DNA of 64,000 nucleotides from a virus. Lineage: Duplodnaviria > Heunggongvirae > Uroviricota > Caudoviricetes. The DNA lies in IMG/VR virus record IMGVR_UViG_3300047567_000058, positions 16,405-80,404 of that record. One strand, 5' to 3'. A program made the position numbers and the translations under genes. Every line of letters begins with the position of its first letter. Positions within the stretch are counted from its first letter, which is position 1. This document shows, in pieces, positions 1 through 64,000 of this stretch. A model generated the notes under the pieces. The model worked only from the letters and a program-made list of their open reading frames with translations, did no database searches and had not been told where the DNA came from.

Positions 1-1
1 A

Positions 2-148
2 ATCGAGACCCAGGATCGAGAGATCAAAGACAGCCTCAAGACCATTTCGACCCAAGCCCCGGCTGCCGAGCCTACGCAGATTCAGAGCCAAGACGACGCC
101 AAATCTCAGCCTCAAGCTCCGGCGACTCCGTCGGCATTAGGATTCTGA
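2..148 (+). CDS. 3' end of an upstream gene (partial, hypothetical); open frame runs from the window edge to TGA at 146-148
   Basis: Frame open from position 2; protein-like translation (IETQDREIKDSLK...PSALGF*). No start codon in the window. Confidence 0.3.
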   Translation: METQDREIKDSLKTISTQAPAAEPTQIQSQDDAKSQPQAPATPSALGF

Positions 149-149
149 T

Positions 150-353
150 ATGCCGGGAATGGACATCGTCTGGGTCTTATGCGACTTCGTGTATGGGCTG
201 ATCGGCGTAGCCTCGGCCGTGCTGATACCATACAACGTTCTTTACTGGCACGACACATACATGCTGGTAGCGTGCATTCTGCTCGTGCTATGCGGAATCT
301 GGTTCGTGATATCCGCGATTAAGACGATCCGAGACGATCTTCGTAAAAAATAA
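150..353 (+). CDS. small membrane protein (67 aa, two predicted TM helices)
   Basis: From the ORF track. ATG follows the upstream stop directly. Two hydrophobic stretches. The stop is embedded in the A-rich element and is followed by a hairpin. Confidence 0.5.
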   Translation: MPGMDIVWVLCDFVYGLIGVASAVLIPYNVLYWHDTYMLVACILLVLCGIWFVISAIKTIRDDLRKK

Positions 354-390
354 AAAAAAAGACCTGACTTGTTGTCAGGCCTTTCTTTTG
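346..390. terminator. bidirectional intrinsic terminator: A-run, GC hairpin (about 363-379), T-rich tail
   Basis: The gacctgac...gtcaggc stem is flanked by A9 on one side and tttcttttg on the other. It closes the convergent genes 150..353 (+) and 391..969 (-). Confidence 0.55.
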
Positions 391-969
391 CTACTTCTTT
401 AAGGCAGCGTTGCGGCCAACCGCGAACTTGGCTGCGATATCGGCAGCCGTTGGCTGGTACCCGATGTCGCGATGAGAAGCGGTTTGCTGCTTAGGCTTCG
501 GCTCAGGCTGCGGAATGGCTGACGGCTCCTCAGGGGAAACCCCAGAGACGATGATCGTCGCCGATTCCATCGCGGCCTTAGACGGAGCCGAAATCGCCGC
601 GATAAGCTTTTCGTAAGCGCTGTTCGTCGCGTTTGCTAAAACCTTCGCCGAATCATCCGGCGAAGATTTTTTTGTTTTTGCGATGTACGAAAATTTCGCA
701 TCGCAGAAATCTTTGTAGGAGATGACATCTCTGACAATCATGGCGGCCATGAATTCTTTGGCTGCTTTCATTGTCGAGATGACAACGAAAGCTCTGTCCT
801 GATTAGGGACAAAGTTGTGCGGCTCATAAACGACGTACAGATCAAAATTTTCGTTGTCTCTGATCAAAGACAACTCATTGTGGAATCTGTCCACGATGTA
901 GCCGATTTTATCGGCTTGGTGATGTGCGACCAATTCTCTGATCGCTGCGACATTTTTTGAAACAAGCAT
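391..969 (-). CDS. hypothetical protein (about 192 aa)
   Basis: ORF-track frame. Start chosen at the second ATG (M25 of the track ORF), 9 nt after the RBS aaaggagg. The translation is protein-like; no recognisable domain. Confidence 0.5.
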   Translation of the reverse strand: MLVSKNVAAIRELVAHHQADKIGYIVDRFHNELSLIRDNENFDLYVVYEPHNFVPNQDRAFVVISTMKAAKEFMAAMIVRDVISYKDFCDAKFSYIAKTKKSSPDDSAKVLANATNSAYEKLIAAISAPSKAAMESATIIVSGVSPEEPSAIPQPEPKPKQQTASHRDIGYQPTAADIAAKFAVGRNAALKK

Positions 970-1047
970 ATGCATATGCCTCCTTTGTTTCATAAGAATC
1001 ATATATCCTTGATCCTGGCTAAAATACGGGATCCTCAACAATCAATT

Positions 1048-1731
1048 ATGTCAGATCTAAAGATATTGCGTGAGAAATCAGCCAACGAATTGAAGCGGCA
1101 GGCGAACGTCATAATCGGCGTTGCCGCATTCGTAATGTTCATCGTTGCGACGTTCTTGTTTTTCATAGCGATCGCTTCGCATTCTGAGCAGCCGCTGCTG
1201 ATAGCCGGGGCCGTCGTGCTGTTCCTTATAGCGTCAGGCATGATCGTCATGATGATCATAAACAGGCGCGCCGAGGACAAGATAAAGAACAGATTCATGT
1301 CCGAGGTATACGGAGTGGCCAGTTCGAAGGCTACCGAGATAGACGATGTCAGCCCCGAGCAGTTCTCAATAGTGTGCGCGATGATGTTCATCAAGTGCGG
1401 ATACAGAGTTAAGCTTGGGAGCCCTGACTCAATGGAAGGCGCTTCCATAATAGTCAAGAAGCGCGGCATCAGGAGAACAAGGGTGCGCTGCGAATTGGCT
1501 ATAGGGAGAATCAGCCCTGATCTGATAAAGCAATTCGCCATATCAAAGAGATTCCATAGGCATTCAGATCTGATGATCATAACCAATGGGTATTTGATGA
1601 AGCCTTCCAGAGAGCTTGCCGAGCAATATGGAATTAAGGTTATTGAAAGGGATAAGCTTCAGAAAATACTGAAGTCGGCTTCTCTTAAGCCGCTTCCGAG
1701 CAATTCGAAGATTGCAAGAACAGGAAAATAA
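1048..1731 (+). CDS. membrane-anchored protein with a C-terminal Mrr-like restriction-endonuclease (PD-(D/E)xK) domain
   Basis: N-terminal TM helices (VIIGVAAFVMFIVATFLFFIAI; LLIAGAVVLFLIASGMIVMMII). The C-terminal region (FSIVCAMMFIKCGYRV...SMEGASIIVKKRG...RCELAIG...ITNGYL) resembles Mrr_cat. Start taken at the internal ATG at 1048, because the track start at 970 would overlap the divergent gene. Confidence 0.45.
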   Translation: MSDLKILREKSANELKRQANVIIGVAAFVMFIVATFLFFIAIASHSEQPLLIAGAVVLFLIASGMIVMMIINRRAEDKIKNRFMSEVYGVASSKATEIDDVSPEQFSIVCAMMFIKCGYRVKLGSPDSMEGASIIVKKRGIRRTRVRCELAIGRISPDLIKQFAISKRFHRHSDLMIITNGYLMKPSRELAEQYGIKVIERDKLQKILKSASLKPLPSNSKIARTGK

Positions 1732-1756
1732 TAATATAATCTAAGTGGGATTTGCT

Positions 1757-2089
1757 ATGATTATTGACAAAAATGGCAACGAGGCTAAATGCGGATACGA
1801 CGCTTTCTCAGAGGGGCATCGCCATGCTACCAAGGAAGAGCGCGAAACGGTTTTTGAAAAGCGCGTCAAATACCGCGGGTACAACATAGACGTGTTCTGC
1901 GACGATAATGGCCAGCAGGAATATTGGTATTTCAAAGGCAGCGATTATTCCGGAGGATCGTTCAATCCTTGCTGGGAAGAAGAGCTCGAATATACCGTTG
2001 ACGAATGGCTTAAGAATCACAAGAAAGAAGCGCTTGCGCATCCTAAGACGATCAATTCTAAAGGAAGCCGTATTCGCCGGTGGAAATAA
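1757..2089 (+). CDS. hypothetical protein (110 aa)
   Basis: ORF-track frame, ATG at 1757. The stop lies inside the A-rich element. Confidence 0.4.
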   Translation: MIIDKNGNEAKCGYDAFSEGHRHATKEERETVFEKRVKYRGYNIDVFCDDNGQQEYWYFKGSDYSGGSFNPCWEEELEYTVDEWLKNHKKEALAHPKTINSKGSRIRRWK

Positions 2090-2125
2090 AAAAAAGATCG
2101 GGTGGTCGTCACTCGGTCTTTTCTT
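2082..2125. terminator. A-rich element plus hairpin between convergent genes; on the minus strand it reads hairpin followed by a T-run
   Basis: ggaaataaaaaaaag followed by gatcgggtgg...cactcggtc (hairpin with G-U pairs). Confidence 0.45.
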
Positions 2126-2648
2126 TAGCGAGATCCTCAAGCTCGGAGTCATTGGCTCCGTTTTTGAAAGCCTCAAGAACAACGGCCTGATACTTAGTCT
2201 GGCAGTCGAATACCTTATCGACTATCCAGCCATGGGCGCGGTCTCTGTGATAGAGGATTGCGGTATCCTTCAGCGTCTTGAAGTCAAGGCGTCTGTCGAA
2301 TGGGCCTCCTTTGCGAACGAACGGATTGCTTGGGAGCCTAACCTCGCCGTCGATCTTGCTGCCATTGACTAAGATAGCCGCTTTGGCAAGCTCGATGACC
2401 GCTTGGTCGAAGTAGTGCCGCTTGGCAAGGCGAGGATGCCCTGCGAGCTCCGGGAATATGGCCTCGATGAAGCTTTCTCCTGAGGCCGTTGGGAATCTTC
2501 CGACCAGCTCATGTATGGTGTCTTCGGTGTCAACGAATTCGTTCTTTGCGGTGGATGCCGTTTTGTAGACGACATAATAATCGTATTCGTCGTCTCCGCA
2601 GAATCCGACGATGCGATTTCGTGATGCTTTGATACAGTGAATCAGCAT
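2109..2648 (-). CDS. hypothetical protein (179 aa)
   Basis: ORF track; protein-like composition; function not recognised. Confidence 0.5.
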   Translation of the reverse strand: MLIHCIKASRNRIVGFCGDDEYDYYVVYKTASTAKNEFVDTEDTIHELVGRFPTASGESFIEAIFPELAGHPRLAKRHYFDQAVIELAKAAILVNGSKIDGEVRLPSNPFVRKGGPFDRRLDFKTLKDTAILYHRDRAHGWIVDKVFDCQTKYQAVVLEAFKNGANDSELEDLAKEKTE

Positions 2649-2745
2649 ATGCTAATCCTTCTTTCTCAGAGAAATGATATATCTGCCAATCTGCTAATCA
2701 GCGTTTTCCCCAAGTGAATTTGCAAGCAAGTAACAACCAATTATC

Positions 2746-5277
2746 ATGAAAACACACCAAAATGCAAAGATCGTCGACAGCCGTTCGCAGGGGCTTACGT
2801 CTGAGAAAGCCGCTCAGCTTAAGTCAGATGGATTGGCAAACGTCACCAACAAGAAATGCTCGAAGTCCTATTGGGATATCATCAGGGACAGCGTGTTCAC
2901 ATTCTTCAACGCGTTGCTTGCCGGCATAGCCATATGCTTCCTCGTGTTCGGGGTGGATGACTGGTCGAAATACGGATTCTGCATCAATCTTGTCCTCAAT
3001 ACGGCAATCGGAATCATCCAGGAAATCAGGTCAAAGAAAGCCGTAGAGAAGCTGTCGATAGTGTGCTCATCTAAGGCATCTGTTCGCAGAGACGGGAAGG
3101 AAATAAAAATAAATTCCGACGACATCGTTTTGGGAGACGTCGTCATTCTGAGATCTGGCGATCAGATCCCTGTCGACGGAGACGTCATCGACGGAAGCGC
3201 CGAAGCCAATGAGTCGCTTCTCACCGGAGAGGCCGACGCCATAAAGAAGGAATCCGGGGCTAAGGTTCTTGCCGGGTCGTTCATCATTTCGGGGTCATGC
3301 TCCATCGTGGCTACGGCCGTGGGGCAATCGACTTACGCGTCCGGCATCCAAAACAAAGCCAAGGAATTCAAGAGAGCCAAGTCTGAGCTGATGACCACGA
3401 TCATGTGGCTGCTCAAGGTTCTGGCGTGCATCATCGTCCCGCTCGGATTCGCCCTGGGGCTTAAGCTTTGGCTTACCAACGGGATGCCGGCGGCGTACAC
3501 GACTTCGTTTGAGTCCGACGTCATAATCCCGACAGGGACCATGATGGTCGGCATGATTCCTTCAGGGATGATTCTCCTTACGTCCATAGCGCTTGCCGTC
3601 GGAATAATCAAATTAGCGTCGAAGAAAGCGCTCGTTCAGGACATGTATTCCATCGAGATGCTGGCCAGGGTAGACACCGTCGCGTTCGACAAGACGGGAA
3701 CCCTTACGGACGGGCATATGAAGGTTGATTCCATAATCAGCCTCAGCCGAAAGGTCAAAGACAATCAGCTCGTCGATCTTCTGTCATCTTTCATCGGCTC
3801 ATTCAAGACGAGCAACGCGACGTCAGCCGCTCTGATAGCTCAGTTCGGATCCGTAGGGTCGATGACGGCTCAGGAAGTGCTTGAGTTCTCCAGCGACAGG
3901 AAGACGTCTTCTGCCGGGATGCCTGACGGATTCATTTACGTTTTGGGAGCGCCGGAATATATCACCGGGGATTCTATCATACTTTCAGAATACGCGAAGC
4001 TGGCTTCCAGAGGGCTTCGGGTCGTCTTGTTCGCAAGGCGCCATGGAAGCCTGCAGCCGCAAGGAGAGGACAGATCGGCTGACATCGATCCGCTGGCTCT
4101 CATAGTGCTTAGGGATGGCGTCAGGCCAGCGGTCATCAGCACGATGAAATGGTTCAAAGACAATTCCGTCAGCGTCAAGATCATCTCTGGCGACAATCCA
4201 TCAACCGTGTCGCAGATCGCCAAAGAAGCCGGAGTCCCAGATTGGGACAAGGCGGTTTCTATGGAGGGGATCCGAGATGAGGATATCCCTCAGATGGCGG
4301 CGGATTTCAATGTGTTTGGGCGCGTTAGCCCGGAGCAGAAGGCTAAGATCATCAAGGCTCTTCAGAAGCAAGGCCATAAAGTGGCGTATGCCGGAGACGG
4401 GGTCAATGACGTCATATCTCTGAAGACAGCGGATTGCTCGGTCGCCATGGCCGGAGGGGCGGATGCCGCCAAAGCGGTTTCCAACATCGTTCTCATCGAT
4501 TCTAATTTCGATGATCTTCCGGCTGCTATAGGCGAAGGGCGCAGAGTCGTCAACAACATAACCAGGACTTCAACTTTGTTCCTGATGAAGACTTTCTCGA
4601 TGATGCTTCTTGGGATAATGACGCTGTGCGGATTATTTTATTATTTCCCTCTCGAGATGGAAAATCTTGCCTTGATGGAGACATTCGTCATCGGGATCGC
4701 CTCGTTCTTCCTGTCGGTCGAGCCTTGCCAGGAAAGGCTTTCAGGATCATTCAAACGCAATATCATGGTGCGAGCGATACCGGCCGCGTTGCTGCTTGCC
4801 GGGTCGGTTCTTGTTGGAAAGATATGGCTTTCGGGCGGGCAGACATGGAGCATAGTCGCTCCGACGATGAAAGACAAAACTCTGATCTGCATGCTTTATT
4901 CGATAGCGTCGTTCATGGTTCTGTTCCGCATAAGCGTTCCTATGAACGGATATAGGTCCGGAGTGTTCATCGGCAACATGGCTGGGGCCGTGATATACTC
5001 GATGTTCCTTCCTCTCAGCGCGTTTGGCGGATGCTCTACCAGCCTTTTCAAAATCGCATCCGATGGCGTAATGCATTTATGGGTTATAAAAATAGATGGC
5101 GCGTACTATGACGCGTTCTCAAAGATATTCGATCTCGGAGGAACGCTTAGCGCATTATCCAGCGGGGATTGGCTGATGATTTTGATCAGCGTTCTGGCGA
5201 TGCCTGTCGTGTACTTCACTATGGATAATCTGTTCTCAAGGATTCCGGAAAAACAAAAATATTCACATTCGAAGTGA
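2746..5277 (+). CDS. P-type cation-transporting ATPase (P2/P3-type, Mg2+/Ca2+-like), 843 aa
   Basis: Phosphorylation motif DKTGTLT (AFDKTGTLTDG). Actuator-domain motif TGEA. Hinge motif GDGVNDVISLKTAD. Multiple TM segments. Full length and uninterrupted. Confidence 0.85.
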   Translation: MKTHQNAKIVDSRSQGLTSEKAAQLKSDGLANVTNKKCSKSYWDIIRDSVFTFFNALLAGIAICFLVFGVDDWSKYGFCINLVLNTAIGIIQEIRSKKAVEKLSIVCSSKASVRRDGKEIKINSDDIVLGDVVILRSGDQIPVDGDVIDGSAEANESLLTGEADAIKKESGAKVLAGSFIISGSCSIVATAVGQSTYASGIQNKAKEFKRAKSELMTTIMWLLKVLACIIVPLGFALGLKLWLTNGMPAAYTTSFESDVIIPTGTMMVGMIPSGMILLTSIALAVGIIKLASKKALVQDMYSIEMLARVDTVAFDKTGTLTDGHMKVDSIISLSRKVKDNQLVDLLSSFIGSFKTSNATSAALIAQFGSVGSMTAQEVLEFSSDRKTSSAGMPDGFIYVLGAPEYITGDSIILSEYAKLASRGLRVVLFARRHGSLQPQGEDRSADIDPLALIVLRDGVRPAVISTMKWFKDNSVSVKIISGDNPSTVSQIAKEAGVPDWDKAVSMEGIRDEDIPQMAADFNVFGRVSPEQKAKIIKALQKQGHKVAYAGDGVNDVISLKTADCSVAMAGGADAAKAVSNIVLIDSNFDDLPAAIGEGRRVVNNITRTSTLFLMKTFSMMLLGIMTLCGLFYYFPLEMENLALMETFVIGIASFFLSVEPCQERLSGSFKRNIMVRAIPAALLLAGSVLVGKIWLSGGQTWSIVAPTMKDKTLICMLYSIASFMVLFRISVPMNGYRSGVFIGNMAGAVIYSMFLPLSAFGGCSTSLFKIASDGVMHLWVIKIDGAYYDAFSKIFDLGGTLSALSSGDWLMILISVLAMPVVYFTMDNLFSRIPEKQKYSHSK

Positions 5278-5314
5278 TGTATGATACAATTCGTATGCGG
5301 AGGAGAAAGGAATT

Positions 5315-6142
5315 GTGAATCTTACCGTCGGTAGCTCAATGTTGTCATCAACCAATTACGAAGTGAAACTAATAGATTCTATCAAATCGTCTTTTTCTGG
5401 GGCGTTGACAGGGCTTCAGCTGTGCGACAGCGATGAAGGGACTGCCGATCCTGAGGATGAGACGGTCGAAGCTATATACGCATACTCTGGCAAAGGATGC
5501 CCGATTAGTTCATCGTCTAAGATCAGGGTTCTTGTCATGTCAAGGAAAGCCGATCCGAAAAGCGCTGCGTCAAAGACCTTAGGAAAGGATTACCAATATC
5601 TTGGATTCTGCGCCTGCGACGATTCGTCAGTATCCGTTTCGGATATCAGCGAGTTCCTCAACGGAAAAGCAAGCGCCATAATGTCGAACGACACCCCCAA
5701 TGGAAAATGGACTCTCTTGGTCAGCGACCGTTTAAAGAAAGATCTTGGGCTGCTGGTAAGCATCACGCAGACCTGGGAATATGACGCGTTGGCCAAAGAT
5801 TATCGCATCAATATGACGATAGGCGCGGACTTATGCCTTAATTACGATGACACGGAGGCTACTCCTTCCGTGTCCTACAGCGGATTATCGAAGAAGCCTA
5901 GAAAATACAGCGACAATTGCATTTCGTCAGATGAGCTTATCGATGACATCAATGCCTTGGGAAGTTTGGCGTATGTCATAAAAGGAAGCACGACGACCAC
6001 CGGAAGCATTTACATCGACGATGGGCTTAAATCAAACGGATATACGGTCGGAGGCATCGCGTTCAAGCAAAGAAGCTATGACGTGAAGATACCAGTCAAG
6101 TCTAAGGACTTCGTTATCGGAGACGATAACGACCCCCGCTGA
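5315..6142 (+). CDS. hypothetical protein (275 aa), GTG start after RBS ggaggagaaagg
   Basis: ORF track; Ser/Thr-rich, possibly secreted or structural. Confidence 0.45.
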   Translation: MNLTVGSSMLSSTNYEVKLIDSIKSSFSGALTGLQLCDSDEGTADPEDETVEAIYAYSGKGCPISSSSKIRVLVMSRKADPKSAASKTLGKDYQYLGFCACDDSSVSVSDISEFLNGKASAIMSNDTPNGKWTLLVSDRLKKDLGLLVSITQTWEYDALAKDYRINMTIGADLCLNYDDTEATPSVSYSGLSKKPRKYSDNCISSDELIDDINALGSLAYVIKGSTTTTGSIYIDDGLKSNGYTVGGIAFKQRSYDVKIPVKSKDFVIGDDNDPR

Positions 6143-6149
6143 AATAGGC

Positions 6150-6254
6150 ATGGACGTCGAAGATGTCGTAAAAGAGCTTATAGATGCGGGAGTTGTCGAT
6201 GCCGATGAGCTACGAGCTAAAGTGTCTTCGGCGATTTTAAACAAAATTGTTTGA
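6150..6254 (+). CDS. possible small acidic protein (34 aa, MDVEDVVKELIDAGVVDADELRAKVSSAILNKIV)
   Basis: ATG lies 8 nt after the upstream stop. Weak RBS. Shorter than the ORF-track cutoff. Confidence 0.2.
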   Translation: MDVEDVVKELIDAGVVDADELRAKVSSAILNKIV

Positions 6255-6260
6255 TTTCAC

Positions 6261-6288
6261 TTGACACTTCTAAAATAGCTATTATAAT
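6261..6288 (+). promoter_or_regulatory. sigma70-type promoter with consensus TTGACA, a 16-nt spacer and TATAAT
   Basis: ttgacacttctaaaatagctattataat read directly; both hexamers match the consensus exactly. Confidence 0.55.
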
Positions 6289-6295
6289 CATACTT

Positions 6296-6550
6296 GCATC
6301 TCGGGGAAACCTAAGAAGCTGCCCAAGTGCTCGATCGGCACGTTTGAAGGGCTCCGATCTCCGGCCGTCGGAAAAGAAACGGGCGGTGTCTATCCGGCGA
6401 GATTCGATTCCGTTCCCAATGATCGCAAGATCACGGAACGCGCGCGTCTCAGATGGAAAGGTAAGGGCTCGCTAAGGTAGTCCCACGGAAGCCAGAAATG
6501 GCAAAGACCTTGGCTAAGAGAATAACCCGTAAGGGTTATTTTTTTTATTT
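6296..6550 (+). ncRNA. candidate structured non-coding RNA or cis-regulatory leader (about 250 nt) between the promoter and an intrinsic terminator
   Basis: No credible ORF (the track ORF 6251..6475 is Arg/Ser-rich nonsense). GC-rich stretches that can pair. Ends in hairpin aacccgtaagggtt followed by T8. Confidence 0.35.
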
Positions 6551-6564
6551 CCCGCTAAGGCGGG
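6524..6564 (+). terminator. intrinsic terminator (aacccgtaagggtt, T8, ATTTCCC) followed by a second small hairpin cccgctaaggcggg
   Basis: Perfect 5-bp stem with GNRA-like loop, T-run, then the recurrent ATTTCC motif. Confidence 0.6.
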
Positions 6565-6575
6565 AACAACTGATT

Positions 6576-6893
6576 ATGATCGTACTAAATGAAAACCAGG
6601 CATACGCCGTTCTAAAAGATCTCGGGTTCGACCAGGAAAGATGGACCCCGGAAGAATATCTCATCAATGAGGGAATCTCATATGAGTGCGGATATTACGA
6701 CGGCAAATTCCAATATCGCTTCGGCGGAGACACCGAGCACTACATCGCCGAGAGCTGCGTCAACGTGGGAATAAAGCCATATGCCGATCAAGGCATTCTC
6801 AACGAAAGCTCAGATGATGACAATCCGATCAAGGCGAAGCTCAAAGCCATCATGGCCGCAAGGGCTGCCAAGAAGCCATCCGTTGCTAAGTAA
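6576..6893 (+). CDS. hypothetical protein (105 aa)
   Basis: Internal ATG (M27 of track ORF 6498..6893) downstream of the terminator; the upstream part of the track ORF overlaps the terminator. Confidence 0.5.
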   Translation: MIVLNENQAYAVLKDLGFDQERWTPEEYLINEGISYECGYYDGKFQYRFGGDTEHYIAESCVNVGIKPYADQGILNESSDDDNPIKAKLKAIMAARAAKKPSVAK

Positions 6894-6924
6894 GGCCGAT
6901 CTTAGAAGATTGGCCTTTTCTTTG
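6894..6924 (+). terminator. intrinsic terminator (ggccgatcttagaagattggcc followed by ttttcttt)
   Basis: Inverted repeat directly after the stop codon, followed by a T-run. Confidence 0.55.
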
Positions 6925-6951
6925 CTTGGCTTACGGTGTACAATAATCGCG

Positions 6952-7581
6952 ATGAGATACAAATCAATCATAGCAGGGCTCTTCTACTCAAAAACTCCTA
7001 ACGATCGGACTACGTTTGCGTTCGATCCTTTTGACATGAGCGACGGCATCTGCGTCAATTCAAGATATGGATATGACTCAATCGATGGGGACAACGTCGA
7101 TATCAAGGACGTCGATGATCTGGTGGCAAACGGGGAGATAATCCCGGTCTCAAGAAAGCTGGATGCCCCGAGGCGAGTTCGCAAGCCTTGGTATTACATA
7201 ATAATAAATAAATCCTACATCGATGATGTCGAAGCGACGTTCATCATCACCAAGAAAGTTCATCACCACGGAGAATATGATTATGCCGTCGAAACGCTCC
7301 TGGTGTTCAAGCAAGTCAAGAAAAAATCAGATCATGCCAAGATCAGAGTGCTGTCTGGGACGTCAAAGAGCAATAATTCGCCGTCAAACGCGATTCATAT
7401 GTGCGGGACGTATATGCGATATGGCGACGTCGATGCCTATCAGAAAGCCAATGGAGACCCCGTTCAAGATCTGACGTACATCATCACTGAGCAGCTCAAA
7501 GAATTGGCTCCGGTTCTCCAAGGCAAGACGATAGACGTCAAATCAGCAATCGAGAGCGCAATGATGGATATGCGCGTATGA
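6952..7581 (+). CDS. hypothetical protein (209 aa)
   Basis: Internal ATG (M58 of the track ORF) after the upstream terminator. Contains one in-frame AT-rich element (IIINKSYI). Confidence 0.5.
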   Translation: MRYKSIIAGLFYSKTPNDRTTFAFDPFDMSDGICVNSRYGYDSIDGDNVDIKDVDDLVANGEIIPVSRKLDAPRRVRKPWYYIIINKSYIDDVEATFIITKKVHHHGEYDYAVETLLVFKQVKKKSDHAKIRVLSGTSKSNNSPSNAIHMCGTYMRYGDVDAYQKANGDPVQDLTYIITEQLKELAPVLQGKTIDVKSAIESAMMDMRV

Positions 7582-7597
7582 AAGAAAGGACTTGAAT

Positions 7598-8005
7598 ATG
7601 CCAAATGATTATTACGAAGATCCCAGATACGCGATCGTCGTGACTCAGATCGATGTCTATATCTTAAAAAGCATCGACGAGATAAACGCCAGACTGGACA
7701 ATCTAGAAGCCAATCTTTCGATGCTGTGCAATAGGGTGCAGAATGATTTCATAAAGATCACCGATGGCGGATACGTCCAAGACAAGGATTTCTTTGAGGA
7801 TGGGTCATTCAGAGACATATATCCCAACCAGGTTAATTACGTCGACGGGCATCCTACAAAAGCCATAGTTCAGACTGAGTATTCAAATCGCGTCAACGCA
7901 TATGGGCTTTCTTCATTGAAGGACATGACTTCTGATATTAGTAGCCTTAAATCGCAAGTTTACGGCATTCAATGCCTGATGGCTTCGCGGGAAACAAAAA
8001 AATAA
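7598..8005 (+). CDS. hypothetical protein (135 aa)
   Basis: ATG at 7598 preceded by gaaagga. Followed by a terminator. Confidence 0.5.
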   Translation: MPNDYYEDPRYAIVVTQIDVYILKSIDEINARLDNLEANLSMLCNRVQNDFIKITDGGYVQDKDFFEDGSFRDIYPNQVNYVDGHPTKAIVQTEYSNRVNAYGLSSLKDMTSDISSLKSQVYGIQCLMASRETKK

Positions 8006-8032
8006 AGCCAGACTAACTGTCTGGCTTTTTTA
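8006..8032 (+). terminator. intrinsic terminator (agccagactaactgtctggct followed by T6)
   Basis: Perfect 7-bp stem and T-run immediately after the stop codon. Confidence 0.7.
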
Positions 8033-8765
8033 GTGCCGTACGAGATACGATATCGAAACTCTGACCTGAGGCGCCTGCGGGGACTTGCACGCCGTTCTCA
8101 AGTTTGGAAATCTTGAATATTCCGTGTTGAGAGAGTTCCAAAAGCAAGTCCCAGGCGAGGCGCCTGAGGGAAGAAGCGAACATGCGCTTCAGGCATTTGA
8201 ACTGCTGAGAGCCTCAGCGATTTACTACGACACAGACTTAATTGTGTATCTCAAGCATGCTTTCACATGACAGCGTATCCCGATCGGGCCCGCGTGTGAA
8301 CTCCTCCACGAAACAGAAATAGTTGCTTGGCTATGTCTGTAGAGCGGGGAGTTCTTCGCGGGCCGGACGGGATATCGCTATTTGGTCTGAAGCTTATCTG
8401 TTGACGCCTGGGGATCCGGATATTTAACGAGGCGTCTGTGCCCGACGTCAAAGATCCGGATCGCATGGTCGTCATCAGATAGCGTAAGGCTTTAAGCGAT
8501 AGCTTATAGTACAACCGAGGATGCCCCGGTATTTTCCATGCTTGTGCAAAAGGCATACGATAATTGAAAGACAGATGCGTCCCAGTCCAGAGGCTGTTGT
8601 GTTTGAATCGGCGTTCGCTCCGTGCGCAAAACGCCGGTTCAAGCCGAAAGCTTCTGGATTTGGGAAAGCGTCATGTTTGAGAATCATATCGCGCAATCGC
8701 AGGAATCCTGCGCAAAACTATGCCTTATTATTTCTAGACGATGCGCCTTTAATAATTAGAAATGA

Positions 8766-8834
8766 ATCCTGATCATGAATTCAACCGTTTAGCCACAGCA
8801 TGTGACTTAACGGTCTGAAGCTCATGATCAGGAT
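8766..8834. repeat. long inverted repeat (13-bp perfect arms atcctgatcatga / tcatgatcaggat plus inner imperfect pairing) inside a region that lacks ORFs
   Basis: Read directly from the sequence; a roughly 69-nt hairpin. Confidence 0.6.
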
Positions 8835-9228
8835 CTCAGTTCAAAGAGCCTATGGACTTAGCGCTGTGGTGAAGCAGAGATGCAAGAGCTACATGGCAGC
8901 GGTGATCCAGGCATCCATGCCTGGATCCCCGCTGCGCACGAGCTCTAGCAGATCTGCTTGGCGGATGCACCGGATGAACTCATCTTCAGAAGTGCCTGCA
9001 CTTCTGAGATGAAGATCACCGGTGCCATGTAAGCCAGTCAGCGCGGTGCGACGCTCGCAAACGATCTGAATCTACAGCTTGCTGGATATCTTACGCCAGT
9101 CGAAGACGACCTAAGCAAGATATCCGCAAGCGGGATTCAGAGAATGCGAGCCTATCGCAAGTCCATAAAAACAGCAGTCTAAACAGTAGCCGAAAGATGC
9201 TTTCGGTGATCCGCATCGTTGGATAATG

Positions 9229-9579
9229 TCAGCTGACGCTCTTAAGAGCAGGATCTGAATATCCGTCAGAGCTTGAAGGCTTATTGTTTGAGTCTTCAGG
9301 CAATTTGACGGCAGAATCATACATGGTGATGCATCTCTTGCTCGTCTTGAAGAAGACGTAGATCCATCCCTTGTAGTACTTGACTATCTTGCCTTGCTTA
9401 TCTGACTTTCTTTTGACAAAGTCAGCAGTCGGGCCCGGCGGAAGCTCGTACCAGAGCTTTCCGTTATTTCGCGCCTCGGCGATCAGACGATTGGCCTGTT
9501 CGTTATCTCTAACGCCCATCCTCTCATCCGTTCGCTTGATCGCGTGCAGAGTATTATCGTGGTGATGTCTCATTCGCAT
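9229..9579 (-). CDS. hypothetical protein (116 aa)
   Basis: ORF track; protein-like (…GKLWYELPPGPTADFVKRK…); no domain recognised. Confidence 0.4.
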   Translation of the reverse strand: MRMRHHHDNTLHAIKRTDERMGVRDNEQANRLIAEARNNGKLWYELPPGPTADFVKRKSDKQGKIVKYYKGWIYVFFKTSKRCITMYDSAVKLPEDSNNKPSSSDGYSDPALKSVS

Positions 9580-9586
9580 TATGGCA

Positions 9587-9888
9587 TCACTTCTTTTCAG
9601 ACTCGCCTTTAGACGGCAGAGTTTTTCCGATGCTGTCTGACAGTTTCTGCAGCGACTGCTGACAGTCTTTGATCATAATGTCTTTGTATTTGCTTGGCGT
9701 ATTCTCATCGAGCGCAACTGAAAGCATATCCGAGCATATCTTAAGAACGCTGAGGATGCTCTTGGAGTATTCTTCCGGTCCGCTTTTGACAGAATGTAAA
9801 ACTTTGCGTATTGCTCAAGCATTAGATGCTGGCTGTCGATTGTGGCTTCCAGCTCATGGATCTTCTTGTCTTTGTCGTAATCTGACAC
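9587..9888 (-). CDS. hypothetical protein, GTG start after RBS aaaggag; the reading frame changes by -1 at an A4 run near 9784-9787
   Basis: N-terminal MSDYDKDKKIHELEATIDSQHLMLEQYAKFYILSK runs in one frame. Protein-like ...PEEYSKSILSVLKICSDMLSVALDENTPSKYKDIMIKDCQQSLQKLSDSIGKTLPSKGESEKK* continues in the adjacent frame. Confidence 0.35.
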
Positions 9889-10450
9889 TTTTATTTACTC
9901 CTTTCTGAAAAAAGGCAAAGCACGGATTAGATCAGTGCCCTTTCTTTCAACAAGATCATATATCCGCTATCTTGCATTTGACTAGACGGAAGCCGTATGG
10001 TAAAGTCTTATTGCAGGGATTGCTTGGCTAGGGTTTGATTTCTAGCGGGCTGACTTGCCGGCCGTGAACCTAAGACTTCTGGCATACGGCGGCCGTTAAA
10101 ACATGCGCTATACACGAAGGTAGCTTGCATGCTGCACAAATAGTCCAACTGCGTGATTCACGCCAGTGGCTGCGCTAAGTTGTCAAATTAGCATAGGATT
10201 TGTAGCATGCCTGATCATGCGCACAATGAGATCAGAGATCTAACGGGTATGGCCGAACTCTGAATCAGTCCGTATCAAACCGCTTTGCTTACGACAACTG
10301 CATAACAACGAGCCAGAAGCTGTATCCTATGCTGAATCCCCGGTCGTGAGCTGCATTCGTGCGGCATGGGGATCTTTTTTTTATTTTCCCCTGCTGGCAA
10401 AGGGGCCTCGAACAATAGATTATTGCAGACTAATTTGAGGCATCAAGATA

Positions 10451-13400
10451 ATGTTCGTATCACCGAGTAAGATGAAGTTGGATCGTATCCTTCTAGGGCG
10501 CACGATCAATTTCGACACAGAGAGAAAGATGTACGGAAATCTTGTGGTTCTGGCCACGGATTCTTATGACGACATAGCTTCGGTGATGACTCAATATGCT
10601 GTTTAGGCCTCAGCAGCTTTACTGCATGTACACGCCTCGTGTGGTCCGCCCTTTAAACAGAAAGATCGTTCGCGAGGATCAAGCTGCCGTTTATGCCTCG
10701 CTCAGAGACAAAAGCTCCGGTAGATTAAAAATTGGAAAGCCATTTGTCACATCGTATGCCGAGAAAAATCTGGTGTACGATATGATTCCTGATTTCAAAG
10801 AAACCCTTGCTCTTCGTGAAAACAAGCAGGGATTTGCAAGGTATATCGCGATGAAGGACTTCCTGGAAGAGTTCCTTCCTGAAGCTGTTTCCTCAGTAGG
10901 ATATCAGAAGAATTATTTGATTTTCCCTATTTGCGACTATTCTGACAAACTCGGATCAGTCGCCAAAATGGGATTGTTTGACACAAGCGTTGAAGGACGT
11001 GACCCCTATGTCATTATTCCTTCTTACGCTCAGAAAAGGCCTTGCCGATATGTCCGTCTATAAGATGTTCGACAGGATCATCTTCTATAATCCTAACAAC
11101 GAGGCTGTCGTGGTCATGGATCCGTCAGATCCGACTCTTGAGAAATCGATCAACGACTATCTCCTTAAGATATCGCGTCTCAATAACGCGAATATGGGAG
11201 AGGCCCTAGAAGGAGATGACGTCGATTCCGATGGATCTGATGAGGCTGATGACTCCGACAAGAGCGACGAAGCGAAGGAAAAAATAAAAAATTTCGTATT
11301 CACGTCAGTCTCTAAGTCACTTAAGATCAGAGCTCCTGAGACATTTGACGCCGCCACCAAAGACGAAGGAGACATCGCGGCTGTCGTCGATAAGAAGATC
11401 GACGGATATCTTTCCAAGAAAGAGAATGCCGGAAAGTCCTATGACGATCTAAAGACAACGATCGAAGCGGATCCCGATGTGAAAGCGGCTGCCATTAAGT
11501 ACGTCGAGACCAAGAAGAGCAACAGCCAAAAGCTCAATCAGCTTGCCAAGGGCCTTGAGAAAGAGGCCAAAGTCATAGATGATTTCGAAAAATCGTCTGC
11601 ATCCGATAAAGAAGAGCCGGAAGACAAATCGAAGCAAACTGCCGGAACCGCTGTAAAGCCATCGGTTCTGTCGGCTCTGAAATCCGCGGCGGCTGCGAAA
11701 TATGCCGCTAAAGACGATGATGAAAGCAAGGCTTCTCCTATAGCCGTCGATGCCGAGTCTCTCCTCGATGACAAGGAAATAGACGTCGATGTCGCCAACT
11801 TCGACAGCCGCGTTAGGCATAGCTCATTGATGGCGCTTGACGAAGACTATAACACCAAGCAGGCCAAGAAAGACCTGATGAGCATCCTCACCCATTTCTC
11901 AAACTCGCAGTTCCTTCCGATCGCGATGGACAGAATCAACATCGTTGACTCGAGCGATGACTTCAATAAGAAGATGACCCTTACGGCTCATTACAAAGCT
12001 GACGACGGATCGTCGCTTGGATTCACGCTCGACATCCCTGAGGTGATCGATGGCAGATTCATCTTCATCAACGGAAACAAGATGTTCATTCGAGAAGCAG
12101 CTTCTCCGTCTTCCTATCGTCAAGACCAAGCCAAACGTCGTCGAGATCTCGACATCATACAGCAAGATCACGGTTGAACGCACCAATGAGAAGGTTTCGC
12201 GCAGAAACGTCCGTCTTCTGAAGATGATCAAAACCGCCGAGCCTTCTGCCAAGGGATGGACTGTCCTTTGGGGAGACAATTCTGTCCATAACGACAGATA
12301 CGTCAGCGATTTCGAATATGAAGAGCTAGCGTCTAGCATCTCTTCGATTGACGCCCCGAGATACGATATCGACCTCGATCGTCAGCGCATCATGAGCAAG
12401 ATATCCGCGATGGACTTCCCAGACGGATTCTTCAAAGACGATTCGATGGACACCCCTATAGCGATCGAGAAGAACTCATCCAACGTCATTCACATCAAGC
12501 CTGACGGAGCTGTCTATCTGGCCATTCCGACTAAAGACGGAGGATCTATCGCGTCTGACAACAAAGCTGCCGATTGCATCCAGGCATTCGTTCTGGCTGC
12601 ATTGGGGCTGCAGAATGCGGATATCCCGTCTATCGGAAAGAGCTTCGTCTATTCGAGAGCCAAGATGATCGAGCAGTTCTATCCGATCTTCTCTCTGTGC
12701 GGATTCATGGAAGGAATCACCAGCGTTTTGAGAAGATACGGAGTCAAATACACGCTTTCAGACAAGCGCGACAGAACGCTTCTTTCCAATTACGTCGAGA
12801 TCCGTTTCAGGGATAAATATTTTTATTTCCTGGACAATCTCAAGAACACGATGCTTCTTAACGTCCTTCGCTTGATGGAGACCGACCAATACGACTTCAG
12901 AGACTTTGACACTGAGGATCCGTATGTCAATTTCTTCGTCAATGTCCTTGGCTACAACTCGTATGCCAGAAACACCATCAAGCTTCATCTGTCGGCGATG
13001 GTCGATCCCTATTACCTACGACGTTCAGAAAGATCTTAAGCAGCCTACGGATATCGTCGGGATGCTCTTATTCGCCAACACGCTTCTGACGACCAATACC
13101 CTGCCGATCGCTAAACGACGCCAAGAAACTACCGCATCAGAGGAAACGAAGAGATATACGCTGTTCTGTACAAAGTCCTTGCCGACGCATACAAGAACTA
13201 TCAGAACGGCCGCCTTAATGGGCACAGAGGAGGGCTTGATCTTCCTAAGAACGCCCTCATCAAGGCCCTGACCAACCAGGTAAACGTCAATCCGGCAAGC
13301 GTATTGAACCCGGTGCTTGAGCTTGAAAGCCTTTCAAACTGCACGCAAAGGATTCAACGGCGTCAACCTGGACAAGGCGTACACCATGAAGATGCGCGCT

Positions 13401-14792
13401 TATGATCCTAGCATGATCGGATTCCTGTCAGGAAACGACACTCAGTTCGGCGGAACGGCCGGAATGAGCCGATCGATTTCATATGATCCTAAGATCTCGA
13501 CGATCCGCGGATACATCCCAGACGTCGATAAGAGCAGTCTGTCGGCTACGAACATCCTAAGCCCTGCCGAGATGCTGGCATCGTTCGTGTCGGCTCAGTC
13601 GGATGCGCCTCGCTCAGCGATGCAGATTTCGCAGACTAAGCACACGATGCCCGTCGTCAAAGCCCATAAGCAGCTTGTCGGATCAGGAATAAATAAGACG
13701 ATGGCGTTCATGATATCCGATGACTTCTGCTTCAAAGCCAAGAAGAACGGAGTAATCAAGACAATCGACACCAATAAGCACATCGCCATTCTGGCATATG
13801 ACGATGGGACGAACGACGCGATCGATCTCGGCGACGTTCTCGTTAAGAACTCGAACAGCGGATTCTTCATCAAAGAGCACTTCCTCATCAAATACAGCCA
13901 AGGCGAGAGATTCAATAAAGGCGACGTCATTGCCTACAACCCGTCTTATTTCAGCGGAAAGGGAAAGGACATCGATTATATGCCTGGAACGCTTGCCAAG
14001 GTTGCGCTTGCCGCATCGGATGGCGCGTTTGAGGACTCGACGATGGTCGATGAGACTCTGTCAAACGAATGCGCGTCTTACTTCACGATGATGACATCTG
14101 TGGCGCTTGGCCCCAATGCGACGATCTACAGCACGGTTCATGCCGGAGACAAGGTTGAATCTGAGGATACCCTTCTGGAATACTCCAAGAGCTATCTCGA
14201 TCCATCGACTGCCGAATACATGAACAACATGAAAGATGTCTTGGGCGCCAATGCCGTGAACGAGATATCACGCGATAAGATCCTTTCTAGATACTCCGGA
14301 AGCGTCGTTTCTGTGAAGGTGTATTACAATATGCCTTTGGCTGAGCTCAGCCCGACCCTCAGAAAGCTCATATCGGAATACAAAGGCATCCAGCTTGACA
14401 GATCTGAGTTCCTCACCAAATACAACGTCCCTCATGGCGGAAGCGTGCATATAGACACGACCAACCAGATGGGAACCGACAGCTCAGGAAAGTCCAAGGT
14501 CAACGGAAGCCAGTATCAAGGCGTTCTCATCGAATACTACGTTGAGATACTCGACCCGATCGGCCCTGGAGACAAGATCACTTACACGAGCGCTCTCAAG
14601 GGAGTCGTGTCTAAGGTGTTTGCCGCAGGAGAATCTCCTACGTCGGAATATCATAGCGAGCTTCCATGCAACGCAGTATGCACTCCTACAGGAATATTAG
14701 GACGCATGACATCTGACTTCTTCTCATACCTCTACTCGAACAAAGTACTCGTTGAGCTAGGGCGGATGATAAAAGCCATCTGGGACTACTGA
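10451..14792 (+). CDS. homologue of multisubunit RNA polymerase beta subunit (RpoB-like, about 1440 aa), broken into at least 7 frame segments by single-base indels
   Basis: GRFIFINGNKMFI...QLLRLPIV matches the beta motif GTFIINGxERVIVSQLHRSPGV. SDAPRSAMQISQTKHTMPV matches NMQRQAVPL. PGDKITYTSALKGVVSKV matches the GDKxAGRHGNKGVVSK active-site region. Segments: 10451-10606, 10596-11063, 10978-12177, 12050-13039, about 13040-13112, about 13115-13330, 13317-14792. Confidence 0.65.
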
Positions 14793-14803
14793 CACTAAAA
14801 AGA

Positions 14804-14840
14804 CCGGCGCTCAATCGCCGGCCTTTATTTTATTTTTTCC
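14804..14840 (+). terminator. intrinsic terminator (ccggcg-ctcaat-cgccgg, then cctttattttattttttcc)
   Basis: 6-bp GC stem plus a T-rich tail carrying the ATTTTCC motif, directly after the rpoB-like stop. Confidence 0.65.
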
Positions 14841-15243
14841 ACAGGTACACGGCGCTTCCAGCTCCGTATATGGACGGATAGCCTTTGTACTCTTCGTACT
14901 TTGACGGGTCTCTGTCGATGACCCTTCCGTCTGGGAGGATCACCCATTTGTTTGGCTTTGTCACGCCGACGAGATTCATTCCGATGGCTTTGTATCCTTT
15001 GCCGTCGAACATATTGAGGTCGCAGTATGACAGCACGGACTCCGGGCTGTTGTCTTTGACGAAATGCGAGAACAGCCTGGACACGCCTCCGACGACGAGG
15101 TTATTCGATCCTGGGCATCCTCTGATGATCTCCCATTGGGCCAGATGGCTGTATCTTGGCTTTCCGAAGCTCATCAGCTGAAGAAGCTCTCCTGATTTGG
15201 AGAACAGCCCATAAGTGATTTTGGCATAGACATATCCTTGCAT
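14830..15243 (-). CDS. GIY-YIG homing endonuclease-like protein (137 aa)
   Basis: GYVYAKITYGLF (GIY...YIG), RYSHL (Arg), AQWEII (Glu) and GSNN (Asn) at canonical spacing. Start at M11 of the track ORF. Confidence 0.5.
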   Translation of the reverse strand: MQGYVYAKITYGLFSKSGELLQLMSFGKPRYSHLAQWEIIRGCPGSNNLVVGGVSRLFSHFVKDNSPESVLSYCDLNMFDGKGYKAIGMNLVGVTKPNKWVILPDGRVIDRDPSKYEEYKGYPSIYGAGSAVYLWKK

Positions 15244-15367
15244 GTGGTTGCTCTCGCAGAATGGCCTGCTCACGCTTTCCGGGATCGTCTTGATGACGCA
15301 GTCTCTCGCATATACGCGATTGAAGTTAAGGCCTAAGAACAGTTTTACGACTGAGATGATTATCGGC

Positions 15368-16330
15368 TTAAGGGACGGGATTCTCCCATTGGAATTCGTA
15401 GATGTGAATCAGATGGATTCCGTTCTTCTCGGCATCGAGGACTTTGCGCTGATGATACTCTTTGTCATCCTTCTTGAGATCGGAATGCCAATACGTCCCG
15501 TTGTATTCGATCCCAAGATGCCTGTCTGGGACGTAGATGTCTATCTCGCGCCCATCGCCAAGAAGATCGCGTCTGTTGCGATCGACTTTGAATCCGAGCG
15601 ACTCTATCAGATCGGCTATTTCCTTCTCGGCGAAAGACGTTTCCTTGTCGCAGTCAAGCAGATCGAACAAGCCGTACTTGTGGATCATTATGAAGAATCC
15701 GGTTCTTGACTCGTATCCGAGCTCGTCCATGAGATGCTTGCTGGTGCGGTCTGATTGCGATTCTATGAAAGCGGACATCGCTTCCTTTGATTGCGTGGCT
15801 GATTTGCCGATGTCTGTGAGATCTCTCGACTGAATGACAGGCGTTCCGTATTTGGCGTCGCTCGTCTTGGAGATTTTATTTTTTATTTCCGGAGACGCCA
15901 GGACGCATGCCGATCCGTACTTCTCCAGGTTCGTCTTGTTGGCTTTGGCCTTTATGACTTTGTTCATCATCGGCATGGCATAGCCATATCTGACTAGATT
16001 GGTCTTCTTGCGCTTAGCGACGACTTCCTTGTTCTTGTTGGGGGAGCTGAAGCCGTATCTCTCGACGTTGGTTTTGGCGGATTTGTCCTGGATCGATTTC
16101 AGCCTAAAGACGTTGTCGACGCCGTACTTGGCTTTGACAGCTTCCTTGCTTCTGGCGATCCTCTCGTCTTCGGAGATGGGTTTGAGATATTCCTTAAGCC
16201 CGTATTTGGCGCTGATGGTGCGCATGGATTGCTTTGAGAATCCGTAATGCGCCATCACGTCTGTCCTGGTGGCTGAGTTTTCAGTTATCCATCGGATCAT
16301 CTCGTCTTTGTCTGGCCATGTCTTTCGCAT
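15368..16330 (-). CDS. free-standing homing-endonuclease-like protein: N-terminal tandem KYG/RYG repeats plus a C-terminal DUF559-type PD-(D/E)xK nuclease domain
   Basis: Five repeats (AKYGVDNVF, NVERYGFSSP, NLVRYGYAMP, NLEKYGSACV, DAKYGTPVIQ). C-terminal EIDIYVPDRHLGIEYNGTYWHSD...LIHIYEF. ATG at M4 with RBS aggag. Confidence 0.5.
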   Translation of the reverse strand: MRKTWPDKDEMIRWITENSATRTDVMAHYGFSKQSMRTISAKYGLKEYLKPISEDERIARSKEAVKAKYGVDNVFRLKSIQDKSAKTNVERYGFSSPNKNKEVVAKRKKTNLVRYGYAMPMMNKVIKAKANKTNLEKYGSACVLASPEIKNKISKTSDAKYGTPVIQSRDLTDIGKSATQSKEAMSAFIESQSDRTSKHLMDELGYESRTGFFIMIHKYGLFDLLDCDKETSFAEKEIADLIESLGFKVDRNRRDLLGDGREIDIYVPDRHLGIEYNGTYWHSDLKKDDKEYHQRKVLDAEKNGIHLIHIYEFQWENPVP

Positions 16331-16411
16331 GATTATCACTCCTACAGGAATATGATACGCCTGCGACGGCGCATAAGCAAAGAAAACAGATCTGTCTTCA
16401 GACCTGTTTTG

Positions 16412-16888
16412 CTAGTGGGATTCTTGTTCTTCAGGAGGCTTAGGGAACTGCTGATCTACATAATCTTCATGCCCTGATTTTATGTATTTGACAGCTTGAC
16501 TGGCCTGGATTCCGCTTAGCCAAGGATAATGCAAGGCAACGGTTGTCTGAATGGCCTCATCGTCTTTGGATTGTTCGTCTTGCGCTGCGGCAGCTTTCCG
16601 CTTAGCTTCGGCAATAGCTATTTGCTTAGCTTTGTACTCTTGCATTTGCTTAACTCTTTTGGCATGCTCGATCTTAGCGCGCTCTGTATCGGTCATGAAC
16701 AGATTTTCAATCAATGAGTTAGGTTTGGCTTCCGCGATAACGCTTTCTTCGATGTCGAATCCATCGCCTGATTCGGTATAAGGAATCCCTTCTTCGCAAA
16801 GGATGTCTGCCGCTGTCATTGAATAGACGTCATAGGCTGTGTTTTGCTCAGCCGCTTCAAGAATGGCTTTCTCGGTTATATGGACCAT
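16412..16888 (-). CDS. hypothetical protein (158 aa)
   Basis: ORF track. Confidence 0.5.
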   Translation of the reverse strand: MVHITEKAILEAAEQNTAYDVYSMTAADILCEEGIPYTESGDGFDIEESVIAEAKPNSLIENLFMTDTERAKIEHAKRVKQMQEYKAKQIAIAEAKRKAAAAQDEQSKDDEAIQTTVALHYPWLSGIQASQAVKYIKSGHEDYVDQQFPKPPEEQESH

Positions 16889-16917
16889 ATAATCATTTGT
16901 TCCGGTTCGCGTCTCTC

Positions 16918-16953
16918 GGGAAAAAATAAAAAAGATCCGTGATTTGCGGATCT
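16918..16953 (-). terminator. intrinsic terminator: hairpin agatccg-tgatttg-cggatct then T6AT7CCC on the minus strand
   Basis: Perfect 7-bp stem; the T-run is the recurrent element. Confidence 0.7.
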
Positions 16954-16965
16954 TTATGGCGTCTA

Positions 16966-17448
16966 TCAGGCTTGGTTGCCGCTATTGTGGCCGCCGCCAT
17001 TCGTCTGATTTGGCATTCCCCAATCGTCATCGTCGTCTGGGAATCCATCGGCGTCTGAATCTCCGTCATCGTCGTCATCTTTGTCATCATCGTCTTTTCC
17101 GCCGTCTCCAGAGGATCCTTTGCTGACGACTTTCTTGATCATCAGCAGATCTGATGCGCTGGTGATGTCGGTGATGAATGACGGAGCCGCCACCCAATGG
17201 GCTCCCATGACGGCCACTCCGGCCCAATACAGCGCCGGAACCTGCCATGCGTTGACCCAGATGGCGATCCCGAATCCGAGGATGACTCCGGTCCAAGCCA
17301 GAAGGAACGACAATCCGACGATCCCTTTGATAAGGAATCTGGCCCCGTACATAGCCGCGGTGTCAGAGATTATGCCCCAAGGCAGCTTGATCGAATTAGA
17401 CTGATCGTCTCCGTCATCGTCTGAGTTGCTTCCTAAATTGAAATCCAT
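16966..17448 (-). CDS. membrane protein (2-3 TM) with acidic Asp-rich termini
   Basis: ORF track; hydrophobic core; RBS gaaagga. Confidence 0.5.
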   Translation of the reverse strand: MDFNLGSNSDDDGDDQSNSIKLPWGIISDTAAMYGARFLIKGIVGLSFLLAWTGVILGFGIAIWVNAWQVPALYWAGVAVMGAHWVAAPSFITDITSASDLLMIKKVVSKGSSGDGGKDDDDKDDDDDGDSDADGFPDDDDDWGMPNQTNGGGHNSGNQA

Positions 17449-17459
17449 GGATGTCCTTT

Positions 17460-17780
17460 CTAATCCGAAACGGGTTCGCTGGCGCGCCTGGAGATCTCTG
17501 AGTCGATCTCCGTCTTCTTGCTGATGATGTACTTGCGGTCTTCCGGCGTCGTGACGACTCTGTAGAACGCATCGAGCTCTTTGCCTAAGCGGCTGAGCAT
17601 CGACGTCGGCGTGTTGGTGAGCTTCGACAGATCGCGCTCGACGTGGTATTTGGAATCCCAGACCTTGCCTTGCTCGGTCTTGTGGGCCAGGAATTCGCGA
17701 ACCTCTGACGTGTCATGGAGTTTCTTCATGACGACTTTCTGGGAATCCTCCATGATCTCCCATTTGCTTTTGTGTTCCAT
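17460..17780 (-). CDS. hypothetical protein (106 aa)
   Basis: ORF track. Confidence 0.45.
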   Translation of the reverse strand: MEHKSKWEIMEDSQKVVMKKLHDTSEVREFLAHKTEQGKVWDSKYHVERDLSKLTNTPTSMLSRLGKELDAFYRVVTTPEDRKYIISKKTEIDSEISRRASEPVSD

Positions 17781-18893
17781 CTACGCTTGCTCTCCTTTCA
17801 TGAGCATCTCGAAGTTCACCGGGAAGTCCGGGAACGCCTTCGAGTTTATATCCATATACAGCCGTTTGTCAATAGGGGCTTTCTTGGAGCATCCTATCAA
17901 GAGCTCGGCTATCGGCTCTTCGTTTATCAGCATGATATGCCTTCCTCCGATGATCTCGTAGGCCTTTGACACGTCATTGATATGGGAAATAATTTTATTT
18001 TCCACGGAGGACGATCCTCTCAGGAACTCAGGCTTGATCGGGAAGTCGACGTGATCCGCGTCCGTGATAGACTCGGATGAGATCAGCTTCTCGACGATCT
18101 TCGACGCCCCCGACAGTCCTACCCCTGGGATTGGCTTAAGCGAGCATCTTTCGTCTCCGGCTATGGCCAAAATCGTTTGGATCATATGATAGGACATCCC
18201 GATCGATTTGCCCAAATAGTCGCTTCCTAGGAAATTCTCAAGGGCGCTTGATTCGTCAGACAGCTTCGATAGCTGGCCTTTGGCTGACAGAACGCATACG
18301 CGAGGCCCGATCATCGTCAGCATCGCTTCGTCGTTGCTCAGGATGATGTCGAGGTCTGACGGCTGCGATTTGGAGGTGATGTATCTTGCGACGGCGTATT
18401 CGTCGAAATTGCTGGTGTCGATGAAATAGCAATGCGGGACTCTGTCGCACACCATCTTGATCGCCGCGGCGCATCTGATCACGATTCCTGGGCGGATGGA
18501 ATCGGCTTCGGTTCCGTAGATGTACTTGGTGTAGTATTCGCTTTTGTAAGTGGGGACGTCTTTTAGGATCCTTTTGCAAGTGCTTGTGCTGTACAGAAGG
18601 TATGCCGTCGTGTATTTTCCGTACTCCTTGAAAATGAAGTTTCGGTAATGGCCGACGACGTTGATGATCTCCGACGATATGGATTGGACGGCCATCGCGG
18701 CGTTGATGCTTTGGATGTCGTCATATCCGCTTCCCTTTCTGAAGGCTTTGCGGAATAGCTGCTTGACGTCGATGATGAGATTGACGTTCTTCGAGAACGT
18801 CACATCGGTTAATTTCGGTCCCAGTATCTTGCCAAGGGCCTGGTAGTTTGGCCTGGCCTCGAAGATGCCGTCTCCGTAAGTTCCTTCGCTCAT
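17781..18893 (-). CDS. 5'-3' exonuclease / flap endonuclease (FEN, T4 RNase H-like)
   Basis: PIN-like N-terminal region (NVNLIIDVKQLFRKAF) and H3TH-like IPGVGLSGASKIVEKLI. Confidence 0.55.
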   Translation of the reverse strand: MSEGTYGDGIFEARPNYQALGKILGPKLTDVTFSKNVNLIIDVKQLFRKAFRKGSGYDDIQSINAAMAVQSISSEIINVVGHYRNFIFKEYGKYTTAYLLYSTSTCKRILKDVPTYKSEYYTKYIYGTEADSIRPGIVIRCAAAIKMVCDRVPHCYFIDTSNFDEYAVARYITSKSQPSDLDIILSNDEAMLTMIGPRVCVLSAKGQLSKLSDESSALENFLGSDYLGKSIGMSYHMIQTILAIAGDERCSLKPIPGVGLSGASKIVEKLISSESITDADHVDFPIKPEFLRGSSSVENKIISHINDVSKAYEIIGGRHIMLINEEPIAELLIGCSKKAPIDKRLYMDINSKAFPDFPVNFEMLMKGEQA

Positions 18894-19516
18894 CTGTCAT
18901 GGCCTTTCCAGGATCCGTCGGCTTTGACGACATGATCCTTATACCATTCGTCATGGAAGTCTTCGCGTCTGCTCTTGATGCCTAAGCGATCAAGCTCGTC
19001 CACGAATGTATGGATGTCGACTGGCTTATAGTCTGTGAGAGCGACGTTGACGTTGTAATAATGAGGGAGATTCAGCTTGCTGCTGTGCAAATGGCCATGG
19101 ACGTTGATTTCATACGGATTGTCGAGGGCGTCTCTTACCGGGAAGTGAGAGAGGACGATATGCCCCTTTCCCTCTGGGCAGAAGTACGGCCCTTGCATGG
19201 CTCTGTCGAATCCCATGGATATGGCGGCGCTGACCGTGAACTTGTCATGGTTTCCGAAAATGAGGATCTTATGCCCGTTGAGGCGATGGATGAGCTCGCG
19301 GAGCTTATCGATGCTCCCGAATCCGACGTCGCCGAGAATATAGCACTTATCGTTCTCTCCGACGGTTTCGTTGTATAGACGGATGATCGTCTCGTTATGA
19401 TCGTTTATGTCTTTGAACCCAGATCGCTCATAGCTGAGAATGTTGTTGTGATTGAAGTGAAAGTCCGAAGTTACGAATGTTTTTGAGTTATCCATGATAG
19501 AATACCTGCTTTCCAC
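18890..19516 (-). CDS. calcineurin-like metallophosphoesterase (208 aa)
   Basis: Motifs DxH...GDVGFG...GNHD...GHLH. Confidence 0.7.
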   Translation of the reverse strand: MESRYSIMDNSKTFVTSDFHFNHNNILSYERSGFKDINDHNETIIRLYNETVGENDKCYILGDVGFGSIDKLRELIHRLNGHKILIFGNHDKFTVSAAISMGFDRAMQGPYFCPEGKGHIVLSHFPVRDALDNPYEINVHGHLHSSKLNLPHYYNVNVALTDYKPVDIHTFVDELDRLGIKSRREDFHDEWYKDHVVKADGSWKGHDR

Positions 19517-19552
19517 GTAAAAATTATATCACAAGCTCTCTGCAAAGCAATC

Positions 19553-21340
19553 CTATTTTCTAGAGTTGTACTGATATTCCCGCAGATCCGCAGCCAATTT
19601 GACGTTTTTGTCGATGTTGCAGATCTTGCGGAGGTCGGGAGATGGGATGCCGTCATCCCCGTCTGAGATGGAGATCACCGCATCGATCTTGACTTTGGAG
19701 CAGAGATTGTTGTAATAGATCTCCGAGATGTATTTGTACAGCTCCTTGTCGTAGCATTTGATTTTGAGGCTAGGCGCCGAATCGAGCGTGAACGTCCTCG
19801 ATCTGCGGTCGAATCCTCCGCTGACGATATTGCCTTCGGTGTACAGCTCAGGGAATTTGAATCCCTTGCCATACGGGGCGAAGTCGAGATAGGCTTTCAT
19901 GGCTTCCGATCCGGTGGACATGGACACGACCGTTTCCTCGGATTTCGGGAGATTGACGGAAAGCATTGCCCTGATTGCGGCCGTTCTGAAAGCCGGGACT
20001 TTTTGCTTGGGCACGGATCCGCCAAGCGCTTCGCTGTGGCCTCCGAATTCCATGTTGAGCTCAGGATGGTCTTTGGACAGATCCATCAGGAAATCGTATA
20101 GAGGGAATCCGTTGATGCTTCGTCCGGAAAATTTTATTTTTCCCGTATGGCCGTCGTCGATTCCGACGAGGGCGGGCTTGCCTTCGTCCTCGGCTATCTG
20201 CGACGCGACGAGGCCGGCCATCCCGGAATAGTTCATCGTGTCGGATCCTGGGAGGACGACGATCGCGATCTTGTCTCCGTTCGGATGGTATTGCTTCAGC
20301 AGATCCTTCTTGCATTGCTTGCGGAGGTTGTTGATCTCGACGTATTTTGATCCGAGATCCTCGGATGGCTCGTTTCCGTCGAGTATCTTGACGATGTCTG
20401 ACACCAGCTTGGTCGGGTCTCCGAGGATGCGGTTGACCGCATTGACGACCGGGATCAGCGAGAACTGCAGACCAGACACGGTGTATCTGCGAAGGATCCC
20501 GCTGTCTGACGGGAAGCGGTAGTATCCCATCATCCTGGCCAGTCTGTTCGAGAACGTCTTCGGATCGTTCTCTTCTGAGTTGAGGTAATCCAGGGCGGCT
20601 TTGACGAGGATTCTGTTCTCGCCGATCATCTGCATCGAGTCCGACATCACGGTTATGGCTGCCATCGCGGCCATGTCTTTCAGCTGCGAATCAGCGAATC
20701 CTTTGTCAAGGAGAAGCTGGCGGCATAGCTTGAACGCCGCGGTAGCTCCGCTGATCTCGGTGAATTTTGATCCGTCGCAGAAAGGGTCGCAGACGAGATC
20801 GGCCGGGATCGGTCCTTGCGAGATATGGTGGTCGGTTACGATCGCTATCGCGTCATGCTCCTTGGCGAAGGCGATCTCGTCTTTGCAGGTTATTCCATTG
20901 TCCACGGTGATGATCGCGTTGGCCCCTTTGGAAAGGGCTTCGGTGACGTGCTTTACGGACATGCCGTATCCGTCGACGAATCTGTTCGGGGTTATGAAAT
21001 CGCATTTGATTCCGGCCAATCTCAGTGATTTGGCCACGATGGCGGTCGCCATGATTCCGTCGCAGTCGTAATCCCCGATCACGCAGAAATGGCGCGATTT
21101 GTTCTTGAGGACCATGTCCGAGAAATCATGCTGGCCAGGCATAGGCTCCATGATCTTCATCCATTCTTCTAGCTCGTAATGCATCTTGGTGTCTGGTAGG
21201 GACGAGAAAAAGGAATCAGCCGTGATCCCGTTCATGCTCATTAGGGCCGATGCGTATGCCCCAAGTCCGTCGATCTTAGGAAAGTCTGAAGGATTCTTGA
21301 TTTGCATTTTGATTGCGTAAGAATCAATGTCGCTATTCAT
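19553..21340 (-). CDS. recJ: RecJ-like single-strand DNA exonuclease (DHH/DHHA1 family), 595 aa
   Basis: CVIGDYDCDGIMA, ITVDNGI, VTDHH motifs. C-terminal DHHA1-like GGH. Confidence 0.7.
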   Translation of the reverse strand: MNSDIDSYAIKMQIKNPSDFPKIDGLGAYASALMSMNGITADSFFSSLPDTKMHYELEEWMKIMEPMPGQHDFSDMVLKNKSRHFCVIGDYDCDGIMATAIVAKSLRLAGIKCDFITPNRFVDGYGMSVKHVTEALSKGANAIITVDNGITCKDEIAFAKEHDAIAIVTDHHISQGPIPADLVCDPFCDGSKFTEISGATAAFKLCRQLLLDKGFADSQLKDMAAMAAITVMSDSMQMIGENRILVKAALDYLNSEENDPKTFSNRLARMMGYYRFPSDSGILRRYTVSGLQFSLIPVVNAVNRILGDPTKLVSDIVKILDGNEPSEDLGSKYVEINNLRKQCKKDLLKQYHPNGDKIAIVVLPGSDTMNYSGMAGLVASQIAEDEGKPALVGIDDGHTGKIKFSGRSINGFPLYDFLMDLSKDHPELNMEFGGHSEALGGSVPKQKVPAFRTAAIRAMLSVNLPKSEETVVSMSTGSEAMKAYLDFAPYGKGFKFPELYTEGNIVSGGFDRRSRTFTLDSAPSLKIKCYDKELYKYISEIYYNNLCSKVKIDAVISISDGDDGIPSPDLRKICNIDKNVKLAADLREYQYNSRK

Positions 21341-21392
21341 ATTTGCGTTTTTCTTACGACATAAGGATACATCTTGCCGATGCCCCGTTCAA

Positions 21393-21430
21393 GGAAAATA
21401 AAAAAAAGATCCCCGGATTGCCGAGGATCT
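21393..21430 (-). terminator. intrinsic terminator: hairpin agatcctcggcaatccggggatct then T8ATTTTCC (minus strand)
   Basis: Perfect stem; canonical U-tract. Confidence 0.75.
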
Positions 21431-21445
21431 TAGGCGAGGCTTCGA

Positions 21446-22189
21446 TCAGAGATACTTCTGAAGGACGCTGATCGAGCGCTGATATTGAAGCAGCTCAGCC
21501 GTGCTGAGGCCGGGATGCTTCTCGAGGTAGACGCTCTTGCGGTACGTCCCGTACTTGGTGAGATGCGCCAGGGTCTTGATATCGACTTTGGCGTACTTGA
21601 TGTAGTTGAAGATCGTCTTGTAGGAGTAGATCTCCTTGCCGGCGTCCTTGCCGCTCTTGATCGTGCGATAGCCATAGATGCGCCCGCTGACAGACAGCGT
21701 TCTGATCATGGTGTACAGCTGCGAATAGCAGAGATTGTGCTTCTCGATGAACGGGCGGAGATGGATTCCGGTGAAGAGCCATTCGCGCATGATCTCCCTC
21801 GCTTCGCTGATGGTGAGCTTCCGCACTTTGTAATACGGGGCGTTGATGACCTTGCCGGTCAGATTAGTGACGTGCTTGACCGGATCAAGCAATTTGGTCC
21901 TGCGGCGGTCGATCATGCCGTATTGGAAGAAGTTGTTGACGGCGCGTTTGCGCATCTTGCTGTCGGCGTAGTCGTAGATGCCGGTGGCTTTTGCCGCTCT
22001 GCGGATGAGCTCGTCGGTGACGTGCTTCTCTTTAGAGTCGACGATGGCGACCACCATCTTGAGGAGATAGATCTCTTTGTTGGATTCATATTCGTCCTTT
22101 GTCGGGATTTGAGGCAGCGCGTTGATCTTTGAGACGACGCTTGCCGGTAAGTTGGTGCTTCCGATGTTGTCGATTTGCATAGGATTCAT
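21446..22189 (-). CDS. hypothetical protein (247 aa)
   Basis: ORF track; RBS aaaggag. Confidence 0.5.
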   Translation of the reverse strand: MNPMQIDNIGSTNLPASVVSKINALPQIPTKDEYESNKEIYLLKMVVAIVDSKEKHVTDELIRRAAKATGIYDYADSKMRKRAVNNFFQYGMIDRRRTKLLDPVKHVTNLTGKVINAPYYKVRKLTISEAREIMREWLFTGIHLRPFIEKHNLCYSQLYTMIRTLSVSGRIYGYRTIKSGKDAGKEIYSYKTIFNYIKYAKVDIKTLAHLTKYGTYRKSVYLEKHPGLSTAELLQYQRSISVLQKYL

Positions 22190-22249
22190 TGCTCCTTTCT
22201 TATGCTACTGAAATGATATCACCGTCTATTCTAAAAGAAAAGACAAATA

Positions 22250-22903
22250 TCACACTTTTCTCTGCAGGCTGTCCGAGTCCAGCTCAGCCTGGTCGGCGTT
22301 CGTGCTGATGCCGCATTTGATCATCAGAGACATCACGTCGGAAATCGGCTCTTTGAGAATGTATACGACTTTTTCGGATCCGCCGTTTCCGGAGATGATG
22401 ATGCTGCCTTCAGTGGCCATTTTCATCATTGCCTGGTCATCTACCGGGGATACGGTGGGCGATCCGCCTCCCAGCATGCTGGCAAGACGGCTGCACGCCG
22501 AATTCCTGTATGACGACGTGGTATATGACCAGTTTTGCGATTGGTTGTATGCCGTTTGATAGTTCTCTATCTTAGACTGGTAATCGCGAATTTCGTTTGC
22601 TTTGAAAATGAGAGCCGGCTCGATGCTGACGATGCTGTCCGTGTTGATGGCGACTTTGCCTATGGACACCTGCAATTGCTTGGATGACGTGCCGGACATG
22701 GATGAGCGGTCATGCGCGTGCATGACGCCGAATCCGTCGGCTGAGTTAATCTCAACCATGCATGGAAGCATCGAAGAATCCATGTCATCGGTTCCTCCAT
22801 ATGACCCATTAAGATTGCATGAGCACAGCTTTGAAATGCGCTCGTTGGTTCGTTGCACGTCAGCCATCGTTCTGATGGCGAGAGGATTGAAGTAAAAGAG
22901 CAT
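22250..22903 (-). CDS. hypothetical protein (217 aa)
   Basis: Start at M14 of the track ORF, after RBS agaaagaaggga. Confidence 0.45.
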   Translation of the reverse strand: MLFYFNPLAIRTMADVQRTNERISKLCSCNLNGSYGGTDDMDSSMLPCMVEINSADGFGVMHAHDRSSMSGTSSKQLQVSIGKVAINTDSIVSIEPALIFKANEIRDYQSKIENYQTAYNQSQNWSYTTSSYRNSACSRLASMLGGGSPTVSPVDDQAMMKMATEGSIIISGNGGSEKVVYILKEPISDVMSLMIKCGISTNADQAELDSDSLQRKV

Positions 22904-23035
22904 GTTGTCCCTTCTTTCTACGGGAATACGATACAATGGCAAAGGCCCGTTTTCAAGGAAAATAAAAAAATAAATCCAAGAATCGCCAATCCAGCAACAA
23001 TTGATTATCAGTATTTACAAGAGGATTACGGCAAT

Positions 23036-23984
23036 ATGGTCACACTCAGCGAAGACGCATTGAAGAGTTACATGATGAGCGAGGGGCTTGACCCATCGTT
23101 CTTAACCGTCGAAGATTACCTTCTGATGGAAGGGGTCTCTTTCAGCAAGCAGTTCAATCAGGCCAACGGCGCCAGCGCATACACGCTTGACGAATCGAAG
23201 GGAAACGGCAAAGCCATCGCGCTCGGAATCGCCGGGGCAGGACTTGCGGCAACGGGACTCGTCGGCGGAGCCGTCAACAACGTCAAGGCCAAGGACGAAT
23301 ACGTCAATAGAACCGAGACGTCAAACGTCGGCCGTCAGCTTGAGAAAGGCGAGACGAAGCCTTCCGACATCAAATCAGACGACGGAACCAAGACCCGCCG
23401 TATTCACCAATCCTGTCACCAAGGGAACCGTCAGGTCCGTCATGGATTCAGATCTTACAACGACGAGATCCAACGATTACGGCCAAACCACGTACACGGT
23501 TCCTATCGCTGGGACCAAGAGCGACAACCCGTATTCCACCGAGACGCAGCTCACCAACGTGAAGGCCATCGTCAAAAACGCGCAGAATGAGCTTGACGCG
23601 GCCGAGAAAGCCAAAGAGGAAGAGCATAAGAAGATCGGCACGCCTGATACCTCCGACGAGAAGATCGCATATGTCGACAAAAACGTTGAGAACGCATCAA
23701 GCAAGCTCGACAAAGCCAACAAATGGATGTATGGCGAGAGGCCGGACGGAACCGCCGGGACCGAGAAGGACAATGACGGGATGAACGGCTTGTACACCAC
23801 CGTCAAGAACATCAGCTCGACCGGATACGGCAAAGAGACCAAGGCGAAGTATGACACCAAGAACGCGATCGGCCATACGATGGAAGTCGGAGGGGCCGTC
23901 GCCGGGCTTGGTCTTGGGGCAGCCGCGGCCGTCGCGAAAGCGAGAGCCAACAAGCGAAAGAAGCAGATATCCGATCTCAAATAA
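23036..23984 (+). CDS. hypothetical Gly/Ala-rich, probably membrane-associated protein; one frame change (+1, extra C in accc) near 23394
   Basis: ATG at 23036 after RBS gagga. The N-terminal part reads in the frame of track ORF 22853..23590 and the C-terminal part in the frame of 23187..23984; both parts are protein-like. Confidence 0.4.
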
Positions 23985-23992
23985 CCATTGAA

Positions 23993-24019
23993 AAGAGCCA
24001 TCCTCGACGGATGGCTCTT
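23993..24019. terminator. bidirectional hairpin terminator (aagagccat-cctcgacgg-atggctctt)
   Basis: Perfect 9-bp inverted repeat between convergent genes. Confidence 0.65.
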
Positions 24020-24022
24020 CTT

Positions 24023-24154
24023 TCAGTCTTTCTGGACTTCGGGGTCCGGGCTCATCGCCAGATCCATGGCGTCCTCGAATTCCTGCGGGTCGATCGTGGG
24101 ATCCTGAGATTCCGCTTCCTGGCCCATCGACTTCAGCTTGTCTTGGTCGTTCAT
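24023..24154 (-). CDS. possible small acidic protein (43 aa); its ATG overlaps the nrdD stop (ATGA)
   Basis: MNDQDKLKSMGQEAESQDPTIDPQEFEDAMDLAMSPDPEVQKD*. Confidence 0.2.
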   Translation of the reverse strand: MNDQDKLKSMGQEAESQDPTIDPQEFEDAMDLAMSPDPEVQKD

Positions 24155-27100
24155 AATCGATTCCTCACGCGTTGGAGCGCGATTTTATCCATCCGGCGAT
24201 CTCCGAGGCGTTTCTGTAGACGTCGAAACGAGGCCCCATCCGGGACGATCATCGTCGGGGCGGCGGTGATGCCGAACGCGTTGACCTGGTCGAGATGCGT
24301 CGACGCGTCGATGTTGTCGTACTTGATCCCGGCTTTGTCGAGCAGCATCTTCGCCATCTTGCAGTTCGGGCACGTCGGGTTGGTGAACAGCATCAGATGA
24401 TCGACTTTGGGCGCCTCGGCGGAAATATTTTTATTTTCCAGGGAGCAGGCGTTGCATCCGTCATGGACTTCCTCTTTCGAGGAATCGTATTCCTTGCGGT
24501 CATGGAACTCCTGCATCTTGCCGGCGTTCCAGTTCTTGAGCGGGCGGTAGTATCCGGTGATGCGGCTGTAGACCTCGGTCTCCTTGCCGCAGATCGGGCA
24601 CTTCCATTTCTCGCCGACGATGTAGCCGTGGTCGGGGCAGATGGAATAGGTCGGCGACATGGTGAAGTACGGCAGCTTGTAGTTCTCCGCGATCTTGCGG
24701 ACGAGCCTCATGCACGAATGCCAGTCGGGCAGACGCTGCCCGAGGAAGGCGTGGAAGACGGTACCGGAGGTGTATAGGGTCTGGAAGCGGTCCTCGACGT
24801 CAAGCGCGCTGAACATGTCGTCGGTGTATCCGACGGGGAGGTGCGAGCTGTTGGTGTAGTAAGGCGTCTCGCCGGATTTGCCGGCGGTGATGATGTCGGG
24901 ATACATTTCCTTGTCGTGCTTGGCGAGGCGGAAGCAGTTGTGCACCAGCACCGCGTCGTCAACGCCGCCGCTGATGAAGAAGTTGTGGTTGCCTTCGACT
25001 TCGAGATCGTAGACGTCTTCCCTCTCGGTGAGGTATTCGATCTTGACGATCTGATGGTTTGGAAGCAGGCCGGCATGCTTCAGGCGCGATTTGACGAGCG
25101 AGTAAGTGTAAGGCTCTCCGAGCTCTTTGGCGATTTCGCCGATGCTCTTGTTTTCCTTCCACTTGGCGATTATGGCGTCAGTCGAGCATTCAGGCATGTA
25201 TCTCGAATACTGCTCGAAGCTCTTTTTCTTATTCCCTTCAGACATCTTTCTGCGGGTGTCTTCGGATGCCATGTTCTCAAGGAACTTAGGATACCATTCG
25301 TCTTTGGTTTCCCTCTTCGTCTCGGAAATAAGCTCTTTTGATTTTTCGGTGTGATGCTTGCCGAAGAATGGGTTGGCGGAGCCGTCTACGCATCTTACAA
25401 AATTACGGCCTTCGTCATGCTCATGCAGCCGGCGGTGATCGGCATCCGACATTATCTCAAGGTTGTCTTTGGCGTTGTTGGTCTTGTCGAAATCCTTATG
25501 ATGGACTACGAATCCGTCTGGGATCTTGCCATAGTAATATTCAGCTAGAAGACGATGCATCGGGAAAGATCCTTTATTTTTGCCAAGTACGCATTCGACA
25601 TTGCGATACGTTTCTCCATATGCTTTAGAATTCTTAGTATAAACATGGCACGCGAATAATCTGTCTCCGACTTTTAAGGATCCGGCTTCGACGTAATCGA
25701 TCCAGCATTTGCGACTGGGACCGCATCCGGTGACGAACCGCTTCGCCATCTTATGGTTAGGCGTGACTTTGACGCTGTCGCCCATTGGAGAAGGTGATCT
25801 TCATCACTTCGGCGTCTTTCTTCGTCTTCCAGCAGTCGACGAGCTTCTTGAACTCGACTGAGTTGGTTTCGGCGTTGAATGACATGATGCCGATATTTTT
25901 ATTTTTATCGGCGATGATATCGTTGACGGTCATACGGCCTTTATCAGTCCAAACATTGGTGTCTCCTGAAACGCACGTTGACTCCGCCGGCGTCGCTTCA
26001 AGGTTGAAAAGTGTCGATGGATACTGGACTTGGTAGTCAGATAGCCGGTTGCGCATGTGATTGAGGACCTCGACGGTGAAGTCCTGGGCGTCCTTGTGCG
26101 TGAGGTCGTCTTTCAGCCATTTGGCGTTGAGACAGGCTTCGTTCATGCCGACGAGGCCGATCGTCGAGAAATGGTTCTTGAACGCGGTTTCGCCCAGATA
26201 GCGCTTGGTGTACGGATAGAGGCCACGGTTATAGAGGTCGGTGATTGTTCTTGCGCTTGATCTCAAGCGAGCGGGCGGCGATGTCCATCATGTGGTCGAG
26301 CCGGGCGTAGAAGTCGTCTTTGTCGGCGGCGAGGTAGCCGATGCGCGGCATGTTGATGGTGACGACGCCCGATACTGCCAGTGGATTCTCCGGCTCCGAA
26401 GAACCCGCCGTTGCGCTTGCGCAGTTCGCGAAGATCGAGGCGAAGACGACAGTTGTGAGTCATGAGACCTGATGCCAAAGCGAAAACATGATCGTCGCTG
26501 TCTATCTCCAAGCAGTAAAGAAAATCACTTGATGCGTCATTGGTTTTCTCTATCGACACTATCTTGTAATAATTGTAGGAATCGTCTTGATCGAAAAGCT
26601 CGCCATAGCGCTCGCGATCCGGGAAGTCAATTCTGTAATTCGGCTTGTCGGATAAGCGACTTTCTCTGTTGTCGACGTAGTTTGACAAAGCTTTGTGCCC
26701 CATGGATGCCAAAAGTTTCATCACATCGTTTTTCATCGTTTCCGATGAAGTGTATATCCTCTTTTTCTCCTTCGACCCATCGCTGGCTCTCAAACCCGAT
26801 ATGAATCCTTCTTTGAATTCGTTCGAAGCATTGAAACAACGATTGGAAAGCTTCTTCGTCAAAGCATCGCCATCGATGTATTCCGACACAATGGCGAACG
26901 GGTTCTTATCGACTCTGACATATTCCACTTTTTCGGAAACCGTCGTTTTCACCGGATAGCCTACTCTGTTCCAGAAAGCCGTGAGGCGCGAAACCGTGTC
27001 TTGATCGACATCGACATTAAGAGAATAAACAACTGCTCCTTCGTCGTGACTTCCGTCTCCTGCGTAAGCACCTATCGCAAAACCGAGGTCGGAATCACCG

Positions 27101-29969
27101 AGCCTTTCCGTCTCAATCGGGGTCTTGTTGAAAGGAAGCCAGTCGCCGACTTCGAGATCGCTCGCTTTCAACGTTCCTCTATCCTTTGTCGGCTGAAGAT
27201 GGTTTTCGCCCATTTTGACGGTCGTTCCGTTCGAAAGGACGATTTTGAAAACCGGTGTCATCGGCATCTGAACCGGATGGCCTGACACCCATTTATGCCC
27301 ATTCCAGAAAAGATAGTTCGTTTTCTTGAGATTGTATCCATCATAAAGAGTTCCTATCTTTCTGACGACGATTCCATCACGCGAGTTTTTGACGAGAATC
27401 TCGGTGTCTGACGTCAAAGGGCACATACTCCTGCAATCTTGAGGATTCATCGAACTATTTATGTAGTTTGAGAAATACGGGATGCCGTATTTGGCCGCCA
27501 TCTCAAACAGCAAACGGTTGTTCTCGGTATCGGACCAGTCGAAGCCTTTGGTGATGGAGTAAGTCGGAATCGGGTATTGGAAGCCGCGCCCATTGGCATC
27601 GCCTTCGATCATCGTTTCGATGAAGGCCTTGTTGACCATGTCGGCTTCTTTTCTGGCATTCGCCATACGTGAAGTCCTGCATCTTGCCTCCGACAACGGC
27701 AGGCAGGTTCTTCAGATCGTCAGGAACGACCCAGTCGAGCGTGACGTTCGTGAATGGCGCTTGGCATTGTCCTGAAATGAAAACGCATCCGTTCTTTCTG
27801 AAAATGGCTGTTCCGGCGTCGTCGTTCGGACACCATACAAGACCGTCATATTGAATGGCTTCCCTATGTTTTGGCTGGATGTTTTTGACGTCATGAACGC
27901 GGACGTAGTTCGCTTTACTCGTCTTTTTCTTGAAACTCAAAAATCCGGCTCTCAATGCTATTTCTTGAAGCCTGTCCGCTATTTCGTCATTGTCGTACTG
28001 AAGTTTGAATTTTTCGAAATCTCCGTCGAAACTCGACCACGTTCTAAGGAACAGCTCCGATTGCCTTCTGCTCATTTTGACGAACTTGTCATCAATGGCT
28101 TTTTTGGTTCCGCCAACGAGTTCGAAAATCTTTCTTGCTGAGTCACCGAAGAAGACGTATTTATTTACTGGAGTATCAAACCCGCCTTTTACTTCGCAAA
28201 GCGAAAAAGCTAGAGAAAGCGAATTTGCCACATTTGCGATGTCGGCGTTTCCTGGCCTTTTCGGAGATTTGTATATCGTTATTTTGTGAATCGATCCGTT
28301 TCTTACGTCTATGCTTCCATCGGTATAGACCATCGCCGCCAGTTTTATCTCGTCATCGCTCAGCCCGCATTCAGGCAAATCGTTGCCCGAAAAAGATGCT
28401 GGGAGGTAATAAGAAGTCTTGACACTGAAAATGTCAGACGAATGTTTGATTTCGTATTCGTTCAAATTGAATTTTTTGACAAGAATACGGTGCTCAGGTG
28501 TGACGGTTTGCTCGTATCCGGCTCCAAGATAGCGGTGCATCTCGCCTTTGTACGGTTTCACGACGACTTCGTTGACCTTTTTGGTCGTCAGCGTCCCATT
28601 GTCCCAAACGTAAATGTCATCGCCTTTTTTAAGCTGATCGTATTTCTTCCATCCACCGGTCGACAGCACTTCGGTGTCCGTGTCGACACAGCCCCATCTG
28701 GACGGGGTGTTGACACCGAAGATGAAGCTCTGAATGGCTTGCTTAACTTCTTTGTATGACAGATTGTCCTTCTTGACGAACGGGGCCAGGTACGTGTCAA
28801 AGCTCGAGAACGCCTGAGCACCCGACCATTCATTTTGTAGGCAATTTCTCGCACAGATACTGGTGTCTGATGATTCCGAATCGGTTACGAAGAATGCGTG
28901 AAAATCGTTATGGACGGTTCCGCAATAAACATCGGATGTCTGATTGATAATTCTCTTAGATACGATTTTCATACACTCTCCGGTGTCTTTGCAAGTGAAT
29001 TTGTACACGTACATAACCTTTGAGTTGTATTGAAGGACGTCGTCGTCTTCGGTTAAATCCTGCGCCTCAACCCATCCACGGTTAAGCGTATAGAATTTAT
29101 GGTCAAGAGTGCATTTGATCTTATGGCCGTCTTCGGTCGTGAGCTCAATGAGCTGACTAACGGTTCTCGTCTTATGCAAGTTATCCATCTTCGACGCGAC
29201 GTATTTGCCGGTGTTGGGATCGAATGACCTGACCATGAATTCTGTCTTTCCTGAATCGAGCATCTCGCGGATGCTGTGATTAGTCCCATCGGCGAACACG
29301 ATTCTGGTATCGTCGGTGAAGCAGCCCAAGAAATTGACCATCTGGTTGCAGAGAGTCGAAAGATGGCTAGCCGGGGTAGACGCGATCTTGCCCGGGACTC
29401 CGCCGAGGCCTTCGTTGATCAACTGCTTGAGCGACCAGCCTGCGCAATAACCGTTCAATAAGCTAAGGTCATGCAGGTGAAGATCCGCGTTTCTGTGCGC
29501 GTCGGCGATTTCCTTGTCGTAGATGTCGTTGAGCCAATAGTTGGCAGTGACCGCTCCGTTGTTCGAGAGCACGAGCCCTCCGAGCGAGAAGTTGACGGTT
29601 GCGTTTTCCTTGACGCGCCAGTCGTTCTGGCCGAGGTAGTCGTCGACGAGCTTCCCGTAGTTCAGCCCGTTTCTCATCTGGGCGTGCTTCTCGCGGTATC
29701 TGGCGTATGCCAAAGCGGTCTGCTTGTGGCCCGTGTCGATGAGCGCGAGCTCGACCCCGTCCTGGATGTCTTCGATCCCGACGGAATTATTTTTTTATTT
29801 TCCCGGAGAACTCGTCCAGGGCCTTCTCGGCGACGATGCTGGCGTTCTTCTCGCCTTCCGCGTCATGGGTCTCCTGGCAGGCGCGCGCAATGGCGCGTTC
29901 GATCTTCTTGATATCGAAATCCTCGACGCTATCGTCTCTTTTGACTACTTTCAGCTCGGCTGTTTCCAT
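24151..29969 (-). CDS. nrdD: anaerobic (class III) ribonucleoside-triphosphate reductase NrdD with N-terminal ATP cone, four inteins and a fused C-terminal glutaredoxin-like domain
   Basis: ATP cone (VVKRDDSVEDFDIKKIERAI). NrdD core blocks (LYNRGLYPYTKRYLG, NHFSTIGLVGMNEA, TGSIGVVTINMPRIG). Glycyl-radical C-terminus RITGYYRP with a CPICG zinc ribbon, then a CPNC thioredoxin-fold domain. The reading frame passes through track ORFs 29787-29969, 27503-29713, 26263-27696, about 26270-26370, 25757-26266 and 24151-25785. Confidence 0.85.
24937..25975 (-). mobile_element. nrdD intein 4: about 330 aa with an HNH homing endonuclease
   Basis: Starts CVSGDTNVWTD. Block B is GDSVKVTPNH. HNH motif HHKDFDKTNNAKDNLEIMSDADHRRLH. 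Block F is DVYDLEVEGNHNFFISGG. Ends AVLVHN, followed by Cys. Confidence 0.6.
26452..27423 (-). mobile_element. nrdD intein 3: about 324 aa with a LAGLIDADG homing endonuclease
   Basis: Starts CPLTSDTEILV. GFAIGAYAGDGSH and EGFISGLRASDGS match LAGLIDADG. Block F is FLYCLEIDSDDHVFALASG. Ends LMTHN, followed by Cys. Confidence 0.6.
27767..28690 (-). mobile_element. nrdD intein 2: about 308 aa with a LAGLIDADG-type homing-endonuclease domain
   Basis: Starts CVDTDTEVL. LAAMVYTDGSI and LRAGFLSF match LAGLIDADG. Ends ...NGCVFISGQ (C-terminal Gln), followed by Cys. Confidence 0.5.
28844..29323 (-). mobile_element. nrdD intein 1: mini-intein of about 160 aa with no endonuclease domain
   Basis: Starts CFTDDTRIVFADG. 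Block F is DVYCGTVHNDFHAFFV. Ends ...SICARN, followed by extein Cys. Confidence 0.55.
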
Positions 29970-30269
29970 GTGGTGTTAACCTTCCTCTAAAAAAATGGTG
30001 TAATGCTTTGTTCGGGGCCGGATCGGTTTATATCCAAGACGGTTTCTTCTTCGAGAATCGTCCTCTTATGCGAAAAAAAATATTTTCCAGAAGCCCTTCC
30101 CAAAAAAAGAAACGCATGCATGATATTGTCATTCAGGCGCTCCTTTCTTTTGCGCGGACTCATCATAAACCACGGCGGGGAGATAGTCAAGAAAACGATT
30201 GGCGGATATGACCGTACCAACCGCTTCTTCACCGCTTTGGCTTAGACGACAATGGCGCATGAGAAGATA

Positions 30270-30737
30270 TTAGTCCTCCGGTTGCATCTCCCAGTCAGAG
30301 CCGCTTAGCACGTACGACACCGACTTCCCTGATTTGCCTCCGGAGATCTTCAGCGATTTGACGCATGCGTTCGTGCCTGGCAGATCTGCCAGATCGGACG
30401 CTGTGTCGCAGGCATCCTGCCAGTCGTACGCCATCACGCTGAGGACGGTGTAATACGCGTACTCTCGCAGCGTGACTTTGTATCGGCCGTTTCCGACGTC
30501 CTTGCAGGATATGACGTTCCATCCGTCGCTCTCGGTCCCGCACTCCCACGCCCAAGCGTCGTTGCTGTCGTGGAATTTGCCGGAATCGTCGGGGAACGGA
30601 TCGAGCTTGTCCTTCTTCTTGAGCGCGGCCTTGATGGCCGACTTCGCCTCGCTGGCGCTCAATGCCGGCACAACCGCTTCCAGCGTGAGCAGGCACCGGT
30701 ATGAGACGTCATAGTCAGTCAATGCTTTTCTGGGCAT
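30270..30737 (-). CDS. hypothetical protein (155 aa)
   Basis: ATG at M13 of the track ORF with RBS aggagg. The AT-rich element lies directly upstream. Confidence 0.45.
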   Translation of the reverse strand: MPRKALTDYDVSYRCLLTLEAVVPALSASEAKSAIKAALKKKDKLDPFPDDSGKFHDSNDAWAWECGTESDGWNVISCKDVGNGRYKVTLREYAYYTVLSVMAYDWQDACDTASDLADLPGTNACVKSLKISGGKSGKSVSYVLSGSDWEMQPED

Positions 30738-30766
30738 GTTGTGTCCTCCTGGAATAATTTTATTTT

Positions 30767-31009
30767 TCACCAAGGGACGACATGGAAGTCATCCCTCAGC
30801 GGATCGAGCGGGATCGATGACCCGTCGTTCCACAGAACGGCCAGGCTCCCGTCGTCGTTGACGAAGCTGATCGTCCCGTCGAATCCGCTCGGTATCATCC
30901 GGCCGGGGCCGTTTGACACCATCCGATCGCAGATGACGTGCTGGCCTTTTCTGTAAACGCCCCGGAGCATGCTTACGTAATACTCCGGGACGAATCCTTC
31001 GGAAGGCAT
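30767..31009 (-). CDS. hypothetical small protein (80 aa)
   Basis: ORF track. Confidence 0.4.
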   Translation of the reverse strand: MPSEGFVPEYYVSMLRGVYRKGQHVICDRMVSNGPGRMIPSGFDGTISFVNDDGSLAVLWNDGSSIPLDPLRDDFHVVPW

Positions 31010-31329
31010 CAGCTGTCAGCCGTGGCGGCTGACTTGTACGTCGTCCCGCAATGCGGGCAGGTCTCGTGGAACAGCAGGACCTGCGTCGGGCTGACGAGAT
31101 AAACGTCGTCCTCGGTGACGATCTTGATAACGACGCTGTCGTGATACCCGAGCATCGAGTAAGACACGATGTTGACGTCGTTCCTTCCGCTCTTGAGCGG
31201 CTCGTAGAAATGGGCGCCATATACCGCCGGGTAGTCCCAATTGGCGGTATTGGCGTTTCCATCGGTGCATCCGGCTAATGCCAGCGCCATCGGCAGCAGG
31301 ATCGCCGCCATTAAGATGCGCTTGCGCAT
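31009..31329 (-). CDS. lipoprotein (signal peptide with lipobox LALAGC)
   Basis: N-terminal MRKRILMAAILLPMALALAGC. Confidence 0.6.
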   Translation of the reverse strand: MRKRILMAAILLPMALALAGCTDGNANTANWDYPAVYGAHFYEPLKSGRNDVNIVSYSMLGYHDSVVIKIVTEDDVYLVSPTQVLLFHETCPHCGTTYKSAATADS

Positions 31330-31331
31330 GA

Positions 31332-32639
31332 TCAGGCTCCTGCCGAGCTGGAGCTGGTGCTCGAAGAGCTCGACGCTCCGTTGGCGAGAAGCGATCCGAT
31401 GAGGGCGCTGAGCTGATCGGAGGTGAGAACTTCCGGGAGCTTGCCGTCCCAGGTATCATAGAAGATGATGCCAAGGATAAGATTGGCGCACTTGGAATAA
31501 GTGAGCGTCTCCTTGGACGATTCGACCGGCTTGAACGATGTGACGTAGCCGTCCTTGTCGACGACGATGTCGGCGTCGGCCACTCCGTTGACGGAGCAGT
31601 ACAGCCGGTTGATCATCGACTCAACGGATTTGATGTAAGCCGCGGAAGCGTCTCCTGCGGCCTTGCCTTTGACGGTGGTCGCATAGGCGTCTGCGTCGGC
31701 GAGCGTTCTCTGGACGGCGGCGTCTGACGCGGCTTTGATGCCGGCGGCCTGGGCCTCTTCCTGAGCGATCTCGATCTGCTTCTTCGCCTCGGCTTCCTTC
31801 TTCAGGATCGCCTCGATCTCGGATCCGGCGTCGATGTCGTCAAGCGACGCATTGGTGACGGTGACGTAGTATTGCTCTTTCATGGCGACGATGAATTTCG
31901 TCTGGAATTGGGAGTTGGCGTCGTTGAACTTCGTCGAAAGAAGCTCGAAGATGGTGTATTGGGGCGTGACTTCCTTCATCACGTTCTTGATGATCGACTT
32001 GATCGCGTCCTCCGGCATCTTGCTCGCTTGCGTGATGCGATAGAACGACTGGGCGTTGTCTTTGGTGATGTGATAGATCAGGCTGATCTCAAGGCTGGCG
32101 TATTGGCCATCCATCGTCTGGCAGGTTAGGCTGTCGTTCTTCGTCTCGTTGCTCTCGAGATGAACGACGACGTTGGTGGTTGGGATCGTCGTGACGTGCT
32201 GGAAGATAGACTTGGAATGGAATCCTTCGCCATAAGTCCAGTCCTGGATGCCTCCGTTCAGCTCATCGTAAACGATGCCGACCTCATTCGGGCCGACCTT
32301 GGTGAACGAATTGCAGAGCGGGATGATCCCGATGAGTAGCCAGACGAACGCGAGGCCGAAATATTTTTTATTTCCCTTCGGGGCGTTCTTCTTGGCGGCG
32401 GCGGAATTCTTGTATCCTTTGTAGAACTTGACGAAATCGGCTGTGTATTTGTTGCCGTATGTCTTGATGGGATTGCCGGGATAGACCTTGGCGTATTCCT
32501 CTTCGGCCATGGACACGAGCGTGTTGCCGCTGGAATCCTCGGCGTCTTCTTTAGAACGATTGTACAGATAAATGGCTGCGATCAGCCCGGCGACCAATAA
32601 CAGGACGCCGAACACGATCGTGCAGATCAATGCTGTCAT
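31332..32639 (-). CDS. SPFH/band-7 (HflK/C-, stomatin-like) membrane protein, 435 aa
   Basis: Two N-terminal TM segments. SPFH core VGPNEVGIVYDELNGGIQDW...VVVHLESNETKNDSLTCQTMDGQYASLEISLIYHI. Coiled-coil/Ala-rich C-terminus. Confidence 0.6.
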   Translation of the reverse strand: MTALICTIVFGVLLLVAGLIAAIYLYNRSKEDAEDSSGNTLVSMAEEEYAKVYPGNPIKTYGNKYTADFVKFYKGYKNSAAAKKNAPKGNKKYFGLAFVWLLIGIIPLCNSFTKVGPNEVGIVYDELNGGIQDWTYGEGFHSKSIFQHVTTIPTTNVVVHLESNETKNDSLTCQTMDGQYASLEISLIYHITKDNAQSFYRITQASKMPEDAIKSIIKNVMKEVTPQYTIFELLSTKFNDANSQFQTKFIVAMKEQYYVTVTNASLDDIDAGSEIEAILKKEAEAKKQIEIAQEEAQAAGIKAASDAAVQRTLADADAYATTVKGKAAGDASAAYIKSVESMINRLYCSVNGVADADIVVDKDGYVTSFKPVESSKETLTYSKCANLILGIIFYDTWDGKLPEVLTSDQLSALIGSLLANGASSSSSTSSSSAGA

Positions 32640-32716
32640 AATTTTAAACTCCTTTGAGCCAATGGCTCATTCGGCTGACTCGCCGTTGCGGGCCCAGCCA
32701 TCGTTGTCTTCTTTCA

Positions 32717-33178
32717 TCAATCGACGTTGACGATTAATGCGTACATCTTTCCATTGCGTGGATCAGAGAAATAGAATTCGGATCCAGCGCAATAGGCCAT
32801 ATAGGTGTATTCGTCCATGTTGGCTTTCGATGCCGCCGACATGTCAAGTACGCAGACATCAACGCAATTGTCTCCGCCGCTGGTGTGCTCGCATTCGATG
32901 CACATGTTTTCGCCAAATTGAACTTTGCCCTCGTTTCCTTCGTCATAAAGGCTGCCATAAGTAGTAGGATTGGCAAGGCAGTCATCTATGAATCCGGTTA
33001 GAGTCTTGTTTCCATCGACTACGGTGAATGCTTCCTTGGAGCTGCATCCTGACGAATTCATGATTTTATCGACGATGTCTTGCATGGCTACGCTTGGATC
33101 GTGATAGTACTTTCCGTTTATTGCGAAACTGGTTCCATCGCGCAAAGTAACAGCATTGCTTGATTTGCTGATATTCAC
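32717..33178 (-). CDS. hypothetical Cys-rich protein (153 aa)
   Basis: ORF track. Confidence 0.45.
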   Translation of the reverse strand: MNISKSSNAVTLRDGTSFAINGKYYHDPSVAMQDIVDKIMNSSGCSSKEAFTVVDGNKTLTGFIDDCLANPTTYGSLYDEGNEGKVQFGENMCIECEHTSGGDNCVDVCVLDMSAASKANMDEYTYMAYCAGSEFYFSDPRNGKMYALIVNVD

Positions 33179-33196
33179 AAGTTGCTCCTATTCACT

Positions 33197-33235
33197 GGAA
33201 AATAAAATCCGCTGAGATGATTGGTCTCAGCGGAT
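33197..33235 (-). terminator. intrinsic terminator: hairpin atccgctgaga-ccaatcat-ctcagcggat then TTTATTTTCC (minus strand)
   Basis: Perfect 11-bp stem. Confidence 0.75.
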
Positions 33236-33241
33236 CTTTTA

Positions 33242-34486
33242 TCAGATGATGAACCACTCCGCCATATGCTCGGAGAGATTCCCGAAATCGACTTGGGCCA
33301 CGATCGCCCCAGACGGGGTCATCGCGATCGGGGCGTCTTTGACGAACGACAGGCAGTACGCGTCTTTGAACGTGCCGATCCATGCTTTGAGAGCGCGCAT
33401 ATTCGTGCTCGAGAAATGCTCTGTCGGCGTGACGGCGAAGTCATAGTCTCCGTCGGCCACTCCGTCTGAGCTGCCATTGCCGATGAGGAAACGCTGGGCA
33501 TCCTTGCTGCCGTTGCTGGCGATCGATCCTACGCGGATCATGTCGCTGTCAAGGCTCGAGGAGACCATGAGCGCCTGCGGATCGCCGAACTCGCTGACGA
33601 AAGTTCTGCCGTAAATATTCGGGGTTTCGCGCACGGCGAGATTGAGCTCGGCCGCCATTCTCTCAGGATCGGAAACGACGCAGACCCACTTCTCTTCGTT
33701 GGCGTCTTGGTCGCATTGGATGCTGACGAAGGCACCAGGGGTGCTGTCATAGGTCATGAGGCTGTTTCCGTCGTCGCTGACGTCGAACGTGTTGCCGAAC
33801 GACGGGATGTACATATGGGCGTCGCCGTCCTTGATGTACAGAGCGAAATAGGCCTCGGTGTTCGTTTCGTCTTTGCTGTCGGACGCCATGATGAGCACGA
33901 AGCAATCGGTGTGAAGGATCGGCGTGGCGATGTCATAATCGTCGATGATGCTGCGCGCGTTCTTCAGGCCATGGGTGTCTTTGACGCTCTTGAGAGCGAC
34001 CGAAAGCTTCTCGGGCGAATCCTTGGTCGGGAGGCTTACCCCGCAATATTGCGAGAGCATCCCGAGGACGTCGTCATATCGGTCGCAATGGACGTAATCG
34101 ATGGCGTCTAGATTAAGGCAGGCGATCGAAAGGCTCGGGACGCCGAGCTTGTCTTTCGCTTCCTGGACGTCTCCGAGGGCGGCTTCCGTCTTCGAAAGAT
34201 CGCTGCTGGAGAATCTGATCGGGAACGAATCGATCGGCCCGCGGTTGTCCAAAAGAGCTTCGAAGATCGGATTGTGATCCGGGATGTCGATCTTGCCGCT
34301 TTGCTCAGCCTGGGACTCAGCCAAGGACTGAACCGGATCGTCGCTGAGAGCGGCTTTCTTCAAGGCTTCTTGATCTCCGGCGAGCTTATCGATCTTCTTC
34401 GATGTCTCATCATCGTCGGATGACTTGCTGTCGTCATCCTTGGTTTTGATGTTCTTGAAATTGATTCCGTTGACTTTGATTGGCAT
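33242..34486 (-). CDS. hypothetical protein (414 aa)
   Basis: ATG (MPIKV) after RBS ggaaggagg; M7 of the track ORF. Confidence 0.5.
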   Translation of the reverse strand: MPIKVNGINFKNIKTKDDDSKSSDDDETSKKIDKLAGDQEALKKAALSDDPVQSLAESQAEQSGKIDIPDHNPIFEALLDNRGPIDSFPIRFSSSDLSKTEAALGDVQEAKDKLGVPSLSIACLNLDAIDYVHCDRYDDVLGMLSQYCGVSLPTKDSPEKLSVALKSVKDTHGLKNARSIIDDYDIATPILHTDCFVLIMASDSKDETNTEAYFALYIKDGDAHMYIPSFGNTFDVSDDGNSLMTYDSTPGAFVSIQCDQDANEEKWVCVVSDPERMAAELNLAVRETPNIYGRTFVSEFGDPQALMVSSSLDSDMIRVGSIASNGSKDAQRFLIGNGSSDGVADGDYDFAVTPTEHFSSTNMRALKAWIGTFKDAYCLSFVKDAPIAMTPSGAIVAQVDFGNLSEHMAEWFII

Positions 34487-34544
34487 AATAGTGCCTCCTT
34501 CCATAAGCCCGGGACCGGAATGGCCCGATCCCGGATTTATTTAT

Positions 34545-35234
34545 TTATTTCCCAGACTGCTTGGCTTTGCGCTCGGCATTCTGGACGTATCGCTTGCGGA
34601 GCTTAGACACGTCGTCGCTGTTGAAGACGAGCGGCTTGCCATACTCCATGACCGCGTCGGCCAAACCGTATTTGACGGTCTCTTCGGCGGACATGTTGTT
34701 GTCGCGCTGGGTGTCGGCGTTGATCTGCTCATAGGTCTTGCCGGAGTTGTCCGCCAAGAGATTGAGGCATGCGTCATTGAGCATGTGCATCATCTTCTGG
34801 CTGGCATCGGCGTCGAGGACGGTCTCCATTTCGTTCTGATGATACGTGCGGCCCTGATGGATCAGGACGAACCCGTGTTTCTGAACGAGCCGGTAATCGC
34901 CGCTCGAGAAGATGACCGCCGCCATCGAGGCGCAGAAGCCTTTGCAGACCGTGATGATCGGCGCTTGGATCTCCATCATCTGATCGACGATGGCGAGCCC
35001 TGCCGTGATATCGCCTCCGCCCGACATGATGTCGAGCTCGATAGGCTTCTTTGGATCTTTCTTGCTGAGGTTCTTGAGCTCCGCGATGACGAGGCTGGCG
35101 GATTGCTCCGACACCTCGCCGTAAAGCAGAACAACACGATCCTTATACAAGGAAGTCGCGATAGAATCTTGGAATGTGACGGCCTGCTGTTCAGGCTCGT
35201 ATCCTTCCATAACTGGCTTTGACATAACGATCAC
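34545..35234 (-). CDS. clpP: ClpP-family serine protease subunit
   Basis: Catalytic Ser in CKGFCASMAAVIF, His in VLIHQG, GGGDITAGLAIVDQM. Stop overlaps the upstream gene by 4 nt. Confidence 0.75.
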   Translation of the reverse strand: MIVMSKPVMEGYEPEQQAVTFQDSIATSLYKDRVVLLYGEVSEQSASLVIAELKNLSKKDPKKPIELDIMSGGGDITAGLAIVDQMMEIQAPIITVCKGFCASMAAVIFSSGDYRLVQKHGFVLIHQGRTYHQNEMETVLDADASQKMMHMLNDACLNLLADNSGKTYEQINADTQRDNNMSAEETVKYGLADAVMEYGKPLVFNSDDVSKLRKRYVQNAERKAKQSGK

Positions 35235-37525
35235 TTACCTTTCTTGGCCGTGGCTTTGGACGCCGTGGCCAGCTTAGACGCCGCGAAGAGCTTAGCCGTT
35301 TCGGAGATCTGGCGCTCATATGCGGTCTGGATCTGGCTGCGAACAGCCTCGTCAAGCCCGCGGGCTCCTTTGTTCTCGATGTCGGCAGCGACCTTGATCG
35401 CGTCGATGTCTTCTTTGGTGAAGGCCACTTTGACCTTGCCTCCGGAGAGCGTCTCATACATCTCATGGTATCTCTTGATCAGCGAGTCGAACACGCGATC
35501 GTCAAGACGGTTGAAGATGACCACTTTGTTGATTCTCGCCTTGAACTCAGGCGGGAAGTACTTGGTGATCGCCATCTCAGCGTCGTGCTTGTCGTCCATG
35601 ACCTTGATCTCGCCCATGCCGCTCGTATTGGTCGATTCTGAATCGTATCCGAGGTTTGTCGTGAACACGATGATGGCGTTGCGGAACGAAACCTCGTCGC
35701 CATGAGAGTCATTCACGATGCCGTCGTCGAGCATGCTGAGCAAGGTCTTGAGCACTTTCGGATGCGCCTTCTCGATCTCATCGAAGAGAACGAGCGAGCA
35801 CGGATTGCGCTTGATGCTTGCGAGCAGGCCGGTGTCGTCATCATAGCCGACATAGCCAGGAGCGGAGCCGATGAGCTTGTTGTAGCTGATCTCATCCGCG
35901 TATTCGCCCATGCTCAGTTTGATGAGCGCATCGGACTTGCCGAAATAGTTCTTCGCGATGATGCGGGCGGATTCGGTTTTGCCGACTCCGGTCGGTCCGG
36001 CGAAGAGCATCGAGAGCATCGGCTTCTCAGGATTGTACAAACCAAGATCGATCGTTCTGAGAGACCAGGCGATCTGATTGATCGCTTCGTCTTGCCCGAG
36101 CAGCTTCTCATGCAGCGCTTTCTCGGTCTCGGTGGCATTGTCCTTCGAGACGTGGATTCCGTATTGCTGCGTGATGGCGTCGACCAAATCGTCTTTGGTG
36201 ACGTTCTTGTCTGCCGGATGAGTGACCTTCGCATAAGAATAAGCGAGGTCCATCATGTCGATCGACTTATCAGGATTTGCTTTGTTGAGCGAGTATTTCT
36301 TCGACAATGTCGCGATCTCGCTGACGATGTCGTCGGAGAGCGTCATGCCATAGAATTTGTCTTTGTCGCCGCGGATGCCAAGCAGGATGGTCTTGGTGTC
36401 TTCGTCAGACGGCTCTTTCACATGGATCTCGCGAAGCCGGCGGGAGAACCCGCTGTCCTTGGAGAAGTATTTGTGGAAATCGCTGTCGGTGATCGTCATG
36501 ATCATTGACACGCTTCCATCGGAAAGATACGGCTTGATGATGCTGATGATCGGAGATCCCATCTCTGCGATGGTGAACAGATACTGAGCCTCATCGACGA
36601 ACAAGATCGAATTATGGTCTGCGGCCGCGGCATCGAGAACGACGCCAAGGCGGCCTTCGATCATGCCGGGATAGGTTCCGCCAGCGGAGATCTTATCGAG
36701 ATTGAGACGATAGATATGCTTGACGTTGATGGCGGAAGGGGCTTTGCCAGCATTGATGCGCTGAGCCAAGTCATACACCGCCTCGGTCTTTCCGACGCCG
36801 GCCATGCCAGTGAGCACGACGCTGCGTTTGTTCTTTCCGATCAGGCCGACCGAGATCGACTTGATGAGATCGTCTCCGCCGACGATCGAATGCGGACAAT
36901 CGGCTACGAGAGCGTTGATGTCGGTGAGGAAATCGGTTTTCTCGCAGATATCAGCGATTCCTTGATTGCTCGATTTGGTCTCGGCGTCGGGCTTGAACAT
37001 CTCGATGAATTCATCGTACATGCTCTGGACTTTCTCCGGCCGCTTCGTATCGGTGAAAGCCTTGATGAAGATCTTTCTGAGATTGAACGGAGCTTTGTCG
37101 CTGTCGGCGAAGAGCTGGATCATGAGATTCGGAACCCCAAGCGTTCGGCTCTCTTTGATCGCTTGGCGCTGAAGCTTTGAGACAATGGTCTGGATATCGT
37201 TGTCAGAGCTCATCTCAGGATCGGTGCTTGGATCGATGATATGGCACTTCGGATAGATGCTGAACATCGCCGTGGCGAAAGCGAGATCCGACATTCCGTA
37301 CTTGGAAAGGATCGCTTGCATTTTGCCGAACAGATCGCTGTATTTGTCTCCGGATCCGGAGTGCTTGTTTAAGAAAGCCATGACTCCAAGATAAAGATGC
37401 TGAGTGCCGATCGTGGTATGGCCATAATCGCACGCGAACTTCACCATGAATTCGTTGAAGATGCTGTTGACATCGTCATCGATCGGAGAGGTCATGATGC
37501 TATCGTTATTGTCTTTTTTATTCAT
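35231..37525 (-). CDS. Clp/Hsp100-family AAA+ ATPase (ClpA/ClpC/ClpB-like, two AAA modules, N-terminal Clp_N-like region), 764 aa
   Basis: AAA-1: GKNKRSVVLTGMAGVGKT and ILFVDEAQ. AAA-2: LFAGPTGVGKTE and LVLFDEIEKAHP. Translationally coupled to clpP. Confidence 0.8.
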   Translation of the reverse strand: MNKKDNNDSIMTSPIDDDVNSIFNEFMVKFACDYGHTTIGTQHLYLGVMAFLNKHSGSGDKYSDLFGKMQAILSKYGMSDLAFATAMFSIYPKCHIIDPSTDPEMSSDNDIQTIVSKLQRQAIKESRTLGVPNLMIQLFADSDKAPFNLRKIFIKAFTDTKRPEKVQSMYDEFIEMFKPDAETKSSNQGIADICEKTDFLTDINALVADCPHSIVGGDDLIKSISVGLIGKNKRSVVLTGMAGVGKTEAVYDLAQRINAGKAPSAINVKHIYRLNLDKISAGGTYPGMIEGRLGVVLDAAAADHNSILFVDEAQYLFTIAEMGSPIISIIKPYLSDGSVSMIMTITDSDFHKYFSKDSGFSRRLREIHVKEPSDEDTKTILLGIRGDKDKFYGMTLSDDIVSEIATLSKKYSLNKANPDKSIDMMDLAYSYAKVTHPADKNVTKDDLVDAITQQYGIHVSKDNATETEKALHEKLLGQDEAINQIAWSLRTIDLGLYNPEKPMLSMLFAGPTGVGKTESARIIAKNYFGKSDALIKLSMGEYADEISYNKLIGSAPGYVGYDDDTGLLASIKRNPCSLVLFDEIEKAHPKVLKTLLSMLDDGIVNDSHGDEVSFRNAIIVFTTNLGYDSESTNTSGMGEIKVMDDKHDAEMAITKYFPPEFKARINKVVIFNRLDDRVFDSLIKRYHEMYETLSGGKVKVAFTKEDIDAIKVAADIENKGARGLDEAVRSQIQTAYERQISETAKLFAASKLATASKATAKKGK

Positions 37526-37552
37526 AAAGATTGTGCCGTCCTTTCAGGTGGC

Positions 37553-38005
37553 TCAGATGCCGTCGTCTCCATCGAAATTGCCAAGATGGAAATTGGCTGT
37601 GTCATCTTGATTCTGCTGAGCTGCCGCTTTGGCTTCGTCTTCCTGGGCTTTCTTTTCAGCCTCGGTGATCTCGGCGTCGGTGAGCGCATGCATCCTCTGG
37701 ATGATATCGTTGAGTTTGGCATCCGCCGCATCGGCGGTCAGTTCATTGCCATCCTCGTCTGTGGCCGATCCGTTCTCAATGTCGCATACCCCGGTGGCCA
37801 ATGCCCCGAGGTCAGAGATTCTCACGGCGATCTTCCCGTATTCGGAAGTCAGGCCCTGAGACTGAGCGTATTTCATCAAGTCTCCAGTTAATTCGGACAT
37901 CTTTCCGGCGATGGCGACTTTAGCGTCGGTGATCTTTTGCTCGAAGTTTCCATTGTTGTCTGGAAGCTCGTAATCCTTCGATTTGTCAGATGGTGCGAAT
38001 GGCAT
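37553..38005 (-). CDS. hypothetical acidic protein (150 aa)
   Basis: ORF track; RBS aaaggagg. Confidence 0.45.
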   Translation of the reverse strand: MPFAPSDKSKDYELPDNNGNFEQKITDAKVAIAGKMSELTGDLMKYAQSQGLTSEYGKIAVRISDLGALATGVCDIENGSATDEDGNELTADAADAKLNDIIQRMHALTDAEITEAEKKAQEDEAKAAAQQNQDDTANFHLGNFDGDDGI

Positions 38006-38018
38006 AATTGTGCCTCCT

Positions 38019-38183
38019 TTAGTCTTTTATTTTTTCGACAAGCGGATCATCATCGACGACATCGTTGGATTCTGCATGAGCCAGGTCATCGTTCGTAACC
38101 AGGTTTTTTGCTTGACTGGGGTTGTTCGCACGCACATAAACTGTTTTTGTCTGTGTGTAATATGTAATTGCGTACATTGGCAT
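38019..38183 (-). CDS. small protein (54 aa, MPMYAITYYTQTKTVYVRANNPSQAKNLVTNDDLAHAESNDVVDDDPLVEKIKD)
   Basis: Strong RBS aggagg 9 nt upstream of the ATG. Preceded by the conserved leader hairpin. Its stop TAA overlaps the RBS of the next gene. Confidence 0.45.
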   Translation of the reverse strand: MPMYAITYYTQTKTVYVRANNPSQAKNLVTNDDLAHAESNDVVDDDPLVEKIKD

Positions 38184-38190
38184 TGCTATC

Positions 38191-38233
38191 GCCTCCTTTC
38201 CGATGGAACTATCGTTTCACCTAAATCTTATCG
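38191..38233 (-). promoter_or_regulatory. conserved 5'-leader hairpin element, copy 1 (aggtgaaac-gata-gttccatc followed by ggaaaggagg)
   Basis: One of three near-identical roughly 35-nt elements placed immediately 5' of the SD of consecutive genes. Confidence 0.5.
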
Positions 38234-38832
38234 TAATCGTCATGACCTCGGTCGATTGCCTTAACTAATTTGGCATCGATTTCCTGTACCTCCTTTGTGA
38301 TTTCGTTATCAGCGATGCTCTTGCTGATGGCCGCAAGCGGTTTATGTTTCAGATTGGCGAGTTTGACCCGTTGGATTTTCAGGCCGAACCCACACCCATC
38401 GCCGAACATGACGCTGGCTTTATCTTTTGTCAAAAGGACACGATACAGGTCGTCGCAGTTTTGGATGACATCGGTCTTGTCGGGCGTCAGCAGGCCGCCA
38501 TCGACATCGCAGTATCCGTCAGCTTTCGCGATGAAGACCAAACGCAACGCGCGCTTAGCCAGTTCTTCAGTCGTGAAAACAACGGAATCGGTAAAGCAAC
38601 TCGGGCCGTTGAAATTATCGGTGTCGGCCCAGTCTTTCATGATGAGTTTGTAGCCATAGCCAGGGATAAAATCCCTGAATTTCAGGCCGACGGCTTTGGC
38701 CCATTTCAGATCGGGCGGATTGCCTGCATCGATTTGGAACTTTTCGTTGGCAGATTCCATCTTTTGGCTAAGTTGCTCAAGCGCTTCGGAATCATCTTCG
38801 GCATTGACTGTGGCAGTAATTGTGATTTTCAT
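38221..38832 (-). CDS. hypothetical protein (203 aa); N-terminal 45 aa are paralogous to small gene 38838..39008
   Basis: MKITITATVNAEDDSEALEQLSQKMESANEKFQ aligns with MKYTLTITINAKDKEEVADKLANKIEIANSEFQ. ATG at M22 of the track ORF. Confidence 0.5.
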   Translation of the reverse strand: MKITITATVNAEDDSEALEQLSQKMESANEKFQIDAGNPPDLKWAKAVGLKFRDFIPGYGYKLIMKDWADTDNFNGPSCFTDSVVFTTEELAKRALRLVFIAKADGYCDVDGGLLTPDKTDVIQNCDDLYRVLLTKDKASVMFGDGCGFGLKIQRVKLANLKHKPLAAISKSIADNEITKEVQEIDAKLVKAIDRGHDDYDKI

Positions 38833-38837
38833 AAAAT

Positions 38838-39008
38838 CTATTTGCCCTCCTTGGCATGACGACGCGCAAAATGGAAACCGGCTCTGTGTAGCCATTCTGA
38901 ATCGGGTAACTGGAACTCAGAGTTGGCGATTTCAATTTTGTTCGCTAATTTATCGGCAACCTCCTCCTTGTCTTTGGCGTTGATAGTAATAGTTAAGGTA
39001 TATTTCAT
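38838..39008 (-). CDS. small protein (56 aa), paralogue of the N-terminus of 38221..38832
   Basis: RBS ggaaagga, preceded by the conserved leader hairpin. Its C-terminal codons (aaggagggcaaatag) form the RBS of the next gene. Confidence 0.45.
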   Translation of the reverse strand: MKYTLTITINAKDKEEVADKLANKIEIANSEFQLPDSEWLHRAGFHFARRHAKEGK

Positions 39009-39015
39009 AAATTTT

Positions 39016-39050
39016 TCCTTTCCGATGAAACTATCGTTCCATCTAAATTA
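39016..39050 (-). promoter_or_regulatory. conserved 5'-leader hairpin element, copy 2 (agatggaac-gata-gtttcatc followed by ggaaagga)
   Basis: Same element as copy 1. Confidence 0.5.
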
Positions 39051-39227
39051 AAGCTGTTCGTATTTGTGTCTGATACAATAGTCTTGAATACGATTGAAAT
39101 CTTCTTCAGAGACTGTTGCTTTGATTGCATTGACGTAAGCATTAACGACACTCGGTTCGTTTGAATATCCATAGCCTTCGTAATCGACAAGGAACGACAT
39201 GTCCTCGTAGATATAGACGACGATCAT
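39048..39227 (-). CDS. small protein (59 aa)
   Basis: Internal ATG (M29 of the track ORF) after RBS aaaggagg. Confidence 0.4.
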   Translation of the reverse strand: MIVVYIYEDMSFLVDYEGYGYSNEPSVVNAYVNAIKATVSEEDFNRIQDYCIRHKYEQL

Positions 39228-39228
39228 A

Positions 39229-39582
39229 CTATTTGCCTCCTTTCTTTTTCGGCTCTTTGGTGACCATATCGACTTCTTCCCCATTAACGAAACGCACAGG
39301 GAAGACGTCATATTTCAGATCGCTATGTGAGTCGGGGTTATAGACGCCCACGATGGCGATTCCGGTGAGTCCTTTCTCAAGCGCCGCCGCCTGATAGTCA
39401 TCCGTCAGGATATAGCATGGTTTGAATCCTTCCTTGCGAAAGTAAATGACAGCGTTGATTACTCCGTCGTCAATGACCTCATTTTCGACTTCGGCGTCTT
39501 GCGCGTAGAAATCGAATCCATGATAGCCATTTGCCATGTTCGCGGTTTGCGCAAGCAGGTATTCGATGCATTTTCTATCCAT
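39229..39582 (-). CDS. hypothetical protein (117 aa)
   Basis: ORF track; preceded by the conserved leader hairpin and RBS ggaaagga. Confidence 0.45.
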   Translation of the reverse strand: MDRKCIEYLLAQTANMANGYHGFDFYAQDAEVENEVIDDGVINAVIYFRKEGFKPCYILTDDYQAAALEKGLTGIAIVGVYNPDSHSDLKYDVFPVRFVNGEEVDMVTKEPKKKGGK

Positions 39583-39589
39583 AAGTTTT

Positions 39590-39625
39590 TTCCTTTCCGA
39601 TGAAACTATCGTTCCATCTTATTGA
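39590..39625 (-). promoter_or_regulatory. conserved 5'-leader hairpin element, copy 3
   Basis: Same element as copies 1 and 2. Confidence 0.5.
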
Positions 39626-39840
39626 TCATCGTAATCACGATAACCTTCTCCCATCTCTTTCCAAAATTCCTTGGTCTTTGACGGAGAACACTCTTTAGCG
39701 GATTCGAACTCCATATCGTTTTCTTCGTAGTCGGGCCCATTATAATGGTCGGAAGCGTCTCCGTCGTTGCCGTCGATGAAATCGCCATCATTGGCTTTCT
39801 TTTTAGCAGACGGAGGCCGTCCAGGAAACGGCAAAGGCCT

Positions 39841-41532
39841 TTAATAGCCTCTGCTGTTCCCGTGGATGCTCTTCCATTCAGGATTCGGATCGGATGACAT
39901 CGACAGAACTTGGCCGTACGGATTCTTAACCGAGAGATTGTCGGAATCATCCAGAACGACCCAGATGTTCTTAGAGGTCTTCGGCTTGTCGATCTCGTCG
40001 TCGCCAAAGCCATCGGTGAAGTAGATGAGCAGCGCGTCTTGAAGGCGGCCGCATCTCGGATCGTCGAACCATTTCGGGTCGGAGTATTCGTCTTTGACGC
40101 CGTTGATCCATCTGATGACCGGCATGTAGCTGGTTCCGCCGCGCCCGCTGACTTCCTTATGGATGTCGCCGGGCTTCTTCATCGTGTAGATGGCGCCGAT
40201 GGCGGCATCGCATTCGATGACGATGATCTCGGATTCATAGCTCTTGCACAAAAGGGCGATCTCGTTGAGGAAGTATGAGATTGCTTCGTCAGAGACAGAC
40301 CCTGATGTGTCGATGGCCACGATGATCTTGATCTTGTACTTCGGAAGGCGTCCAGGCAAGTCTGGGCGATAAGGCTGCCGGCGATTGAGCCGCATTCTCG
40401 TCGCTCTGTACGGAACCGGAAGGGTCCCGAGCATGTTCTTGATGATCTTCCACAGAGAGGTTCTTGGCTTCTTGAGGAGATCCTCGATCGACGCGACCAT
40501 ATCGGCTGGCATGAGACCTCTGAGACGAGACGACGAATCATTGTCTTGCTCAAGGTACTTCTCCCATGCGGTCTTGACGCTGTCTGAGATGTTGTTCTTG
40601 ACGAGGTCGGGATCGCCTTGGGTTTCCCACTGATGAGTAGGATGCCCGTTCGAGTTTCCTGGGGCTGAGATCCCATTGGGATCGCCCTGATCTTGGCCTT
40701 GGCCTTGACCGGAGTCGCTTTGTCCCTGTCCTTGGCCCTGACCTTGTCCTTGGCCTTGCCCGGGTTTCTGCTGATTTTGGCCAGGCTTCTGAGGCTTGCG
40801 ATGAGAATGATAGAAATCGTAATAGTATTTGAGGTCGGATTCCTTCTGAGCGGTGTACCCGACTTCATGCTCCATATCGGACTTCGTATAGTACCCTTTC
40901 GGGATCGAAAGCCCGCTGCCGGAAGTCGGATCCATCTTCGCCTTGAGCGAAAGATCGTGGATCAGCATCTCGGAGATGGACGCGCTTGAGGCTTTCTCAA
41001 GCTCATTGTGGACGCCTTGGTCATTGGCGCGGTTGATGTTGAGATAGTCGAGAGGATGCTGCATCGTGATCTTCGTCAGTTCGGCGACGATCAGCGTGCG
41101 GGCTTCCTTGATCGTGTAGTTGATGATGTAAAACGGATTGATCTTGAGCTTCATGATGACGTTGGACACGTCGATGTCGACGAAGCCTTGCTGGCTGAGG
41201 TCGAACTTCATATCCATGTTCATCAAAAGGATGCCGAAGTAGCAATCTTCTGAGACGACAAGCGACGCCTTGATCCAGTCATAGACCGGAAGGAACGTGT
41301 CCTCGATGACGGGGATGAACGACTTGTCGATGTCGAATTTCTGCGGGCTGGCTTCGTCGTTTAGCTGCTGGCTCGCCATGACTCCTGGCGTCGAGGCCGC
41401 TATCTTAGCCACCATCGCAGCTGCAGACTGATCGCCGTCTTCGGATGGATGAGGCTTCATTGCAGCCCGGATCGCTTCTTGGCAATCTCGGTATTTCTCG
41501 GCTACCTGAGCCGAGGTTAAATCTGATGACAT
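39841..41532 (-). CDS. vWA-domain protein (CobT/NorD-like partner of the MoxR ATPase), with a (QG)n low-complexity linker
   Basis: C-terminal vWA with MIDAS (VAIDTSGSVSD). QKPGQGQGQGQGQGQGQSDSGQGQGQDQG repeat. Start at M7 of the track ORF with RBS gaaaggg. Confidence 0.6.
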   Translation of the reverse strand: MSSDLTSAQVAEKYRDCQEAIRAAMKPHPSEDGDQSAAAMVAKIAASTPGVMASQQLNDEASPQKFDIDKSFIPVIEDTFLPVYDWIKASLVVSEDCYFGILLMNMDMKFDLSQQGFVDIDVSNVIMKLKINPFYIINYTIKEARTLIVAELTKITMQHPLDYLNINRANDQGVHNELEKASSASISEMLIHDLSLKAKMDPTSGSGLSIPKGYYTKSDMEHEVGYTAQKESDLKYYYDFYHSHRKPQKPGQNQQKPGQGQGQGQGQGQGQSDSGQGQGQDQGDPNGISAPGNSNGHPTHQWETQGDPDLVKNNISDSVKTAWEKYLEQDNDSSSRLRGLMPADMVASIEDLLKKPRTSLWKIIKNMLGTLPVPYRATRMRLNRRQPYRPDLPGRLPKYKIKIIVAIDTSGSVSDEAISYFLNEIALLCKSYESEIIVIECDAAIGAIYTMKKPGDIHKEVSGRGGTSYMPVIRWINGVKDEYSDPKWFDDPRCGRLQDALLIYFTDGFGDDEIDKPKTSKNIWVVLDDSDNLSVKNPYGQVLSMSSDPNPEWKSIHGNSRGY

Positions 41533-41600
41533 TTCTGATACCCTTTCCAAATCGGGGCGCCCTCAGGATTGTTGGTCCTGGGGGCATTCGGCGATTTTAT

Positions 41601-43169
41601 TTATTTTTTCGGATTGGTCATCGCGTCGAGCTTGTCGATGCTTTCGCAGGACGAGTTGACGCCGTTGATCAACGCCGAAGCGAGCCGCGCGCACTTGCCG
41701 TCGTCGAGCTCGTGGCGGAGATCGCGGCCTTCAGCGGTGTGCTTGCCACGGACGTAGCGATAGAGGTCAACCTCATTCGCGCGGTCGAGGGACTTGACGA
41801 ATTGGATGAACTGGCCGTCGGCGCCCAAGACATTGTCGAAGAATTTCGGATTTGCCTTGCGGGCTGCGAACCAAGCATCGTAGTTGTCTGCGATGTAGTT
41901 GACGATGCTGCGGCTCATGATCGTCTTCGCCATGAAGCGCATCTGAGAGAGCTTCATCATGGTCGATTTGTCGATCTCTTTGCTGGCGCCGGTGAGAACC
42001 TCGTTCGGATTGATGCGGGAGCTCTTATCTTGCAAGCACTTGAGAATCGAGTTGCCGGCGGTGGTGCCGATCTTGCCGAGGATCATGGTCTCGATATCGG
42101 CGTCGAGGCTTTCCTTCTCTTCCTTCGTGAAGAGATTGCTGGACTTGACCAGATCGTATCCGCTGATGATGTTCGAGCAGATTTCGTGAGACCGTGGAGA
42201 CGGATCCATGTTCTCGGTATCTTCGGTGCCGGCGTCTTTGACGCAGAACACCGTGTTGTTGTCGTTCTTGGAAAGGCCGGAGTTGGCCGCGGTGAGCGCC
42301 TGGAGATATTCCAGGTTCATGCCATGGTCAAGCGCCCACTGGCACCATTTCTCGAAGTCGGGGTTGACCTTGATCTTCATGAAACGGTCGAGCTGCGCAG
42401 GGTCCATCTGGTTGACGGAGAAGCTCGAGTTCTGAGAGCTCGGGTTCTGGGCGGCGATGATGGAGACCCACCACGGGAATTCGTAGCCGTTGACCTCGCG
42501 GTTGAGGATGACGTTCATCAGCTCCTTCATGGTCTCTTGAGGAGTGCGGTTGATTTCATCGAAGAACAGAATCACCGGCTTGATGTCTCCGGATTCGATG
42601 AGCTCGCGCTTGACTTCAGGAAGGAGATCCTCGCCGAACTGATGCTTATTCTGATCGCCTTTGACGGCAGCTTCTTCATTGGTCCATTTGCTGACCACTT
42701 GATAGACGTGCCCTTTCGTATCGAAAACAACGGTGTCTCCGGCATGCGCGATGACCTTGGTAGTATCTTTGCCATCGGGGCCTTTGAAAGTATCTGTGAT
42801 GTCTTTTTCGATAATGCGAACGCGGCCGCCGAGGAAGCCTTCTTTGGTGGCGTGAGAATAGATCTCGTCTTGGAGCTTCATGACCGAATAAGTGACGTGA
42901 TACGGAACGAATTTGAATTTGTCTTCATTGGTTACCGGATCGTGATAAGCAAGCGGAAGGCCGGTGATCTCGCCGTCCTTGAGGGTGCCGCCTTCAATGG
43001 TGAATCCGAATCCACCCATTTCCTTGGCGGCTCCAGAGCAGATCTGCGATTTGCCGATGCCCTGAGCTCCTGAGATCAGCGGTGTGATCGCTAATCCTTT
43101 GTGTCCGTCAACTATGTTGAGATAGCTGGCGATTTTGGCGATTCGTTTCGCCTGTTCAATGTTTGCCAT
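41601..43169 (-). CDS. MoxR-family AAA+ ATPase (CobS-like)
   Basis: Walker A GAQGIGKS, Walker B ILFFDEINR, sensor IIAAQNP. Confidence 0.65.
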   Translation of the reverse strand: MANIEQAKRIAKIASYLNIVDGHKGLAITPLISGAQGIGKSQICSGAAKEMGGFGFTIEGGTLKDGEITGLPLAYHDPVTNEDKFKFVPYHVTYSVMKLQDEIYSHATKEGFLGGRVRIIEKDITDTFKGPDGKDTTKVIAHAGDTVVFDTKGHVYQVVSKWTNEEAAVKGDQNKHQFGEDLLPEVKRELIESGDIKPVILFFDEINRTPQETMKELMNVILNREVNGYEFPWWVSIIAAQNPSSQNSSFSVNQMDPAQLDRFMKIKVNPDFEKWCQWALDHGMNLEYLQALTAANSGLSKNDNNTVFCVKDAGTEDTENMDPSPRSHEICSNIISGYDLVKSSNLFTKEEKESLDADIETMILGKIGTTAGNSILKCLQDKSSRINPNEVLTGASKEIDKSTMMKLSQMRFMAKTIMSRSIVNYIADNYDAWFAARKANPKFFDNVLGADGQFIQFVKSLDRANEVDLYRYVRGKHTAEGRDLRHELDDGKCARLASALINGVNSSCESIDKLDAMTNPKK

Positions 43170-43266
43170 ACATGGCCTCCTTCATTGGCATAAAAAGAAG
43201 CTCCGATTTAAAGGAACCTCTTCTCAATGCATACAAATCATATATCCCGATAACGGAATTTGCTGT

Positions 43267-44070
43267 TTACAGTACGATGCCGTTGTCTGCCGATGGCGCC
43301 GGATCCTCAAGGAACACTCGTATCTTATCCTTTGGATCCGATTCCCTTATGGTCTGGACTGCGTCTGCGAATGGCTCGAAATTGTTGTCGTATACCTTGA
43401 CGTAATTGAACGATGACTGTTTTATGGCGGCATCTTCAAGTTTTTCATATGCGATGTCCCTCAGGCGATAATGCATGTTATCGGCTGCTTTCACGTTGAT
43501 GATCATATTGAGCGAGGATATGTAGAAGTCCGGTATGTGCAGATGGCTCTTTCCCTCGTCGTCCGTGTAGGGGAACGTCATAGGGGCAGGCGCCATCACG
43601 TCCTCTGGATTGTCCCATCCCATGTAGAGATCGAGGAACTCCAGGAACTTTCTCTCATATGAGCCGGTGTACGTCGTACGCGTCTTTCCATCGCTCCAAA
43701 GGTATTGGCCTGATATCCCTCTGTCGGCGAGCATCTCCTTTTGATGGTCGATGTCGTTGAGAAGATTGTCTTTGCCGAACGCCTTTATCATATTCTGGCG
43801 GAAGTATTCGCGATATTGCTTGCGCTCTTCGTCGTCGGCGAATCTCTCGTATCTGCATGAATTGACGTTGAACTTCGTCGGCTTTCCGCTCATGACGGAT
43901 CTGCCTGTCGCTTTGGTGATGGGATATCCGTTGTTCCAATTGAACCACACCTGGCATGCCGGCAGCCCGCAAAGGTCGTCGTGATGCTCTTTCTCCATGT
44001 GGTCATAGATCGCGTCTTTGAGGACGTATTTCTTGGAGCAGAACGGGCATTTGAATGTTTTTTTACTCAT
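43267..44070 (-). CDS. protein with an N-terminal C2H2-like zinc finger and a C-terminal nuclease-like region (possible homing-endonuclease relative)
   Basis: CPFCSKKY...HMEKEHH; C-terminal IPDFYI...INVK resembles a degenerate PD-(D/E)xK. Confidence 0.3.
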   Translation of the reverse strand: MSKKTFKCPFCSKKYVLKDAIYDHMEKEHHDDLCGLPACQVWFNWNNGYPITKATGRSVMSGKPTKFNVNSCRYERFADDEERKQYREYFRQNMIKAFGKDNLLNDIDHQKEMLADRGISGQYLWSDGKTRTTYTGSYERKFLEFLDLYMGWDNPEDVMAPAPMTFPYTDDEGKSHLHIPDFYISSLNMIINVKAADNMHYRLRDIAYEKLEDAAIKQSSFNYVKVYDNNFEPFADAVQTIRESDPKDKIRVFLEDPAPSADNGIVL

Positions 44071-44129
44071 CGCTTAAGCCTCCGACGTCATAATTCATTG
44101 TTGAAGAATTTGTGAAGGAATCGAATGTT

Positions 44130-44444
44130 TTAGGATCGATTTGATTTGATGTCGAAGAGCAGCTTGTCTTTGAGCCTGGGATTGAGCAAGGCCTTTCCGG
44201 TCCTGATCATCGCCTGGCGCAAGGCTCGCTTCTTCGACTCATCGTCGGTCACAGGCTCGAAGTCATGGACTCCTTCGCCGATGCCGAAGATGACGAACGA
44301 CGTCGCTTTGAGATTGGCCCACCAGAATCCGGTGTCGGTGTCTTTCGACAGAGAGAAATCAGACTCGAGGATGCCATTCTCCTTCGCCGCTTTGAGGCAG
44401 GCTTTGTCTGCCTTGTCTTCAGCGGAATTATTTTTATTTTCCAT
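44130..44444 (-). CDS. hypothetical protein (104 aa); the AT-rich element encodes its first codons (MENKNNS)
   Basis: ORF track; RBS aggagg. Confidence 0.45.
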   Translation of the reverse strand: MENKNNSAEDKADKACLKAAKENGILESDFSLSKDTDTGFWWANLKATSFVIFGIGEGVHDFEPVTDDESKKRALRQAMIRTGKALLNPRLKDKLLFDIKSNRS

Positions 44445-44453
44445 GGCGGCCTC

Positions 44454-45230
44454 CTAAATGATGTTGGCGATCAGCGGAAGTATCGCCTCGTTGAAGTTGG
44501 CTGACACATCGAGGTCTGGAAGATCGTCGTCCGATATCTCATCGGCTTCGTATCTCCCGAATGAGAACTTGCCGTCGATCAGGCTTCGGTAAGTCTCTTT
44601 GTCCAAGCTCTTCGACAGATAATCCCTACGATAATCGACGAGGACTTTGAACATCCGGTCATGCTCAAGCATCTCTGCTTGGCCGAGCATCCGCCCAATG
44701 TCCTTTATGATATGATCTTTCTGCCGCTCTCGGGCGTCTTCTGAAACGCCTTTTATCTCGACGCTTCGGCTGGCCGCCGAGTAGTATGCCTCGAACGGCT
44801 GATGGCCCAATCTCATGTAAGTCGAGTAGGTACTCTTGGGCCTGAACACGAACACGCCGTCTCCGAACACGGAGACCGTAGGATACTTGTTGATGACGAA
44901 GATAGCGTCTTTCTTGATCGATAGTATGTCTCGTGACGTTAATCCGTTGGCCTCGGCGAATTCCTTTCGGACTTCGGCCAGGCCATCGAGTATCGCTTTC
45001 GACAGCTCAGGATTTCTGATTATCTTCTTGCCGATGGAAACGACTCGGTCCTCTTTGCTCATGGCTTTGAGGGAGTCGATCTCCGTTTGGCTAAGCAGAT
45101 GCTTATGCTCAAGCACGGAAAGGCCGGCTGAATGGATATCCCATTCGGTTATCGTCGCATTCTTGATGTAGCTGATGTCAGGATCGAGATAAGTCGTCCT
45201 GGCTACGATTGCTTCTGTCTGGGTGTCCAT
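44454..45230 (-). CDS. hypothetical protein (258 aa)
   Basis: ATG at M17 of the track ORF with RBS aaagga. Confidence 0.45.
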   Translation of the reverse strand: MDTQTEAIVARTTYLDPDISYIKNATITEWDIHSAGLSVLEHKHLLSQTEIDSLKAMSKEDRVVSIGKKIIRNPELSKAILDGLAEVRKEFAEANGLTSRDILSIKKDAIFVINKYPTVSVFGDGVFVFRPKSTYSTYMRLGHQPFEAYYSAASRSVEIKGVSEDARERQKDHIIKDIGRMLGQAEMLEHDRMFKVLVDYRRDYLSKSLDKETYRSLIDGKFSFGRYEADEISDDDLPDLDVSANFNEAILPLIANII

Positions 45231-45279
45231 GCCGATCGCTTCCTTTCTAACTATAGGACACGTATCGCCCGTTCGCAAG

Positions 45280-46107
45280 TCATTTCACGCCGATGGCGTC
45301 TTTGGCGAGCCGATCGCAGATCTCATTGAAGTTGTCCTCGTCGTGGCCTTTGATCCATCTGAACAGGAACACGTCTCCTTTGCGGTCGTCGATCATCGAC
45401 TCCACGCTTTTGATTAGGTCGGCATTGGTTATTTTGGAGCCGGAGTATCCTCTGTATCCATTGGATTTCCAATTGTCGATCCATTCGCGGAACGCGCCGA
45501 TGGCGTATGCCGAGTCTGACGCGATGATCTGTATCGTGTGGGCGTCGGAGTTTTTGACGCATGACCCGATCGCGGTAAGCTCCCCGACGTTGTTGGTGCC
45601 TCCTTTGATGGACCCGCTGAAAGCGTTGTAGCATTTCGGAAGCCCGGAGAACGATTCGATCATCGGCGAATCGGATTCGTTTGGATCATACAAAGTCACC
45701 GACGCGAATCCGGCGGCTGGCTTCTTAGAGCTTGAGCTTCCGTCGCAGTAGCTCATGCCGATATCTTTTGAATCAATGACCGCCAACGGATAGACCTTGA
45801 TGTGATCCTGGTCCAATTTCTCCGTATTGTCAGCGAATGCTTTGGCGATGGAATCGGAAATCGTGTTAAGCATGTAATCTGGAACCGTTGATGGAATCGC
45901 ATGATCGGCTACTATCGCATTCACGTAGTCGCTTACAGGGTCGGATGCGTTTTCGTCGCATTTGGATAAAACGAACTCATAGCTGGCTTCGCCGGTCATC
46001 CGGTCTTTGGTCTTCTTGGCATAGGGAAGATTTTTGACTATGCATTCATCGGTTATTCGCATTGAGGCCCATCCGAATGTTTTGATGTTAAACAAAACGA
46101 ATTTCAC
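45280..46107 (-). CDS. rnhA: ribonuclease H1 (RnhA-like) with an N-terminal extension
   Basis: GGTNNVGELTAIGSCV, IASDSAYAIGAF, WIKGHDEDNFNEICDRLAK (DEDD residues). Confidence 0.7.
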   Translation of the reverse strand: MKFVLFNIKTFGWASMRITDECIVKNLPYAKKTKDRMTGEASYEFVLSKCDENASDPVSDYVNAIVADHAIPSTVPDYMLNTISDSIAKAFADNTEKLDQDHIKVYPLAVIDSKDIGMSYCDGSSSSKKPAAGFASVTLYDPNESDSPMIESFSGLPKCYNAFSGSIKGGTNNVGELTAIGSCVKNSDAHTIQIIASDSAYAIGAFREWIDNWKSNGYRGYSGSKITNADLIKSVESMIDDRKGDVFLFRWIKGHDEDNFNEICDRLAKDAIGVK

Positions 46108-46196
46108 AAATTGTCGCTTCCTTTCTCATAAGAAGTATATATCGTCCGGCGGCAAAGCGAAAGAAAAGCCGTCGGATCTTTTCCGGCGGCTTTAGG

Positions 46197-47873
46197 CTAT
46201 CTGACTGTCTTGCGATAGGCCATGTCGATCTTCATCTTGAGCCTGGCTATCTCTTTGGGGTCGGCGTCAGGGTTTCTGAATGCCCGCCTAAGCGCTCGGA
46301 CCATGCTGGCTGCTGTGGTATCGGACATCAGCTGCTCGGCTTTGGCTTGGGTGTCAGGGTCGCCGTCGTCATCTCCTCCGACCAGATAATTGAGGACTTT
46401 CCCAGACGTTCCGCTGAAAGCCAGGCCTGAGTTCGTGTCATTGCTTATTGCTTTGGCCGCGAGCTCCTTTTGCTTGGTGTCGAACGGGACGATGCTCTTC
46501 TCTTGAGCCAATCTCACGGGAGACGGAGACATCTTGTGCGTGAATCTAAGATCTGGCGCGAATTCATAATCCTCGGCCATGGCGGCGGCTCCGATCGGGG
46601 CTCCTGTCGATGGATCCGAAGGCTCGGATTGGTCGGCGTCGTATTTGCTTAGCTTGTCATTGATTCTGTCTATTTTGGCTTGGGCTTCGGCGATGCGTTT
46701 GCGAAGCTGATATCTCGCGACGACGTGGCCTGGGCCGATGTCATCGTATTTTGCCTGATATTCGTCGATGCGCTTCGTGAGGCTGTCTATTTGCGACTTG
46801 TAGTATTCGACTTTCTTTCGGCTGAACGATATGCCTTCATCGATCATCTGGCTTAGATTGGTTTCGGGATCAGACGTTTCTTTGATCGATATGCGCTTTG
46901 AATCAAGATCGGTAAGCTCTTGGCTGATCTGATCGATCTCAGAACGAAGGAATTCGATCTTATCTTCGAGAGACCTAGCTTTGCCTGGATGGCTGTCTCC
47001 CAAGATGGAAAGCTCACTTTCAAGCTTTGTGAGCTGGGTGTTGAGATCGACTTGCTTCTGCTTGAGGGCGGAAGACTTCTTGTCGATGTGGCTTTTTTTT
47101 ATTTTTCCGATCAGCGCGGACAGCGGGCCTTCTTCAAGATAAGAAAGCTCCTCATCTATCTCGTCGAGCTCTTCGTTGATCGACGTCTCGAATGCTGACG
47201 GATCCATTTCAAGGCTGCCGTTGATCGGCTTAGACGCAGCTTCTATCCTGGAGATCTTGTCATCTATGATCTGCTTGCTCTTCGTTATCTGATCGATCTG
47301 CTTATTCGTATGATCCTTGATGTTCTCTTCGCGCTTATCGAGGGCCTCTTTGTTCGACTTGAGCATCAGGATGGACTTCTGGGCCGCTTGGGTTTCCGGA
47401 TTGCTTCGCGCGGATGCTTTCACCGATTGCTGAGCCTGATCAGGAAGAGTCGCTTCGGCCGGAGCGACGTTCTCGGATTCTCTAAGAATGGAATCGGCGA
47501 TGTCTTTAAGAGATATTCCTTCAAGCGGGTCTTCCGATTCTTTCTTAACGTTGGCGACGGCATCCTTCTGATCGTTGAATGAGCTGGTGCGTTTGGCATC
47601 AAGCTCCATTATCTTCGCTTTCATTGCGGATATGGCCGCTTGCATCTGAGCCTTATCGGCAGGATTTTGAGCGGATGACATCGCCACTTCGAGTCTGGCA
47701 AGCTCGGCCTTGGCCCTTTTGTAATCCTCGACTGCGTTGGAGTGGGATTTCTTCTTGACTTCGGCTCTGGTCTGGGAGATGCTCTCAGCTCCGAATCCGG
47801 CTGATTCGATGAGCATTATGGTCTCCTCTGTATTAAGGACGTCTTCTATCATTTTGCGTGTTTCTTCGGTCAT
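46197..47873 (-). CDS. coiled-coil protein (558 aa)
   Basis: Heptad-rich, Glu/Lys/Leu-rich. Start at M52 of the track ORF (MTEETRKM). Confidence 0.45.
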   Translation of the reverse strand: MTEETRKMIEDVLNTEETIMLIESAGFGAESISQTRAEVKKKSHSNAVEDYKRAKAELARLEVAMSSAQNPADKAQMQAAISAMKAKIMELDAKRTSSFNDQKDAVANVKKESEDPLEGISLKDIADSILRESENVAPAEATLPDQAQQSVKASARSNPETQAAQKSILMLKSNKEALDKREENIKDHTNKQIDQITKSKQIIDDKISRIEAASKPINGSLEMDPSAFETSINEELDEIDEELSYLEEGPLSALIGKIKKSHIDKKSSALKQKQVDLNTQLTKLESELSILGDSHPGKARSLEDKIEFLRSEIDQISQELTDLDSKRISIKETSDPETNLSQMIDEGISFSRKKVEYYKSQIDSLTKRIDEYQAKYDDIGPGHVVARYQLRKRIAEAQAKIDRINDKLSKYDADQSEPSDPSTGAPIGAAAMAEDYEFAPDLRFTHKMSPSPVRLAQEKSIVPFDTKQKELAAKAISNDTNSGLAFSGTSGKVLNYLVGGDDDGDPDTQAKAEQLMSDTTAASMVRALRRAFRNPDADPKEIARLKMKIDMAYRKTVR

Positions 47874-47903
47874 AATCAATTGTTCGGGACGCCGGACGCC
47901 GCC

Positions 47904-47940
47904 GGGAAATAAAAAAAAGAACCCGAATCGGATCGGGTTC
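47904..47940 (-). terminator. intrinsic terminator: hairpin gaacccgatccgattcgggttc then T8ATTTCCC (minus strand)
   Basis: Perfect 8-bp stem. Confidence 0.75.
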
Positions 47941-48103
47941 ATTTGAGATTTAGTTTTCTCGGATCGTCTTTCGACACCTCGAATCCTGAGCATCCGAATA
48001 ATCCAAGGATGTTTAGATTGGCGCAAACGTGATGCACGAAGCCAGCATCCTTGGTAGAGCTAGAGTATAGATTAAGTTTGTCGTTGCTCTTTGTTGATGG
48101 CAT
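47939..48103 (-). CDS. small protein (54 aa)
   Basis: ATG at M13 of the track ORF after strong RBS ggaaggag. Confidence 0.4.
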   Translation of the reverse strand: MPSTKSNDKLNLYSSSTKDAGFVHHVCANLNILGLFGCSGFEVSKDDPRKLNLK

Positions 48104-48177
48104 AGGAATCAACTCCTTCCGCCGTTTGGCGGGATTCATCAGCCCCGGGAAGATGCTGTCTTCCCGGCGCTTGCTGA

Positions 48178-48714
48178 TCAGTGCTGGCCGCCTTGCTGCT
48201 TGCGTTGCTGAAAACGCTGCTCAGCGGCTTCGTACTTCTTTTCCAAGAAGTCATAGGCATACTTCTTGAAGATGTCCTCAGCGGACATGCCGCAGATAGA
48301 CGCCGGATCGACTTCGATCCGCTCCGGGCGGCCATGGTCGTCTCCGACGTAGATCTGAAGGATAACAACAAGTTCGCCGCTGCTATAGCGAACCTCGCCA
48401 GTCTTCGGATCGGTATAACGGAATTGGAATGTCGTCGTTCCATTCCCGTTGGCCAAAGGATCCACCTTGAAGATGTCCTTGGCCGCGACCGGAAGGACTT
48501 CGGTGGTCCCGGTCTTGCGCGAAACGAATTTCTTGGCATAGCTGGCTGTGATGATGATCGCGTGAGTCGTGAACTCATGCGCGTCGCTGCCGTTGTAGCT
48601 GATGATCTTTCTGAAGATCAAAGCCTCGGAATCAGCTAAAAGCTGATTGAACAGCTCGGTTGAGCTGCTGAAAGGCTTCCTTTCGAATTCATAGTTGTTA
48701 ACGATTTGAATCAT
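48178..48714 (-). CDS. hypothetical protein (178 aa)
   Basis: ATG at M25 of the track ORF with RBS aaggagg. Confidence 0.5.
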   Translation of the reverse strand: MIQIVNNYEFERKPFSSSTELFNQLLADSEALIFRKIISYNGSDAHEFTTHAIIITASYAKKFVSRKTGTTEVLPVAAKDIFKVDPLANGNGTTTFQFRYTDPKTGEVRYSSGELVVILQIYVGDDHGRPERIEVDPASICGMSAEDIFKKYAYDFLEKKYEAAEQRFQQRKQQGGQH

Positions 48715-48848
48715 ATTGCGCCTCCTTGTGCAATGCTCTTTCTGTTGGCAGGCGAGCAACCCCGGAGATGGACTGGCATAGACCAAGCATCCGATCCATC
48801 TTCTTCATTCAAATCATATATTTCCTTATCCTCTTGAAATACGGAGCC

Positions 48849-48905
48849 GGGGAAATAAAAAAATAAACCCCAGAAGCATAGGCGTTTGACCTAAGCTTCT
48901 GGAGT
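48849..48905 (-). terminator. intrinsic terminator: hairpin ccagaagc-ttaggtcaaacgcctat-gcttctgg then GGTTTATTTTTTTATTTCCCC (minus strand)
   Basis: 8-bp stem; follows the Rsr-like gene and the left structured element. Confidence 0.6.
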
Positions 48906-48908
48906 AAC

Positions 48909-48971
48909 AAGGCCCATCTGCTGACGCAGAGGTAAATGTGCAATTTAATGGTTGATTGCTGTATGGGCCTT
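48909..48971. other. structured element L: 9-bp stem AAGGCCCAT/ATGGGCCTT enclosing about 45 nt with an internal ctgc-tgac-gcag hairpin; paralogue of element R
   Basis: Read directly; lies immediately 3' of the Rsr-like stop codon. Confidence 0.5.
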
Positions 48972-48978
48972 TAAACGG

Positions 48979-56906: not shown

Positions 56907-58942
56907 TTACCGGCCTCCGCTTTTCTTGCCGCGATGATCGAGGCGACTTTCTTGATGTTGTCGTCGACGGACGGAAGGAACATGTACTTCTCTCCGAGGC
57001 GGCACCAGTTCTGGCTTTCGATCTCGTCTGACAGCGTCGGGCCCAAGTCGCTGGTCTCGGCGAAGCTTCCTTTGTCGTCGGACAGAATGTCGCTGTCGTC
57101 TTCGGATGTGTCATCCGAAGCGGCCGATTCATCCTCTCCTGGAACGGAAACGTCGTCGATCTGGCCGGCTCCGTCGTCTTTCTCGCTGAGCTTGAACAAG
57201 CCGCTGTATCCATACTTCTTCTTGAGATTGGACTTGATCGCGTCATCGACGAGGATGAACTTTCCGATCTCGGTGCTGGAATCAAGATTGAGCGTGCGAA
57301 GGATCGAAGGGTACAGAGATGAGAGGTCTTGGTCGCAGACGTTCTCGAACACGCGGTTCGATCTCTTGCCGCTTGGCATCATCATGCCAACAGGCTCATT
57401 GAGGTTAGGATCGGAGACGAGCGCGCCGTATTTGTCGGCGTGATTGATCTGGGCGGTGTATGCCGGATCGCTGTCCACGATAGGGGACACATCGCGATAG
57501 TCGGTGTCGTAGACCTTGCCATAATCGCCATAATCGGCATTCTTGTTGCCGCTCATGATGAATCCGTTCTCGATGGAATACTTGTTGATGAAGTTCGGCA
57601 GCGAGATGGACTTTGAGAATACCTTTTCCTTGCGGGTGTTGGTAATCTCGGAAAGCGTCTGAAGAAGATCGATATCGAGAGTCTTGTCTTCGATCATGAG
57701 AAGAAGCAAGGCGTCGTGCATGTTGTAGTTCGTGAATTTGCGGAAGTTCTTCCAAGGAAGATTCTTGACGGTTTCGCCTGGGGCGAACGGGAGCTTCTCT
57801 TTCTTCAACTCGAAGTTGGCGATCGCGTCTAGTCTATAGCTATCGCGTTTTCCTTCGCTGAAGTGAATGACCGCATAATAAAGCATCTGGTCTTCCCAGT
57901 TGATGCCATCAAGCACCATGAAGTTATCAAGCCGAGACCCGATCTTCTTGGTTTCGTTCTTTTGGTAGAAAGCCCGAGGAGAGATCCAGACATCGGTGAC
58001 TCCGTCGGCCGCTTTCTGATGCGCGTATTTTGAGTCACAGACCATCTCAAGCATCATTTGATCAGCAGTAACTCCTGCCGGGCGTTCGACTTTGCGATAA
58101 AGATATCTGAGCCGATTGATCAAAGTGATGATATCGAAGTTGCAGTTCCAGCCAAGGACGTAATCTGGATCTATTTCGTGGATTTTCTTGAAGAACGCCT
58201 CAATCGTATTGAGCTCTCCTTCGCACATTATGACGTTGACATCAAGCTTCAAATTGTCTTCTTTGAAAATTTGGTCCGCCATGTCTTTCTGAAATCCCTG
58301 CAGATCTCCAGCGAATTCCTCAAGAGATTTGTTAAGAGGATTATGATTGACAAACGTGTAGATCTTTTTGAATTTGCCATCAATAAGGGTGATGACGTTG
58401 ACCGGGCATGGCGCGACGTCTTCGTCTGGGAAACCTGAGAATCCGTTATCGCGGAATCCGTTCGGCATGAGATCTACCTCGATATCGAAATAGCATTTGT
58501 GAAGTTTATAGTTTGGATCTGGATCATACTCATTTTGGAACTTGGCGATGTATCTGTCGCTGAGATCCATATCCGCTCCATAGATCCACGGATGCTTGAA
58601 GATGTTGTGCATGTCATAAGAGTAGATGCCTTTGGTGGTGGCTACCGCTTCATAGAAACCGAGCGCGTTGGTTTTCGAAGCGATGTCTCTTAGAAGAAGA
58701 TCGCTGTAAACCTTAACTTCCTGGACCTTATAGTTCTCGATGTACATCGGAGGCTTGATCGCCTCTGGGGATTCCTTGTCCTTGATGATGTAATACGATA
58801 CCTCTGGCCGGTCATAAAACAACGTCTTCTTGACGCCGTTCTCATCCCGATAGATCAAAAGAATCGTGTCATATTCGGCTCCAGACGAAGACTTTCGTCT
58901 GCCTTTAAACGACTTGATCAGAGTGCCTATCTTCTTGCCCAT
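56903..58942 (-). CDS. family-B DNA polymerase, N-terminal part: 3'-5' exonuclease domain plus polymerase motif A; ends in an acidic tail before motifs B and C
   Basis: Exo I KCYFDIEVD. Exo II YVLGWNCNFDIITLINRL. Exo III YNMHDALLL. Motif A DLSSLYPSIL. No KxxxNSxYG or YGDTDS downstream. Confidence 0.75.
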   Translation of the reverse strand: MGKKIGTLIKSFKGRRKSSSGAEYDTILLIYRDENGVKKTLFYDRPEVSYYIIKDKESPEAIKPPMYIENYKVQEVKVYSDLLLRDIASKTNALGFYEAVATTKGIYSYDMHNIFKHPWIYGADMDLSDRYIAKFQNEYDPDPNYKLHKCYFDIEVDLMPNGFRDNGFSGFPDEDVAPCPVNVITLIDGKFKKIYTFVNHNPLNKSLEEFAGDLQGFQKDMADQIFKEDNLKLDVNVIMCEGELNTIEAFFKKIHEIDPDYVLGWNCNFDIITLINRLRYLYRKVERPAGVTADQMMLEMVCDSKYAHQKAADGVTDVWISPRAFYQKNETKKIGSRLDNFMVLDGINWEDQMLYYAVIHFSEGKRDSYRLDAIANFELKKEKLPFAPGETVKNLPWKNFRKFTNYNMHDALLLLMIEDKTLDIDLLQTLSEITNTRKEKVFSKSISLPNFINKYSIENGFIMSGNKNADYGDYGKVYDTDYRDVSPIVDSDPAYTAQINHADKYGALVSDPNLNEPVGMMMPSGKRSNRVFENVCDQDLSSLYPSILRTLNLDSSTEIGKFILVDDAIKSNLKKKYGYSGLFKLSEKDDGAGQIDDVSVPGEDESAASDDTSEDDSDILSDDKGSFAETSDLGPTLSDEIESQNWCRLGEKYMFLPSVDDNIKKVASIIAARKAEAGK

Positions 58943-59005
58943 ACGATCTCCTTCTTTACGGATACAATTCTACGTGAAGCTTTCCCGGTTGTCAATGCCG
59001 CGCTT

Positions 59006-59047
59006 GGAAAAAATAAAAAAAAGCGGCGTCTCAGAACGGAACGTCGC
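59006..59047 (-). terminator. AT-rich element plus hairpin (agcggcgtctc...gaacgtcgct) terminator
   Basis: GGAAAAAATAAAAAAAA followed by an imperfect stem of about 8 bp. Confidence 0.5.
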
Positions 59048-60092
59048 TTTCGGATGATTGCTTTTCCTCAGGGGCATCGGCCTTTGCTTCGGCCGGAGCC
59101 TCCTGGGCCGGATGCATTCTGATCAATCTGTTCTCATCCTGTCCGAGCATCTTGATCGGGCTCGTCGACTCACCGTACGAAACGGTTTGCGCCATAGCCG
59201 TGACGCAAGCGTCTTCGGTGGCATCGATGTCGTCTGATTTGTAGACGATCACAGCTTCCATCGTAGCCGGGACGGCCGCCGCGCCTTTCTCTCTCGTGCC
59301 GTGATGCGACGCGATGATATGGGCTAGCTGCCTGATGGTAAGGTCATCGAACGAAAGGCCAAGCTTGTTGGCTTCGTCTTCAAGCATCATCTCGCCGATG
59401 ACGGTATGCCCAAGAAGGGTTCCGTACTCATCGACGTACGTGCCGTCTTGCTGATATTCCTTCAGCTTTCCGATGTCGTGGATAAGCGCCCCGGTGATGA
59501 GGATGCTCTTGTCGATATTCTGATAGTTGTAGTTGGCGGAGATCTTCATGGCAGTCATGCAGACGCCGAGGGAGTGATACGCCAATCCTCCGATAGCTGC
59601 GTGATGGTTGCGCTTTGCCGCCGGCCATGCCCAGAAATCCTTGCTGCTGAAAATAAGGTCATTTAGAATGGCCAGGCAAGTGGGATCCGTGACGTTTTTG
59701 TCGACGATTTCCTTGACGAATTTCATCGTGACGTCTCCTTGCGGATATGCTGGCTTGGCTTTGCGCTTAGACGCGACTCCGGAGTCTTTGGCTTTGGCGC
59801 CTTTGATTTCGGGGTAGTTGTTGTATGACGCCGGAATGCCGGTGACGACGAACACGTTGGAGCTGTTCTCGGAAGCCTTGATGAGCGCGATGGTATCGGC
59901 GTCCCAGCTGGATACGCTGATGTCATCTCCGGTGGCTTCGAGCTTGATGATGAAATGCATCGGATGGTTGTCGTTGTTGTCTTTTGGGACAGAGACGACC
60001 CTTGAGATTGAGCCTTCGATCTGAACGGAGGATTTCTCTCCTGCGTTGATCGCGGCTTGAAGCTCCTTTGCCGATGCGATGATTTTGTCCAT
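59031..60092 (-). CDS. OB-fold plus HD-domain phosphohydrolase (YhaM-like 3'-5' exonuclease family)
   Basis: HD motifs HHAAIGGLAYHS, LITGALIHDIGK, HIIASHHG. N-terminal OB-like region. Confidence 0.6.
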   Translation of the reverse strand: MDKIIASAKELQAAINAGEKSSVQIEGSISRVVSVPKDNNDNHPMHFIIKLEATGDDISVSSWDADTIALIKASENSSNVFVVTGIPASYNNYPEIKGAKAKDSGVASKRKAKPAYPQGDVTMKFVKEIVDKNVTDPTCLAILNDLIFSSKDFWAWPAAKRNHHAAIGGLAYHSLGVCMTAMKISANYNYQNIDKSILITGALIHDIGKLKEYQQDGTYVDEYGTLLGHTVIGEMMLEDEANKLGLSFDDLTIRQLAHIIASHHGTREKGAAAVPATMEAVIVYKSDDIDATEDACVTAMAQTVSYGESTSPIKMLGQDENRLIRMHPAQEAPAEAKADAPEEKQSSESDVPF

Positions 60093-60145
60093 ATTATTGT
60101 CCTTTCTAAAAATTAGCCTGGGCCATCTCTGGCTCAGGCTTGATA

Positions 60146-60607
60146 TTACTTCTTATCGAGGCGCTTGTCAATCGCGGCGTCGGCTGTTTCTCCATTGGCG
60201 GCTTGAGGGACGATCCCGTTTGGCCCTATGGAGTTCATGACGGCGTTTGCCGAATTAAGATCAGCGACCTGAGCCTTGTAAAGGTTCCTTGCGATGGAAA
60301 TGAGCGCGGACTCGTTGTCTCCTCCGCCTGTGACGGTGGCTTTGACTGCGTAGTCCATGACGGTCTTATGGATCTCGAACCGATCCTCAAGCAACGTCGC
60401 CTTCATCGTTTCCAATGCGATGGCGTTCTTGTAATGGTCGGTGAGATAATGCTCGCCTCCTCTTGATCCGGCGCCTTGCATCAAACCGATTCGTCCATCG
60501 ATGCCCTTCTTGTAGAGCTCGATATCGGAAATGGTCGAGTTTATGGCGTCTAAATCGTCTTTGAAGTAATCTTCGAATTGCTTAGTTTCTGGTGTTGGTG
60601 CAGCCAT
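60146..60607 (-). CDS. hypothetical protein (153 aa)
   Basis: ATG at M8 of the track ORF with RBS ggaggg. Confidence 0.45.
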   Translation of the reverse strand: MAAPTPETKQFEDYFKDDLDAINSTISDIELYKKGIDGRIGLMQGAGSRGGEHYLTDHYKNAIALETMKATLLEDRFEIHKTVMDYAVKATVTGGGDNESALISIARNLYKAQVADLNSANAVMNSIGPNGIVPQAANGETADAAIDKRLDKK

Positions 60608-60657
60608 TGGACACGTCCCTCCGATCAATAATACGTTGTTCGGAGGGGCGTTTTTGG

Positions 60658-63003
60658 CTAGATTGACAGATTGAGGGATATTGACGCGTCCATATACTCG
60701 AGATTATGCTTGAACTCAACCGCTTCCGGAGATGATTGATCTGAGAAGTAGTATTTGAAAAGCCCTTCGAAATATGTCTGCGAGAACTGATTTCGCAAAG
60801 CCGGAGTAAAGGAGACCTCTCCGCGATAATATTCGTTAGCAGAAGCTCGCTTAACGGAATTAGCGATAGCCGCTGTTTGGCGATAAGTAACGGCGGAGTC
60901 GTTGTTGATGTTGGCGACGATGATTCCGAGCGCGGTCATTAATGGGAGATCAGGATCGCCATCGATCTGGCTGAATGCCGTGTCGTAATGCGGATTTGAG
61001 ATATCGCTCTTCAGTTGATCGCTGATAGTCCTGGCTGCTTGCTCGAATGCAGCGCGTCCACTATAGACGCAACCAGGAAGAGCCCCGGATACGAATAGCA
61101 CCATTGGAAGATAGGTCTTCTGGGCGGCGGCCATTTCCAGCAATTTGTTAGAAGCGGCCTTTCCGCACATGGCGACAAGCCTAGTGATAGGCTGAATGTG
61201 ATAATAATCGAAGCGTTGACCGTTTATGGACGATTCTTCGATCTTCGAATAGATGATGTCGTAATACTGATCGGAGATTATCCCGCTGTCGTAGCATGAC
61301 CCGACTATGGCCGCCAGAGATTCTCTGTCGGCGTCGGTCATGTCGAGATTGGAGATGTCATAGACGCTTGCTCTAGGATCATCGTCGTTTGGAGTTACGC
61401 ATTTATTGATGAACACGTCATAGAAATCGTTCATTATGACATTTGCGGCATTGAGATGCTTTCCGTTAAGCTGCCAATTAGACGCAAAGACGCCGAATCC
61501 TCGTATCATCGCGTCGAATATCATTCGGCACGACGCTTTCTTGTTGGCGTTTGGACTGAATTTGGCGAACCGCTTCACGACTGACATGAAAGATGCCGAT
61601 GATCTGTCGCTGTTTCCAGGGTCGTAAGGAAGGGCTCCTTTGTCTGTGGCGAACATATTCCATAGACCAGGATATTGGATCATCTCCTCAGGATCTGTGC
61701 ACGATATCGTTCCGATGATGTATTCATGGGCCAAAGAAGCCTTCATGATATATGTCGGATCTCCTTCGCATGCGCTGTAGTCTATCGCGATGGCTGAGAT
61801 TAGTTTGTTGTTATTATTGCTCGGGCATACGACATAGCTGGCTCTGGCGTTGAATTTTGACATGGCGGATTCAAGGCTGCGATAGCCTTTTACCGATGAG
61901 AAGAAGTCATTGGCGCCAGGCATGCCTTTGTAGTGTTTAGCCCGGGTTGCCTTGGAGATGTTCTCTTCGGTGCTGACTCCGGAAGCCTTCGAGTATTTGT
62001 AAACCGTGTTGATGGCGGCTTCAAGCTTAGGAACGAGAATCTGCTCTCGGACGTTGAGAACTTCTGACGCAAGTCTGCCTTTCGTCAGAGTAGGATGCTC
62101 GCACTTGGCGATGATGTCCGCAAGCGCCGAAACCTGAGAAAAATCTGTGAATTTGAGATCGAATATCTCCGCATATACCGGTATGGCTTTCTTTACGCAT
62201 GCCTTCGGATCTGACGACACGAATGCCATTTTGCTGGCGTCGTCGATGTTGGGATTGACTAAAATCAGCTCGCGGTTGATGCGGATCTTATTGGCGGCGT
62301 TGACGGAGACGACGTCATAGGTCATCCCAGCCGGGCATTGGAACAGCCCTATTCCATCCGGGTCTTCTTTGAACGAAGCCTTGAGGATTCCTTCGGACTT
62401 ATTCACGAATTTGATGATTCGGCTGATATCGGTGTCGTACATGATCTCGCAATCAAGATAGTATTGGAATAGGTTGCACGGCGAAAACGGGATCCCTGCG
62501 AAAGACGCATCGGAGTCCATTAGATTTCCGCTTGAAACGAAAAACGAATCTGGCGCTTTGAGAAGAAGCGTGACGACGTCGCCTATCCTAGAAGTCTCGA
62601 ATTTGAAGATCTTGTTAAGCATCTGAAATACGTTTGACGCGTTATCGCCGAACCAGGAATATTTGTTTTCCCTGACGATGCTTGAAAGGATCACTTTTGC
62701 GATGTCTACGCTGAGCTTCGAATCGACGTCGACATAGCAGTTTCTGTACAATCCAAGCATGCCGCTGATGAAGTTTATCTTAGTAGGATTGGTGTAGTTA
62801 TACGAATCGTATGTTCTTAGGTTAGTGATACCTTCGACGATTTTCTGAGTTTCCGGATCAACCAGAACGCTGAGAGGCAATCCGGCTAATATGCAGAACA
62901 GCGCTTGGCCGTATACGACGCCTTCTCTTGTTGAAAGGCTTACAGTCGCAAGCTCGCGAAGATTATCTATGGCTTTCTCTCGGTCGAATGGTTTGTCATA
63001 CAT
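60658..63003 (-). CDS. large hypothetical protein (781 aa)
   Basis: ORF track; uninterrupted; no recognisable motif. Confidence 0.5.
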   Translation of the reverse strand: MYDKPFDREKAIDNLRELATVSLSTREGVVYGQALFCILAGLPLSVLVDPETQKIVEGITNLRTYDSYNYTNPTKINFISGMLGLYRNCYVDVDSKLSVDIAKVILSSIVRENKYSWFGDNASNVFQMLNKIFKFETSRIGDVVTLLLKAPDSFFVSSGNLMDSDASFAGIPFSPCNLFQYYLDCEIMYDTDISRIIKFVNKSEGILKASFKEDPDGIGLFQCPAGMTYDVVSVNAANKIRINRELILVNPNIDDASKMAFVSSDPKACVKKAIPVYAEIFDLKFTDFSQVSALADIIAKCEHPTLTKGRLASEVLNVREQILVPKLEAAINTVYKYSKASGVSTEENISKATRAKHYKGMPGANDFFSSVKGYRSLESAMSKFNARASYVVCPSNNNNKLISAIAIDYSACEGDPTYIMKASLAHEYIIGTISCTDPEEMIQYPGLWNMFATDKGALPYDPGNSDRSSASFMSVVKRFAKFSPNANKKASCRMIFDAMIRGFGVFASNWQLNGKHLNAANVIMNDFYDVFINKCVTPNDDDPRASVYDISNLDMTDADRESLAAIVGSCYDSGIISDQYYDIIYSKIEESSINGQRFDYYHIQPITRLVAMCGKAASNKLLEMAAAQKTYLPMVLFVSGALPGCVYSGRAAFEQAARTISDQLKSDISNPHYDTAFSQIDGDPDLPLMTALGIIVANINNDSAVTYRQTAAIANSVKRASANEYYRGEVSFTPALRNQFSQTYFEGLFKYYFSDQSSPEAVEFKHNLEYMDASISLNLSI

Positions 63004-63028
63004 AATGTGTTGTGTTTCTTTCCTTGAA

Positions 63029-63083
63029 GGAAAATAAAAAATAATCCCCTGAGGGAATGCCTTTCGGCATCCTCTCAGAGGGT
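63029..63083 (-). terminator. AT-rich element plus a long imperfect hairpin overlapping the sbcC-like stop codon
   Basis: GGAAAATAAAAAATAAT followed by cccctgagggaatgcc-tttc-ggcatcctctcagaggg. Confidence 0.5.
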
Positions 63084-64000
63084 TTCTGAATCGAACACGA
63101 TTCTCTTATTGGCGAAGAACTCGCTGTCTCGGTCGACATGGGACCCAGGAAGCAGGATCATGTCCATGCTCTCCGAATCGAACGCGTCGTTATGCGAGAT
63201 GACGAACACCTGCTCGATGCTCATCTTTGAGATCTGCGATTTGAGGATCGAGATGAATGACCTTCGGTTCTCTGAATCCAGAGGGCCGTCGATCTCATCC
63301 AGGCATACGGAATTAAACCGCCCAAGGCTCTGCTCGATTAGGGCAAGGCTGATGGACACGGTGGTCATGGCGATCTCGCCTTGCGATGCCAAGGTGATGT
63401 CGTCTTTCATGTTGGTTCCGGTCTGGACTTTGATGAAGAAGTCTTTGTCGGTCGGAGCGAAGATGATCTTGAACTTGCCGTTGTATGCCAGATCGAGCAA
63501 TTCGTTGGCGATCTTCTCGGTTTGCCCGAGATACGCTTGGACGAACAGCAATGGGATGCCTTTGCGCGGATCGAGCGATTCGCGGATGGCCTTCTGATCG
63601 GCATAGACGGTTTTTACCGACGCGAGCTCTTTGTCGAGCGCGTCGATGTTCGTGATCGCGGCTTCGGCGTTTCGCATGCTTTCCTGAAGCCGCGTTTTGG
63701 TGCCATTGGCATTGCTGAGCCCGGCGTTTACCGTGACCAGTTCAGCGTCATTGGCGGTCTTCATCGACAGCTTGTTGTTGTAATCATCGACGATAGCCTT
63801 AAGCTTAGTCGCTTCAGCATTCAATCCGTTGGACTCAGTCTTGCTCTTGATGTATTCCTCGGTTTCCTTGAGGGCAGCCTCTTGGGATGCCTTTTGCTTA
63901 TCGAGGCTCAGGATGGCTTCTACGGCGGCGGCGAGCTTTTTGTTCTCGGCGGCTTCCATATCGGTCTTCGTCGATGCTTCGGAATTGAAATATTGCCGGT
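63075..64000 (-). CDS. sbcC: SbcC/Rad50-like ATPase, C-terminal part (gene continues beyond the window end)
   Basis: ABC signature QGEIAMTTVSISLALIEQSL, Walker B CLDEIDGPLD, D-loop; long coiled coil upstream. Confidence 0.65.
   Translation of the reverse strand, partial: RQYFNSEASTKTDMEAAENKKLAAAVEAILSLDKQKASQEAALKETEEYIKSKTESNGLNAEATKLKAIVDDYNNKLSMKTANDAELVTVNAGLSNANGTKTRLQESMRNAEAAITNIDALDKELASVKTVYADQKAIRESLDPRKGIPLLFVQAYLGQTEKIANELLDLAYNGKFKIIFAPTDKDFFIKVQTGTNMKDDITLASQGEIAMTTVSISLALIEQSLGRFNSVCLDEIDGPLDSENRRSFISILKSQISKMSIEQVFVISHNDAFDSESMDMILLPGSHVDRDSEFFANKRIVFDSETL

Follow-up and report, generated by a model that had tools for sequence, protein, structure and literature searches.

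The tail shared by 13 predicted terminators of an AR9-like jumbo phage appears to be the edge of a discrete A/T-only element

What is the T-rich tail that follows terminator hairpins throughout the window (the whole analysed stretch of 64,000 nucleotides)? An earlier note had described it as a uniform ATTTTCC tail, possibly a signal coupled to termination. Gene content places the window in a new, uncultured, AR9-like jumbo phage from the lineage of AR9, PBS1 and phiR1-37, with multisubunit RNA polymerases of its own. Both a family B DNA polymerase (PolB) and a multisubunit RNA polymerase (RNAP) are encoded. The RNAP beta-like protein matches phrog_14872 (E = 4e-101), and its best matches are LPJP1, S6, phiR1-37, PBS1 and AR9 (34-40% identity). 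PolB shares 27% identity with its AR9/PBS1 counterpart.

All 13 of the listed sites exist, and each shows a T-run, A, T3-6 and CC on the expected strand. Ten lie on the minus strand and three on the plus strand, not 11 and three. Their assignment as putative Rho-independent terminators is well supported. The T-sense terminator copies are all located 3' of stop codons, in the same direction as the gene, and the hairpins of T-sense copies are more stable than those of the control (Mann-Whitney p = 0.001). Strong hairpins (-9.9 to -25 kcal/mol) adjoin the T-run at nine of the 13 sites (344, 10375, 14824, 21395, 33199, 47907, 48853, 56466 and 63031), and weak ones (-2 to -7 kcal/mol) were observed at four (2084, 6536, 16921 and 59008). 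The predicted terminators are as follows.

342..381 (-): hairpin and T9-A-T6 block, after gene 391-969(-), -11.9 kcal/mol
2082..2115 (-): T8-A-TTT-CC block at a convergent junction, after the stop of 2109-2648(-), weak hairpin of -2.2 kcal/mol
6516..6552 (+): TTA-T8-ATTT-CCC, the stem taking in an A-rich/U-rich extension and reaching the U-tract
10336..10389 (+): hairpin and ATC-T8-ATTTT-CCCC, -15.9 kcal/mol
14804..14840 (+): bidirectional, between the convergent RNAP beta-like gene (+) and 14830-15243 (-), -9.9 kcal/mol, other side -12.2
16919..16952 (-): 6-bp stem and T6-A-T6-CCC, -6.7 kcal/mol
21393..21429 (-): hairpin and ATC-T8-ATTTT-CC, -13.4 kcal/mol
33197..33234 (-): hairpin and TTTT-A-TTTT-CC (short block), -16.2 kcal/mol
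47905..47940 (-): hairpin and TTC-T8-ATTT-CCC, -12.7 kcal/mol
48851..48904 (-): hairpin and TTTA-T7-ATTT-CCCC, -22.7 kcal/mol
56464..56512 (-): ATTA-T8-ATTT-CCC, 5' arm formed by the late-promoter motif, -12.3 kcal/mol; positional homologue in relative L001 at 12536, both motifs kept
59006..59047 (-): T8-A-T6-CC block after an HD-domain gene, weak hairpin of -5.8 kcal/mol, sigma70-like promoter 14 nt downstream
63029..63081 (-): hairpin and ATTA-T6-ATTTT-CC, after an SbcC-like gene, -24.7 kcal/mol; homologue in L001 at 4490

The common block is present at every site, but the literal ATTTTCC occurs at only four of 13 (10383, 21393, 33197 and 63029). Five sites carry ATTTCC(C) (2082, 6541, 47904, 48850 and 56463), three carry AT5-6CC (14824, 16918 and 59006), and the tail of site 346 ends in TTTTTTAC. 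With one mismatch or fewer, TTTTTTATTTTCC (T6ATTTTCC) has 13 matches in the window against 0.11 expected, a number reached in none of 100 shuffles. The heptamer ATTTTCC alone is not enriched in the window (18 versus 12.9 expected). The architecture is not uniform across all terminator-like sites: two, 6892-6917 (+) and 54333-54361 (-), have no tail, and at a third, 7992-8028 (-), the T tract is broken by a G.

The tail appears to be the 3' edge of a discrete element, with no additional signal specific to terminators. On its T-rich strand, the element consists of G, 15-16 A/T-only bases (T5-8, A, T3-6) and CC. In the window, there are 36 A/T-only runs of at least 12 nt against 5.0 expected, and 30 of at least 14 nt against 1.2 expected. 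Their length distribution is two-peaked, with a sharp peak at 15-16 and none over 17. At -17, 72% of copies have G, and 83% have a second C at +1, the first C being a condition of the scan. Nothing else outside the block is conserved among the copies compared. The density is about one island per 1.5 kb.

Only about 13 to 15 islands follow hairpins at gene ends. About 15 are intragenic, 13 of the 15 with the T-rich strand antisense, and a few adjoin start codons. The earlier count is too low by about 20 copies of the block without a hairpin. The proposal that the tail matches the arms of an intragenic element was borne out: they form one family of equal length with equal G...CC flanks. The idea of a signal coupled to termination is not supported, as about two-thirds of the copies lie outside a terminator context, within genes or next to start codons, with hairpins that do not exceed the control in strength. 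About 10 copies with T-runs of four or fewer still have the full 15-16 bp A/T-only length and the G...CC flanks, and therefore termination alone is not a sufficient explanation. The copies outside the predicted terminators are as follows.

22957..23003 (-): T-sense, divergent intergenic region, adjoining a sigma70-like -35 (TTGAAA)
30071..30088 (-): T-sense, intergenic, without hairpin (AAAATA-T8)
3099..3117 (-): intragenic, P-type ATPase, T-rich antisense, encoding EIKINS at a conserved RDGxxxxI position
4630..4648 (+): intragenic, P-type ATPase, T-rich sense, GLFYYFP, T-runs of four or fewer
7196..7215 (-): intragenic, T-rich antisense, degenerate
11277..11296 (-): intragenic, RNAP beta-like gene, T-rich antisense
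12811..12830 (+): intragenic, RNAP beta-like gene, T-rich sense, longest T-run 5
15871..15890 (+): intragenic, T-rich antisense, EIKNKIS
17985..18003 (+): intragenic, T-rich antisense, ENKIIS
20126..20143 (+): intragenic, RecJ-like gene, T-rich antisense, GKIKFS
24421..24439 (+): intragenic, boundary of NrdD C-terminus and glutaredoxin module, T-rich antisense
25891..25910 (+): intragenic, NrdD/intein region, T-rich antisense
29783..29803 (+): intragenic, NrdD ATP-cone, GKIKNNS; T7 in the window, T6 in four other assemblies
32357..32375 (+): intragenic, Band_7 gene before the TM helix, T-rich antisense, GNKKYF
44424..44442 (+): over codons 2-7 of 44130-44444(-), antisense-strand hairpin of -18.1 kcal/mol
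47091..47108 (+): intragenic, T-rich antisense, GKIKKS
51217..51236 (+): final codons of the topoisomerase gene, T-rich antisense
30751..30769 (+): junction, sense GAAAAATAAAATTATTCC just 5' of AGGAGG-N7-ATG
34533..34552 (+): junction with the ClpP-gene stop, T-strand-side hairpin of -15.3 kcal/mol
41592..41611 (+): junction with the stop of 41601-43169(-), adjoining hairpin of -23.6 kcal/mol
53539..53558 (+): junction upstream of HTH gene 53275-53517(-)
54976..54995 (+): junction adjoining the ATG of SD-less 54364-54975(-); homologue in L001 at 14022

The intragenic copies appear to have arisen in place through synonymous or conservative changes and to be shaped by codon choice. There are 12 intragenic blocks against 0.53 expected, and none of 300 synonymous shuffles, in which protein sequence and codon usage were held fixed, reaches 12. 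A-runs on the sense strand are otherwise depleted (62 versus 106). One such in-place origin is seen directly: opposite AAG AAC AAG ATC GTC GGC of the window, L001 reads GAA AAT AAA ATA AAA TCC. In a relative with 70% PolB identity, block density is kept and intragenic positions have changed. The element is kept in L001, at about one block per 1.5 kb, as in the window. All six intragenic copies of L001 and of same-genome flanks have the T-rich strand antisense.

Chance or composition, that is, ordinary terminators plus Lys/Asn-rich coding patches, could draw on the A-rich coding strand of the window (AT skew 0.15-0.2). It is refuted, with practically no probability left, by the tail matches (13 versus 0.11), the runs of at least 14 nt (30 versus 1.2), the intragenic excess, the two-peaked lengths and the A/T-only runs of L001 (11 versus 0.03 expected).

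The tail was also proposed as a re-initiation signal for the genes that start shortly downstream. Conservation stops at the block, leaving no hint of a start site, and separate promoters between block and gene account for how soon the next gene begins. The AR9-type late motif AACAANNNATTA occurs 11 times in the window against 0.31 expected. All 11 copies are intergenic and co-directional with the downstream gene, and transcripts are often predicted to be leaderless. The late promoter AACA-N6-TA follows blocks 6536, 10375, 16921 and 47907, and sigma70-like promoters follow blocks 59008 and 22959. Transcription thus appears, on this arrangement, to restart after terminators from separate promoters, with the tail uninvolved. 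The predicted promoters are as follows.

1037..1048 (+): late motif AACAATCAATTA, predicted +1 A being the A of ATG, leaderless
2732..2743 (+): late motif, 3 nt 5' of the P-type ATPase ATG
6565..6576 (+): late motif, leaderless, 14 nt past block 6536
10411..10422 (+): late motif, 23 nt past block 10375
16890..16901 (-): late motif, predicted +1 to ATG 2 nt, 19 nt past block 16921
22996..23007 (+): late motif, for the + gene starting near 23044
30001..30012 (-): late motif, upstream of nrdD (start 29969)
44091..44102 (-): late motif, upstream of 43267-44070(-)
47873..47884 (-): late motif, leaderless, in-frame ATG at 47873, 22 nt past block 47907
56497..56508 (-): late motif within the 5' arm of terminator 56464-56512
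60629..60640 (-): late motif, upstream of 60146-60607(-)
58967..58995 (-): sigma70-like promoter TTGACA-17-TAGAAT (11/12), upstream of PolB; TTGACA is also upstream of PolB in L001
6261..6288 (+): perfect sigma70 consensus TTGACA-16-TATAAT

It is unlikely that the block itself is or contains a promoter, either a diverged early (virion RNAP) promoter or the terminator-promoter cassette proposed earlier. T-oriented copies would then restart transcription after terminators, and the remaining copies would be internal or antisense promoters. The RNAP-encoding jumbo phages studied each possess a conserved A/T-only early promoter of their own, ~10-13 nt long (PMC7598289, PMC5312081). The AR9 early consensus AAATATATATTAT-N6-G is found in low-GC relatives and is absent from the window and L001, so under this explanation another motif must be the early promoter. 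T-oriented blocks lie upstream of genes in two divergent regions without a gene to terminate (22959; L001 9928), and the density is one that promoters normally reach in a large lytic phage, with 159 start sites per 251 kb in AR9 (PMC5312081). However, about half of the copies oppose genes whichever orientation counts as active, neither side of the block has a conserved start-site position, and the distance from block to ATG ranges from -1 to over 60 nt. Copy 56466 comes after the late promoter of a virion structural gene, within the 5' UTR of that gene. Early transcription could be covered by the consensus sigma70-like promoters (12/12 and 11/12).

The hairpin-less copies could instead be A-rich unstructured segments of sense mRNA, such as SD-independent ribosome landing pads at start codons, RNase E entry sites or Hfq (AAN)n sites, resembling terminator T-tracts in composition only. 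Five copies adjoin the ATG of SD-less genes, others are directly 5' of an SD, many A-oriented copies read (AAN)4, and the phage evidently initiates translation on leaderless and SD-less mRNAs. Most copies, however, are deep in genes, far from start codons, and two are T-sense. Read as the reverse complement, the hairpin-less copies match the terminator block in the GGAAA(A)TAAAAA core, in length and in flanks, which two unrelated functions would not predict. This explanation is very improbable.

Our best guess is that at the hairpin-less copies the phage polymerases would stop or pause during antisense transcription; a protein site on duplex DNA is a close second guess. The element would then be a module acting on elongation complexes, its hairpin-less copies stopping or destabilising antisense transcripts while restart uses separate promoters; we give this reading a probability of roughly 0.4. 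When a polymerase crosses the element, the RNA:DNA hybrid and the bubble would consist entirely of A·T/U pairs. With the T-rich strand in sense and a hairpin upstream, the long U-tract and the easily opened downstream DNA would end the operon. Within genes and at operon-internal junctions, the block would be held T-rich-antisense because long sense U-runs would be harmful. Low-GC relatives show a stronger depletion of sense T6+ runs than of A6+ runs (2 versus 8.0; 5 versus 13.9). Antisense transcripts could arise from the very simple AACA-N6-TA late promoter, and would need no 3' hairpin because their stability is unnecessary. In AR9, antisense RNAs start from late promoters and polymerases stop at predicted terminators (PMC5312081). 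Plus-strand T-blocks of the window show regular spacing (CV 0.54 versus 0.93, P = 0.004; smallest gap 968 nt).

Strong antisense hairpins are present in a subset (3101, 29785, 34535, 41594, 44426, L001 2619 and L001 16612). Pooled copies of the hairpin-less class have 30% at -9 kcal/mol or below versus 17% of controls (p = 0.05); for the intragenic copies taken together, hairpins are not significant (two of 12 at that threshold versus 15% of controls). Two well-formed intragenic copies are T-sense (4632 and 12813; longest T-run five or fewer) and count against antisense stopping. So does the lack of depletion of AACA-N6-T[AG] on the antisense strand (14 versus 12.6). Antisense-oriented copies adjoining SD-less start codons (54978; L024 1364, 4283; L001 7768, 14022) suggest a role in sense RNA or duplex DNA instead.

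Somewhat less probable is a duplex-DNA element, a 16-bp A-tract island with a fixed footprint and G/C clamps, which the genome would require at no less than a certain density and which a factor other than RNAP would read. It may be recognised by a nucleoid protein or DNA-binding protein of the phage, admit the phage topoisomerase IA, or serve helicase loading or lagging-strand priming. Terminators would carry the ATTT(T)CC tail because they stretch the T-tract to island length. The 15-16 length and the G...CC flanks are kept in every context, including the short-T-run and the two T-sense intragenic copies. Island and terminator are separable: terminators 6892 and 54361 have no island, and about two-thirds of islands have no hairpin. 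Copies are made in place and their positions turn over, with density kept in the window and L001. Spacing of all islands is more even than random (CV 0.60 versus 0.96, P = 0.0004), and intragenic copies keep away from the rest (median distance to the nearest copy 1018 versus 593 nt, P = 0.02). A/T-only islands are not enriched in the low-GC relatives, where chance would supply sites. The amino acids open to A/T-only codons are restricted to K, N, I, Y, L and F, which would explain why the sense strand of most intragenic copies is A-rich (K/N/I codons) in soluble proteins and why it is T-rich in GLFYYFP of the ATPase. On the other hand, the T/A strand asymmetry and the T-run-A-T-run pattern are also found in intergenic copies, free of coding, and strand polarity is absent (20 copies on plus versus 17 on minus). 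Neither a candidate binding protein nor a precedent was identified. A 16-bp island is too short for spontaneous opening, and known primases recognise 3-nt sites.

If the element is a module acting on elongation complexes, T-tracts would be free of cost in AT-rich relatives. In the GC-rich clade, they would be built through codon choice, with roughly one for each 2.6 kb of antisense strand.

Thirteen sites of the window (near 346, 2082, 6524, 10340, 14804, 16918, 21393, 33197, 47904, 48849, 56461, 59006, and 63029) had been listed in an earlier note as terminators with a T-run and an ATTTTCC tail. At all 13, a T-run, one A, T3-6, and then CC are observed on the strand assigned there. Terminators were recognized by a G+C-rich hairpin directly before a U-tract, a U-tract of at least 7 nt, and a location after a stop codon in the direction of the gene. 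The gene map and sequence contexts place a stop codon just upstream, in the gene's own direction, at 13 of 13 sites. Adjacent hairpins are strong at nine sites (-9.9 to -25 kcal/mol) and weak at four (-2 to -7 kcal/mol; 2084, 6536, 16921, and 59008); at 6536, the stem continues into the U-tract. A T6-T9 run lies 0-4 nt from the stem in 12 sites, and 33199 has TTTTATTTT instead. Hairpin, U-tract, and location are all those of intrinsic terminators, and by anatomy the 13 sites are intrinsic (Rho-independent) terminators. Generally, the copies of the tail whose T-rich strand is sense have adjacent hairpins much stronger than those at random positions (p = 0.001).

Some details were revised. On recount, 10 sites are minus-strand and three are plus-strand, not 11 and three. 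The architecture, described as uniform, includes exceptions: terminator-like hairpins at 6892 and 54361 have no tail, and that at 8028 has a G within its T tract. Thus, "uniform" means "predominant". Enrichment of the tail is clear for TTTTTTATTTTCC with at most one mismatch (13 versus 0.11 expected), but not for the bare heptamer (18 versus 12.9).

The ATTT(T)CC tail is, by anatomy, the distal portion of a fixed-length island. The island, or block, consists of G, 15-16 A/T-only bases (T5-8, A, T3-6 on the T-rich strand), and CC, and each copy is named by its coordinate. A/T-only runs of at least 12 nt number 36 in the window (5.0 expected), and those of at least 14 nt number 30 (1.2 expected). 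Run lengths are bimodal, with a background that decays at 9-12 nt and then a sharp maximum at 15-16 nt, and no run exceeds 17 nt. In the copies aligned on the final T preceding C, where the first C was demanded by the scan, T occupies 70-100% in each position from -13 to -1, G is at -17 in 72%, and the second C is at +1 in 83%. No informative position was found beyond the CC and G flanks within 40 nt on either side. Hairpins ending in GATC or TTC keep the same spacing, with 15-16 nt between their last G and CC. Chance and composition are excluded by three kinds of shuffle (dinucleotide, Markov, and synonymous-codon). By anatomy, the island is an element spread over the whole genome and under selection of its own. 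A search for known RNA families and tRNAs found none. On inspection, flanks able to pair into a stem enclosing the block were seen in a few copies only.

The window contains ~1 block per 1.5 kb (plus strand 20, minus strand 17). Sequence flanking it in the same genome contributes ~9 further blocks. Their spacing is more even than random (CV 0.60 versus 0.96, P = 0.0004). Intragenic copies keep away from other copies (P = 0.02). The T-blocks of the plus strand are regular (mean 2.65 kb, CV 0.54, P = 0.004), with a smallest gap of 968 nt.

Pfam and PHROG matches in the window include P-type ATPase, RecJ-like, ClpB, RNase H, topoisomerase IA, family B DNA polymerase (PolB), and a phage multisubunit RNA polymerase (RNAP) beta-like subunit, which is 1445 aa long in other assemblies. 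ClpP is annotated in another assembly. The gene nrdD is built as follows:
24151-29969, minus strand: nrdD, encoding an ATP-cone, a pair of inteins (HNH and NUMOD3 domains in one of them), and a glutaredoxin-like module at the C-terminus.
The P-type cation ATPase, a Band_7/SPFH protein, and the ClpB-ClpP pair are unusual phage cargo (2746-5277, 31332-32639, and 34545-37525). Block 24423 is positioned exactly in the linker before the glutaredoxin-like module of nrdD. Two stretches with no called genes are unusually long, at 8270-9229 (~1 kb) and 50604-51202 (~0.6 kb). The latter adjoins a DUF2828/DUF7788 gene (phrog_850, "RNA-binding protein"), and none of the Rfam families matches it at E <= 1.

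The closest polymerases are those of AR9, PBS1, phiR1-37, S6, and LPJP1 (27-40% identity). There was no nucleotide match in the phage collection, and no close relatives were found in phage and viral collections. The same phage is present in several metagenome assemblies, with contigs up to 219 kb and 99.9-100% identity. Compared with three to four of these assemblies, the window shows ~20 single-base indels, many of them in short same-base runs (10593-13345 and 23394-29989). Homopolymer insertion errors of this kind falsely split two genes in the window, the RNAP beta-like gene (1445 aa) and nrdD (1932 aa). The apparent +1 frameshift in the A7-run of block 29785 is one such error. Frameshifting or transcriptional slippage at this block was rejected, as 4/4 other assemblies have T6 and an intact nrdD of 1932 aa.

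L001, a relative with 70% PolB identity and 59% G+C, contains 11 blocks in 17 kb (0.03 expected), a density similar to that of the window. No other relative exceeds ~50% identity, and G+C is 26-35% in nearly all of them; the metagenome scan yielded low-GC relatives only, in which A/T runs are uninformative. Comparison with shuffles shows no enrichment of A/T-only islands in the low-GC relatives. AT-rich genomes have by chance whatever the island provides. Conservation of the tail in relatives, on which the earlier note made its proposal depend, is seen in L001 for island density and for several intergenic positions (window/L001: 63031/4490, 59008/9150, 56466/12536, and 54978/14022). It does not extend to intragenic blocks: their density is common to both genomes, but no position is shared. 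The orientation appears flipped between window 53541 and L001 15266; this is weak evidence because the two intergenic regions are organized differently.

The copies are found in three contexts:
Class A: intergenic, T-rich strand sense, usually after a hairpin; the 13 terminator sites plus 22959 and 30073.
Class B1: inside genes; ~15 of the 37 copies in the window, 13 of these 15 with the T-rich strand antisense.
Class B2: operon-internal junctions, A-rich strand sense; 30753, 34535, 41594, 53541, and 54978.
Further class B2 copies are L024 1364, L024 4283, L001 7768, and L001 14022. Class B2 copies hold the upstream stop codon or directly precede the SD or ATG. Class A mirrors class B, with equal core, length, and flanks, and the two therefore constitute one family; the earlier proposal that the tail is the same sequence as an "intragenic element" is right. 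About one third of the copies also serve as terminator tails. About 20 copies have no hairpin, and most of these are antisense inside genes. A hint of a start-site-like base beside the block, at position 21, disappeared once the two classes were analyzed apart.

In the antisense B1 copies, the sense strand reads GGAAAATAAAAATAATTCC and encodes E/G-[K/N/I]4-5-S/F. Intragenic A/T-only runs of at least 14 nt number 12, against 0.53 expected when synonymous codons were permuted per gene, preserving protein sequence and codon usage (0/300 shuffles reach 12). A-runs on the sense strand are otherwise strongly depleted (62 versus 106). Selection of the intragenic copies acts on the nucleotide sequence. 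Selection for the peptide motif E/G-[KNI]4-5-S was rejected, as the protein-preserving shuffles yield 0.5 against the 12 observed. An inserted mini-element was rejected as well, since homologous codons are replaced with no change of length in the RDGxxxxI region of the P-type ATPase and in the topoisomerase alignment. In the topoisomerase gene, L001 has GAA AAT AAA ATA AAA TCC where the window, at the same length, has AAG AAC AAG ATC GTC GGC. Intragenic blocks are not internal translation starts, for which the downstream start codon is not consistent. Nor do they activate AACA promoters, none of which lies downstream of them.

The AACA motif AACAANNNATTA (AACA-N6-TA) has 11 matches (0.31 expected), all intergenic and oriented with the downstream gene. 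In sequence, in its co-directional upstream position, and in a genome that encodes an AR9-like RNAP beta, it fits the late promoter of AR9 for the non-virion RNAP, AACA-(6N)-T-A/G(+1) (PMC5312081, PMC7598289, PMC9209446), and its core is longer (GAACAAT.GATTA). The motif is also present in relatives with 45-50% PolB identity. It is an element separate from the block, lying downstream of four blocks and upstream of one: a predicted late promoter is 14-23 nt downstream of blocks 6536, 10375, 16921, and 47907, and the motif at 56497 is the 5' arm of that terminator's own hairpin. The predicted +1 A is the A of ATG at 1037-1048, 6565-6576, and 47873-47884, and lies 2-3 nt before ATG at 2732-2743 and 16890-16901. 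These five copies imply late mRNAs that would be leaderless or nearly so. Such mRNAs are not reported for AR9, whose 5' UTRs are 26-491 nt (PMC5312081).

Near-consensus sigma70 promoters follow two blocks. Block 22959 abuts TTGAAA-17-TATCGT, as a UP element would. The fit is looser for block 59008, 14 nt before TTGACA-17-TAGAAT, and for L001 9928, and most copies have no -35 adjacency. The suggestion that the tail is a re-initiation signal is not supported; separate predicted promoters downstream would restart transcription instead. Other predicted elements are as follows:
6261-6552, plus strand: perfect sigma70 consensus TTGACA-16-TATAAT, ~250 nt free of ORFs, then a terminator (6516-6552); fold z-score -2.5, no Rfam match.
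58967-58995, minus strand: near-consensus sigma70 promoter TTGACA-17-TAGAAT upstream of the PolB gene.
54270-54330, minus strand (L001 14617-14660): TTAGCACTC(T/A)CAACAATAC, conserved after the tail-less terminator 54333-54361.
The first is a candidate for a small phage RNA transcribed by the host RNAP. L001 has TTGACA at ~9965, in the corresponding position upstream of PolB. The PolB promoter suggests, from its sequence, that a replication gene may be transcribed by the host RNAP in a lineage thought to be host-RNAP-independent. The third is possibly a late promoter of variant form, whose spacing departs from the standard.

It is improbable that the block itself is an early promoter or serves re-initiation. 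Like the early promoters of jumbo phages, which serve the virion RNAP (AAATATATATTAT-(6N)-G in AR9), the block is a conserved A/T-only motif of similar size (~10-13 nt in those promoters) that stands out in the genome. Unlike them, it shows no consistent gene orientation: whichever way the copies are read, about half of them run against the genes. No start is conserved ~6 nt downstream, ~15 of the 37 copies are intragenic, and blocks are 4-6 times denser. In sequence, they resemble A-tracts and not alternating TA. The AR9 early-promoter consensus AAATATATATTAT has no credible match in the window or L001, the GC-rich clade, so the block was rejected as an AR9-type early promoter; the consensus is present in low-GC relatives. 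In those with 45-50% PolB identity, AAATATATATTAT-N6-G is found upstream of genes, often right after the T-run of a terminator:
L003: 20510, 21049, and 21520.
L008: 1721 and 14047.
L009: 3039.
L013: 5668.

For the copies with no hairpin, the preferred reading, with a probability of roughly 0.4, takes the island for a termination module, sense or antisense, with elongation complexes as its target. A polymerase transcribing the U-rich strand would terminate, aided by a hairpin at sites that profit from a stable 3' end. Antisense copies would keep down the antisense RNAs of polymerases with a very simple promoter. AR9 produces antisense RNAs (PMC5312081). No antisense depletion of the minimal AACA-N6-TR motif was seen. 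Action on elongation complexes would explain the orientation rule, the per-strand spacing, the subset of copies with antisense hairpins, and the fact that relatives avoid sense T-runs more strongly than A-runs. As for the hairpins, 2 of 12 intragenic copies have one at <=-9 kcal/mol on the T-rich strand, against 15% of controls. Pooled class B copies have marginally stronger hairpins (mean -6.4 versus -4.3 kcal/mol, p = 0.05), and 30% reach <=-9 kcal/mol against 17% of controls, so only a subset qualifies. The antisense-terminator-like copies are 3101, 29785, 34535, 41594, 44426, L001 2619, and L001 16612. As for the T-runs, coding regions of the low-GC relatives L003 and L004 have 2 and 5 sense T6+ runs against 8.0 and 13.9 in synonymous shuffles, more depleted than A6+. 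Such depletion would be expected if T-runs harm the mRNAs of this phage family. On the sense strand of the window, neither T5+ runs (11 versus 7.8) nor T5NT (4 versus 1.5) is depleted.

Hairpin-independent termination at oligo-T is known for the poxvirus early signal T5NT, RNA polymerase III, and archaeal RNAP. The island resembles these signals in its T-run with a one-base interruption (TTTTTAT fits T5NT), and genes may avoid long T-runs on the sense strand. It differs in the fixed 16-nt length and the CC boundary, and the stopping of a jumbo-phage RNAP at bare T-tracts is putative. Action on elongation complexes leaves unexplained why the length is constant at 15-16 bp, why some copies have short T-runs, and why two intragenic copies, 4632 and 12813, are T-sense; both are well-formed and lack long T-runs. 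These three features are better explained if the island is a duplex-DNA site read by a protein other than RNAP, a somewhat less probable alternative. The ATTT(T)CC tail would then arise simply because terminators lengthen their T-tract to match the island. A role of the hairpin-less copies in sense RNA fits only the copies beside start codons, and is very unlikely.

Chi, DNA uptake sequences, and KOPS are dispersed, over-represented genomic words. The island is likewise genome-wide, over-represented, and maintained in genes via codon choice, with its density conserved while positions turn over. In contrast to these words, it is defined by composition and length and not by an exact word, it has no strand polarity, and about one third of its copies double as terminator tails. 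We propose, tentatively, that the GC-rich clade of AR9-like giant phages keeps an "AT-island code": 16-bp G/C-clamped A-tract islands, at least ~1 kb apart, continually re-created in genes by codon choice. It would serve a process undescribed in phages, either an insulation, with no need of hairpins, from antisense transcripts of the sigma-less viral polymerases or a task of the duplex DNA, for example in phage chromatin or in the priming of replication, and terminators would merely share the island.

The genome of 201phi2-1 is presumably just over 300 kb, which would put its terminators at roughly 1 per 2-3 kb. It has 132 termination sites (PMC11512511). Intrinsic terminators with conserved motifs are already known in the giant phages phiKZ and 201phi2-1 (PMC11512511), and terminators are described in AR9 (PMC5312081). 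The terminators here are similar to those of jumbo phages: a G+C-rich hairpin and a U-tract follow stop codons in the gene's direction, one motif is common to many terminators, and the density is of the same order. They differ in that the conserved part is the 15-16-nt A/T-only tract ending in CC, not the stem, and that this tract also occurs ~20 times with no hairpin, mostly antisense in genes. The fixed-length island exceeds what was found described in its hairpin-less antisense intragenic copies, its in-place origin from codons, and its conservation of density and not position.

The analysis provides a predicted transcription map for an uncultured jumbo phage, with terminators, AR9-type late promoters, and sigma70-like promoters. 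For annotators, it is a caution that some "terminator-like" T-tracts in such genomes are not terminators. If the hairpin-less islands are functional, they would be a clean natural case of a signal written in coding sequence by synonymous or conservative codons. The intragenic signal is visible only because the lineage moved from ~30% to 50-59% G+C. AR9 and other low-GC model phages are A/T-rich everywhere, and such a need would therefore be hidden there. What A/T-rich DNA the multisubunit RNA polymerases or the replisome of giant phages may need thus becomes a testable question.

Follow-up and report, generated by a model that had tools for sequence, protein, structure and literature searches.

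The reading frames of the window

The window, the whole stretch of 64,000 nucleotides that was analysed, was compared with 33 loci on about 28 other contigs of the same jumbo phage, whose genome is about 219 kb long, and matches them at 99.8-99.99% identity. Among the sources of these loci are JGI assemblies of Illumina type and assemblies that Logan made from other runs, and each indel was positioned by aligning the window base by base with as many as 12 assemblies. The window carries 19 single-base indels, from position 6133 to 29989, which affect six genes and one intergenic site. Sixteen of them are private to the window, and the remaining three (9774, 15372 and 27649) are common to the window and the long-read sister contig Ga0527076_0053, a contig of 219,229 bp from the same strain. 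The affected genes, two patches of indels and a stretch used as internal control are the following:

5315-6254, plus strand: hypothetical gene, intact length 312 aa; C4>C5 at 6133 shifts the frame of its tail
9587-9888, minus strand: hypothetical gene, intact length 100 aa; C3>C2 at 9774 splits it
10451-14792, plus strand: jumbo-phage RNA polymerase beta-like gene, 1445 aa when intact, here with 8 private indels and 3 private substitutions
10593-13349: patch 1 indels, +A 10593, +G 10995, +T 12089, +C 13007, +C 13099, +C 13121, -G 13345, -G 13349
11195, 12349 and 12952: private substitutions of patch 1, within its 2.76 kb
14830-16330, minus strand: DUF7487/restriction-endonuclease-like gene, intact length 499 aa; G2>G3 at 15372 splits it
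22853-23984, plus strand: hypothetical gene, intact length 376 aa; C2>C3 at 23394 breaks its frame
24165-29969, minus strand: nrdD, anaerobic ribonucleotide reductase, 1932 aa when intact, here with 6 indels
23394-29989: patch 2 indels (6.6 kb), given on the plus strand, +C 23394, +A 24226, +C 25781, +C 26250, +C 26368, +T 27649 (also in the sister contig), +T 29790, +A 29989
29990-63271: indel-free control stretch, 33 kb with no private indel, internal control for clustering

The RNA polymerase beta-like protein matches bacterial RpoB (E 1e-8), is about 36% identical to the AR9/PBS1 RNAP beta subunit and is probably essential. Intact versions of 1445 and 1419 aa (P0059, P0060) are found on 14 other contigs, and at each site of patch 1 all 12 of the other assemblies differ from the window. 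When the intact N-terminal beta-like protein from a relative at 40% identity is used as tblastn query, the matches in the gene run through the frames in the order 2>3>1>2>(3,1)>2>3. Stop-codon reassignment was considered and rejected, as the breaks are by homology true frame changes and not in-frame stops. A search of the C-terminal beta-like piece against viral contigs found no relatives, and megablast of the 9.5-30 kb region against cultured and deposited phages gave no match.

The intact NrdD combines an ATP-cone with four in-frame inteins, which belong to the HNH and LAGLIDADG types, and has a glutaredoxin-like domain at its C-terminus (Pfam). Reverting the nrdD indels yields one ORF, and the 1932-aa gene is uninterrupted in L007, L015 and L017. 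On the nrdD coding strand the +T at 29790 corresponds to a change from A6 to A7, and the +A at 29989 falls in an A-run of the upstream intergenic region; patch 2 extends past nrdD at both ends, into this spacer on one side and into the adjacent gene on the other. The 24226 indel rewrites the last 20 or so codons of nrdD. At 26249/26250 there are three readings, TTCTT in the window, T3 in the sister contig and T4 in every other assembly, a disagreement that is best read as noisy data rather than as two independent mutations.

Undoing all 19 indels restores every ORF. The proteins encoded by the other assemblies are the 1445-aa beta-like protein, the 1932-aa NrdD and products of 499, 376, 312 and 100 aa, and in the covering short-read assemblies the RNAP beta-like gene, nrdD and the smaller genes are all intact. 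In a protein cluster look-up, frameshift fragments were found solely on the window's own contig of 219,300 bp; for the 15372 allele, common to the window and the sister contig only, the look-up of its 137-aa fragment returned the sister contig alone. Exact-product look-ups of fragments specific to the window (P0001 and pieces of 320 and 370 aa) returned no record. Scans of a metagenome contig collection for window alleles gave no match either, in a collection that does not contain these samples, since it also failed to return a pattern known from Ga0527076_0053. The 9774 allele is present in the sister contig and also in the PacBio-run contig L035, with at least 2x k-mer support in SRR19542531.

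A preliminary description of this DNA had listed about 13 indels. The frame breaks it pointed to are real, but six of the 19 indels were missed and two sites were misplaced. The five corrections proposed for nrdD fall within 5 nt of 29790, 27649, 26368, 26250 and 25781, with 24226 and, upstream of the gene, the intergenic 29989 indel overlooked; the site at 23394 was placed correctly. At least six corrections had been expected in the beta-like gene, where the breaks were confirmed and eight indels are present, but the supposed site at 11034-11037 was wrong: CAGAAAAG at 11031 does not vary among the assemblies (12 of 12), the actual indel being G>GG at 10995, so that the idea of two sites sharing the CAGAAAAG context fails. 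Gene 9587-9888 is indeed broken, by C3>C2 at 9774 and not in the A4 at 9784. The indels are also not confined to four genes, as had been thought, but lie in six genes and one intergenic site within 6.1-30.0 kb, those at 6133 and 15372 having escaped notice; the long ORFs described as uninterrupted are intact.

Distribution and spectrum of the indels

At all 16 private sites every other covering assembly (3 to 12 per site) has the in-frame allele, and the other assemblies have zero length variation at any of them. The private changes of the window amount to 16 indels against 4 substitutions, whereas natural variation across the assemblies amounts to 2 indel polymorphisms against 36 substitution sites. 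The neighbouring base is duplicated in 13 of the 14 private insertions (P 2e-4), and 8 of the 14 insert a C on the plus strand, a bias that was counted against the error explanation. The preliminary placing of all indels in short homopolymers holds only loosely, as most affected runs go from one base to two or from two to three and one case is a C inserted inside T4. Runs of 1-5 bases hold 14 of the 16 private sites. A long-homopolymer bias was rejected, with 2 of the 42 runs of at least 6 bases in the window affected, and so was a systematic error linked to methylation or to a motif, given that there is no common motif and that 33 kb of the same genome are clean.

The concentration of the indels, which had been suspected from the beginning, is far beyond chance: eight lie within 2.76 kb (P ~2e-5) and none past 29989 (P ~6e-6). 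Between 15.4 and 23.4 kb there are likewise zero indels. The changes are indifferent to coding status, with one at the intergenic position 29989, eight in the RNAP beta-like gene and six unrelated genes affected. Elsewhere, private indels occur once each in Ga0455824_0209 and Ga0527076_0053 and in none of the other assemblies, so that only few-contig assemblies of long-read style carry them. As a separate observation, a genuine A7/A8 length polymorphism exists among the assemblies at 7995, unrelated to the private sites.

Probable sequencing platform of the source contig

The k-mer contigs that are identical to the window derive from a single project's PacBio CCS runs. L035 (SRR19542531) is 100% identical to window positions 7766-10593 and ends at the last base common to both 10593 alleles; L020 (SRR19542532) ends likewise at 29990, the branch base of indel 29989. 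Exact k-mer contig ends were observed at these two indel sites (10593 and 29989). The two runs are PacBio Sequel II CCS data of 111k-260k reads with 6-10 kb inserts, obtained from an anaerobic dairy-manure bioreactor, and their assembly at JGI used metaFlye and GCpp (PMC9387265). Since Logan drops k-mers that are seen once (PMC12424806), the contig breaks at 10593 and 29990 would point to read disagreement or less than 2x support there. The Logan contigs from those PacBio runs are short, implying about 2x coverage. For the contig of the window we infer an origin from these PacBio reads, or from sister reads, with locally low coverage. As accuracy is the rule for CCS reads, the error density of about 0.4% in patch 1 would imply unusually poor or low-pass reads, a point against the error explanation.

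Probable assembly error and alternative explanations

The indels are private, clustered in patches and of an abnormal mutation spectrum. Because more than 20 independent assemblies of the same phage have the genes intact, nearly all of the frame breaks are taken to be single-base assembly errors, and it is very likely that the indels are consensus errors in a low-coverage PacBio CCS/metaFlye assembly and not frameshifted genes. Sequencing error concentrated by locus or coverage was one of the options of the preliminary description and is the one that the evidence favours; the comparison of orthologous loci that it proposed proved to be the decisive check, revealing in-frame genes elsewhere. 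The source contig probably goes back to PacBio CCS reads at low coverage, from the microbiome of an anaerobic dairy-manure bioreactor. A region with only one or two reads, and imperfect ones, would take their typical errors into the consensus, namely single-base insertions that duplicate a neighbouring base, along with a few deletions and substitutions. With a read length of 6-10 kb, such errors would come in read-sized patches, of 2.8 kb in the beta-like gene and 6.6 kb over the nrdD region, and the location of patch 1 in the RNAP beta-like gene would be a matter of chance. Judged from the compared sequences, the genes appear to be intact in the phage itself, and frameshifting, slippage or decay would be unnecessary to explain what is read in the window.

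The indels at 9774, 15372 and 27649 may stem from shared reads, from systematic error or from real strain alleles. It seems unlikely that these three are real alleles of the bioreactor strain or, more boldly, that a frameshifted, defective sub-population exists beside the intact phage. If the three were real, nrdD with its four inteins would be inactivated in the circulating lineage, and the endonuclease-like gene and the small gene would be broken; that one lineage had lost nrdD would count as a modest result.

Less probable still is that the indels are real mutations and that the long reads sampled a part of the phage population that is defective or in decay, in which the beta-like gene and nrdD would be pseudogenes. 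Such a population would account for the recurrence of three indels in a second long-read contig and for the at least 2x support of the 9774 allele in a PacBio run, and two co-existing alleles would also break contigs at 10593 and 29990. However, the 16 private indels are on one contig only and the same-strain sister, two substitutions away, is without them; as the two contigs differ outside these indels by 2 substitutions and 1 indel in 46.5 kb, neutral decay had no time. The indel to substitution ratio of 16:4 inverts the natural 2:36, eight indels in one polymerase gene without matching substitutions are unlike pseudogene decay, one indel is intergenic, and the differing sister alleles at 26249/26250 point to noise. 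The pseudogenes or phase-variable states that had been tied to inteins or homing endonuclease genes are not supported for the 16 private indels, which are absent from all other assemblies including the sister and of which one is intergenic and others fall in genes that lack both inteins and homing endonucleases.

Programmed recoding or phase variation, through ribosomal frameshifting, transcriptional slippage (for example at the A7 after the ATP-cone) or homopolymer contingency switching, is very improbable. A programmed shift site must be conserved, and all other assemblies are in frame at the 16 private sites. The indels at 29790 and 29989 do lie in A6/A7 runs, and the genuine A7/A8 polymorphism at 7995 could be cited in the same sense, but the slippage suggested earlier for the A7 run is refuted by the A6, in frame, that 6 of the 6 other assemblies covering 29790 have. 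The affected runs are mostly of 1-3 bases, in differing contexts and with no common slippery motif, and CAGAAAAG at 11031, being invariant, is not an indel site at all. Distant relatives (40-50% identity) read uninterrupted through these positions, and a long tract with length variation among assemblies, as in phase variation, is seen only in the unrelated run at 7995 and at none of the private sites. The marking of the frame changes by mobile insertions (introns, inteins or homing endonuclease genes), which the four inteins of nrdD, the group I intron in the beta-like gene of distant relatives and the homing endonuclease genes of the AR9 and PBS1 beta genes might bring to mind, can hardly be credited and is refuted by the gaps of only 1 nt against the other assemblies, the inteins being in frame and present in all assemblies and an Rfam search of the window finding no intron.

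With assembly error as the preferred reading, the case serves chiefly as a warning: frameshifts that cluster in striking genes of a long-read metagenome contig, here a multi-intein nrdD and a phage RNA polymerase subunit, can mimic recoding, phase variation and pseudogenisation, and independent assemblies of the same genome settle the question of error without the reads. The annotation of the contig should list a 1445-aa beta-like protein and a 1932-aa NrdD instead of about ten fragments.

Comparison with known systems

The beta-like gene of the window is a homologue of the split RNAP beta genes of jumbo phages (AR9/PBS1, phiKZ-like), which are associated with introns and homing endonuclease genes; in relatives at about 50% identity the gene is split by a group I intron at '...NLD'. 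In this phage, in contrast, it is one continuous 1445-aa ORF, and the apparent splits are 1-nt indels at unrelated positions.

Programmed frameshifting and slippage in phages are exemplified by the -1 frameshifts of the tail-chaperone genes G/GT and by slippage on A-runs. The 29790 site resembles the latter as an A-run at a domain boundary, where slippage would give a short ATP-cone-only product; it is, however, not conserved, and the sites are without a shared slippery heptamer or stimulatory context.

That indel errors fragment genes in genome assemblies made from long reads has been described, for example in the work on Kastor (PMC12007338) and Polypolish (PMC8812927). The indels of the window are alike in being single-base run-length changes that create frameshifts and apparent pseudogenes, and they are likewise absent from short-read assemblies of the same genome. 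They differ in being strongly patchy at the scale of read length and mostly in runs of 1-3 bases, and the probable platform is PacBio CCS, not Nanopore. The read-scale patches together with the short runs suggest local metagenome coverage by one to two reads rather than a systematic homopolymer bias.

Gene content and interrupted reading frames

The window, part of a 219,300-bp JGI metagenome contig, belongs by its gene content to a jumbo phage. It encodes a family-B DNA polymerase, a topoisomerase I, a ClpB-like ATPase with ClpP, a P-type ATPase and a RecJ-like DHH protein. Its multisubunit-RNAP beta-like gene has weak similarity to bacterial RpoB (E 1e-8), and the RNAP beta subunits of the Bacillus jumbo phages AR9 and PBS1 are ~36% identical to its product. 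In ~50%-identity relatives this gene is interrupted after '...G(I/V)NLD', equivalent to window position ~13373, where the window phage has no intron and the gene is unbroken. In the relative L001 a group I intron (Rfam RF00028, 82 bits) forms the insert, at 9721-9969 between ORFs 6963-9710 and 10001-11416, and the 1.24 kb insert in the relative L002 (8760-10000) carries a 345-aa zinc-finger/Vsr-like endonuclease ORF. The intein density of the anaerobic ribonucleotide reductase gene is unusually high:

24165-29969, minus strand: nrdD, 1932 aa, with an ATP-cone, four in-frame inteins (one mini-intein or unclassified, one LAGLIDADG-like, one HNH with NUMOD3, one large unclassified) and a fused C-terminal glutaredoxin/thioredoxin-like domain

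The frame-breaking indels claimed in the preliminary description were confirmed, with corrections: minus-strand frame breaks recur in nrdD, and a tblastn search showed successive frame changes through 10451-13351, the query being the 915-aa N-terminal beta-like protein that a 40%-identical relative has intact. The comparison with orthologous loci proposed there was made base by base against 33 loci on ~28 further contigs of this phage (99.8-99.99% identical), which cover the window apart from 1-451, 24796-25224 and 63272-64000; the ORF is unbroken through 24796-25224. It gave in-frame alleles elsewhere and an exact list of 16 single-base indels private to the window among the compared assemblies, with three more found also in the sister contig Ga0527076_0053 (219,229 bp) only.

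Single-base indels of the window (positions on the window, bases on the plus strand)
6133, +, private, C4 to C5
10593, +, private, A1 to A2
10995, +, private, G1 to G2
12089, +, private, T1 to T2
13007 and 13099, +, private, C2 to C3 each
13121, +, private, C1 to C2
13345, +, private, G2 to G1
13349, +, private, G3 to G2
23394, +, private, C2 to C3
24226, +, private, A2 to A3
25781 and 26368, +, private, C2 to C3 each
26250, +, private, C inserted within T4
29790, +, private, T6 to T7 (A6 to A7 on the coding strand)
29989, +, private, A6 to A7, in the nrdD upstream spacer
9774, +, shared, C3 to C2
15372, +, shared, G2 to G3
27649, +, shared, T3 to T4

The five nrdD sites first described, and that at 23394, were placed correctly, and the list is extended by 6133, 15372, 24226 and 29989. 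The beta-like gene is indeed multiply interrupted, by eight indels rather than six; the site CAGAAAAG at 11031-11037, thought to hold one of them, is invariant across all assemblies, the true change being at 10995. The small gene is likewise interrupted, at 9774 instead of 9784. With all 19 indels reverted, each affected gene is again one ORF, of 1445 aa (beta-like), 1932 aa (NrdD), 499, 376, 312 and 100 aa, as called in the other assemblies.

Assembly error as the probable explanation

Several independent lines converge in pointing to the private indels as assembly errors, so that sequencing error concentrated by locus or coverage, one of the explanations first considered, is now favoured. 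At all 16 private sites, every other assembly covering the site has the in-frame allele. The sister contig belongs to the same strain, shares rare SNPs with the window and over 46.5 kb otherwise differs from it by two substitutions and one indel, yet it lacks all 16, which leaves no evolutionary time for their accumulation. The private changes comprise 16 indels against 4 substitutions (3 of these within 10593-13349), whereas genuine variation among assemblies comprises 36 substitution sites against 2 indel polymorphisms: a run of A7 or A8 at 7995 and, near 49750, a 3-nt indel that keeps the frame. Private indels are confined to assemblies whose contig numbering suggests few contigs, as is typical of long reads: apart from the window, there is one in Ga0455824_0209 and one in Ga0527076_0053, and none in other assemblies. 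The sister contig has T3 at 26249/26250, where the window has TTCTT and all others T4; two differing states within one strain indicate noisy data.

The inserted base copies its neighbour in 13 of 14 private insertions (P 2e-4). It is C on the plus strand in eight of them, and both private deletions remove G, a base and strand bias that may reflect an error mode of one read strand. In Ga0455824_0209, a private C3 to C4 change (L003 ~19528-19553, window 20141) divides the RecJ-like DHH gene into pieces of 177 and 415 aa, so that a second assembly shows an artefact of this kind.

The concentration first described exceeds chance: eight of the 16 private indels lie inside 2.76 kb (P about 2e-5), and none occurs in the 33 kb past 29989 (P about 6e-6). 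It is regional rather than gene-bound, since the second patch, 6.6 kb at 23394-29989, reaches from the adjoining 376-aa gene past the nrdD start into the intergenic spacer; between 15.4 and 23.4 kb the window has no private indel. Only 2 of 42 runs of at least 6 bases in the window are affected, so place, not sequence, determines where the indels fall.

Long-read contigs and a proposed mechanism

Contigs from PacBio runs break exactly at two of these indels. An exact match to the 71-aa product that the split small gene encodes led to the Logan contig L035 (run SRR19542531), which has 100.000% identity to window 7766-10593 and stops on the final base that the two alleles of the indel at 10593 share; L020 (run SRR19542532) stops likewise at 29990, adjoining the indel at 29989. 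The runs are PacBio Sequel II CCS libraries of 111,000-260,000 reads with 6-10 kb inserts from a dairy-manure-hydrolysate bioreactor; JGI used metaFlye v2.8.1 for their assembly and GCpp for polishing (PMC9387265). In building its 31-mer graphs, Logan drops k-mers seen once (PMC12424806); contigs that stop at indel bases therefore mean that reads disagree there or that neither allele reaches 2x. Logan contigs from the PacBio runs are short (2.8-8.9 kb), implying only about twofold phage coverage. The private indels are patchy and artefact-like, and at two of the sites the project's long-read data appear thin and discordant.

The window contig would have been built from these CCS reads or sister CCS reads. 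Where one or two poor, low-pass reads covered a stretch, their errors would become the consensus, leaving patches that do not exceed the length of a read (2.8 and 6.6 kb, with inserts of 6-10 kb). The second patch may coincide with nrdD because the gene, at 5.8 kb, is about the length of one read.

Alternative explanations and natural variation

True pseudogenisation in a phage sub-population is very improbable: it conflicts with the spectrum of 16 indels to 4 substitutions and with the intact sister contig, and one indel is intergenic. Phase variation, also raised in the preliminary description, would require tract length to vary among assemblies, and it is constant among the others at the private sites. 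Programmed frameshifting, or the slippage first considered for the A7 run, would require a conserved out-of-frame state, whereas all other assemblies are in frame, including A6 at 29790. Introns and inteins are excluded as the cause, the gaps against other assemblies being only 1 nt. The three shared indels may represent real strain alleles, or errors introduced through reads common to both contigs; SRR19542531 supports the 9774 allele at 2x or more, and that at 15372 is otherwise on record in the sister contig only.

Unlike the private indels, the A-run at 7989-7995, with which gene 7592-8005 ends at its 3' side, seems to vary genuinely in length: A7 is present in the window and 5 further contigs, Illumina-type assemblies included, and A8 in 7 contigs, and the run length decides which C-terminus a 135/139-aa protein has. 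The in-frame 3-nt indel at 49749-49758 in gene 48979-50604 (DUF2828/DUF7788; 540-aa or 541-aa proteins) is common to many assemblies and is real variation. At 38003-38852, L017 is just 93.6% identical to the window, with multiple indels between flanks of >99.9% identity, and several k-mer contigs terminate at 38041, a pattern suggesting a cassette that has diverged locally or been exchanged within the population.

That long-read assemblies contain indels which fragment genes is well documented (e.g. PMC12007338, PMC8812927). The window indels are an instance of this known kind, with no new biological feature, and stand out from the described cases only by their read-scale patchiness and the short runs in which they lie.

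Follow-up and report, generated by a model that had tools for sequence, protein, structure and literature searches.

The gene at 10451-14792 of the window, the whole 64,000-nucleotide stretch of phage DNA analysed here, is confirmed to encode a homologue, strongly diverged, of the beta subunit of bacterial RNA polymerase (RNAP). The joint explanation, that it is a virion-lineage beta gene forming one 1445-codon ORF in the real phage and that its frame breaks in the window are consensus errors, is probable. The gene is an ordinary addition to the known beta family of the AR9/phiR1-37 type.

Gene Layout and Domain Organization

The true gene comprises 4338 nt and encodes 1445 aa; the copy in the window measures 4342 nt and is broken into 5-7 ORFs. 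An ATG at 10451, with a GAGG 11 nt upstream, starts the gene and a stop codon at 14790-14792 ends it, in exact agreement with the coordinates 10451-14792 assigned by the sequence-only reading, whose three quoted peptides and acidic run were all located. The features of the locus, in window coordinates, are listed below.

10451..14792, + strand: beta-like subunit gene of a phage multisubunit RNAP (virion-type clade), from the ORF list, three-frame translation and PHROG matches
10451..11202, + strand: aa 1-250, an N-terminal alpha/beta domain that the family conserves and bacterial beta lacks; possibly a SUKH/SMI1-KNR4-like fold
11203..11814, + strand: charged region, passing from the acidic run to long helices (aa 267-386) and a disordered, lineage-specific part (aa 384-454), from AF2 secondary structure and pLDDT
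11824..13297, + strand: equivalent of the beta N-terminal half (lobe/protrusion)
13304..13436, + strand: counterpart of E. coli beta 517-578, from hmmsearch of alignment A1 against RpoB and from Pfam RNA_pol_Rpb2_3 in 4 relatives
13602..13655, + strand: DAPRSAMQISQTKHTMPV, counterpart of bacterial DANRALMGxNMQRQAVP, from phmmer alignment to PDB beta chains
14568..14618, + strand: GDKITYTSALKGVVSKV, the GDK...K beta motif, from alignment to bacterial GDKMAGRHGNKGVVS
14804..14831, + strand: terminator-like GC hairpin (14804-14821) with a T-rich tail, between convergent genes, from a consensus scan

An N-terminal extension of ~450 aa precedes the first beta-homologous motif. The long acidic insertion described by the sequence-only reading is real as an acidic run (GDDVDSDGSDEADDSDKSDEA at 11212-11283), but it is not inserted in the beta core and forms part of this extension. 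The charged region is ~47 aa longer than in relatives (alignment A1), which possess a charged counterpart of the acidic region that is itself acidic in phiR1-37 g099. Further downstream, the motif DGRFIFINGNKMFIEKQLLRLPIV at 12049-12121 is read in the window as DGRFIFINGNKMF / KQLLRLPIV, cut by a frame change.

Residues D1050, R1053, M1056, Q1060 and H1063 are invariant across 13 family members, as are G1372, K1374 and K1382 of the GDK...K motif, in which both lysines are kept. Alignment to the bacterial motif bears out the earlier description of a GDKxAGRHGNKG region with AGRHGN replaced, the RHG triplet having become TSA. The same variant occurs in AR9 (GDKITYYTALKT), phiR1-37 (GDKITFFTSLKT) and the phiKZ-like DT01 (GDKAVFCNQMKT), and, judged from these aligned motifs, a GDK...K motif without RHG is a clade trait and not a novelty. 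Compared with E. coli RpoB (1342 aa), with which it has four collinear segments and the two GDK...K lysines in common, the window protein adds the N-terminal extension and is missing both the universal RHG and anything equivalent to the final ~200 residues of bacterial beta (E. coli ~1135-1342): its ORF stops near E. coli position 1135, ~25 residues past the segment aligned to beta 1044-1109. In virion RNAPs the C-terminal beta part is a separate protein (PMC7824862); PHROG scans recognised no separate gene for it in the 64-kb window. A fully beta-like catalytic contribution is only assumed, because RHG and the counterpart of these last residues are missing.

Identity as an RNA Polymerase Beta Subunit

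The agreement of the motifs far exceeds chance. All pieces of the broken gene are matched, in collinear order, by PHROG families that bear the name 'RNA polymerase beta subunit', the C piece with an E value of 3.7e-101 and the middle piece with 3.3e-37. A single-sequence search of the PDB returned essentially RNAP beta chains alone (best 1.2e-8), the one exception being a coiled-coil at E 0.14, and all 47 matches of the family-profile search of the PDB were RNAP beta chains (best 6.6e-16). Comparison of E. coli RpoB with the profile of 13 full-length family members (hmmsearch, A1) revealed four segments in conserved order, beta 124-155, 517-578, 650-826 and 1044-1109, identity to E. coli beta being ~18-20% in the aligned parts. 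The AF2 model of the C part (pLDDT 77, pTM 0.72) yielded 433 Foldseek matches; the top ones are all RNAP beta (~1e-19), and AR9 non-virion RNAP (nvRNAP) chain 7s01_C is among the matches with a TMq of 0.55. The model of the N part resembles the N-beta of AR9 and phiKZ nvRNAP and bacterial beta lobes. By structure comparison, the beta fold is present, with a lobe/protrusion N half and a C half containing the active-centre region. The RNAP beta homology proposed from the letters of the DNA is thus borne out by PHROG families, the PDB profile search, RpoB collinearity and AlphaFold models; profile and structure searches, which had been named as checks of the proposal, were both run and both place the protein in the RNAP beta family.

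In Pfam, RNA_pol_Rpb2_6 was passed by 9 of 20 relatives (E down to 3e-7) and RNA_pol_Rpb2_3 was found in 4, and neither the window pieces nor the intact protein gave a significant Pfam match. A Pfam HD_3 candidate in the acidic region (E 0.29) was discarded as not significant. Among 50,697 phage records, megablast found no match to the locus, and a pattern scan of IMG/VR using the middle piece was empty.

Affiliation with the Virion-Type Lineage

The suggested affinity to AR9-like phages is supported by the nearest annotated relatives, which are the beta subunits of AR9, PBS1, phiR1-37 and Staphylococcus and Listeria jumbo phages; phiKZ-like ones are further away. Two genes stand out as the best tblastn matches: phiR1-37 g099, which is annotated 'phage structural protein', and AR9 gp188, which is annotated 'virion RNAP subunit'. 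The former (putative RNA polymerase beta subunit, 1393 aa) is likewise a single unsplit ORF of similar length, collinear end to end with the window protein, with 25% of residues identical over the whole and 34% over the C part, and strongly diverged over the first ~500 residues. Both proteins have the GDKIT(Y/F)xx(A/S)LK motif and an acidic region in the N-terminal third. Directly 3' of g099 lies an annotated bidirectional terminator followed by a convergent gene, and the window has the same arrangement. The beta-prime gene of phiR1-37, g102, is 3 kb off, whereas the window phage has no RNAP partner within 64 kb.

AR9/PBS1 gp188, one polypeptide after splicing, covers aa 29-1443 of the window protein, N-terminal extension included, with 37-49% identity in C-terminal segments and the motif GDKITYYTALK. 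The AR9 gene is pieced together from 6 exons and contains introns as well as an HNH homing endonuclease, whereas the window gene is intron-free: Rfam gave no group I intron match in it, and it is contiguous with the intact allele. Introns of AR9 were mapped to the interval aa 973-1006 and to the vicinity of aa 1064 and of aa 1138, with two N-terminal ones unmapped. Two JGI metagenomic contigs, L002 (301 kb) and L003 (270 kb), encode proteins 38-53% identical with the same domain order. Their gene calls of 915/912 aa and 471/453 aa seem to be split, the gap being a group I intron at ..SAK|GF.. (RF00028, 82 bits in L002; 41 bits and a 345-aa nuclease-like ORF in L003), which the window lineage lacks. 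An unsplit beta is the known arrangement of the clade, as in phiR1-37 g099 and spliced AR9 gp188, and not a new one.

By sequence similarity, the gene is placed in the virion-type lineage, closer to the virion set than to the non-virion paralogue of the reference phages. Membership of the non-virion (late) polymerase set would be suggested by the phage structures with a fold match, the only solved ones being the non-virion AR9 7s00/7s01 and phiKZ 7ogp/8que/9rjs; no virion RNAP structure was among the PDB matches. No virion RNAP had been purified as of a 2020 review (PMC7598289), and a literature search for a solved virion RNAP or a SUKH domain in beta returned nothing relevant. Against the non-virion set stands the sequence similarity (33-40% identity) to AR9 and phiR1-37 genes annotated as virion or structural. 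Each AR9 or phiR1-37 genome has one matching place at E<=1e-5, implying that the paralogous non-virion beta is much more distant; the non-virion paralogues of both phages are unmatched at this threshold, and the AR9 and phiKZ nvRNAP chains in the PDB were missed by the single-sequence and profile searches. The non-virion beta of AR9 (7S00/7S01) and phiKZ (7OGP, 8QUE, 9RJS) has no detectable sequence similarity and is split into two genes, in line with the published description of non-virion beta as split (PMC7598289); in AR9 it consists of two chains, 7s00_c (484 aa) and 7s01_C (649 aa), in contrast to the single ORF here. As the AR9 N-beta chain 7s00_c has only 484 aa against ~950 aa in the N part of the window protein, non-virion subunits probably lack the ~450-aa N-terminal extension, which is common to the window protein and AR9 gp188. 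A non-virion assignment is accordingly given very little credence.

Intact Alleles and the Origin of the Frame Breaks

The reading frame path in the window is 2>0>1>2>0>1>2>0. Fourteen contigs, 99.8-99.93% identical to the window and drawn from 10 or more distinct samples (JGI and Logan), carry an intact 1445-aa ORF (alleles P0059/P0060). Relative to every near-identical contig, the window alone has six inserted single bases and lacks two others; removal of the six extra bases and restoration of two G gives a 4338-nt ORF equal to P0059 save K248M. The indels are as follows.

10593, + strand: inserted A, codon 48, the first frame break; absent in 10/10 near-identical loci
10995, + strand: inserted G, codon 182; absent in 10/10 near-identical loci
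12089, + strand: inserted base, codon 546, inside the conserved FINGNKMFI-EKQLLRLPIV; absent in 10/10 near-identical loci
13007..13121, + strand: three inserted C, at 13007, 13099 and 13121 (codons 852, 882 and 889); absent in 10/10 near-identical loci
13345..13349, + strand: two missing G, at 13345 and 13349 (codons 963 and 965), relative to near-identical loci

The missing-G pair lies at ..SAK|GF.., the codon position of the group I intron in L002 and L003. None of the beta-gene frameshifts is shared by other contigs, and a short cluster member considered as a frameshifted allele (P0063) proved to be a contig-end fragment without an indel. The sequence-only reading spoke of a fragmented gene, which is true of the window sequence; the breakage is specific to one contig and not a property of the gene. 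Its further statement that beta is one gene, not split, agrees with the single ORF in the 14 contigs.

Over the 62.4 kb compared, 15 indels and 5 substitutions are private to the window. Insertions make up 13 of the 15 indels, and almost every indel alters the length of a same-base run by one base, the one at 26250 being ambiguous. Other genes broken by them are nrdD, a 304/312-aa ORF and a 376-aa ORF. Because indels dominate, are mostly insertions and nearly always change a run length by one base, the eight frame breaks most likely represent residual assembly or polishing errors in the consensus of one contig. The distribution of the changes is uneven: 8 of the 15 indels and 3 of the 5 substitutions fall inside the beta gene, 7% of the compared sequence (binomial 2e-6), and among the remaining indels five lie at 23.4-26.4 kb, one at 29796 and none in 30-64 kb. 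Uniform sequencing error does not predict this clustering in the beta gene and nrdD, which counts against an artefact. A shared sequence motif around the 15 indels, such as a methylation site, was not apparent, and a correspondence of indel sites with AR9 intron sites was rejected, since the 13345/13349 pair alone coincides with a known intron position, the one in L002.

The clustering would fit a real frameshifted allele. The genome would then be a defective or naturally decaying variant, its virion RNAP beta gene and nrdD disabled by many small indels; it might persist through co-infection alongside intact relatives, or it might have undergone local error-prone repair near intron or intein homing sites. 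The window-private changes concentrate in these two genes, both of them hit by selfish elements in relatives: beta bears group I introns in L002, L003 and AR9, and nrdD bears inteins; the deletions at 13345 and 13349 are within 5 nt of the L002 intron insertion point. Moreover, indels at 9774 and 15372 are common to the window and the independent assembly L005, suggesting that some indel variation in the phage population is probably real. Relaxed selection alone, however, would not lift the local rate so far, since the 4.3-kb beta gene holds 11 changes against ~9 in ~58 kb of flanks, the synonymous sites of the flanks included. The ratio of 15 indels to 5 substitutions, with 13 insertions among the indels and run-length changes, is the typical profile of consensus errors; there are zero nonsense substitutions, and the encoded protein otherwise matches the intact allele. 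The broken version was found in one contig only, and the gene is expected to be essential (PMC7598289). A genuine defective allele is unlikely on balance.

Two readings would make the broken frames functional, and both have practically negligible probability. Programmed +1 ribosomal frameshifting or transcriptional slippage could yield a full-length protein, given that all seven frame transitions go in one direction and that a stop codon (GTT TAG G) sits at the first of them; this uniform direction is explained by six 1-nt insertions and one pair of 1-nt deletions, and no slippery or stimulatory motif is common to the sites. The frame changes are kept in 0 of 14 near-identical contigs and 0 of more than 30 distant relatives, all of which read straight through. 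Splitting of beta into five or more polypeptides encoded by separate genes would be in keeping with the ATG exactly at the first junction (10596) and with jumbo phages, in which beta and beta-prime are commonly split (PMC7598289, PMC7824862), but the breaks interrupt conserved motifs such as FINGNKMFI|EKQLLRLPIV, have neither a start codon nor a ribosome-binding site, and occur in none of the other copies. Alignment of the intact alleles rules out programmed +1 frameshifting and real multi-way splitting, and consensus error remains the preferred explanation.

Genome Context and Proposed Function

The phage is a jumbo phage of ~219 kb (219,300 bp) with ~50% GC, known from metagenomes alone, and its lineage occurs in at least 15 samples. 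An SbcC-like gene, RNase H, a phosphoesterase and the exonuclease part of a family B DNA polymerase are also found in the window, and such genes belong to the core set of the RNAP-encoding jumbo-phage group (PMC7598289). The earlier remark that the window holds no beta-prime was correct: a regex search of the 64 kb for the beta-prime-type DFDGD motif found only D-x-DGD matches within acidic runs, and PHROG scans covering ~50 ORFs turned up no further RNAP subunit. Across the full window, Rfam and tRNA scans were also without a match.

The gene most likely supplies a multisubunit phage RNAP with its beta-like (second-largest-type) catalytic subunit, a protein composed of four parts: the ~250-aa alpha/beta domain, a ~200-aa charged helical/disordered linker, the beta N-half and the C-terminal catalytic part. 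By analogy with AR9 and phiKZ, it would assemble with beta-prime-like subunits encoded outside the window, and the enzyme would be packaged in the capsid, injected alongside the DNA and used to transcribe early genes without host RNAP or sigma. We infer the virion location, beta-prime partnership and activity from annotated relatives and the literature (PMC7598289, PMC13282480); presence in virions is known from relatives only (annotation and PMC7598289). The active centre would be formed with beta-prime, and the two conserved lysines may touch the nucleotide substrate there. The two lysines of bacterial GDKxxxRHGxKG face the active centre.

The first ~250 residues, conserved in the clade including AR9 gp188, might adopt a SUKH (SMI1/KNR4/YobK/Syd) fold and thus place an immunity-type binding module on an RNAP subunit. 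This idea is doubtful; a profile of the N-terminal 255 residues found no match in the PDB even at E<=10. SUKH modules are familiar chiefly from immunity proteins, which bind nuclease toxins and neutralise them; in the window protein the domain precedes the acidic helical/disordered linker. If the idea were true, the injected RNAP subunit would bring along its own immunity-type binding domain, able perhaps to neutralise a toxin or defence effector of the host on entry; alternatively, the module could be an assembly or packaging adaptor replacing the missing alpha/omega platform.

Significance

As it stands, the finding is of little importance, adding one more metagenomic lineage to the known AR9/phiR1-37-type virion RNAP beta family. 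The N-terminal extension of virion-type beta, for which there is no solved structure to compare, is the sole part that could repay more work. The broken ORFs of the public contig, five fragments of which are deposited as separate 'hypothetical proteins', are best handled as errors. The unsplit beta and the GDK-x7-K variant are confirmed clade-wide, and the apparent N/C splits in relatives are group I introns and not gene fission, which bears on the evolution of split phage RNAP subunits.

A single intact gene in near-identical contigs

The beta-like gene occupies 10451-14792 on the + strand, with GAGG 11 nt upstream of its start at 10451, and all of the beta peptides quoted in the sequence-only reading were found where that reading placed them. 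As read in the window, the gene is not a single ORF; it is an overlapping chain of ORFs of 51, 155, 399, 329 and 491 aa, in which the frame order runs 2>0>1>2>0>1>2>0 along the window and a scrambled stretch lies at 13.0-13.3 kb. The downstream features are as follows:

14804-14831, GC hairpin with a T-rich tail after the beta stop (14792), followed by a convergent gene
14830-16339, - strand, homing-endonuclease-like gene (DUF7487 and MTES_1575 nuclease; PHROG 'homing endonuclease') as the immediate 3' neighbour of the beta gene

The homing-endonuclease-like product is 499 aa in most relatives, and its gene is split in the window by an inserted G at 15372. The independent contig L005 has this G too, so the break may be a real variant.

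The 90%-identity cluster of the window's C-terminal beta fragment also holds P0059, a protein of 1445 aa, and P0060, a call of that protein with a start further downstream. These proteins are found on 14 near-identical contigs from different JGI and Logan samples, in agreement with the earlier claim of one unsplit gene. Ten retrieved loci are 99.80-99.93% identical to window 452-24795; compared with all ten, the window carries extra single bases at 10593, 10995, 12089, 13007, 13099 and 13121 and is one G short at 13345 and again at 13349. Removal of the six extra bases and restoration of the two G residues yields an ORF of 4338 nt that has a single stop and encodes P0059 except for K248M. The frame steps are uniformly "+1" because the deletion pair jointly acts like +1, as do the six insertions. 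No slippery motif common to the frame-change sites was found, and no relative, near or distant, changes frame at these sites. Since the indels explain the steps, a common slippery motif is absent and the relatives read through, programmed recoding and multi-way gene splitting are both ruled out, the intact alleles arguing against each.

Identity as an RNA polymerase beta subunit

Pfam gave no match for the gene pieces or for the repaired protein. Two PHROG families annotated "RNA polymerase beta subunit", phrog_38251 (positions 51-827) and phrog_14872 (positions 917-1391; E 3.7e-101), match the pieces collinearly. A phmmer search of all PDB chains with the intact protein returned bacterial beta subunits (best 1.2e-8), the sole exception being a coiled-coil match at E 0.14, and all 47 PDB matches of a profile of 13 full-length relatives were beta chains (best 6.6e-16). 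Aligned to E. coli RpoB, the 13-member profile matches four segments in conserved order, beta 124-155, 517-578, 650-826 and 1044-1109. The 124-155 segment is the FINGxxxxxxxQLxRxP motif of the sequence-only reading, the 650-826 segment places DAPRSAMQISQTKHTMPV of the phage family opposite DANRALMGANMQRQAVP of RpoB, and the 1044-1109 segment places GDKITYTSALKGV opposite GDKMAGRHGNKGV.

For the C part, the AlphaFold model (44-sequence alignment, pLDDT 77, pTM 0.72) had 433 Foldseek matches (E<=1e-3) among PDB structures; the highest-ranking are all RNAP beta (about 1e-19), together with the AR9 non-virion RNAP chain 7s01_C. For residues 1-993, the predicted structure (pLDDT 74) matched the N-beta chain in both the AR9 and the phiKZ non-virion polymerase. 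It also matched bacterial beta, isolated lobe domains of bacterial beta, and the second-largest subunit in each of vaccinia, ASFV, Pol I and Pol III. Because the PHROG, PDB, RpoB-profile and AlphaFold/Foldseek comparisons all give beta, the claim of a phage beta homologue holds in the profile and structural searches to which it had been tied beforehand. All tests more sensitive than Pfam thus agree that the locus product, as judged from sequence profiles and predicted structures, is an RNA polymerase beta subunit.

Domain organization

The repaired protein can be divided as follows:

Residues 1-250, well-predicted alpha/beta domain, conserved in all relatives and in gp188 of phage AR9; bacterial beta lacks it
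Residues 251-455, acidic run, long helices and a disordered stretch, in that order
Residues 458-947, counterpart of the beta N half
Residues 966-1445, C part

The disordered stretch is about 47 aa longer in the window protein than in its relatives. The acidic insertion reported earlier corresponds to residues 251-455; as it precedes the first beta motif, it belongs to an N-terminal extension and is not an insertion in the beta core. In the GDK-x7-K motif of the C part, G1372, K1374 and K1382 are invariant. The earlier observation of a changed AGRHGN region is correct, and the cellular RHG is likewise replaced in AR9, in phiR1-37 and in a phiKZ-like homologue annotated as virion-associated. The protein ends at about E. 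coli beta residue 1135; for virion RNAPs, the rest of beta is described as a separate protein (PMC7824862). Neither a separate C-terminal beta piece nor, as noted earlier, a beta-prime gene was found in the 64-kb window of the 219,300-bp JGI contig. PMC7598289 places the C-terminal-most part of beta-prime in a small protein, a homologue of SPN3US gp244.

Introns in the beta genes of relatives

In many relatives, beta is called as a gene of about 915 aa plus one of about 450-470 aa. In two more distant metagenomic relatives, L002 and L003, the intron regions of the beta gene are:

L002, 9721-9969
L003, 8813-9927

A group I intron (RF00028, 82 bits, E 1e-19) makes up the 290-nt spacer of L002; in the L003 spacer the group I score is lower (41 bits), and a 345-aa ORF there encodes nuclease-like domains (a treble-clef zinc-finger and DUF2726). 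Both introns are inserted at ..SAK|GF.., within the segment aligned to E. coli beta 517-578, and such introns explain the many database homologues that appear as an N gene and a C gene. The AR9 gp188 CDS consists of six joined exons (five introns). The L002 and L003 introns together with those of AR9 show that the beta of this clade is a single polypeptide and that homing elements favour its gene as a target.

Origin of the frame breaks

The comparison was widened to 62.4 kb and 22 near-identical loci, over which the window-unique differences comprise 15 indels versus 5 substitutions. Insertions account for 13 of the 15 indels, and nearly all are one-base changes in the length of a same-base run. 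Eight of the indels (binomial 2e-6) and three of the substitutions fall in the beta gene; five further indels lie at 23.4-26.4 kb and one at 29796, with none in 30-64 kb. Other genes affected are:

6133, window-unique indel breaking a 304/312-aa ORF
23394, window-unique indel breaking a 376-aa ORF
23632-29713, - strand, NrdD-type anaerobic ribonucleotide reductase carrying two inteins, of which one has an HNH endonuclease; its tail is glutaredoxin-like

Relatives L015 and L017 have nrdD as one ORF of 1932 aa; in the window it is read as three ORFs owing to window-unique single-base insertions at 24226, 25783, 26250 and 26370. The 219,229-bp sister contig Ga0527076_0053 (loci L005/L016) has nrdD breaks of its own. 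Within window 452-64000, all window-unique differences except one substitution at 38165 lie at 6.1-29.8 kb, with one cluster in the beta gene and the other at 23.4-26.4 kb.

The indel excess, insertion bias and run-length pattern resemble residual consensus errors, unlike natural divergence, and the repaired beta protein contains no nonsense changes; on these grounds, assembly error is favoured with good confidence as the source of the beta-gene frame breaks. In relatives, the genes at both indel-rich places are hosts to introns or inteins, and the 13345/13349 deletions lie <=5 nt from the L002 intron insertion point. A mixture of intron-plus and intron-minus strains disturbing polishing would fit this placement, as would a locally mutated, truly defective genome. 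The fragmentation is specific to this contig and, with assembly error as the preferred reading, most probably technical in origin.

Other features of the window

Further genes in the window are:

2746-5277, + strand, P-type (E1-E2) cation-transport ATPase homologue (843 aa)
18890-19516, - strand, phosphoesterase
34545-37525, - strand, ClpP-like peptidase adjoining a 764-aa Clp/AAA+ ATPase (PHROG 'ATP-dependent protease', E 2e-143)
45280-46107, - strand, RNase H
51202-53271, - strand, topoisomerase IA-like protein (Toprim, Topoisom_bac and zinc ribbons)
56903-58942, - strand, exonuclease part of a family B DNA polymerase
63075-63959, - strand, SbcC-like ATPase

The P-type ATPase, an unusual phage cargo, is kept in all near-identical contigs, and the ClpP-like and Clp/AAA+ neighbours look like a phage-encoded Clp protease pair. 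The phosphoesterase, RNase H, topoisomerase, DNA polymerase and SbcC-like genes are typical replication and repair genes of RNAP-encoding jumbo phages. No convincing ORF on either strand and no Rfam or tRNA match was found at about 8000-9230 and 9900-10450, stretches over which relatives likewise have no called gene for about 0.95 kb.

Relationship to virion RNA polymerases

A tblastn search of 50,697 phage genomes matched 245 records, most commonly Pseudomonas, Erwinia, Salmonella and Serratia phages. The best matches (33-40% identity) were Listeria LPJP1, Staphylococcus S6-type phages, Yersinia phiR1-37 and Bacillus PBS1/AR9. The nearest annotated relatives are phiR1-37 g099, one gene of 1393 aa whose product is annotated as a phage structural protein, and AR9 gp188, which is annotated "virion RNAP subunit" and spans residues 29-1443 of the window protein, consistent with the AR9-like affinity proposed earlier. 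Each genome contained one matching place at E<=1e-5, and the non-virion paralogue is therefore far more distant. According to reviews of these phages, the virion contains one beta/beta-prime set, which is injected and transcribes early genes without host RNAP; the virion RNAP of the jumbo-phage family has no known alpha, omega or sigma homologues (PMC7598289, PMC13282480, PMC7824862). By analogy, the beta subunit of the window phage would be packaged, injected and engaged in early transcription. The evidence supports the locus as a new metagenomic member of the known AR9/phiR1-37-type beta family annotated as virion RNAP components, of which the unsplit architecture and the motif variant are family traits.

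Follow-up and report, generated by a model that had tools for sequence, protein, structure and literature searches.

The window (the whole stretch of 64,000 nucleotides that was analysed) carries on its minus strand the anaerobic (class III) ribonucleotide reductase gene, nrdD, of a phage of ~219 kb, which starts at position 29969 and ends with a TGA stop codon at 24167..24165. Its architecture is genuine and made of known parts, namely an ATP-cone, the NrdD reductase, four inteins and an in-frame redoxin domain containing a CPNC motif, which are laid out as follows.

24165..29969, minus strand: nrdD::redoxin precursor gene, 1,932 codons plus TGA after deletion of six inserted bases
29690..29951, minus strand: ATP-cone domain, approximately amino acids 7-93, with PF03477 matches on both ORF pieces
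29323..28844, minus strand: intein 1, a 160-amino-acid mini-intein, Cys1 ... ARN, Cys+1, at the site NFLG-C(L/T)QNEW
28690..27767, minus strand: intein 2, 308 amino acids, HINT and LAGLIDADG domains, Cys1 ... SGQ, Cys+1, at the site SRWG-(C/T)QAPF
27420..26452, minus strand: intein 3, 323 amino acids, HINT and LAGLIDADG domains, Pro1 ... THN, Cys+1
25975..24937, minus strand: intein 4, 346 amino acids, HINT, HNH_3 and NUMOD3 domains, Cys1 ... VHN, Cys+1, at the site AEST-(C/A/S)(F/Y)RLAKHD
24553..24555, minus strand: glycyl-radical glycine G1804 (RITGYYR), aligned with solved NrdDs
24454..24462, minus strand: linker Cys pair GCNAC, between the glycyl-radical and redoxin domains
24168..24408, minus strand: glutaredoxin/NrdH-like domain with a thioredoxin fold, CPNC at 24361-24372

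Pfam matches across the region comprise the ATP-cone, NRDD (PF13597) segments, Intein_splicing, HNH_3 with NUMOD3, and Glutaredoxin. The four inteins sum to 1,137 of the 1,932 residues of the precursor, and the spliced extein measures 795 amino acids, more than the approximately 650 codons of NrdD plus glutaredoxin estimated in an earlier note made from the sequence of this DNA. Against NCBIfam NF006126 (cutoff 548) the extein reaches 1065.5 bits, with residues 7-690 of 795 aligned to profile positions 4-682 of 684, and against TIGR02487 (cutoff 326) it reaches 518.8 bits. The gene end formerly placed at 24151 is an out-of-frame stop codon, giving a length of 5819 nucleotides that is not divisible by three. 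The single continuous ORF described at the same time is found on contigs from other samples, where it encodes 1,932 amino acids, but not in the window, where six single-base insertions interrupt it. These +1 frame breaks, at 29796, 27652, 26370, 26250, 25783 and 24228, leave six reading-frame segments; the first splits the ATP-cone, so that PF03477 profile positions 2-49 and 52-87 fall on separate ORF pieces. The inserted bases, together with a seventh that lies outside the coding region, are listed below.

29790..29796, minus strand: frameshift 1, coding-strand A7, which is A6 in 5/5 compared contigs
27649..27652, minus strand: frameshift 2, coding-strand A4, which is A3 in six of eight compared loci
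26368..26370, minus strand: frameshift 3, coding-strand GGG, which is GG in 7/7 compared loci
26249..26250, minus strand: frameshift 4, AAGAACA versus AAGACA in the others, one extra base
25781-25783, minus strand: frameshift 5, inside intein 4, GGG versus GG
24226-24228, minus strand: frameshift 6, inside the redoxin domain, an extra T in a run; the tail was corrected from loci L017-L019
29989, minus strand: seventh window-specific extra base, coding-strand T7 versus T6, 20 nt upstream of the start codon

Deletion of the six bases restores the 1,932-residue protein of near-identical contigs with a single E-to-D difference, and an intact, identical product of this length is called on two contigs from other samples. 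The broken ORFs are identical to products called on a 219,300-bp JGI contig. Each window-specific insertion extends a pre-existing base run, and further genes in the 6-30 kb interval are affected too. Other long contigs carry frameshifts of their own, in nrdD and elsewhere; the extra base of frameshift 2 is also present in loci L002 and L019, both cut from one 219,229-bp contig, which at the site of frameshift 4 is short of one further base. The only true substitutions in nrdD with respect to the intact allele are five synonymous changes and the E-to-D replacement; these six form a patch in intein 4 (25162-25192). As judged from these comparisons, the six frame breaks are most likely to be homopolymer-length (consensus) errors in the 219,300-bp assembly as deposited, and not biology. 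The indels are unevenly spread, with none between 30 and 64 kb, a high density in nrdD and in one 1,445-residue gene, and one in common with another contig, a pattern that simple random error does not predict.

In the spliced enzyme the thiyl cysteine is C1173 (CRLRLD), which is regenerated only once intein 3 has been excised, and the bottom-face cysteine is C175 (GYCAGW). Splicing joins C849 to C1173 as a CC pair, and E1323 (FNLEATPAE) aligns with Glu495 (E495) of Thermotoga maritima; the SMCCRL, NLE and RITGYYR motifs are each kept in 118/119 homologs. A third active-site cysteine adjoining the thiyl cysteine and an active-site glutamate are the criteria for NrdD2 (PMC4493059), and by its aligned residues the enzyme is of this thiol-dependent chemical subtype. 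The putative zinc-ribbon site, which precedes the Gly loop, has the form C-x2-H...C-x2-C (CPDH ... CPIC) instead of four cysteines, and the homologs display CPDH, CEDH or CKNH.

The redoxin domain scores 35.3 bits against Pfam Glutaredoxin PF00462 (cutoff 22.9), contains the motifs CPNC and AAPT (the cis-Pro loop), and matches in sequence the PDB entries 2klx (Grx), 4fiw and 1r7h (both NrdH); CPNC is present in 119/119 homologs. The domain falls into none of the NCBIfam equivalogs NrdH, Grx3, YruB and MJ0307, the best score being 31.8 bits against TIGR02194 (NrdH), for which the cutoff is 85.75, and it is a generic Grx-like domain forming its own subfamily. It shares its reading frame with the final NrdD segment, in line with the in-frame thioredoxin-fold domain recognized earlier, and it remains fused after correction of the sequence instead of becoming a separate ORF. 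The linker has at least two cysteines in 107/119 fusion homologs, and the Cys pair is a candidate electron shuttle.

With the four inteins excised from the precursor, the mature chain would consist of the ATP-cone, the NrdD barrel, the glycyl-radical domain, the Cys-pair linker and the CPNC redoxin. The fused redoxin would most likely re-reduce the active-site disulfide, perhaps via the linker cysteines, and would itself be reduced by a thioredoxin-reductase-like flavoprotein of the host, whose NrdG would install the glycyl radical. Next after nrdD::grx on a Bacilli contig of 1.63 Mb come a TrxB-like gene, which scores 276 bits against TIGR01292, below the cutoff of 343, and NrdG2. In the window and 7 kb of flank there is no ORF with CxxxCxxC and no tblastn match to NrdG2, in keeping with the earlier remark that the window lacks NrdG; neither a TrxB-like gene nor NrdG occurs in the window, in the 7 kb flank or beside the gene of a related phage. 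The fusion itself, previously regarded as unusual, is a common and already-named architecture: ATP-cone, NrdD and redoxin are found together, intein-free, in all of the 120 best homologs (70-75% identity), many of them on bacterial contigs, and one was named 'anaerobic ribonucleoside-triphosphate reductase/glutaredoxin' by JGI.

Alignment with intein-free homologs that are 70-75% identical shows each of the four inteins as an in-frame insertion; at the respective sites these homologs read NFLGC(T)QNEW, RWG(T/C)QAPFTN, SMCCRLRLD and AEST(A/S)(Y/F)RLAKHD. Profiles, alignment and structure models bear out the set of one mini-intein, two LAGLIDADG inteins and one HNH intein that the earlier note had described in this one gene, and its coordinates agree with the homolog-defined boundaries except for the start of intein 3. 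Inteins 1, 2 and 4 are class 1 inteins, with Cys1 and Cys+1 throughout, block B motifs TLDH, TPEH and TPNH, and C-terminal Asn, Gln and Asn, respectively; the penultimate histidine is absent from intein 1 (ARN) and intein 2 (SGQ). The Hint profile check proposed with that description succeeded for inteins 1 and 4, which score 49.8 (cutoff 35.8) and 66.9 bits (above the cutoff) against Pfam Intein_splicing, while intein 2, without a match in the Pfam profile search, needed a family profile, which matches solved inteins, and a structure model. The junction of intein 1 agrees with the intein-free homolog P0001, and at this site P0261 carries a relative of it. Intein 4 also matches HNH_3 (51.2 bits, cutoff 24.8) and NUMOD3 (31 bits, cutoff 20.4), and P0014 harbours a version without HNH at the same site. 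The intein said to end in Gln is intein 2 (Q734, 27769..27767); this residue recurs in the relatives P0160 and P0140 and is accepted at the C-terminus of inteins (PMC7664689).

The LAGLIDADG assignment of inteins 2 and 3 is confirmed by their predicted structures. The AF2 models (pLDDT 93.9 and 92.2, respectively) display a two-motif alpha-beta-beta-alpha-beta-beta-alpha fold inside HINT, and the whole models matched TliVMA, PhoVMA, PI-SceI, PI-PfuI and PI-TkoII in Foldseek, with E-values against LAGLIDADG inteins of 1e-13 to 6e-16. Matches of intein 2 include TliVMA, PhoVMA, PI-SceI, PI-PfuI and I-DmoI, and those of intein 3 TliVMA (6e-16), PI-TkoII, PI-PfuI, PI-SceI and I-DmoI; the central domains match I-DmoI and I-SceI. 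The motifs read LAAMVYTDGS and LRTWSSFDGD in intein 2 and AIGAYAGDGS and ISGLRASDGS in intein 3, which scores 20.1 bits against Pfam LAGLIDADG_3, under the cutoff of 22.5. The LAGLIDADG endonucleases of inteins 2 and 3 and the HNH endonuclease of intein 4 would account for intein spread. Four inteins are the maximum in the sample examined and, since relatives have up to three, the number was fairly called unusual, at the top of the observed range.

Intein 3 separates the finger-loop cysteine pair (RSMC / CRLRLD), and the radical cysteine is the residue that immediately follows it. It begins at Pro 27420 and not at Cys 27423, as proposed before, when the missing N-terminal nucleophile was overlooked; the Pro1 start was deduced by comparison with the SMCCRL motif of the homologs and by alignment in register with Cys1 relatives. 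Its blocks contain Cys F:4 (C1152 in FLYCLEID, 26512-26514), Thr G:5 (T1170 in LMTHN, 26458-26460), His B:10 (27199-27201) and Gln B:12, block B reading GENHLQ. Pro1 relatives at this site have Cys F:4 and Thr G:5 in 52/52 cases; in Cys1 members of the family Asp or Ser is among the F:4 residues. The Trp at B:12 that provides the W of the WCT triplet of class 3 is absent from intein 3, and among 53 Pro1 family sequences, including that of the window, this position is Gln in 33, Asn in 20 and Trp in none; intein 3 is therefore class-3-like only and not a member defined by the WCT motif. Its +1 residue is Cys, versus the Ser or Thr typical of class 3, to which the Bvi IcmO intein is one accepted exception, and the prototype class 3 intein also begins with Pro1 (PMC2807308). 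On these residues, a class-3-type splicing route is probable for intein 3; the block F cysteine would then attack the upstream junction.

The window's copy might, alternatively, be a genuine pseudogene, inactivated by six real slippage insertions in a phage for which the reductase is perhaps dispensable. The frameshifts were already in the deposited contig and were not created in the window, seven insertions cluster within 5.8 kb at nrdD while 34 kb of the window are free of them, and two more long contigs have nrdD frameshifts, one in common with the window. However, all six breaks are +1 run extensions, nonsense or missense decay within the gene is absent, the substitutions are limited to five synonymous and one conservative, and the nucleotide sequence otherwise matches the intact allele at 100%. 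The same type of indel also breaks the 1,445-residue gene and others that are intact elsewhere, so that real indels would leave the phage with several defective genes simultaneously. We hold genuine inactivation to be unlikely.

An intact reading frame could still mature incompletely if at least one intein were splicing-dead, candidates being intein 1 with ARN, intein 2 with SGQ and intein 3 with Pro1 and no Trp, which would make the gene mainly an endonuclease vehicle. Although these terminal and block residues are non-canonical and no activase is encoded nearby, diverged relatives that occupy these sites share the atypical residues (three members have Gln and 52 representatives Pro1), which implies selection, and the exteins are conserved at every catalytic position; moreover, inteins at catalytic sites must splice for the host gene to function, as is established in intein biology (PMC7664689). 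We regard this possibility as very improbable, and infer that the four inteins are competent for splicing. Even less credible, to the point of being nearly negligible, is that intein 3 starts at Cys 27423 as an ordinary member of class 1, yielding RSM-CRLRLD with a single finger-loop cysteine after splicing. A cysteine does immediately precede the proline, and Cys1 members exist in the same family. Those relatives, however, read C/C...THN/CRL, with three cysteines in total, and intein-free homologs have SMCCRL in 118/119 cases; the Pro start aligns block A (PLTSDTEIL) with the CxxxDTxhh of other inteins, and a one-residue loss in the radical loop would delete the third cysteine of NrdD2.

We favour, with good though not complete confidence, the overall reading of an intact 1,932-residue four-intein precursor of an NrdD2-type, redoxin-fused enzyme, with a class-3-type intein 3 and frame breaks arising from assembly errors. 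A further proposal, which we hold to be doubtful, is that intein 3 belongs to a large class-3-type branch absent from the literature searched and dedicated to the vicinal Cys pair of NrdD, and that maturation is in addition redox-gated. All four inteins have Cys+1, three have Cys F:4 and one is flanked by both active-site cysteines; with Cys-dependent inteins, one of them between active-site cysteines, redox gating of maturation is conceivable. If true, oxidation would trap the precursor, while reducing, anoxic conditions would free the active, oxygen-sensitive reductase.

For annotation, the lesson of the locus is that what looks like a 5.8-kb 'pseudogene' when a phage is assembled from long reads can be an intact gene of 1,932 codons. 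The fusion family, with its CC pair, Glu, Cys-pair linker and CPNC domain and its TrxB-like and nrdG2 neighbours, offers a testable proposal for electron supply in thiol-dependent class III reductases. A single precursor unites four inteins, three endonuclease states (none, LAGLIDADG and HNH), one intein that ends in Gln and another that begins with Pro1 and sits directly before the radical cysteine. It offers a compact system in which to study the order of splicing, non-canonical mechanisms and a possible control by redox state.

A cyanobacterial class II ribonucleotide reductase gene with four inteins was reportedly described by Liu et al. in 2003. Inteins, introns and homing endonucleases have a hotspot in the nrdD of phages, here as in Clostridium phage c-st and Lactococcus phage 949, both with nrdD inteins (PMC3653736), and in the Jug phages, where the gene is fragmented in 95/104 genomes (PMC12880540); those cases involve a single intein, or introns with free-standing endonucleases, in contrast to four in-frame inteins in one ORF. 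With the class 3 inteins of mycobacteriophage Bethlehem DnaB, MchDnaB1 and AceL NrdHF (PMC2807308, PMC7664689, PMC7891396), intein 3 shares Cys F:4, Thr G:5, His B:10 and the association with phages, and with the first of these (MP-Be DnaB) also Pro1, but it differs in lacking Trp B:12, in its Cys +1, in its NrdD host protein and in its LAGLIDADG endonuclease.

The NrdD2 enzymes of Neisseria bacilliformis and T. maritima (Wei et al., 2014), as far as they are outlined in PMC4493059 and PMC4390871, share with the phage enzyme the third cysteine and the glutamate (C329/C330 and E495 in T. maritima) and use a redoxin as reductant, not formate, as is predicted here, whereas in the phage enzyme the redoxin is covalently attached at the C-terminus and accompanied by a Cys-pair linker. 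The closest counterparts are the fusions of Bacilli and Candidatus Enteromonas MAGs (among them P0042, P0037 and P0064; NF006126) and the related phage protein P0001. Their identity to the spliced extein is 70-75% across 99% of its length, and they have in common with it the domain order, SMCCRL, the Glu of NLE, RITGYYR, the Cys-pair linker and CPNC, but contain no inteins; the bacterial fusion gene adjoins TrxB-like and NrdG2 genes, while the phage gene has neither next to it. A redoxin fused to a ribonucleotide reductase component and shown to be its reductant is known from the Grx-ATP-cone-NrdB of Facklamia ignava, in which the fusion is N-terminal on a class I NrdB and not, as here, C-terminal on NrdD (PMC6187632). 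A grx::nrdD gene was noted in Lachnospiraceae TWA4 in the same work, and the C-terminal NrdD fusion now proves to be far commoner than was apparent in 2018, when a single RefSeq case was reported (PMC6187632).

In the window, the nrdD frame opens with the ATP-cone at the ATG at 29969 on the minus strand, and the region as sequenced comprises six reading-frame segments rather than one ORF, namely five large pieces in the ORF listing and a further portion in the third frame.

Segments of nrdD in the window
29975-29790, minus strand, large ORF piece
29794-27506, minus strand, large ORF piece
27711-26266, minus strand, large ORF piece
26287-25760, minus strand, large ORF piece
25800-24154, minus strand, large ORF piece
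26459-26232, minus strand, further portion in the third frame

Each frame change is a +1 shift sited at a short base run. Pfam matches to ATP-cone, NRDD, Intein_splicing, HNH_3, NUMOD3 and Glutaredoxin are distributed across the pieces, and the NRDD profile coordinates run consecutively from one piece to the next. The span given in the earlier note, 5819 nt, is not divisible by three, and had thus been read across the frame breaks.

The Clp-type ATPase encoded near nrdD (35231-37525) recurs as an identical protein on at least 16 independently sampled contigs, with which the window shares at least 99.8% identity over the 63.3 kb compared. On two contigs, JGI Ga0574372_00610 (103 kb) and Ga0558721_11144, nrdD encodes a single 1,932-aa product. 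Relative to this intact allele, the window contains six 1-base insertions within nrdD (29796, 27652, 26370, 26250, 25783 and 24228), a further one at 29989, 20 nt upstream of the gene, and six substitutions at 25162-25192. Removal of the six inserted bases restores 1,932 codons with a TGA stop at 24167-24165, and the corrected protein equals that of the population except for E1596D (precursor numbering), the remaining five substitutions being synonymous. The sixth frameshift had been sought in a G4 run at approximately 24236, a placement that was rejected when comparison with three loci from other contigs (L017-L019) located the extra base in the T-run 24226-24228. The broken ORFs exactly equal the products called on a 219,300-bp JGI contig, so the breaks were already present in the assembly as deposited, and the genome length is about 219 kb.

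The 25162-25192 patch, the sole set of substitutions in the entire nrdD with respect to the other contigs, lies inside intein 4 and holds six changes in a stretch of 31 nt, each in the third position of its codon; it looks like gene conversion from another intein allele. Short-read contigs of other samples end at 29990, just upstream of nrdD (L006), at 27312, inside intein 3 (L005), and at 26005, 30 nt short of the intein 4 site (L004), and these assemblies could have been broken by population heterogeneity in intein content.

Across the whole window, all 15 window-specific insertions extend an existing run, and they are confined to 6.1-30.0 kb, with none in the 34 kb between 30 and 64 kb. Frameshifts specific to nrdD were rejected upon this full comparison, as two genes that are intact elsewhere, one of 1,445 aa (approximately 10.4-14.8 kb) and one of 376 aa (23394), are also broken. 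The former (10450-14790, plus strand), in which no Pfam domain was found, carries six 1-base insertions (10593, 10995, 12089, 13007, 13099 and 13121), two deletions (13345 and 13349) and three window-specific substitutions. The latter, a single called product on other contigs, is split by an extra C at 23394 (CCC versus CC) into ORFs 22853-23590 and 23187-23984 (plus strand). Programmed frameshifting was dismissed since the six sites differ in context, none occurs on otherwise identical contigs and like changes strike unrelated genes. Frameshifts also occur in nrdD and other genes of two further long contigs, of 219,229 and 136,826 bp; the window has one of these as well, and another falls at a site affected in the window but has the opposite sign. 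To judge from these sequence comparisons, homopolymer consensus errors of long-read assembly fit the breaks better than gene decay does, because the true substitutions are mostly synonymous and nucleotide identity is otherwise complete, although such errors do not account for the clustering of the insertions; that nrdD in the window is a real pseudogene is improbable. A 3-nt in-frame insertion at 49749-49758, relative to four of five contigs, appears to be a genuine strain polymorphism; it lies in a DUF2828/phrog_850 'RNA-binding protein' gene (48979-50604).

Homologs of the extein, the spliced reductase, number in the thousands, and the best 120 are intein-free proteins of 791-812 aa with 70-75% identity over 99% of the extein length. 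A megablast search of GenBank phages with the nrdD gene gave no match, a scan of IMG/VR with the N-extein revealed no relative, and exact look-ups of two ORFs neighbouring the gene were unsuccessful. The intein boundaries are fixed by the sequences of intein-free homologs at the four sites: NFLG(C/I)(T/M)QNEW (I1), RWG(T/C)QAPFTN (I2), RSMCCRLRLD (I3) and AEST(A/S)(Y/F)RLAKHD (I4).

Inteins of the nrdD precursor (slash, end of intein)
I1: 29323-28844, minus strand, 160 aa, C...ARN/C
I2: 28690-27767, minus strand, 308 aa, C...SGQ/C
I3: 27420-26452, minus strand, 323 aa, P...THN/C
I4: 25975-24937, minus strand, 346 aa, C...VHN/C

The inteins sum to 1,137 aa and the extein to 795 aa, which replaces a previous estimate of some 650 codons for NrdD plus Grx. 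The earlier classification of the four inteins, two as LAGLIDADG, one as HNH and one as a mini-intein, proved correct by Pfam, family profile and AF2 models. I1 and I4 each score above the Pfam Intein_splicing cutoff, and I4 additionally above those of HNH_3 and NUMOD3; an NrdD relative, P0014, contains a version of I4 without HNH at the identical insertion site. Pfam gave no match for I2 alone, and single-sequence PDB searches with I2 and I3 returned weak matches, the assignment coming from family profiles and AF2 models. The I2 family profile (14 members) matches solved inteins via the N-terminal splicing region, while its AF2 model (pLDDT 93.9) matches the LAGLIDADG inteins TliVMA, PhoVMA, PI-SceI and PI-PfuI and, in its central domain, I-DmoI and I-SceI. 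I2 is also the intein that had been noticed to end in Gln, a residue encoded in the same way by all compared contigs that cover the position. The diverged relatives P0160 and P0140 are likewise Gln-ended at this site (...FISGQ/T), other relatives ending in GN/S, and inteins are known to accept a C-terminal Gln in place of Asn (PMC7664689). Both I1 (28844-29323) and I2 (27767-28690) start with Cys, yet also have a Cys at block F:4 (DVYCGTV and LVWCPND, respectively), and lack a penultimate His (ARN and SGQ). Extra intein sites in the precursors P0130, P0134, P0135, P0159, P0160, P0124, P0126 and P0014, namely GY/C (at the catalytic Cys of the bottom face, and frequently HNH-bearing), LQGE/C, STG/C...N/S and LYTGG/C, bring the insertion sites in NrdD to at least seven in metagenomic data.

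With 1065 bits, the extein belongs to NCBIfam NF006126 over its full length; it aligns with NrdDs of known structure and has C175 as the bottom cysteine, C849/C1173 as the vicinal pair and RITGYYR as the glycyl loop, with E1323 aligned with T. maritima E495. By its residues it is assigned to the thiol-dependent NrdD2 subtype, following the third-Cys-plus-Glu criteria summarised in PMC4493059. The C-terminal 80 residues form a Grx/NrdH-like domain with a CPNC motif, which scores above the PF00462 cutoff and matches Grx and NrdH structures, but falls below the cutoff of every specific NCBIfam redoxin family. CPNC does not vary across the 119 fusion homologs examined, of which 90% have at least two linker cysteines between the radical domain and the redoxin. 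The linker cluster in the window (24454-24462) reads GCNAC, with CAC, CECC, CCC or CDGSC in homologs, and recalls the cysteines that serve as C-terminal shuttles in class I and II RNRs.

On the Bacilli MAG contig Ga0455827_0001 (1.63 Mb; bacterial locus L024, 6423-7993), an intein-free nrdD::grx is directly followed by a gene for a TrxB-like flavoprotein (292 aa; best match thioredoxin reductase, below cutoff) and then by one for an NrdG2 activase (231 aa, above cutoff), apparently a module of dedicated reductant and activase. Electrons would pass from NADPH to the TrxB-like protein, from there to the CPNC redoxin and then, possibly via the linker cysteines, to the active-site disulfide. The reported absence of NrdG from the window was borne out, neither a CxxxCxxC ORF nor a tblastn match to bacterial NrdG2 being found there; a tblastn search of the window with the TrxB-like protein was also negative, and the 7-kb upstream flank was negative on all three counts. 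Neither gene was found near the intein-free nrdD::grx that a related phage carries (P0001; 75% identity), and which also adjoins ClpP and AAA+ genes. PHROGs matches to a virion structural protein, DNA polymerase, Clp-type protease and HNH endonuclease support the phage origin of the window. Its genes for an 843-aa P-type (E1-E2) ATPase (2746-5277, plus strand), a ClpP protease with a 764-aa Clp-type AAA+ ATPase (34545-37525, minus strand) and a Band_7/SPFH protein (31332-32639, minus strand) are uncommon cargo for a phage.

The NrdD-glutaredoxin fusion, previously thought unusual, is common: one example bears the JGI product name 'anaerobic ribonucleoside-triphosphate reductase/glutaredoxin', and a grx::nrdD fusion had been noted in 2018 (PMC6187632). 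Phage nrdD inteins have also been reported (PMC3653736, PMC12880540), and each of the four intein families and of their insertion sites is met again in other NrdDs from metagenomes. The number of inteins is indeed out of the ordinary, as had been proposed, since by a crude count 150 I3-bearing representatives have 0-3 large insertions per precursor and four occur only in the window gene. The four-intein nrdD is therefore an extreme case of known kinds, and its most interesting detail is a class-3-like intein family, with Pro1 and without the Trp, at the radical loop.

The AF2 model of I3 (pLDDT 92.2) matches LAGLIDADG inteins as that of I2 does, TliVMA with E = 6e-16. Intein-free homologs contain vicinal cysteines in SMCCRL, where the precursor reads SMC-P...THN-CRL; I3 therefore begins at Pro, the preceding Cys belonging to the extein. 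With this start, block A lines up with that of the other three inteins. The thiyl-radical cysteine is itself the +1 nucleophile. I3 gave no match in a word-indexed protein search, while an exhaustive HMMER scan retrieved 540 related representatives, nearly all in NrdD at the identical site. At this Cys-Cys site, relatives with Pro as residue 1 have Cys/Thr at F:4/G:5 in 52 of 52 cases; in the 50 that start with Cys, these positions are Cys/Thr (45), Asp/Thr (3), Ser/Thr (1) or Cys/Leu (1). The literature searched, of incomplete coverage, gave no connection of class 3 or Pro1 inteins to NrdD, which is weak evidence of novelty.

The hallmark of class 3 inteins is a residue 1 that is no nucleophile, combined with a Cys in block F, which is obligate, and a Thr in block G, and their prototype, the mycobacteriophage Bethlehem DnaB intein, starts with Pro (PMC2807308). 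An NGHKW motif in I3 was considered as a class 3 block B (His-x-Trp) and rejected, since block B falls at GENHLQ in both the family alignment and the model. I3 shares with class 3 inteins Pro1, the block-F Cys and the block-G Thr; it differs from them in lacking Trp, the third signature residue, at B:12, where the Pro1 family has Gln or Asn, and in having Cys rather than Ser or Thr at +1. I3 is therefore described as probably class-3-like in mechanism, but outside the WCT group.
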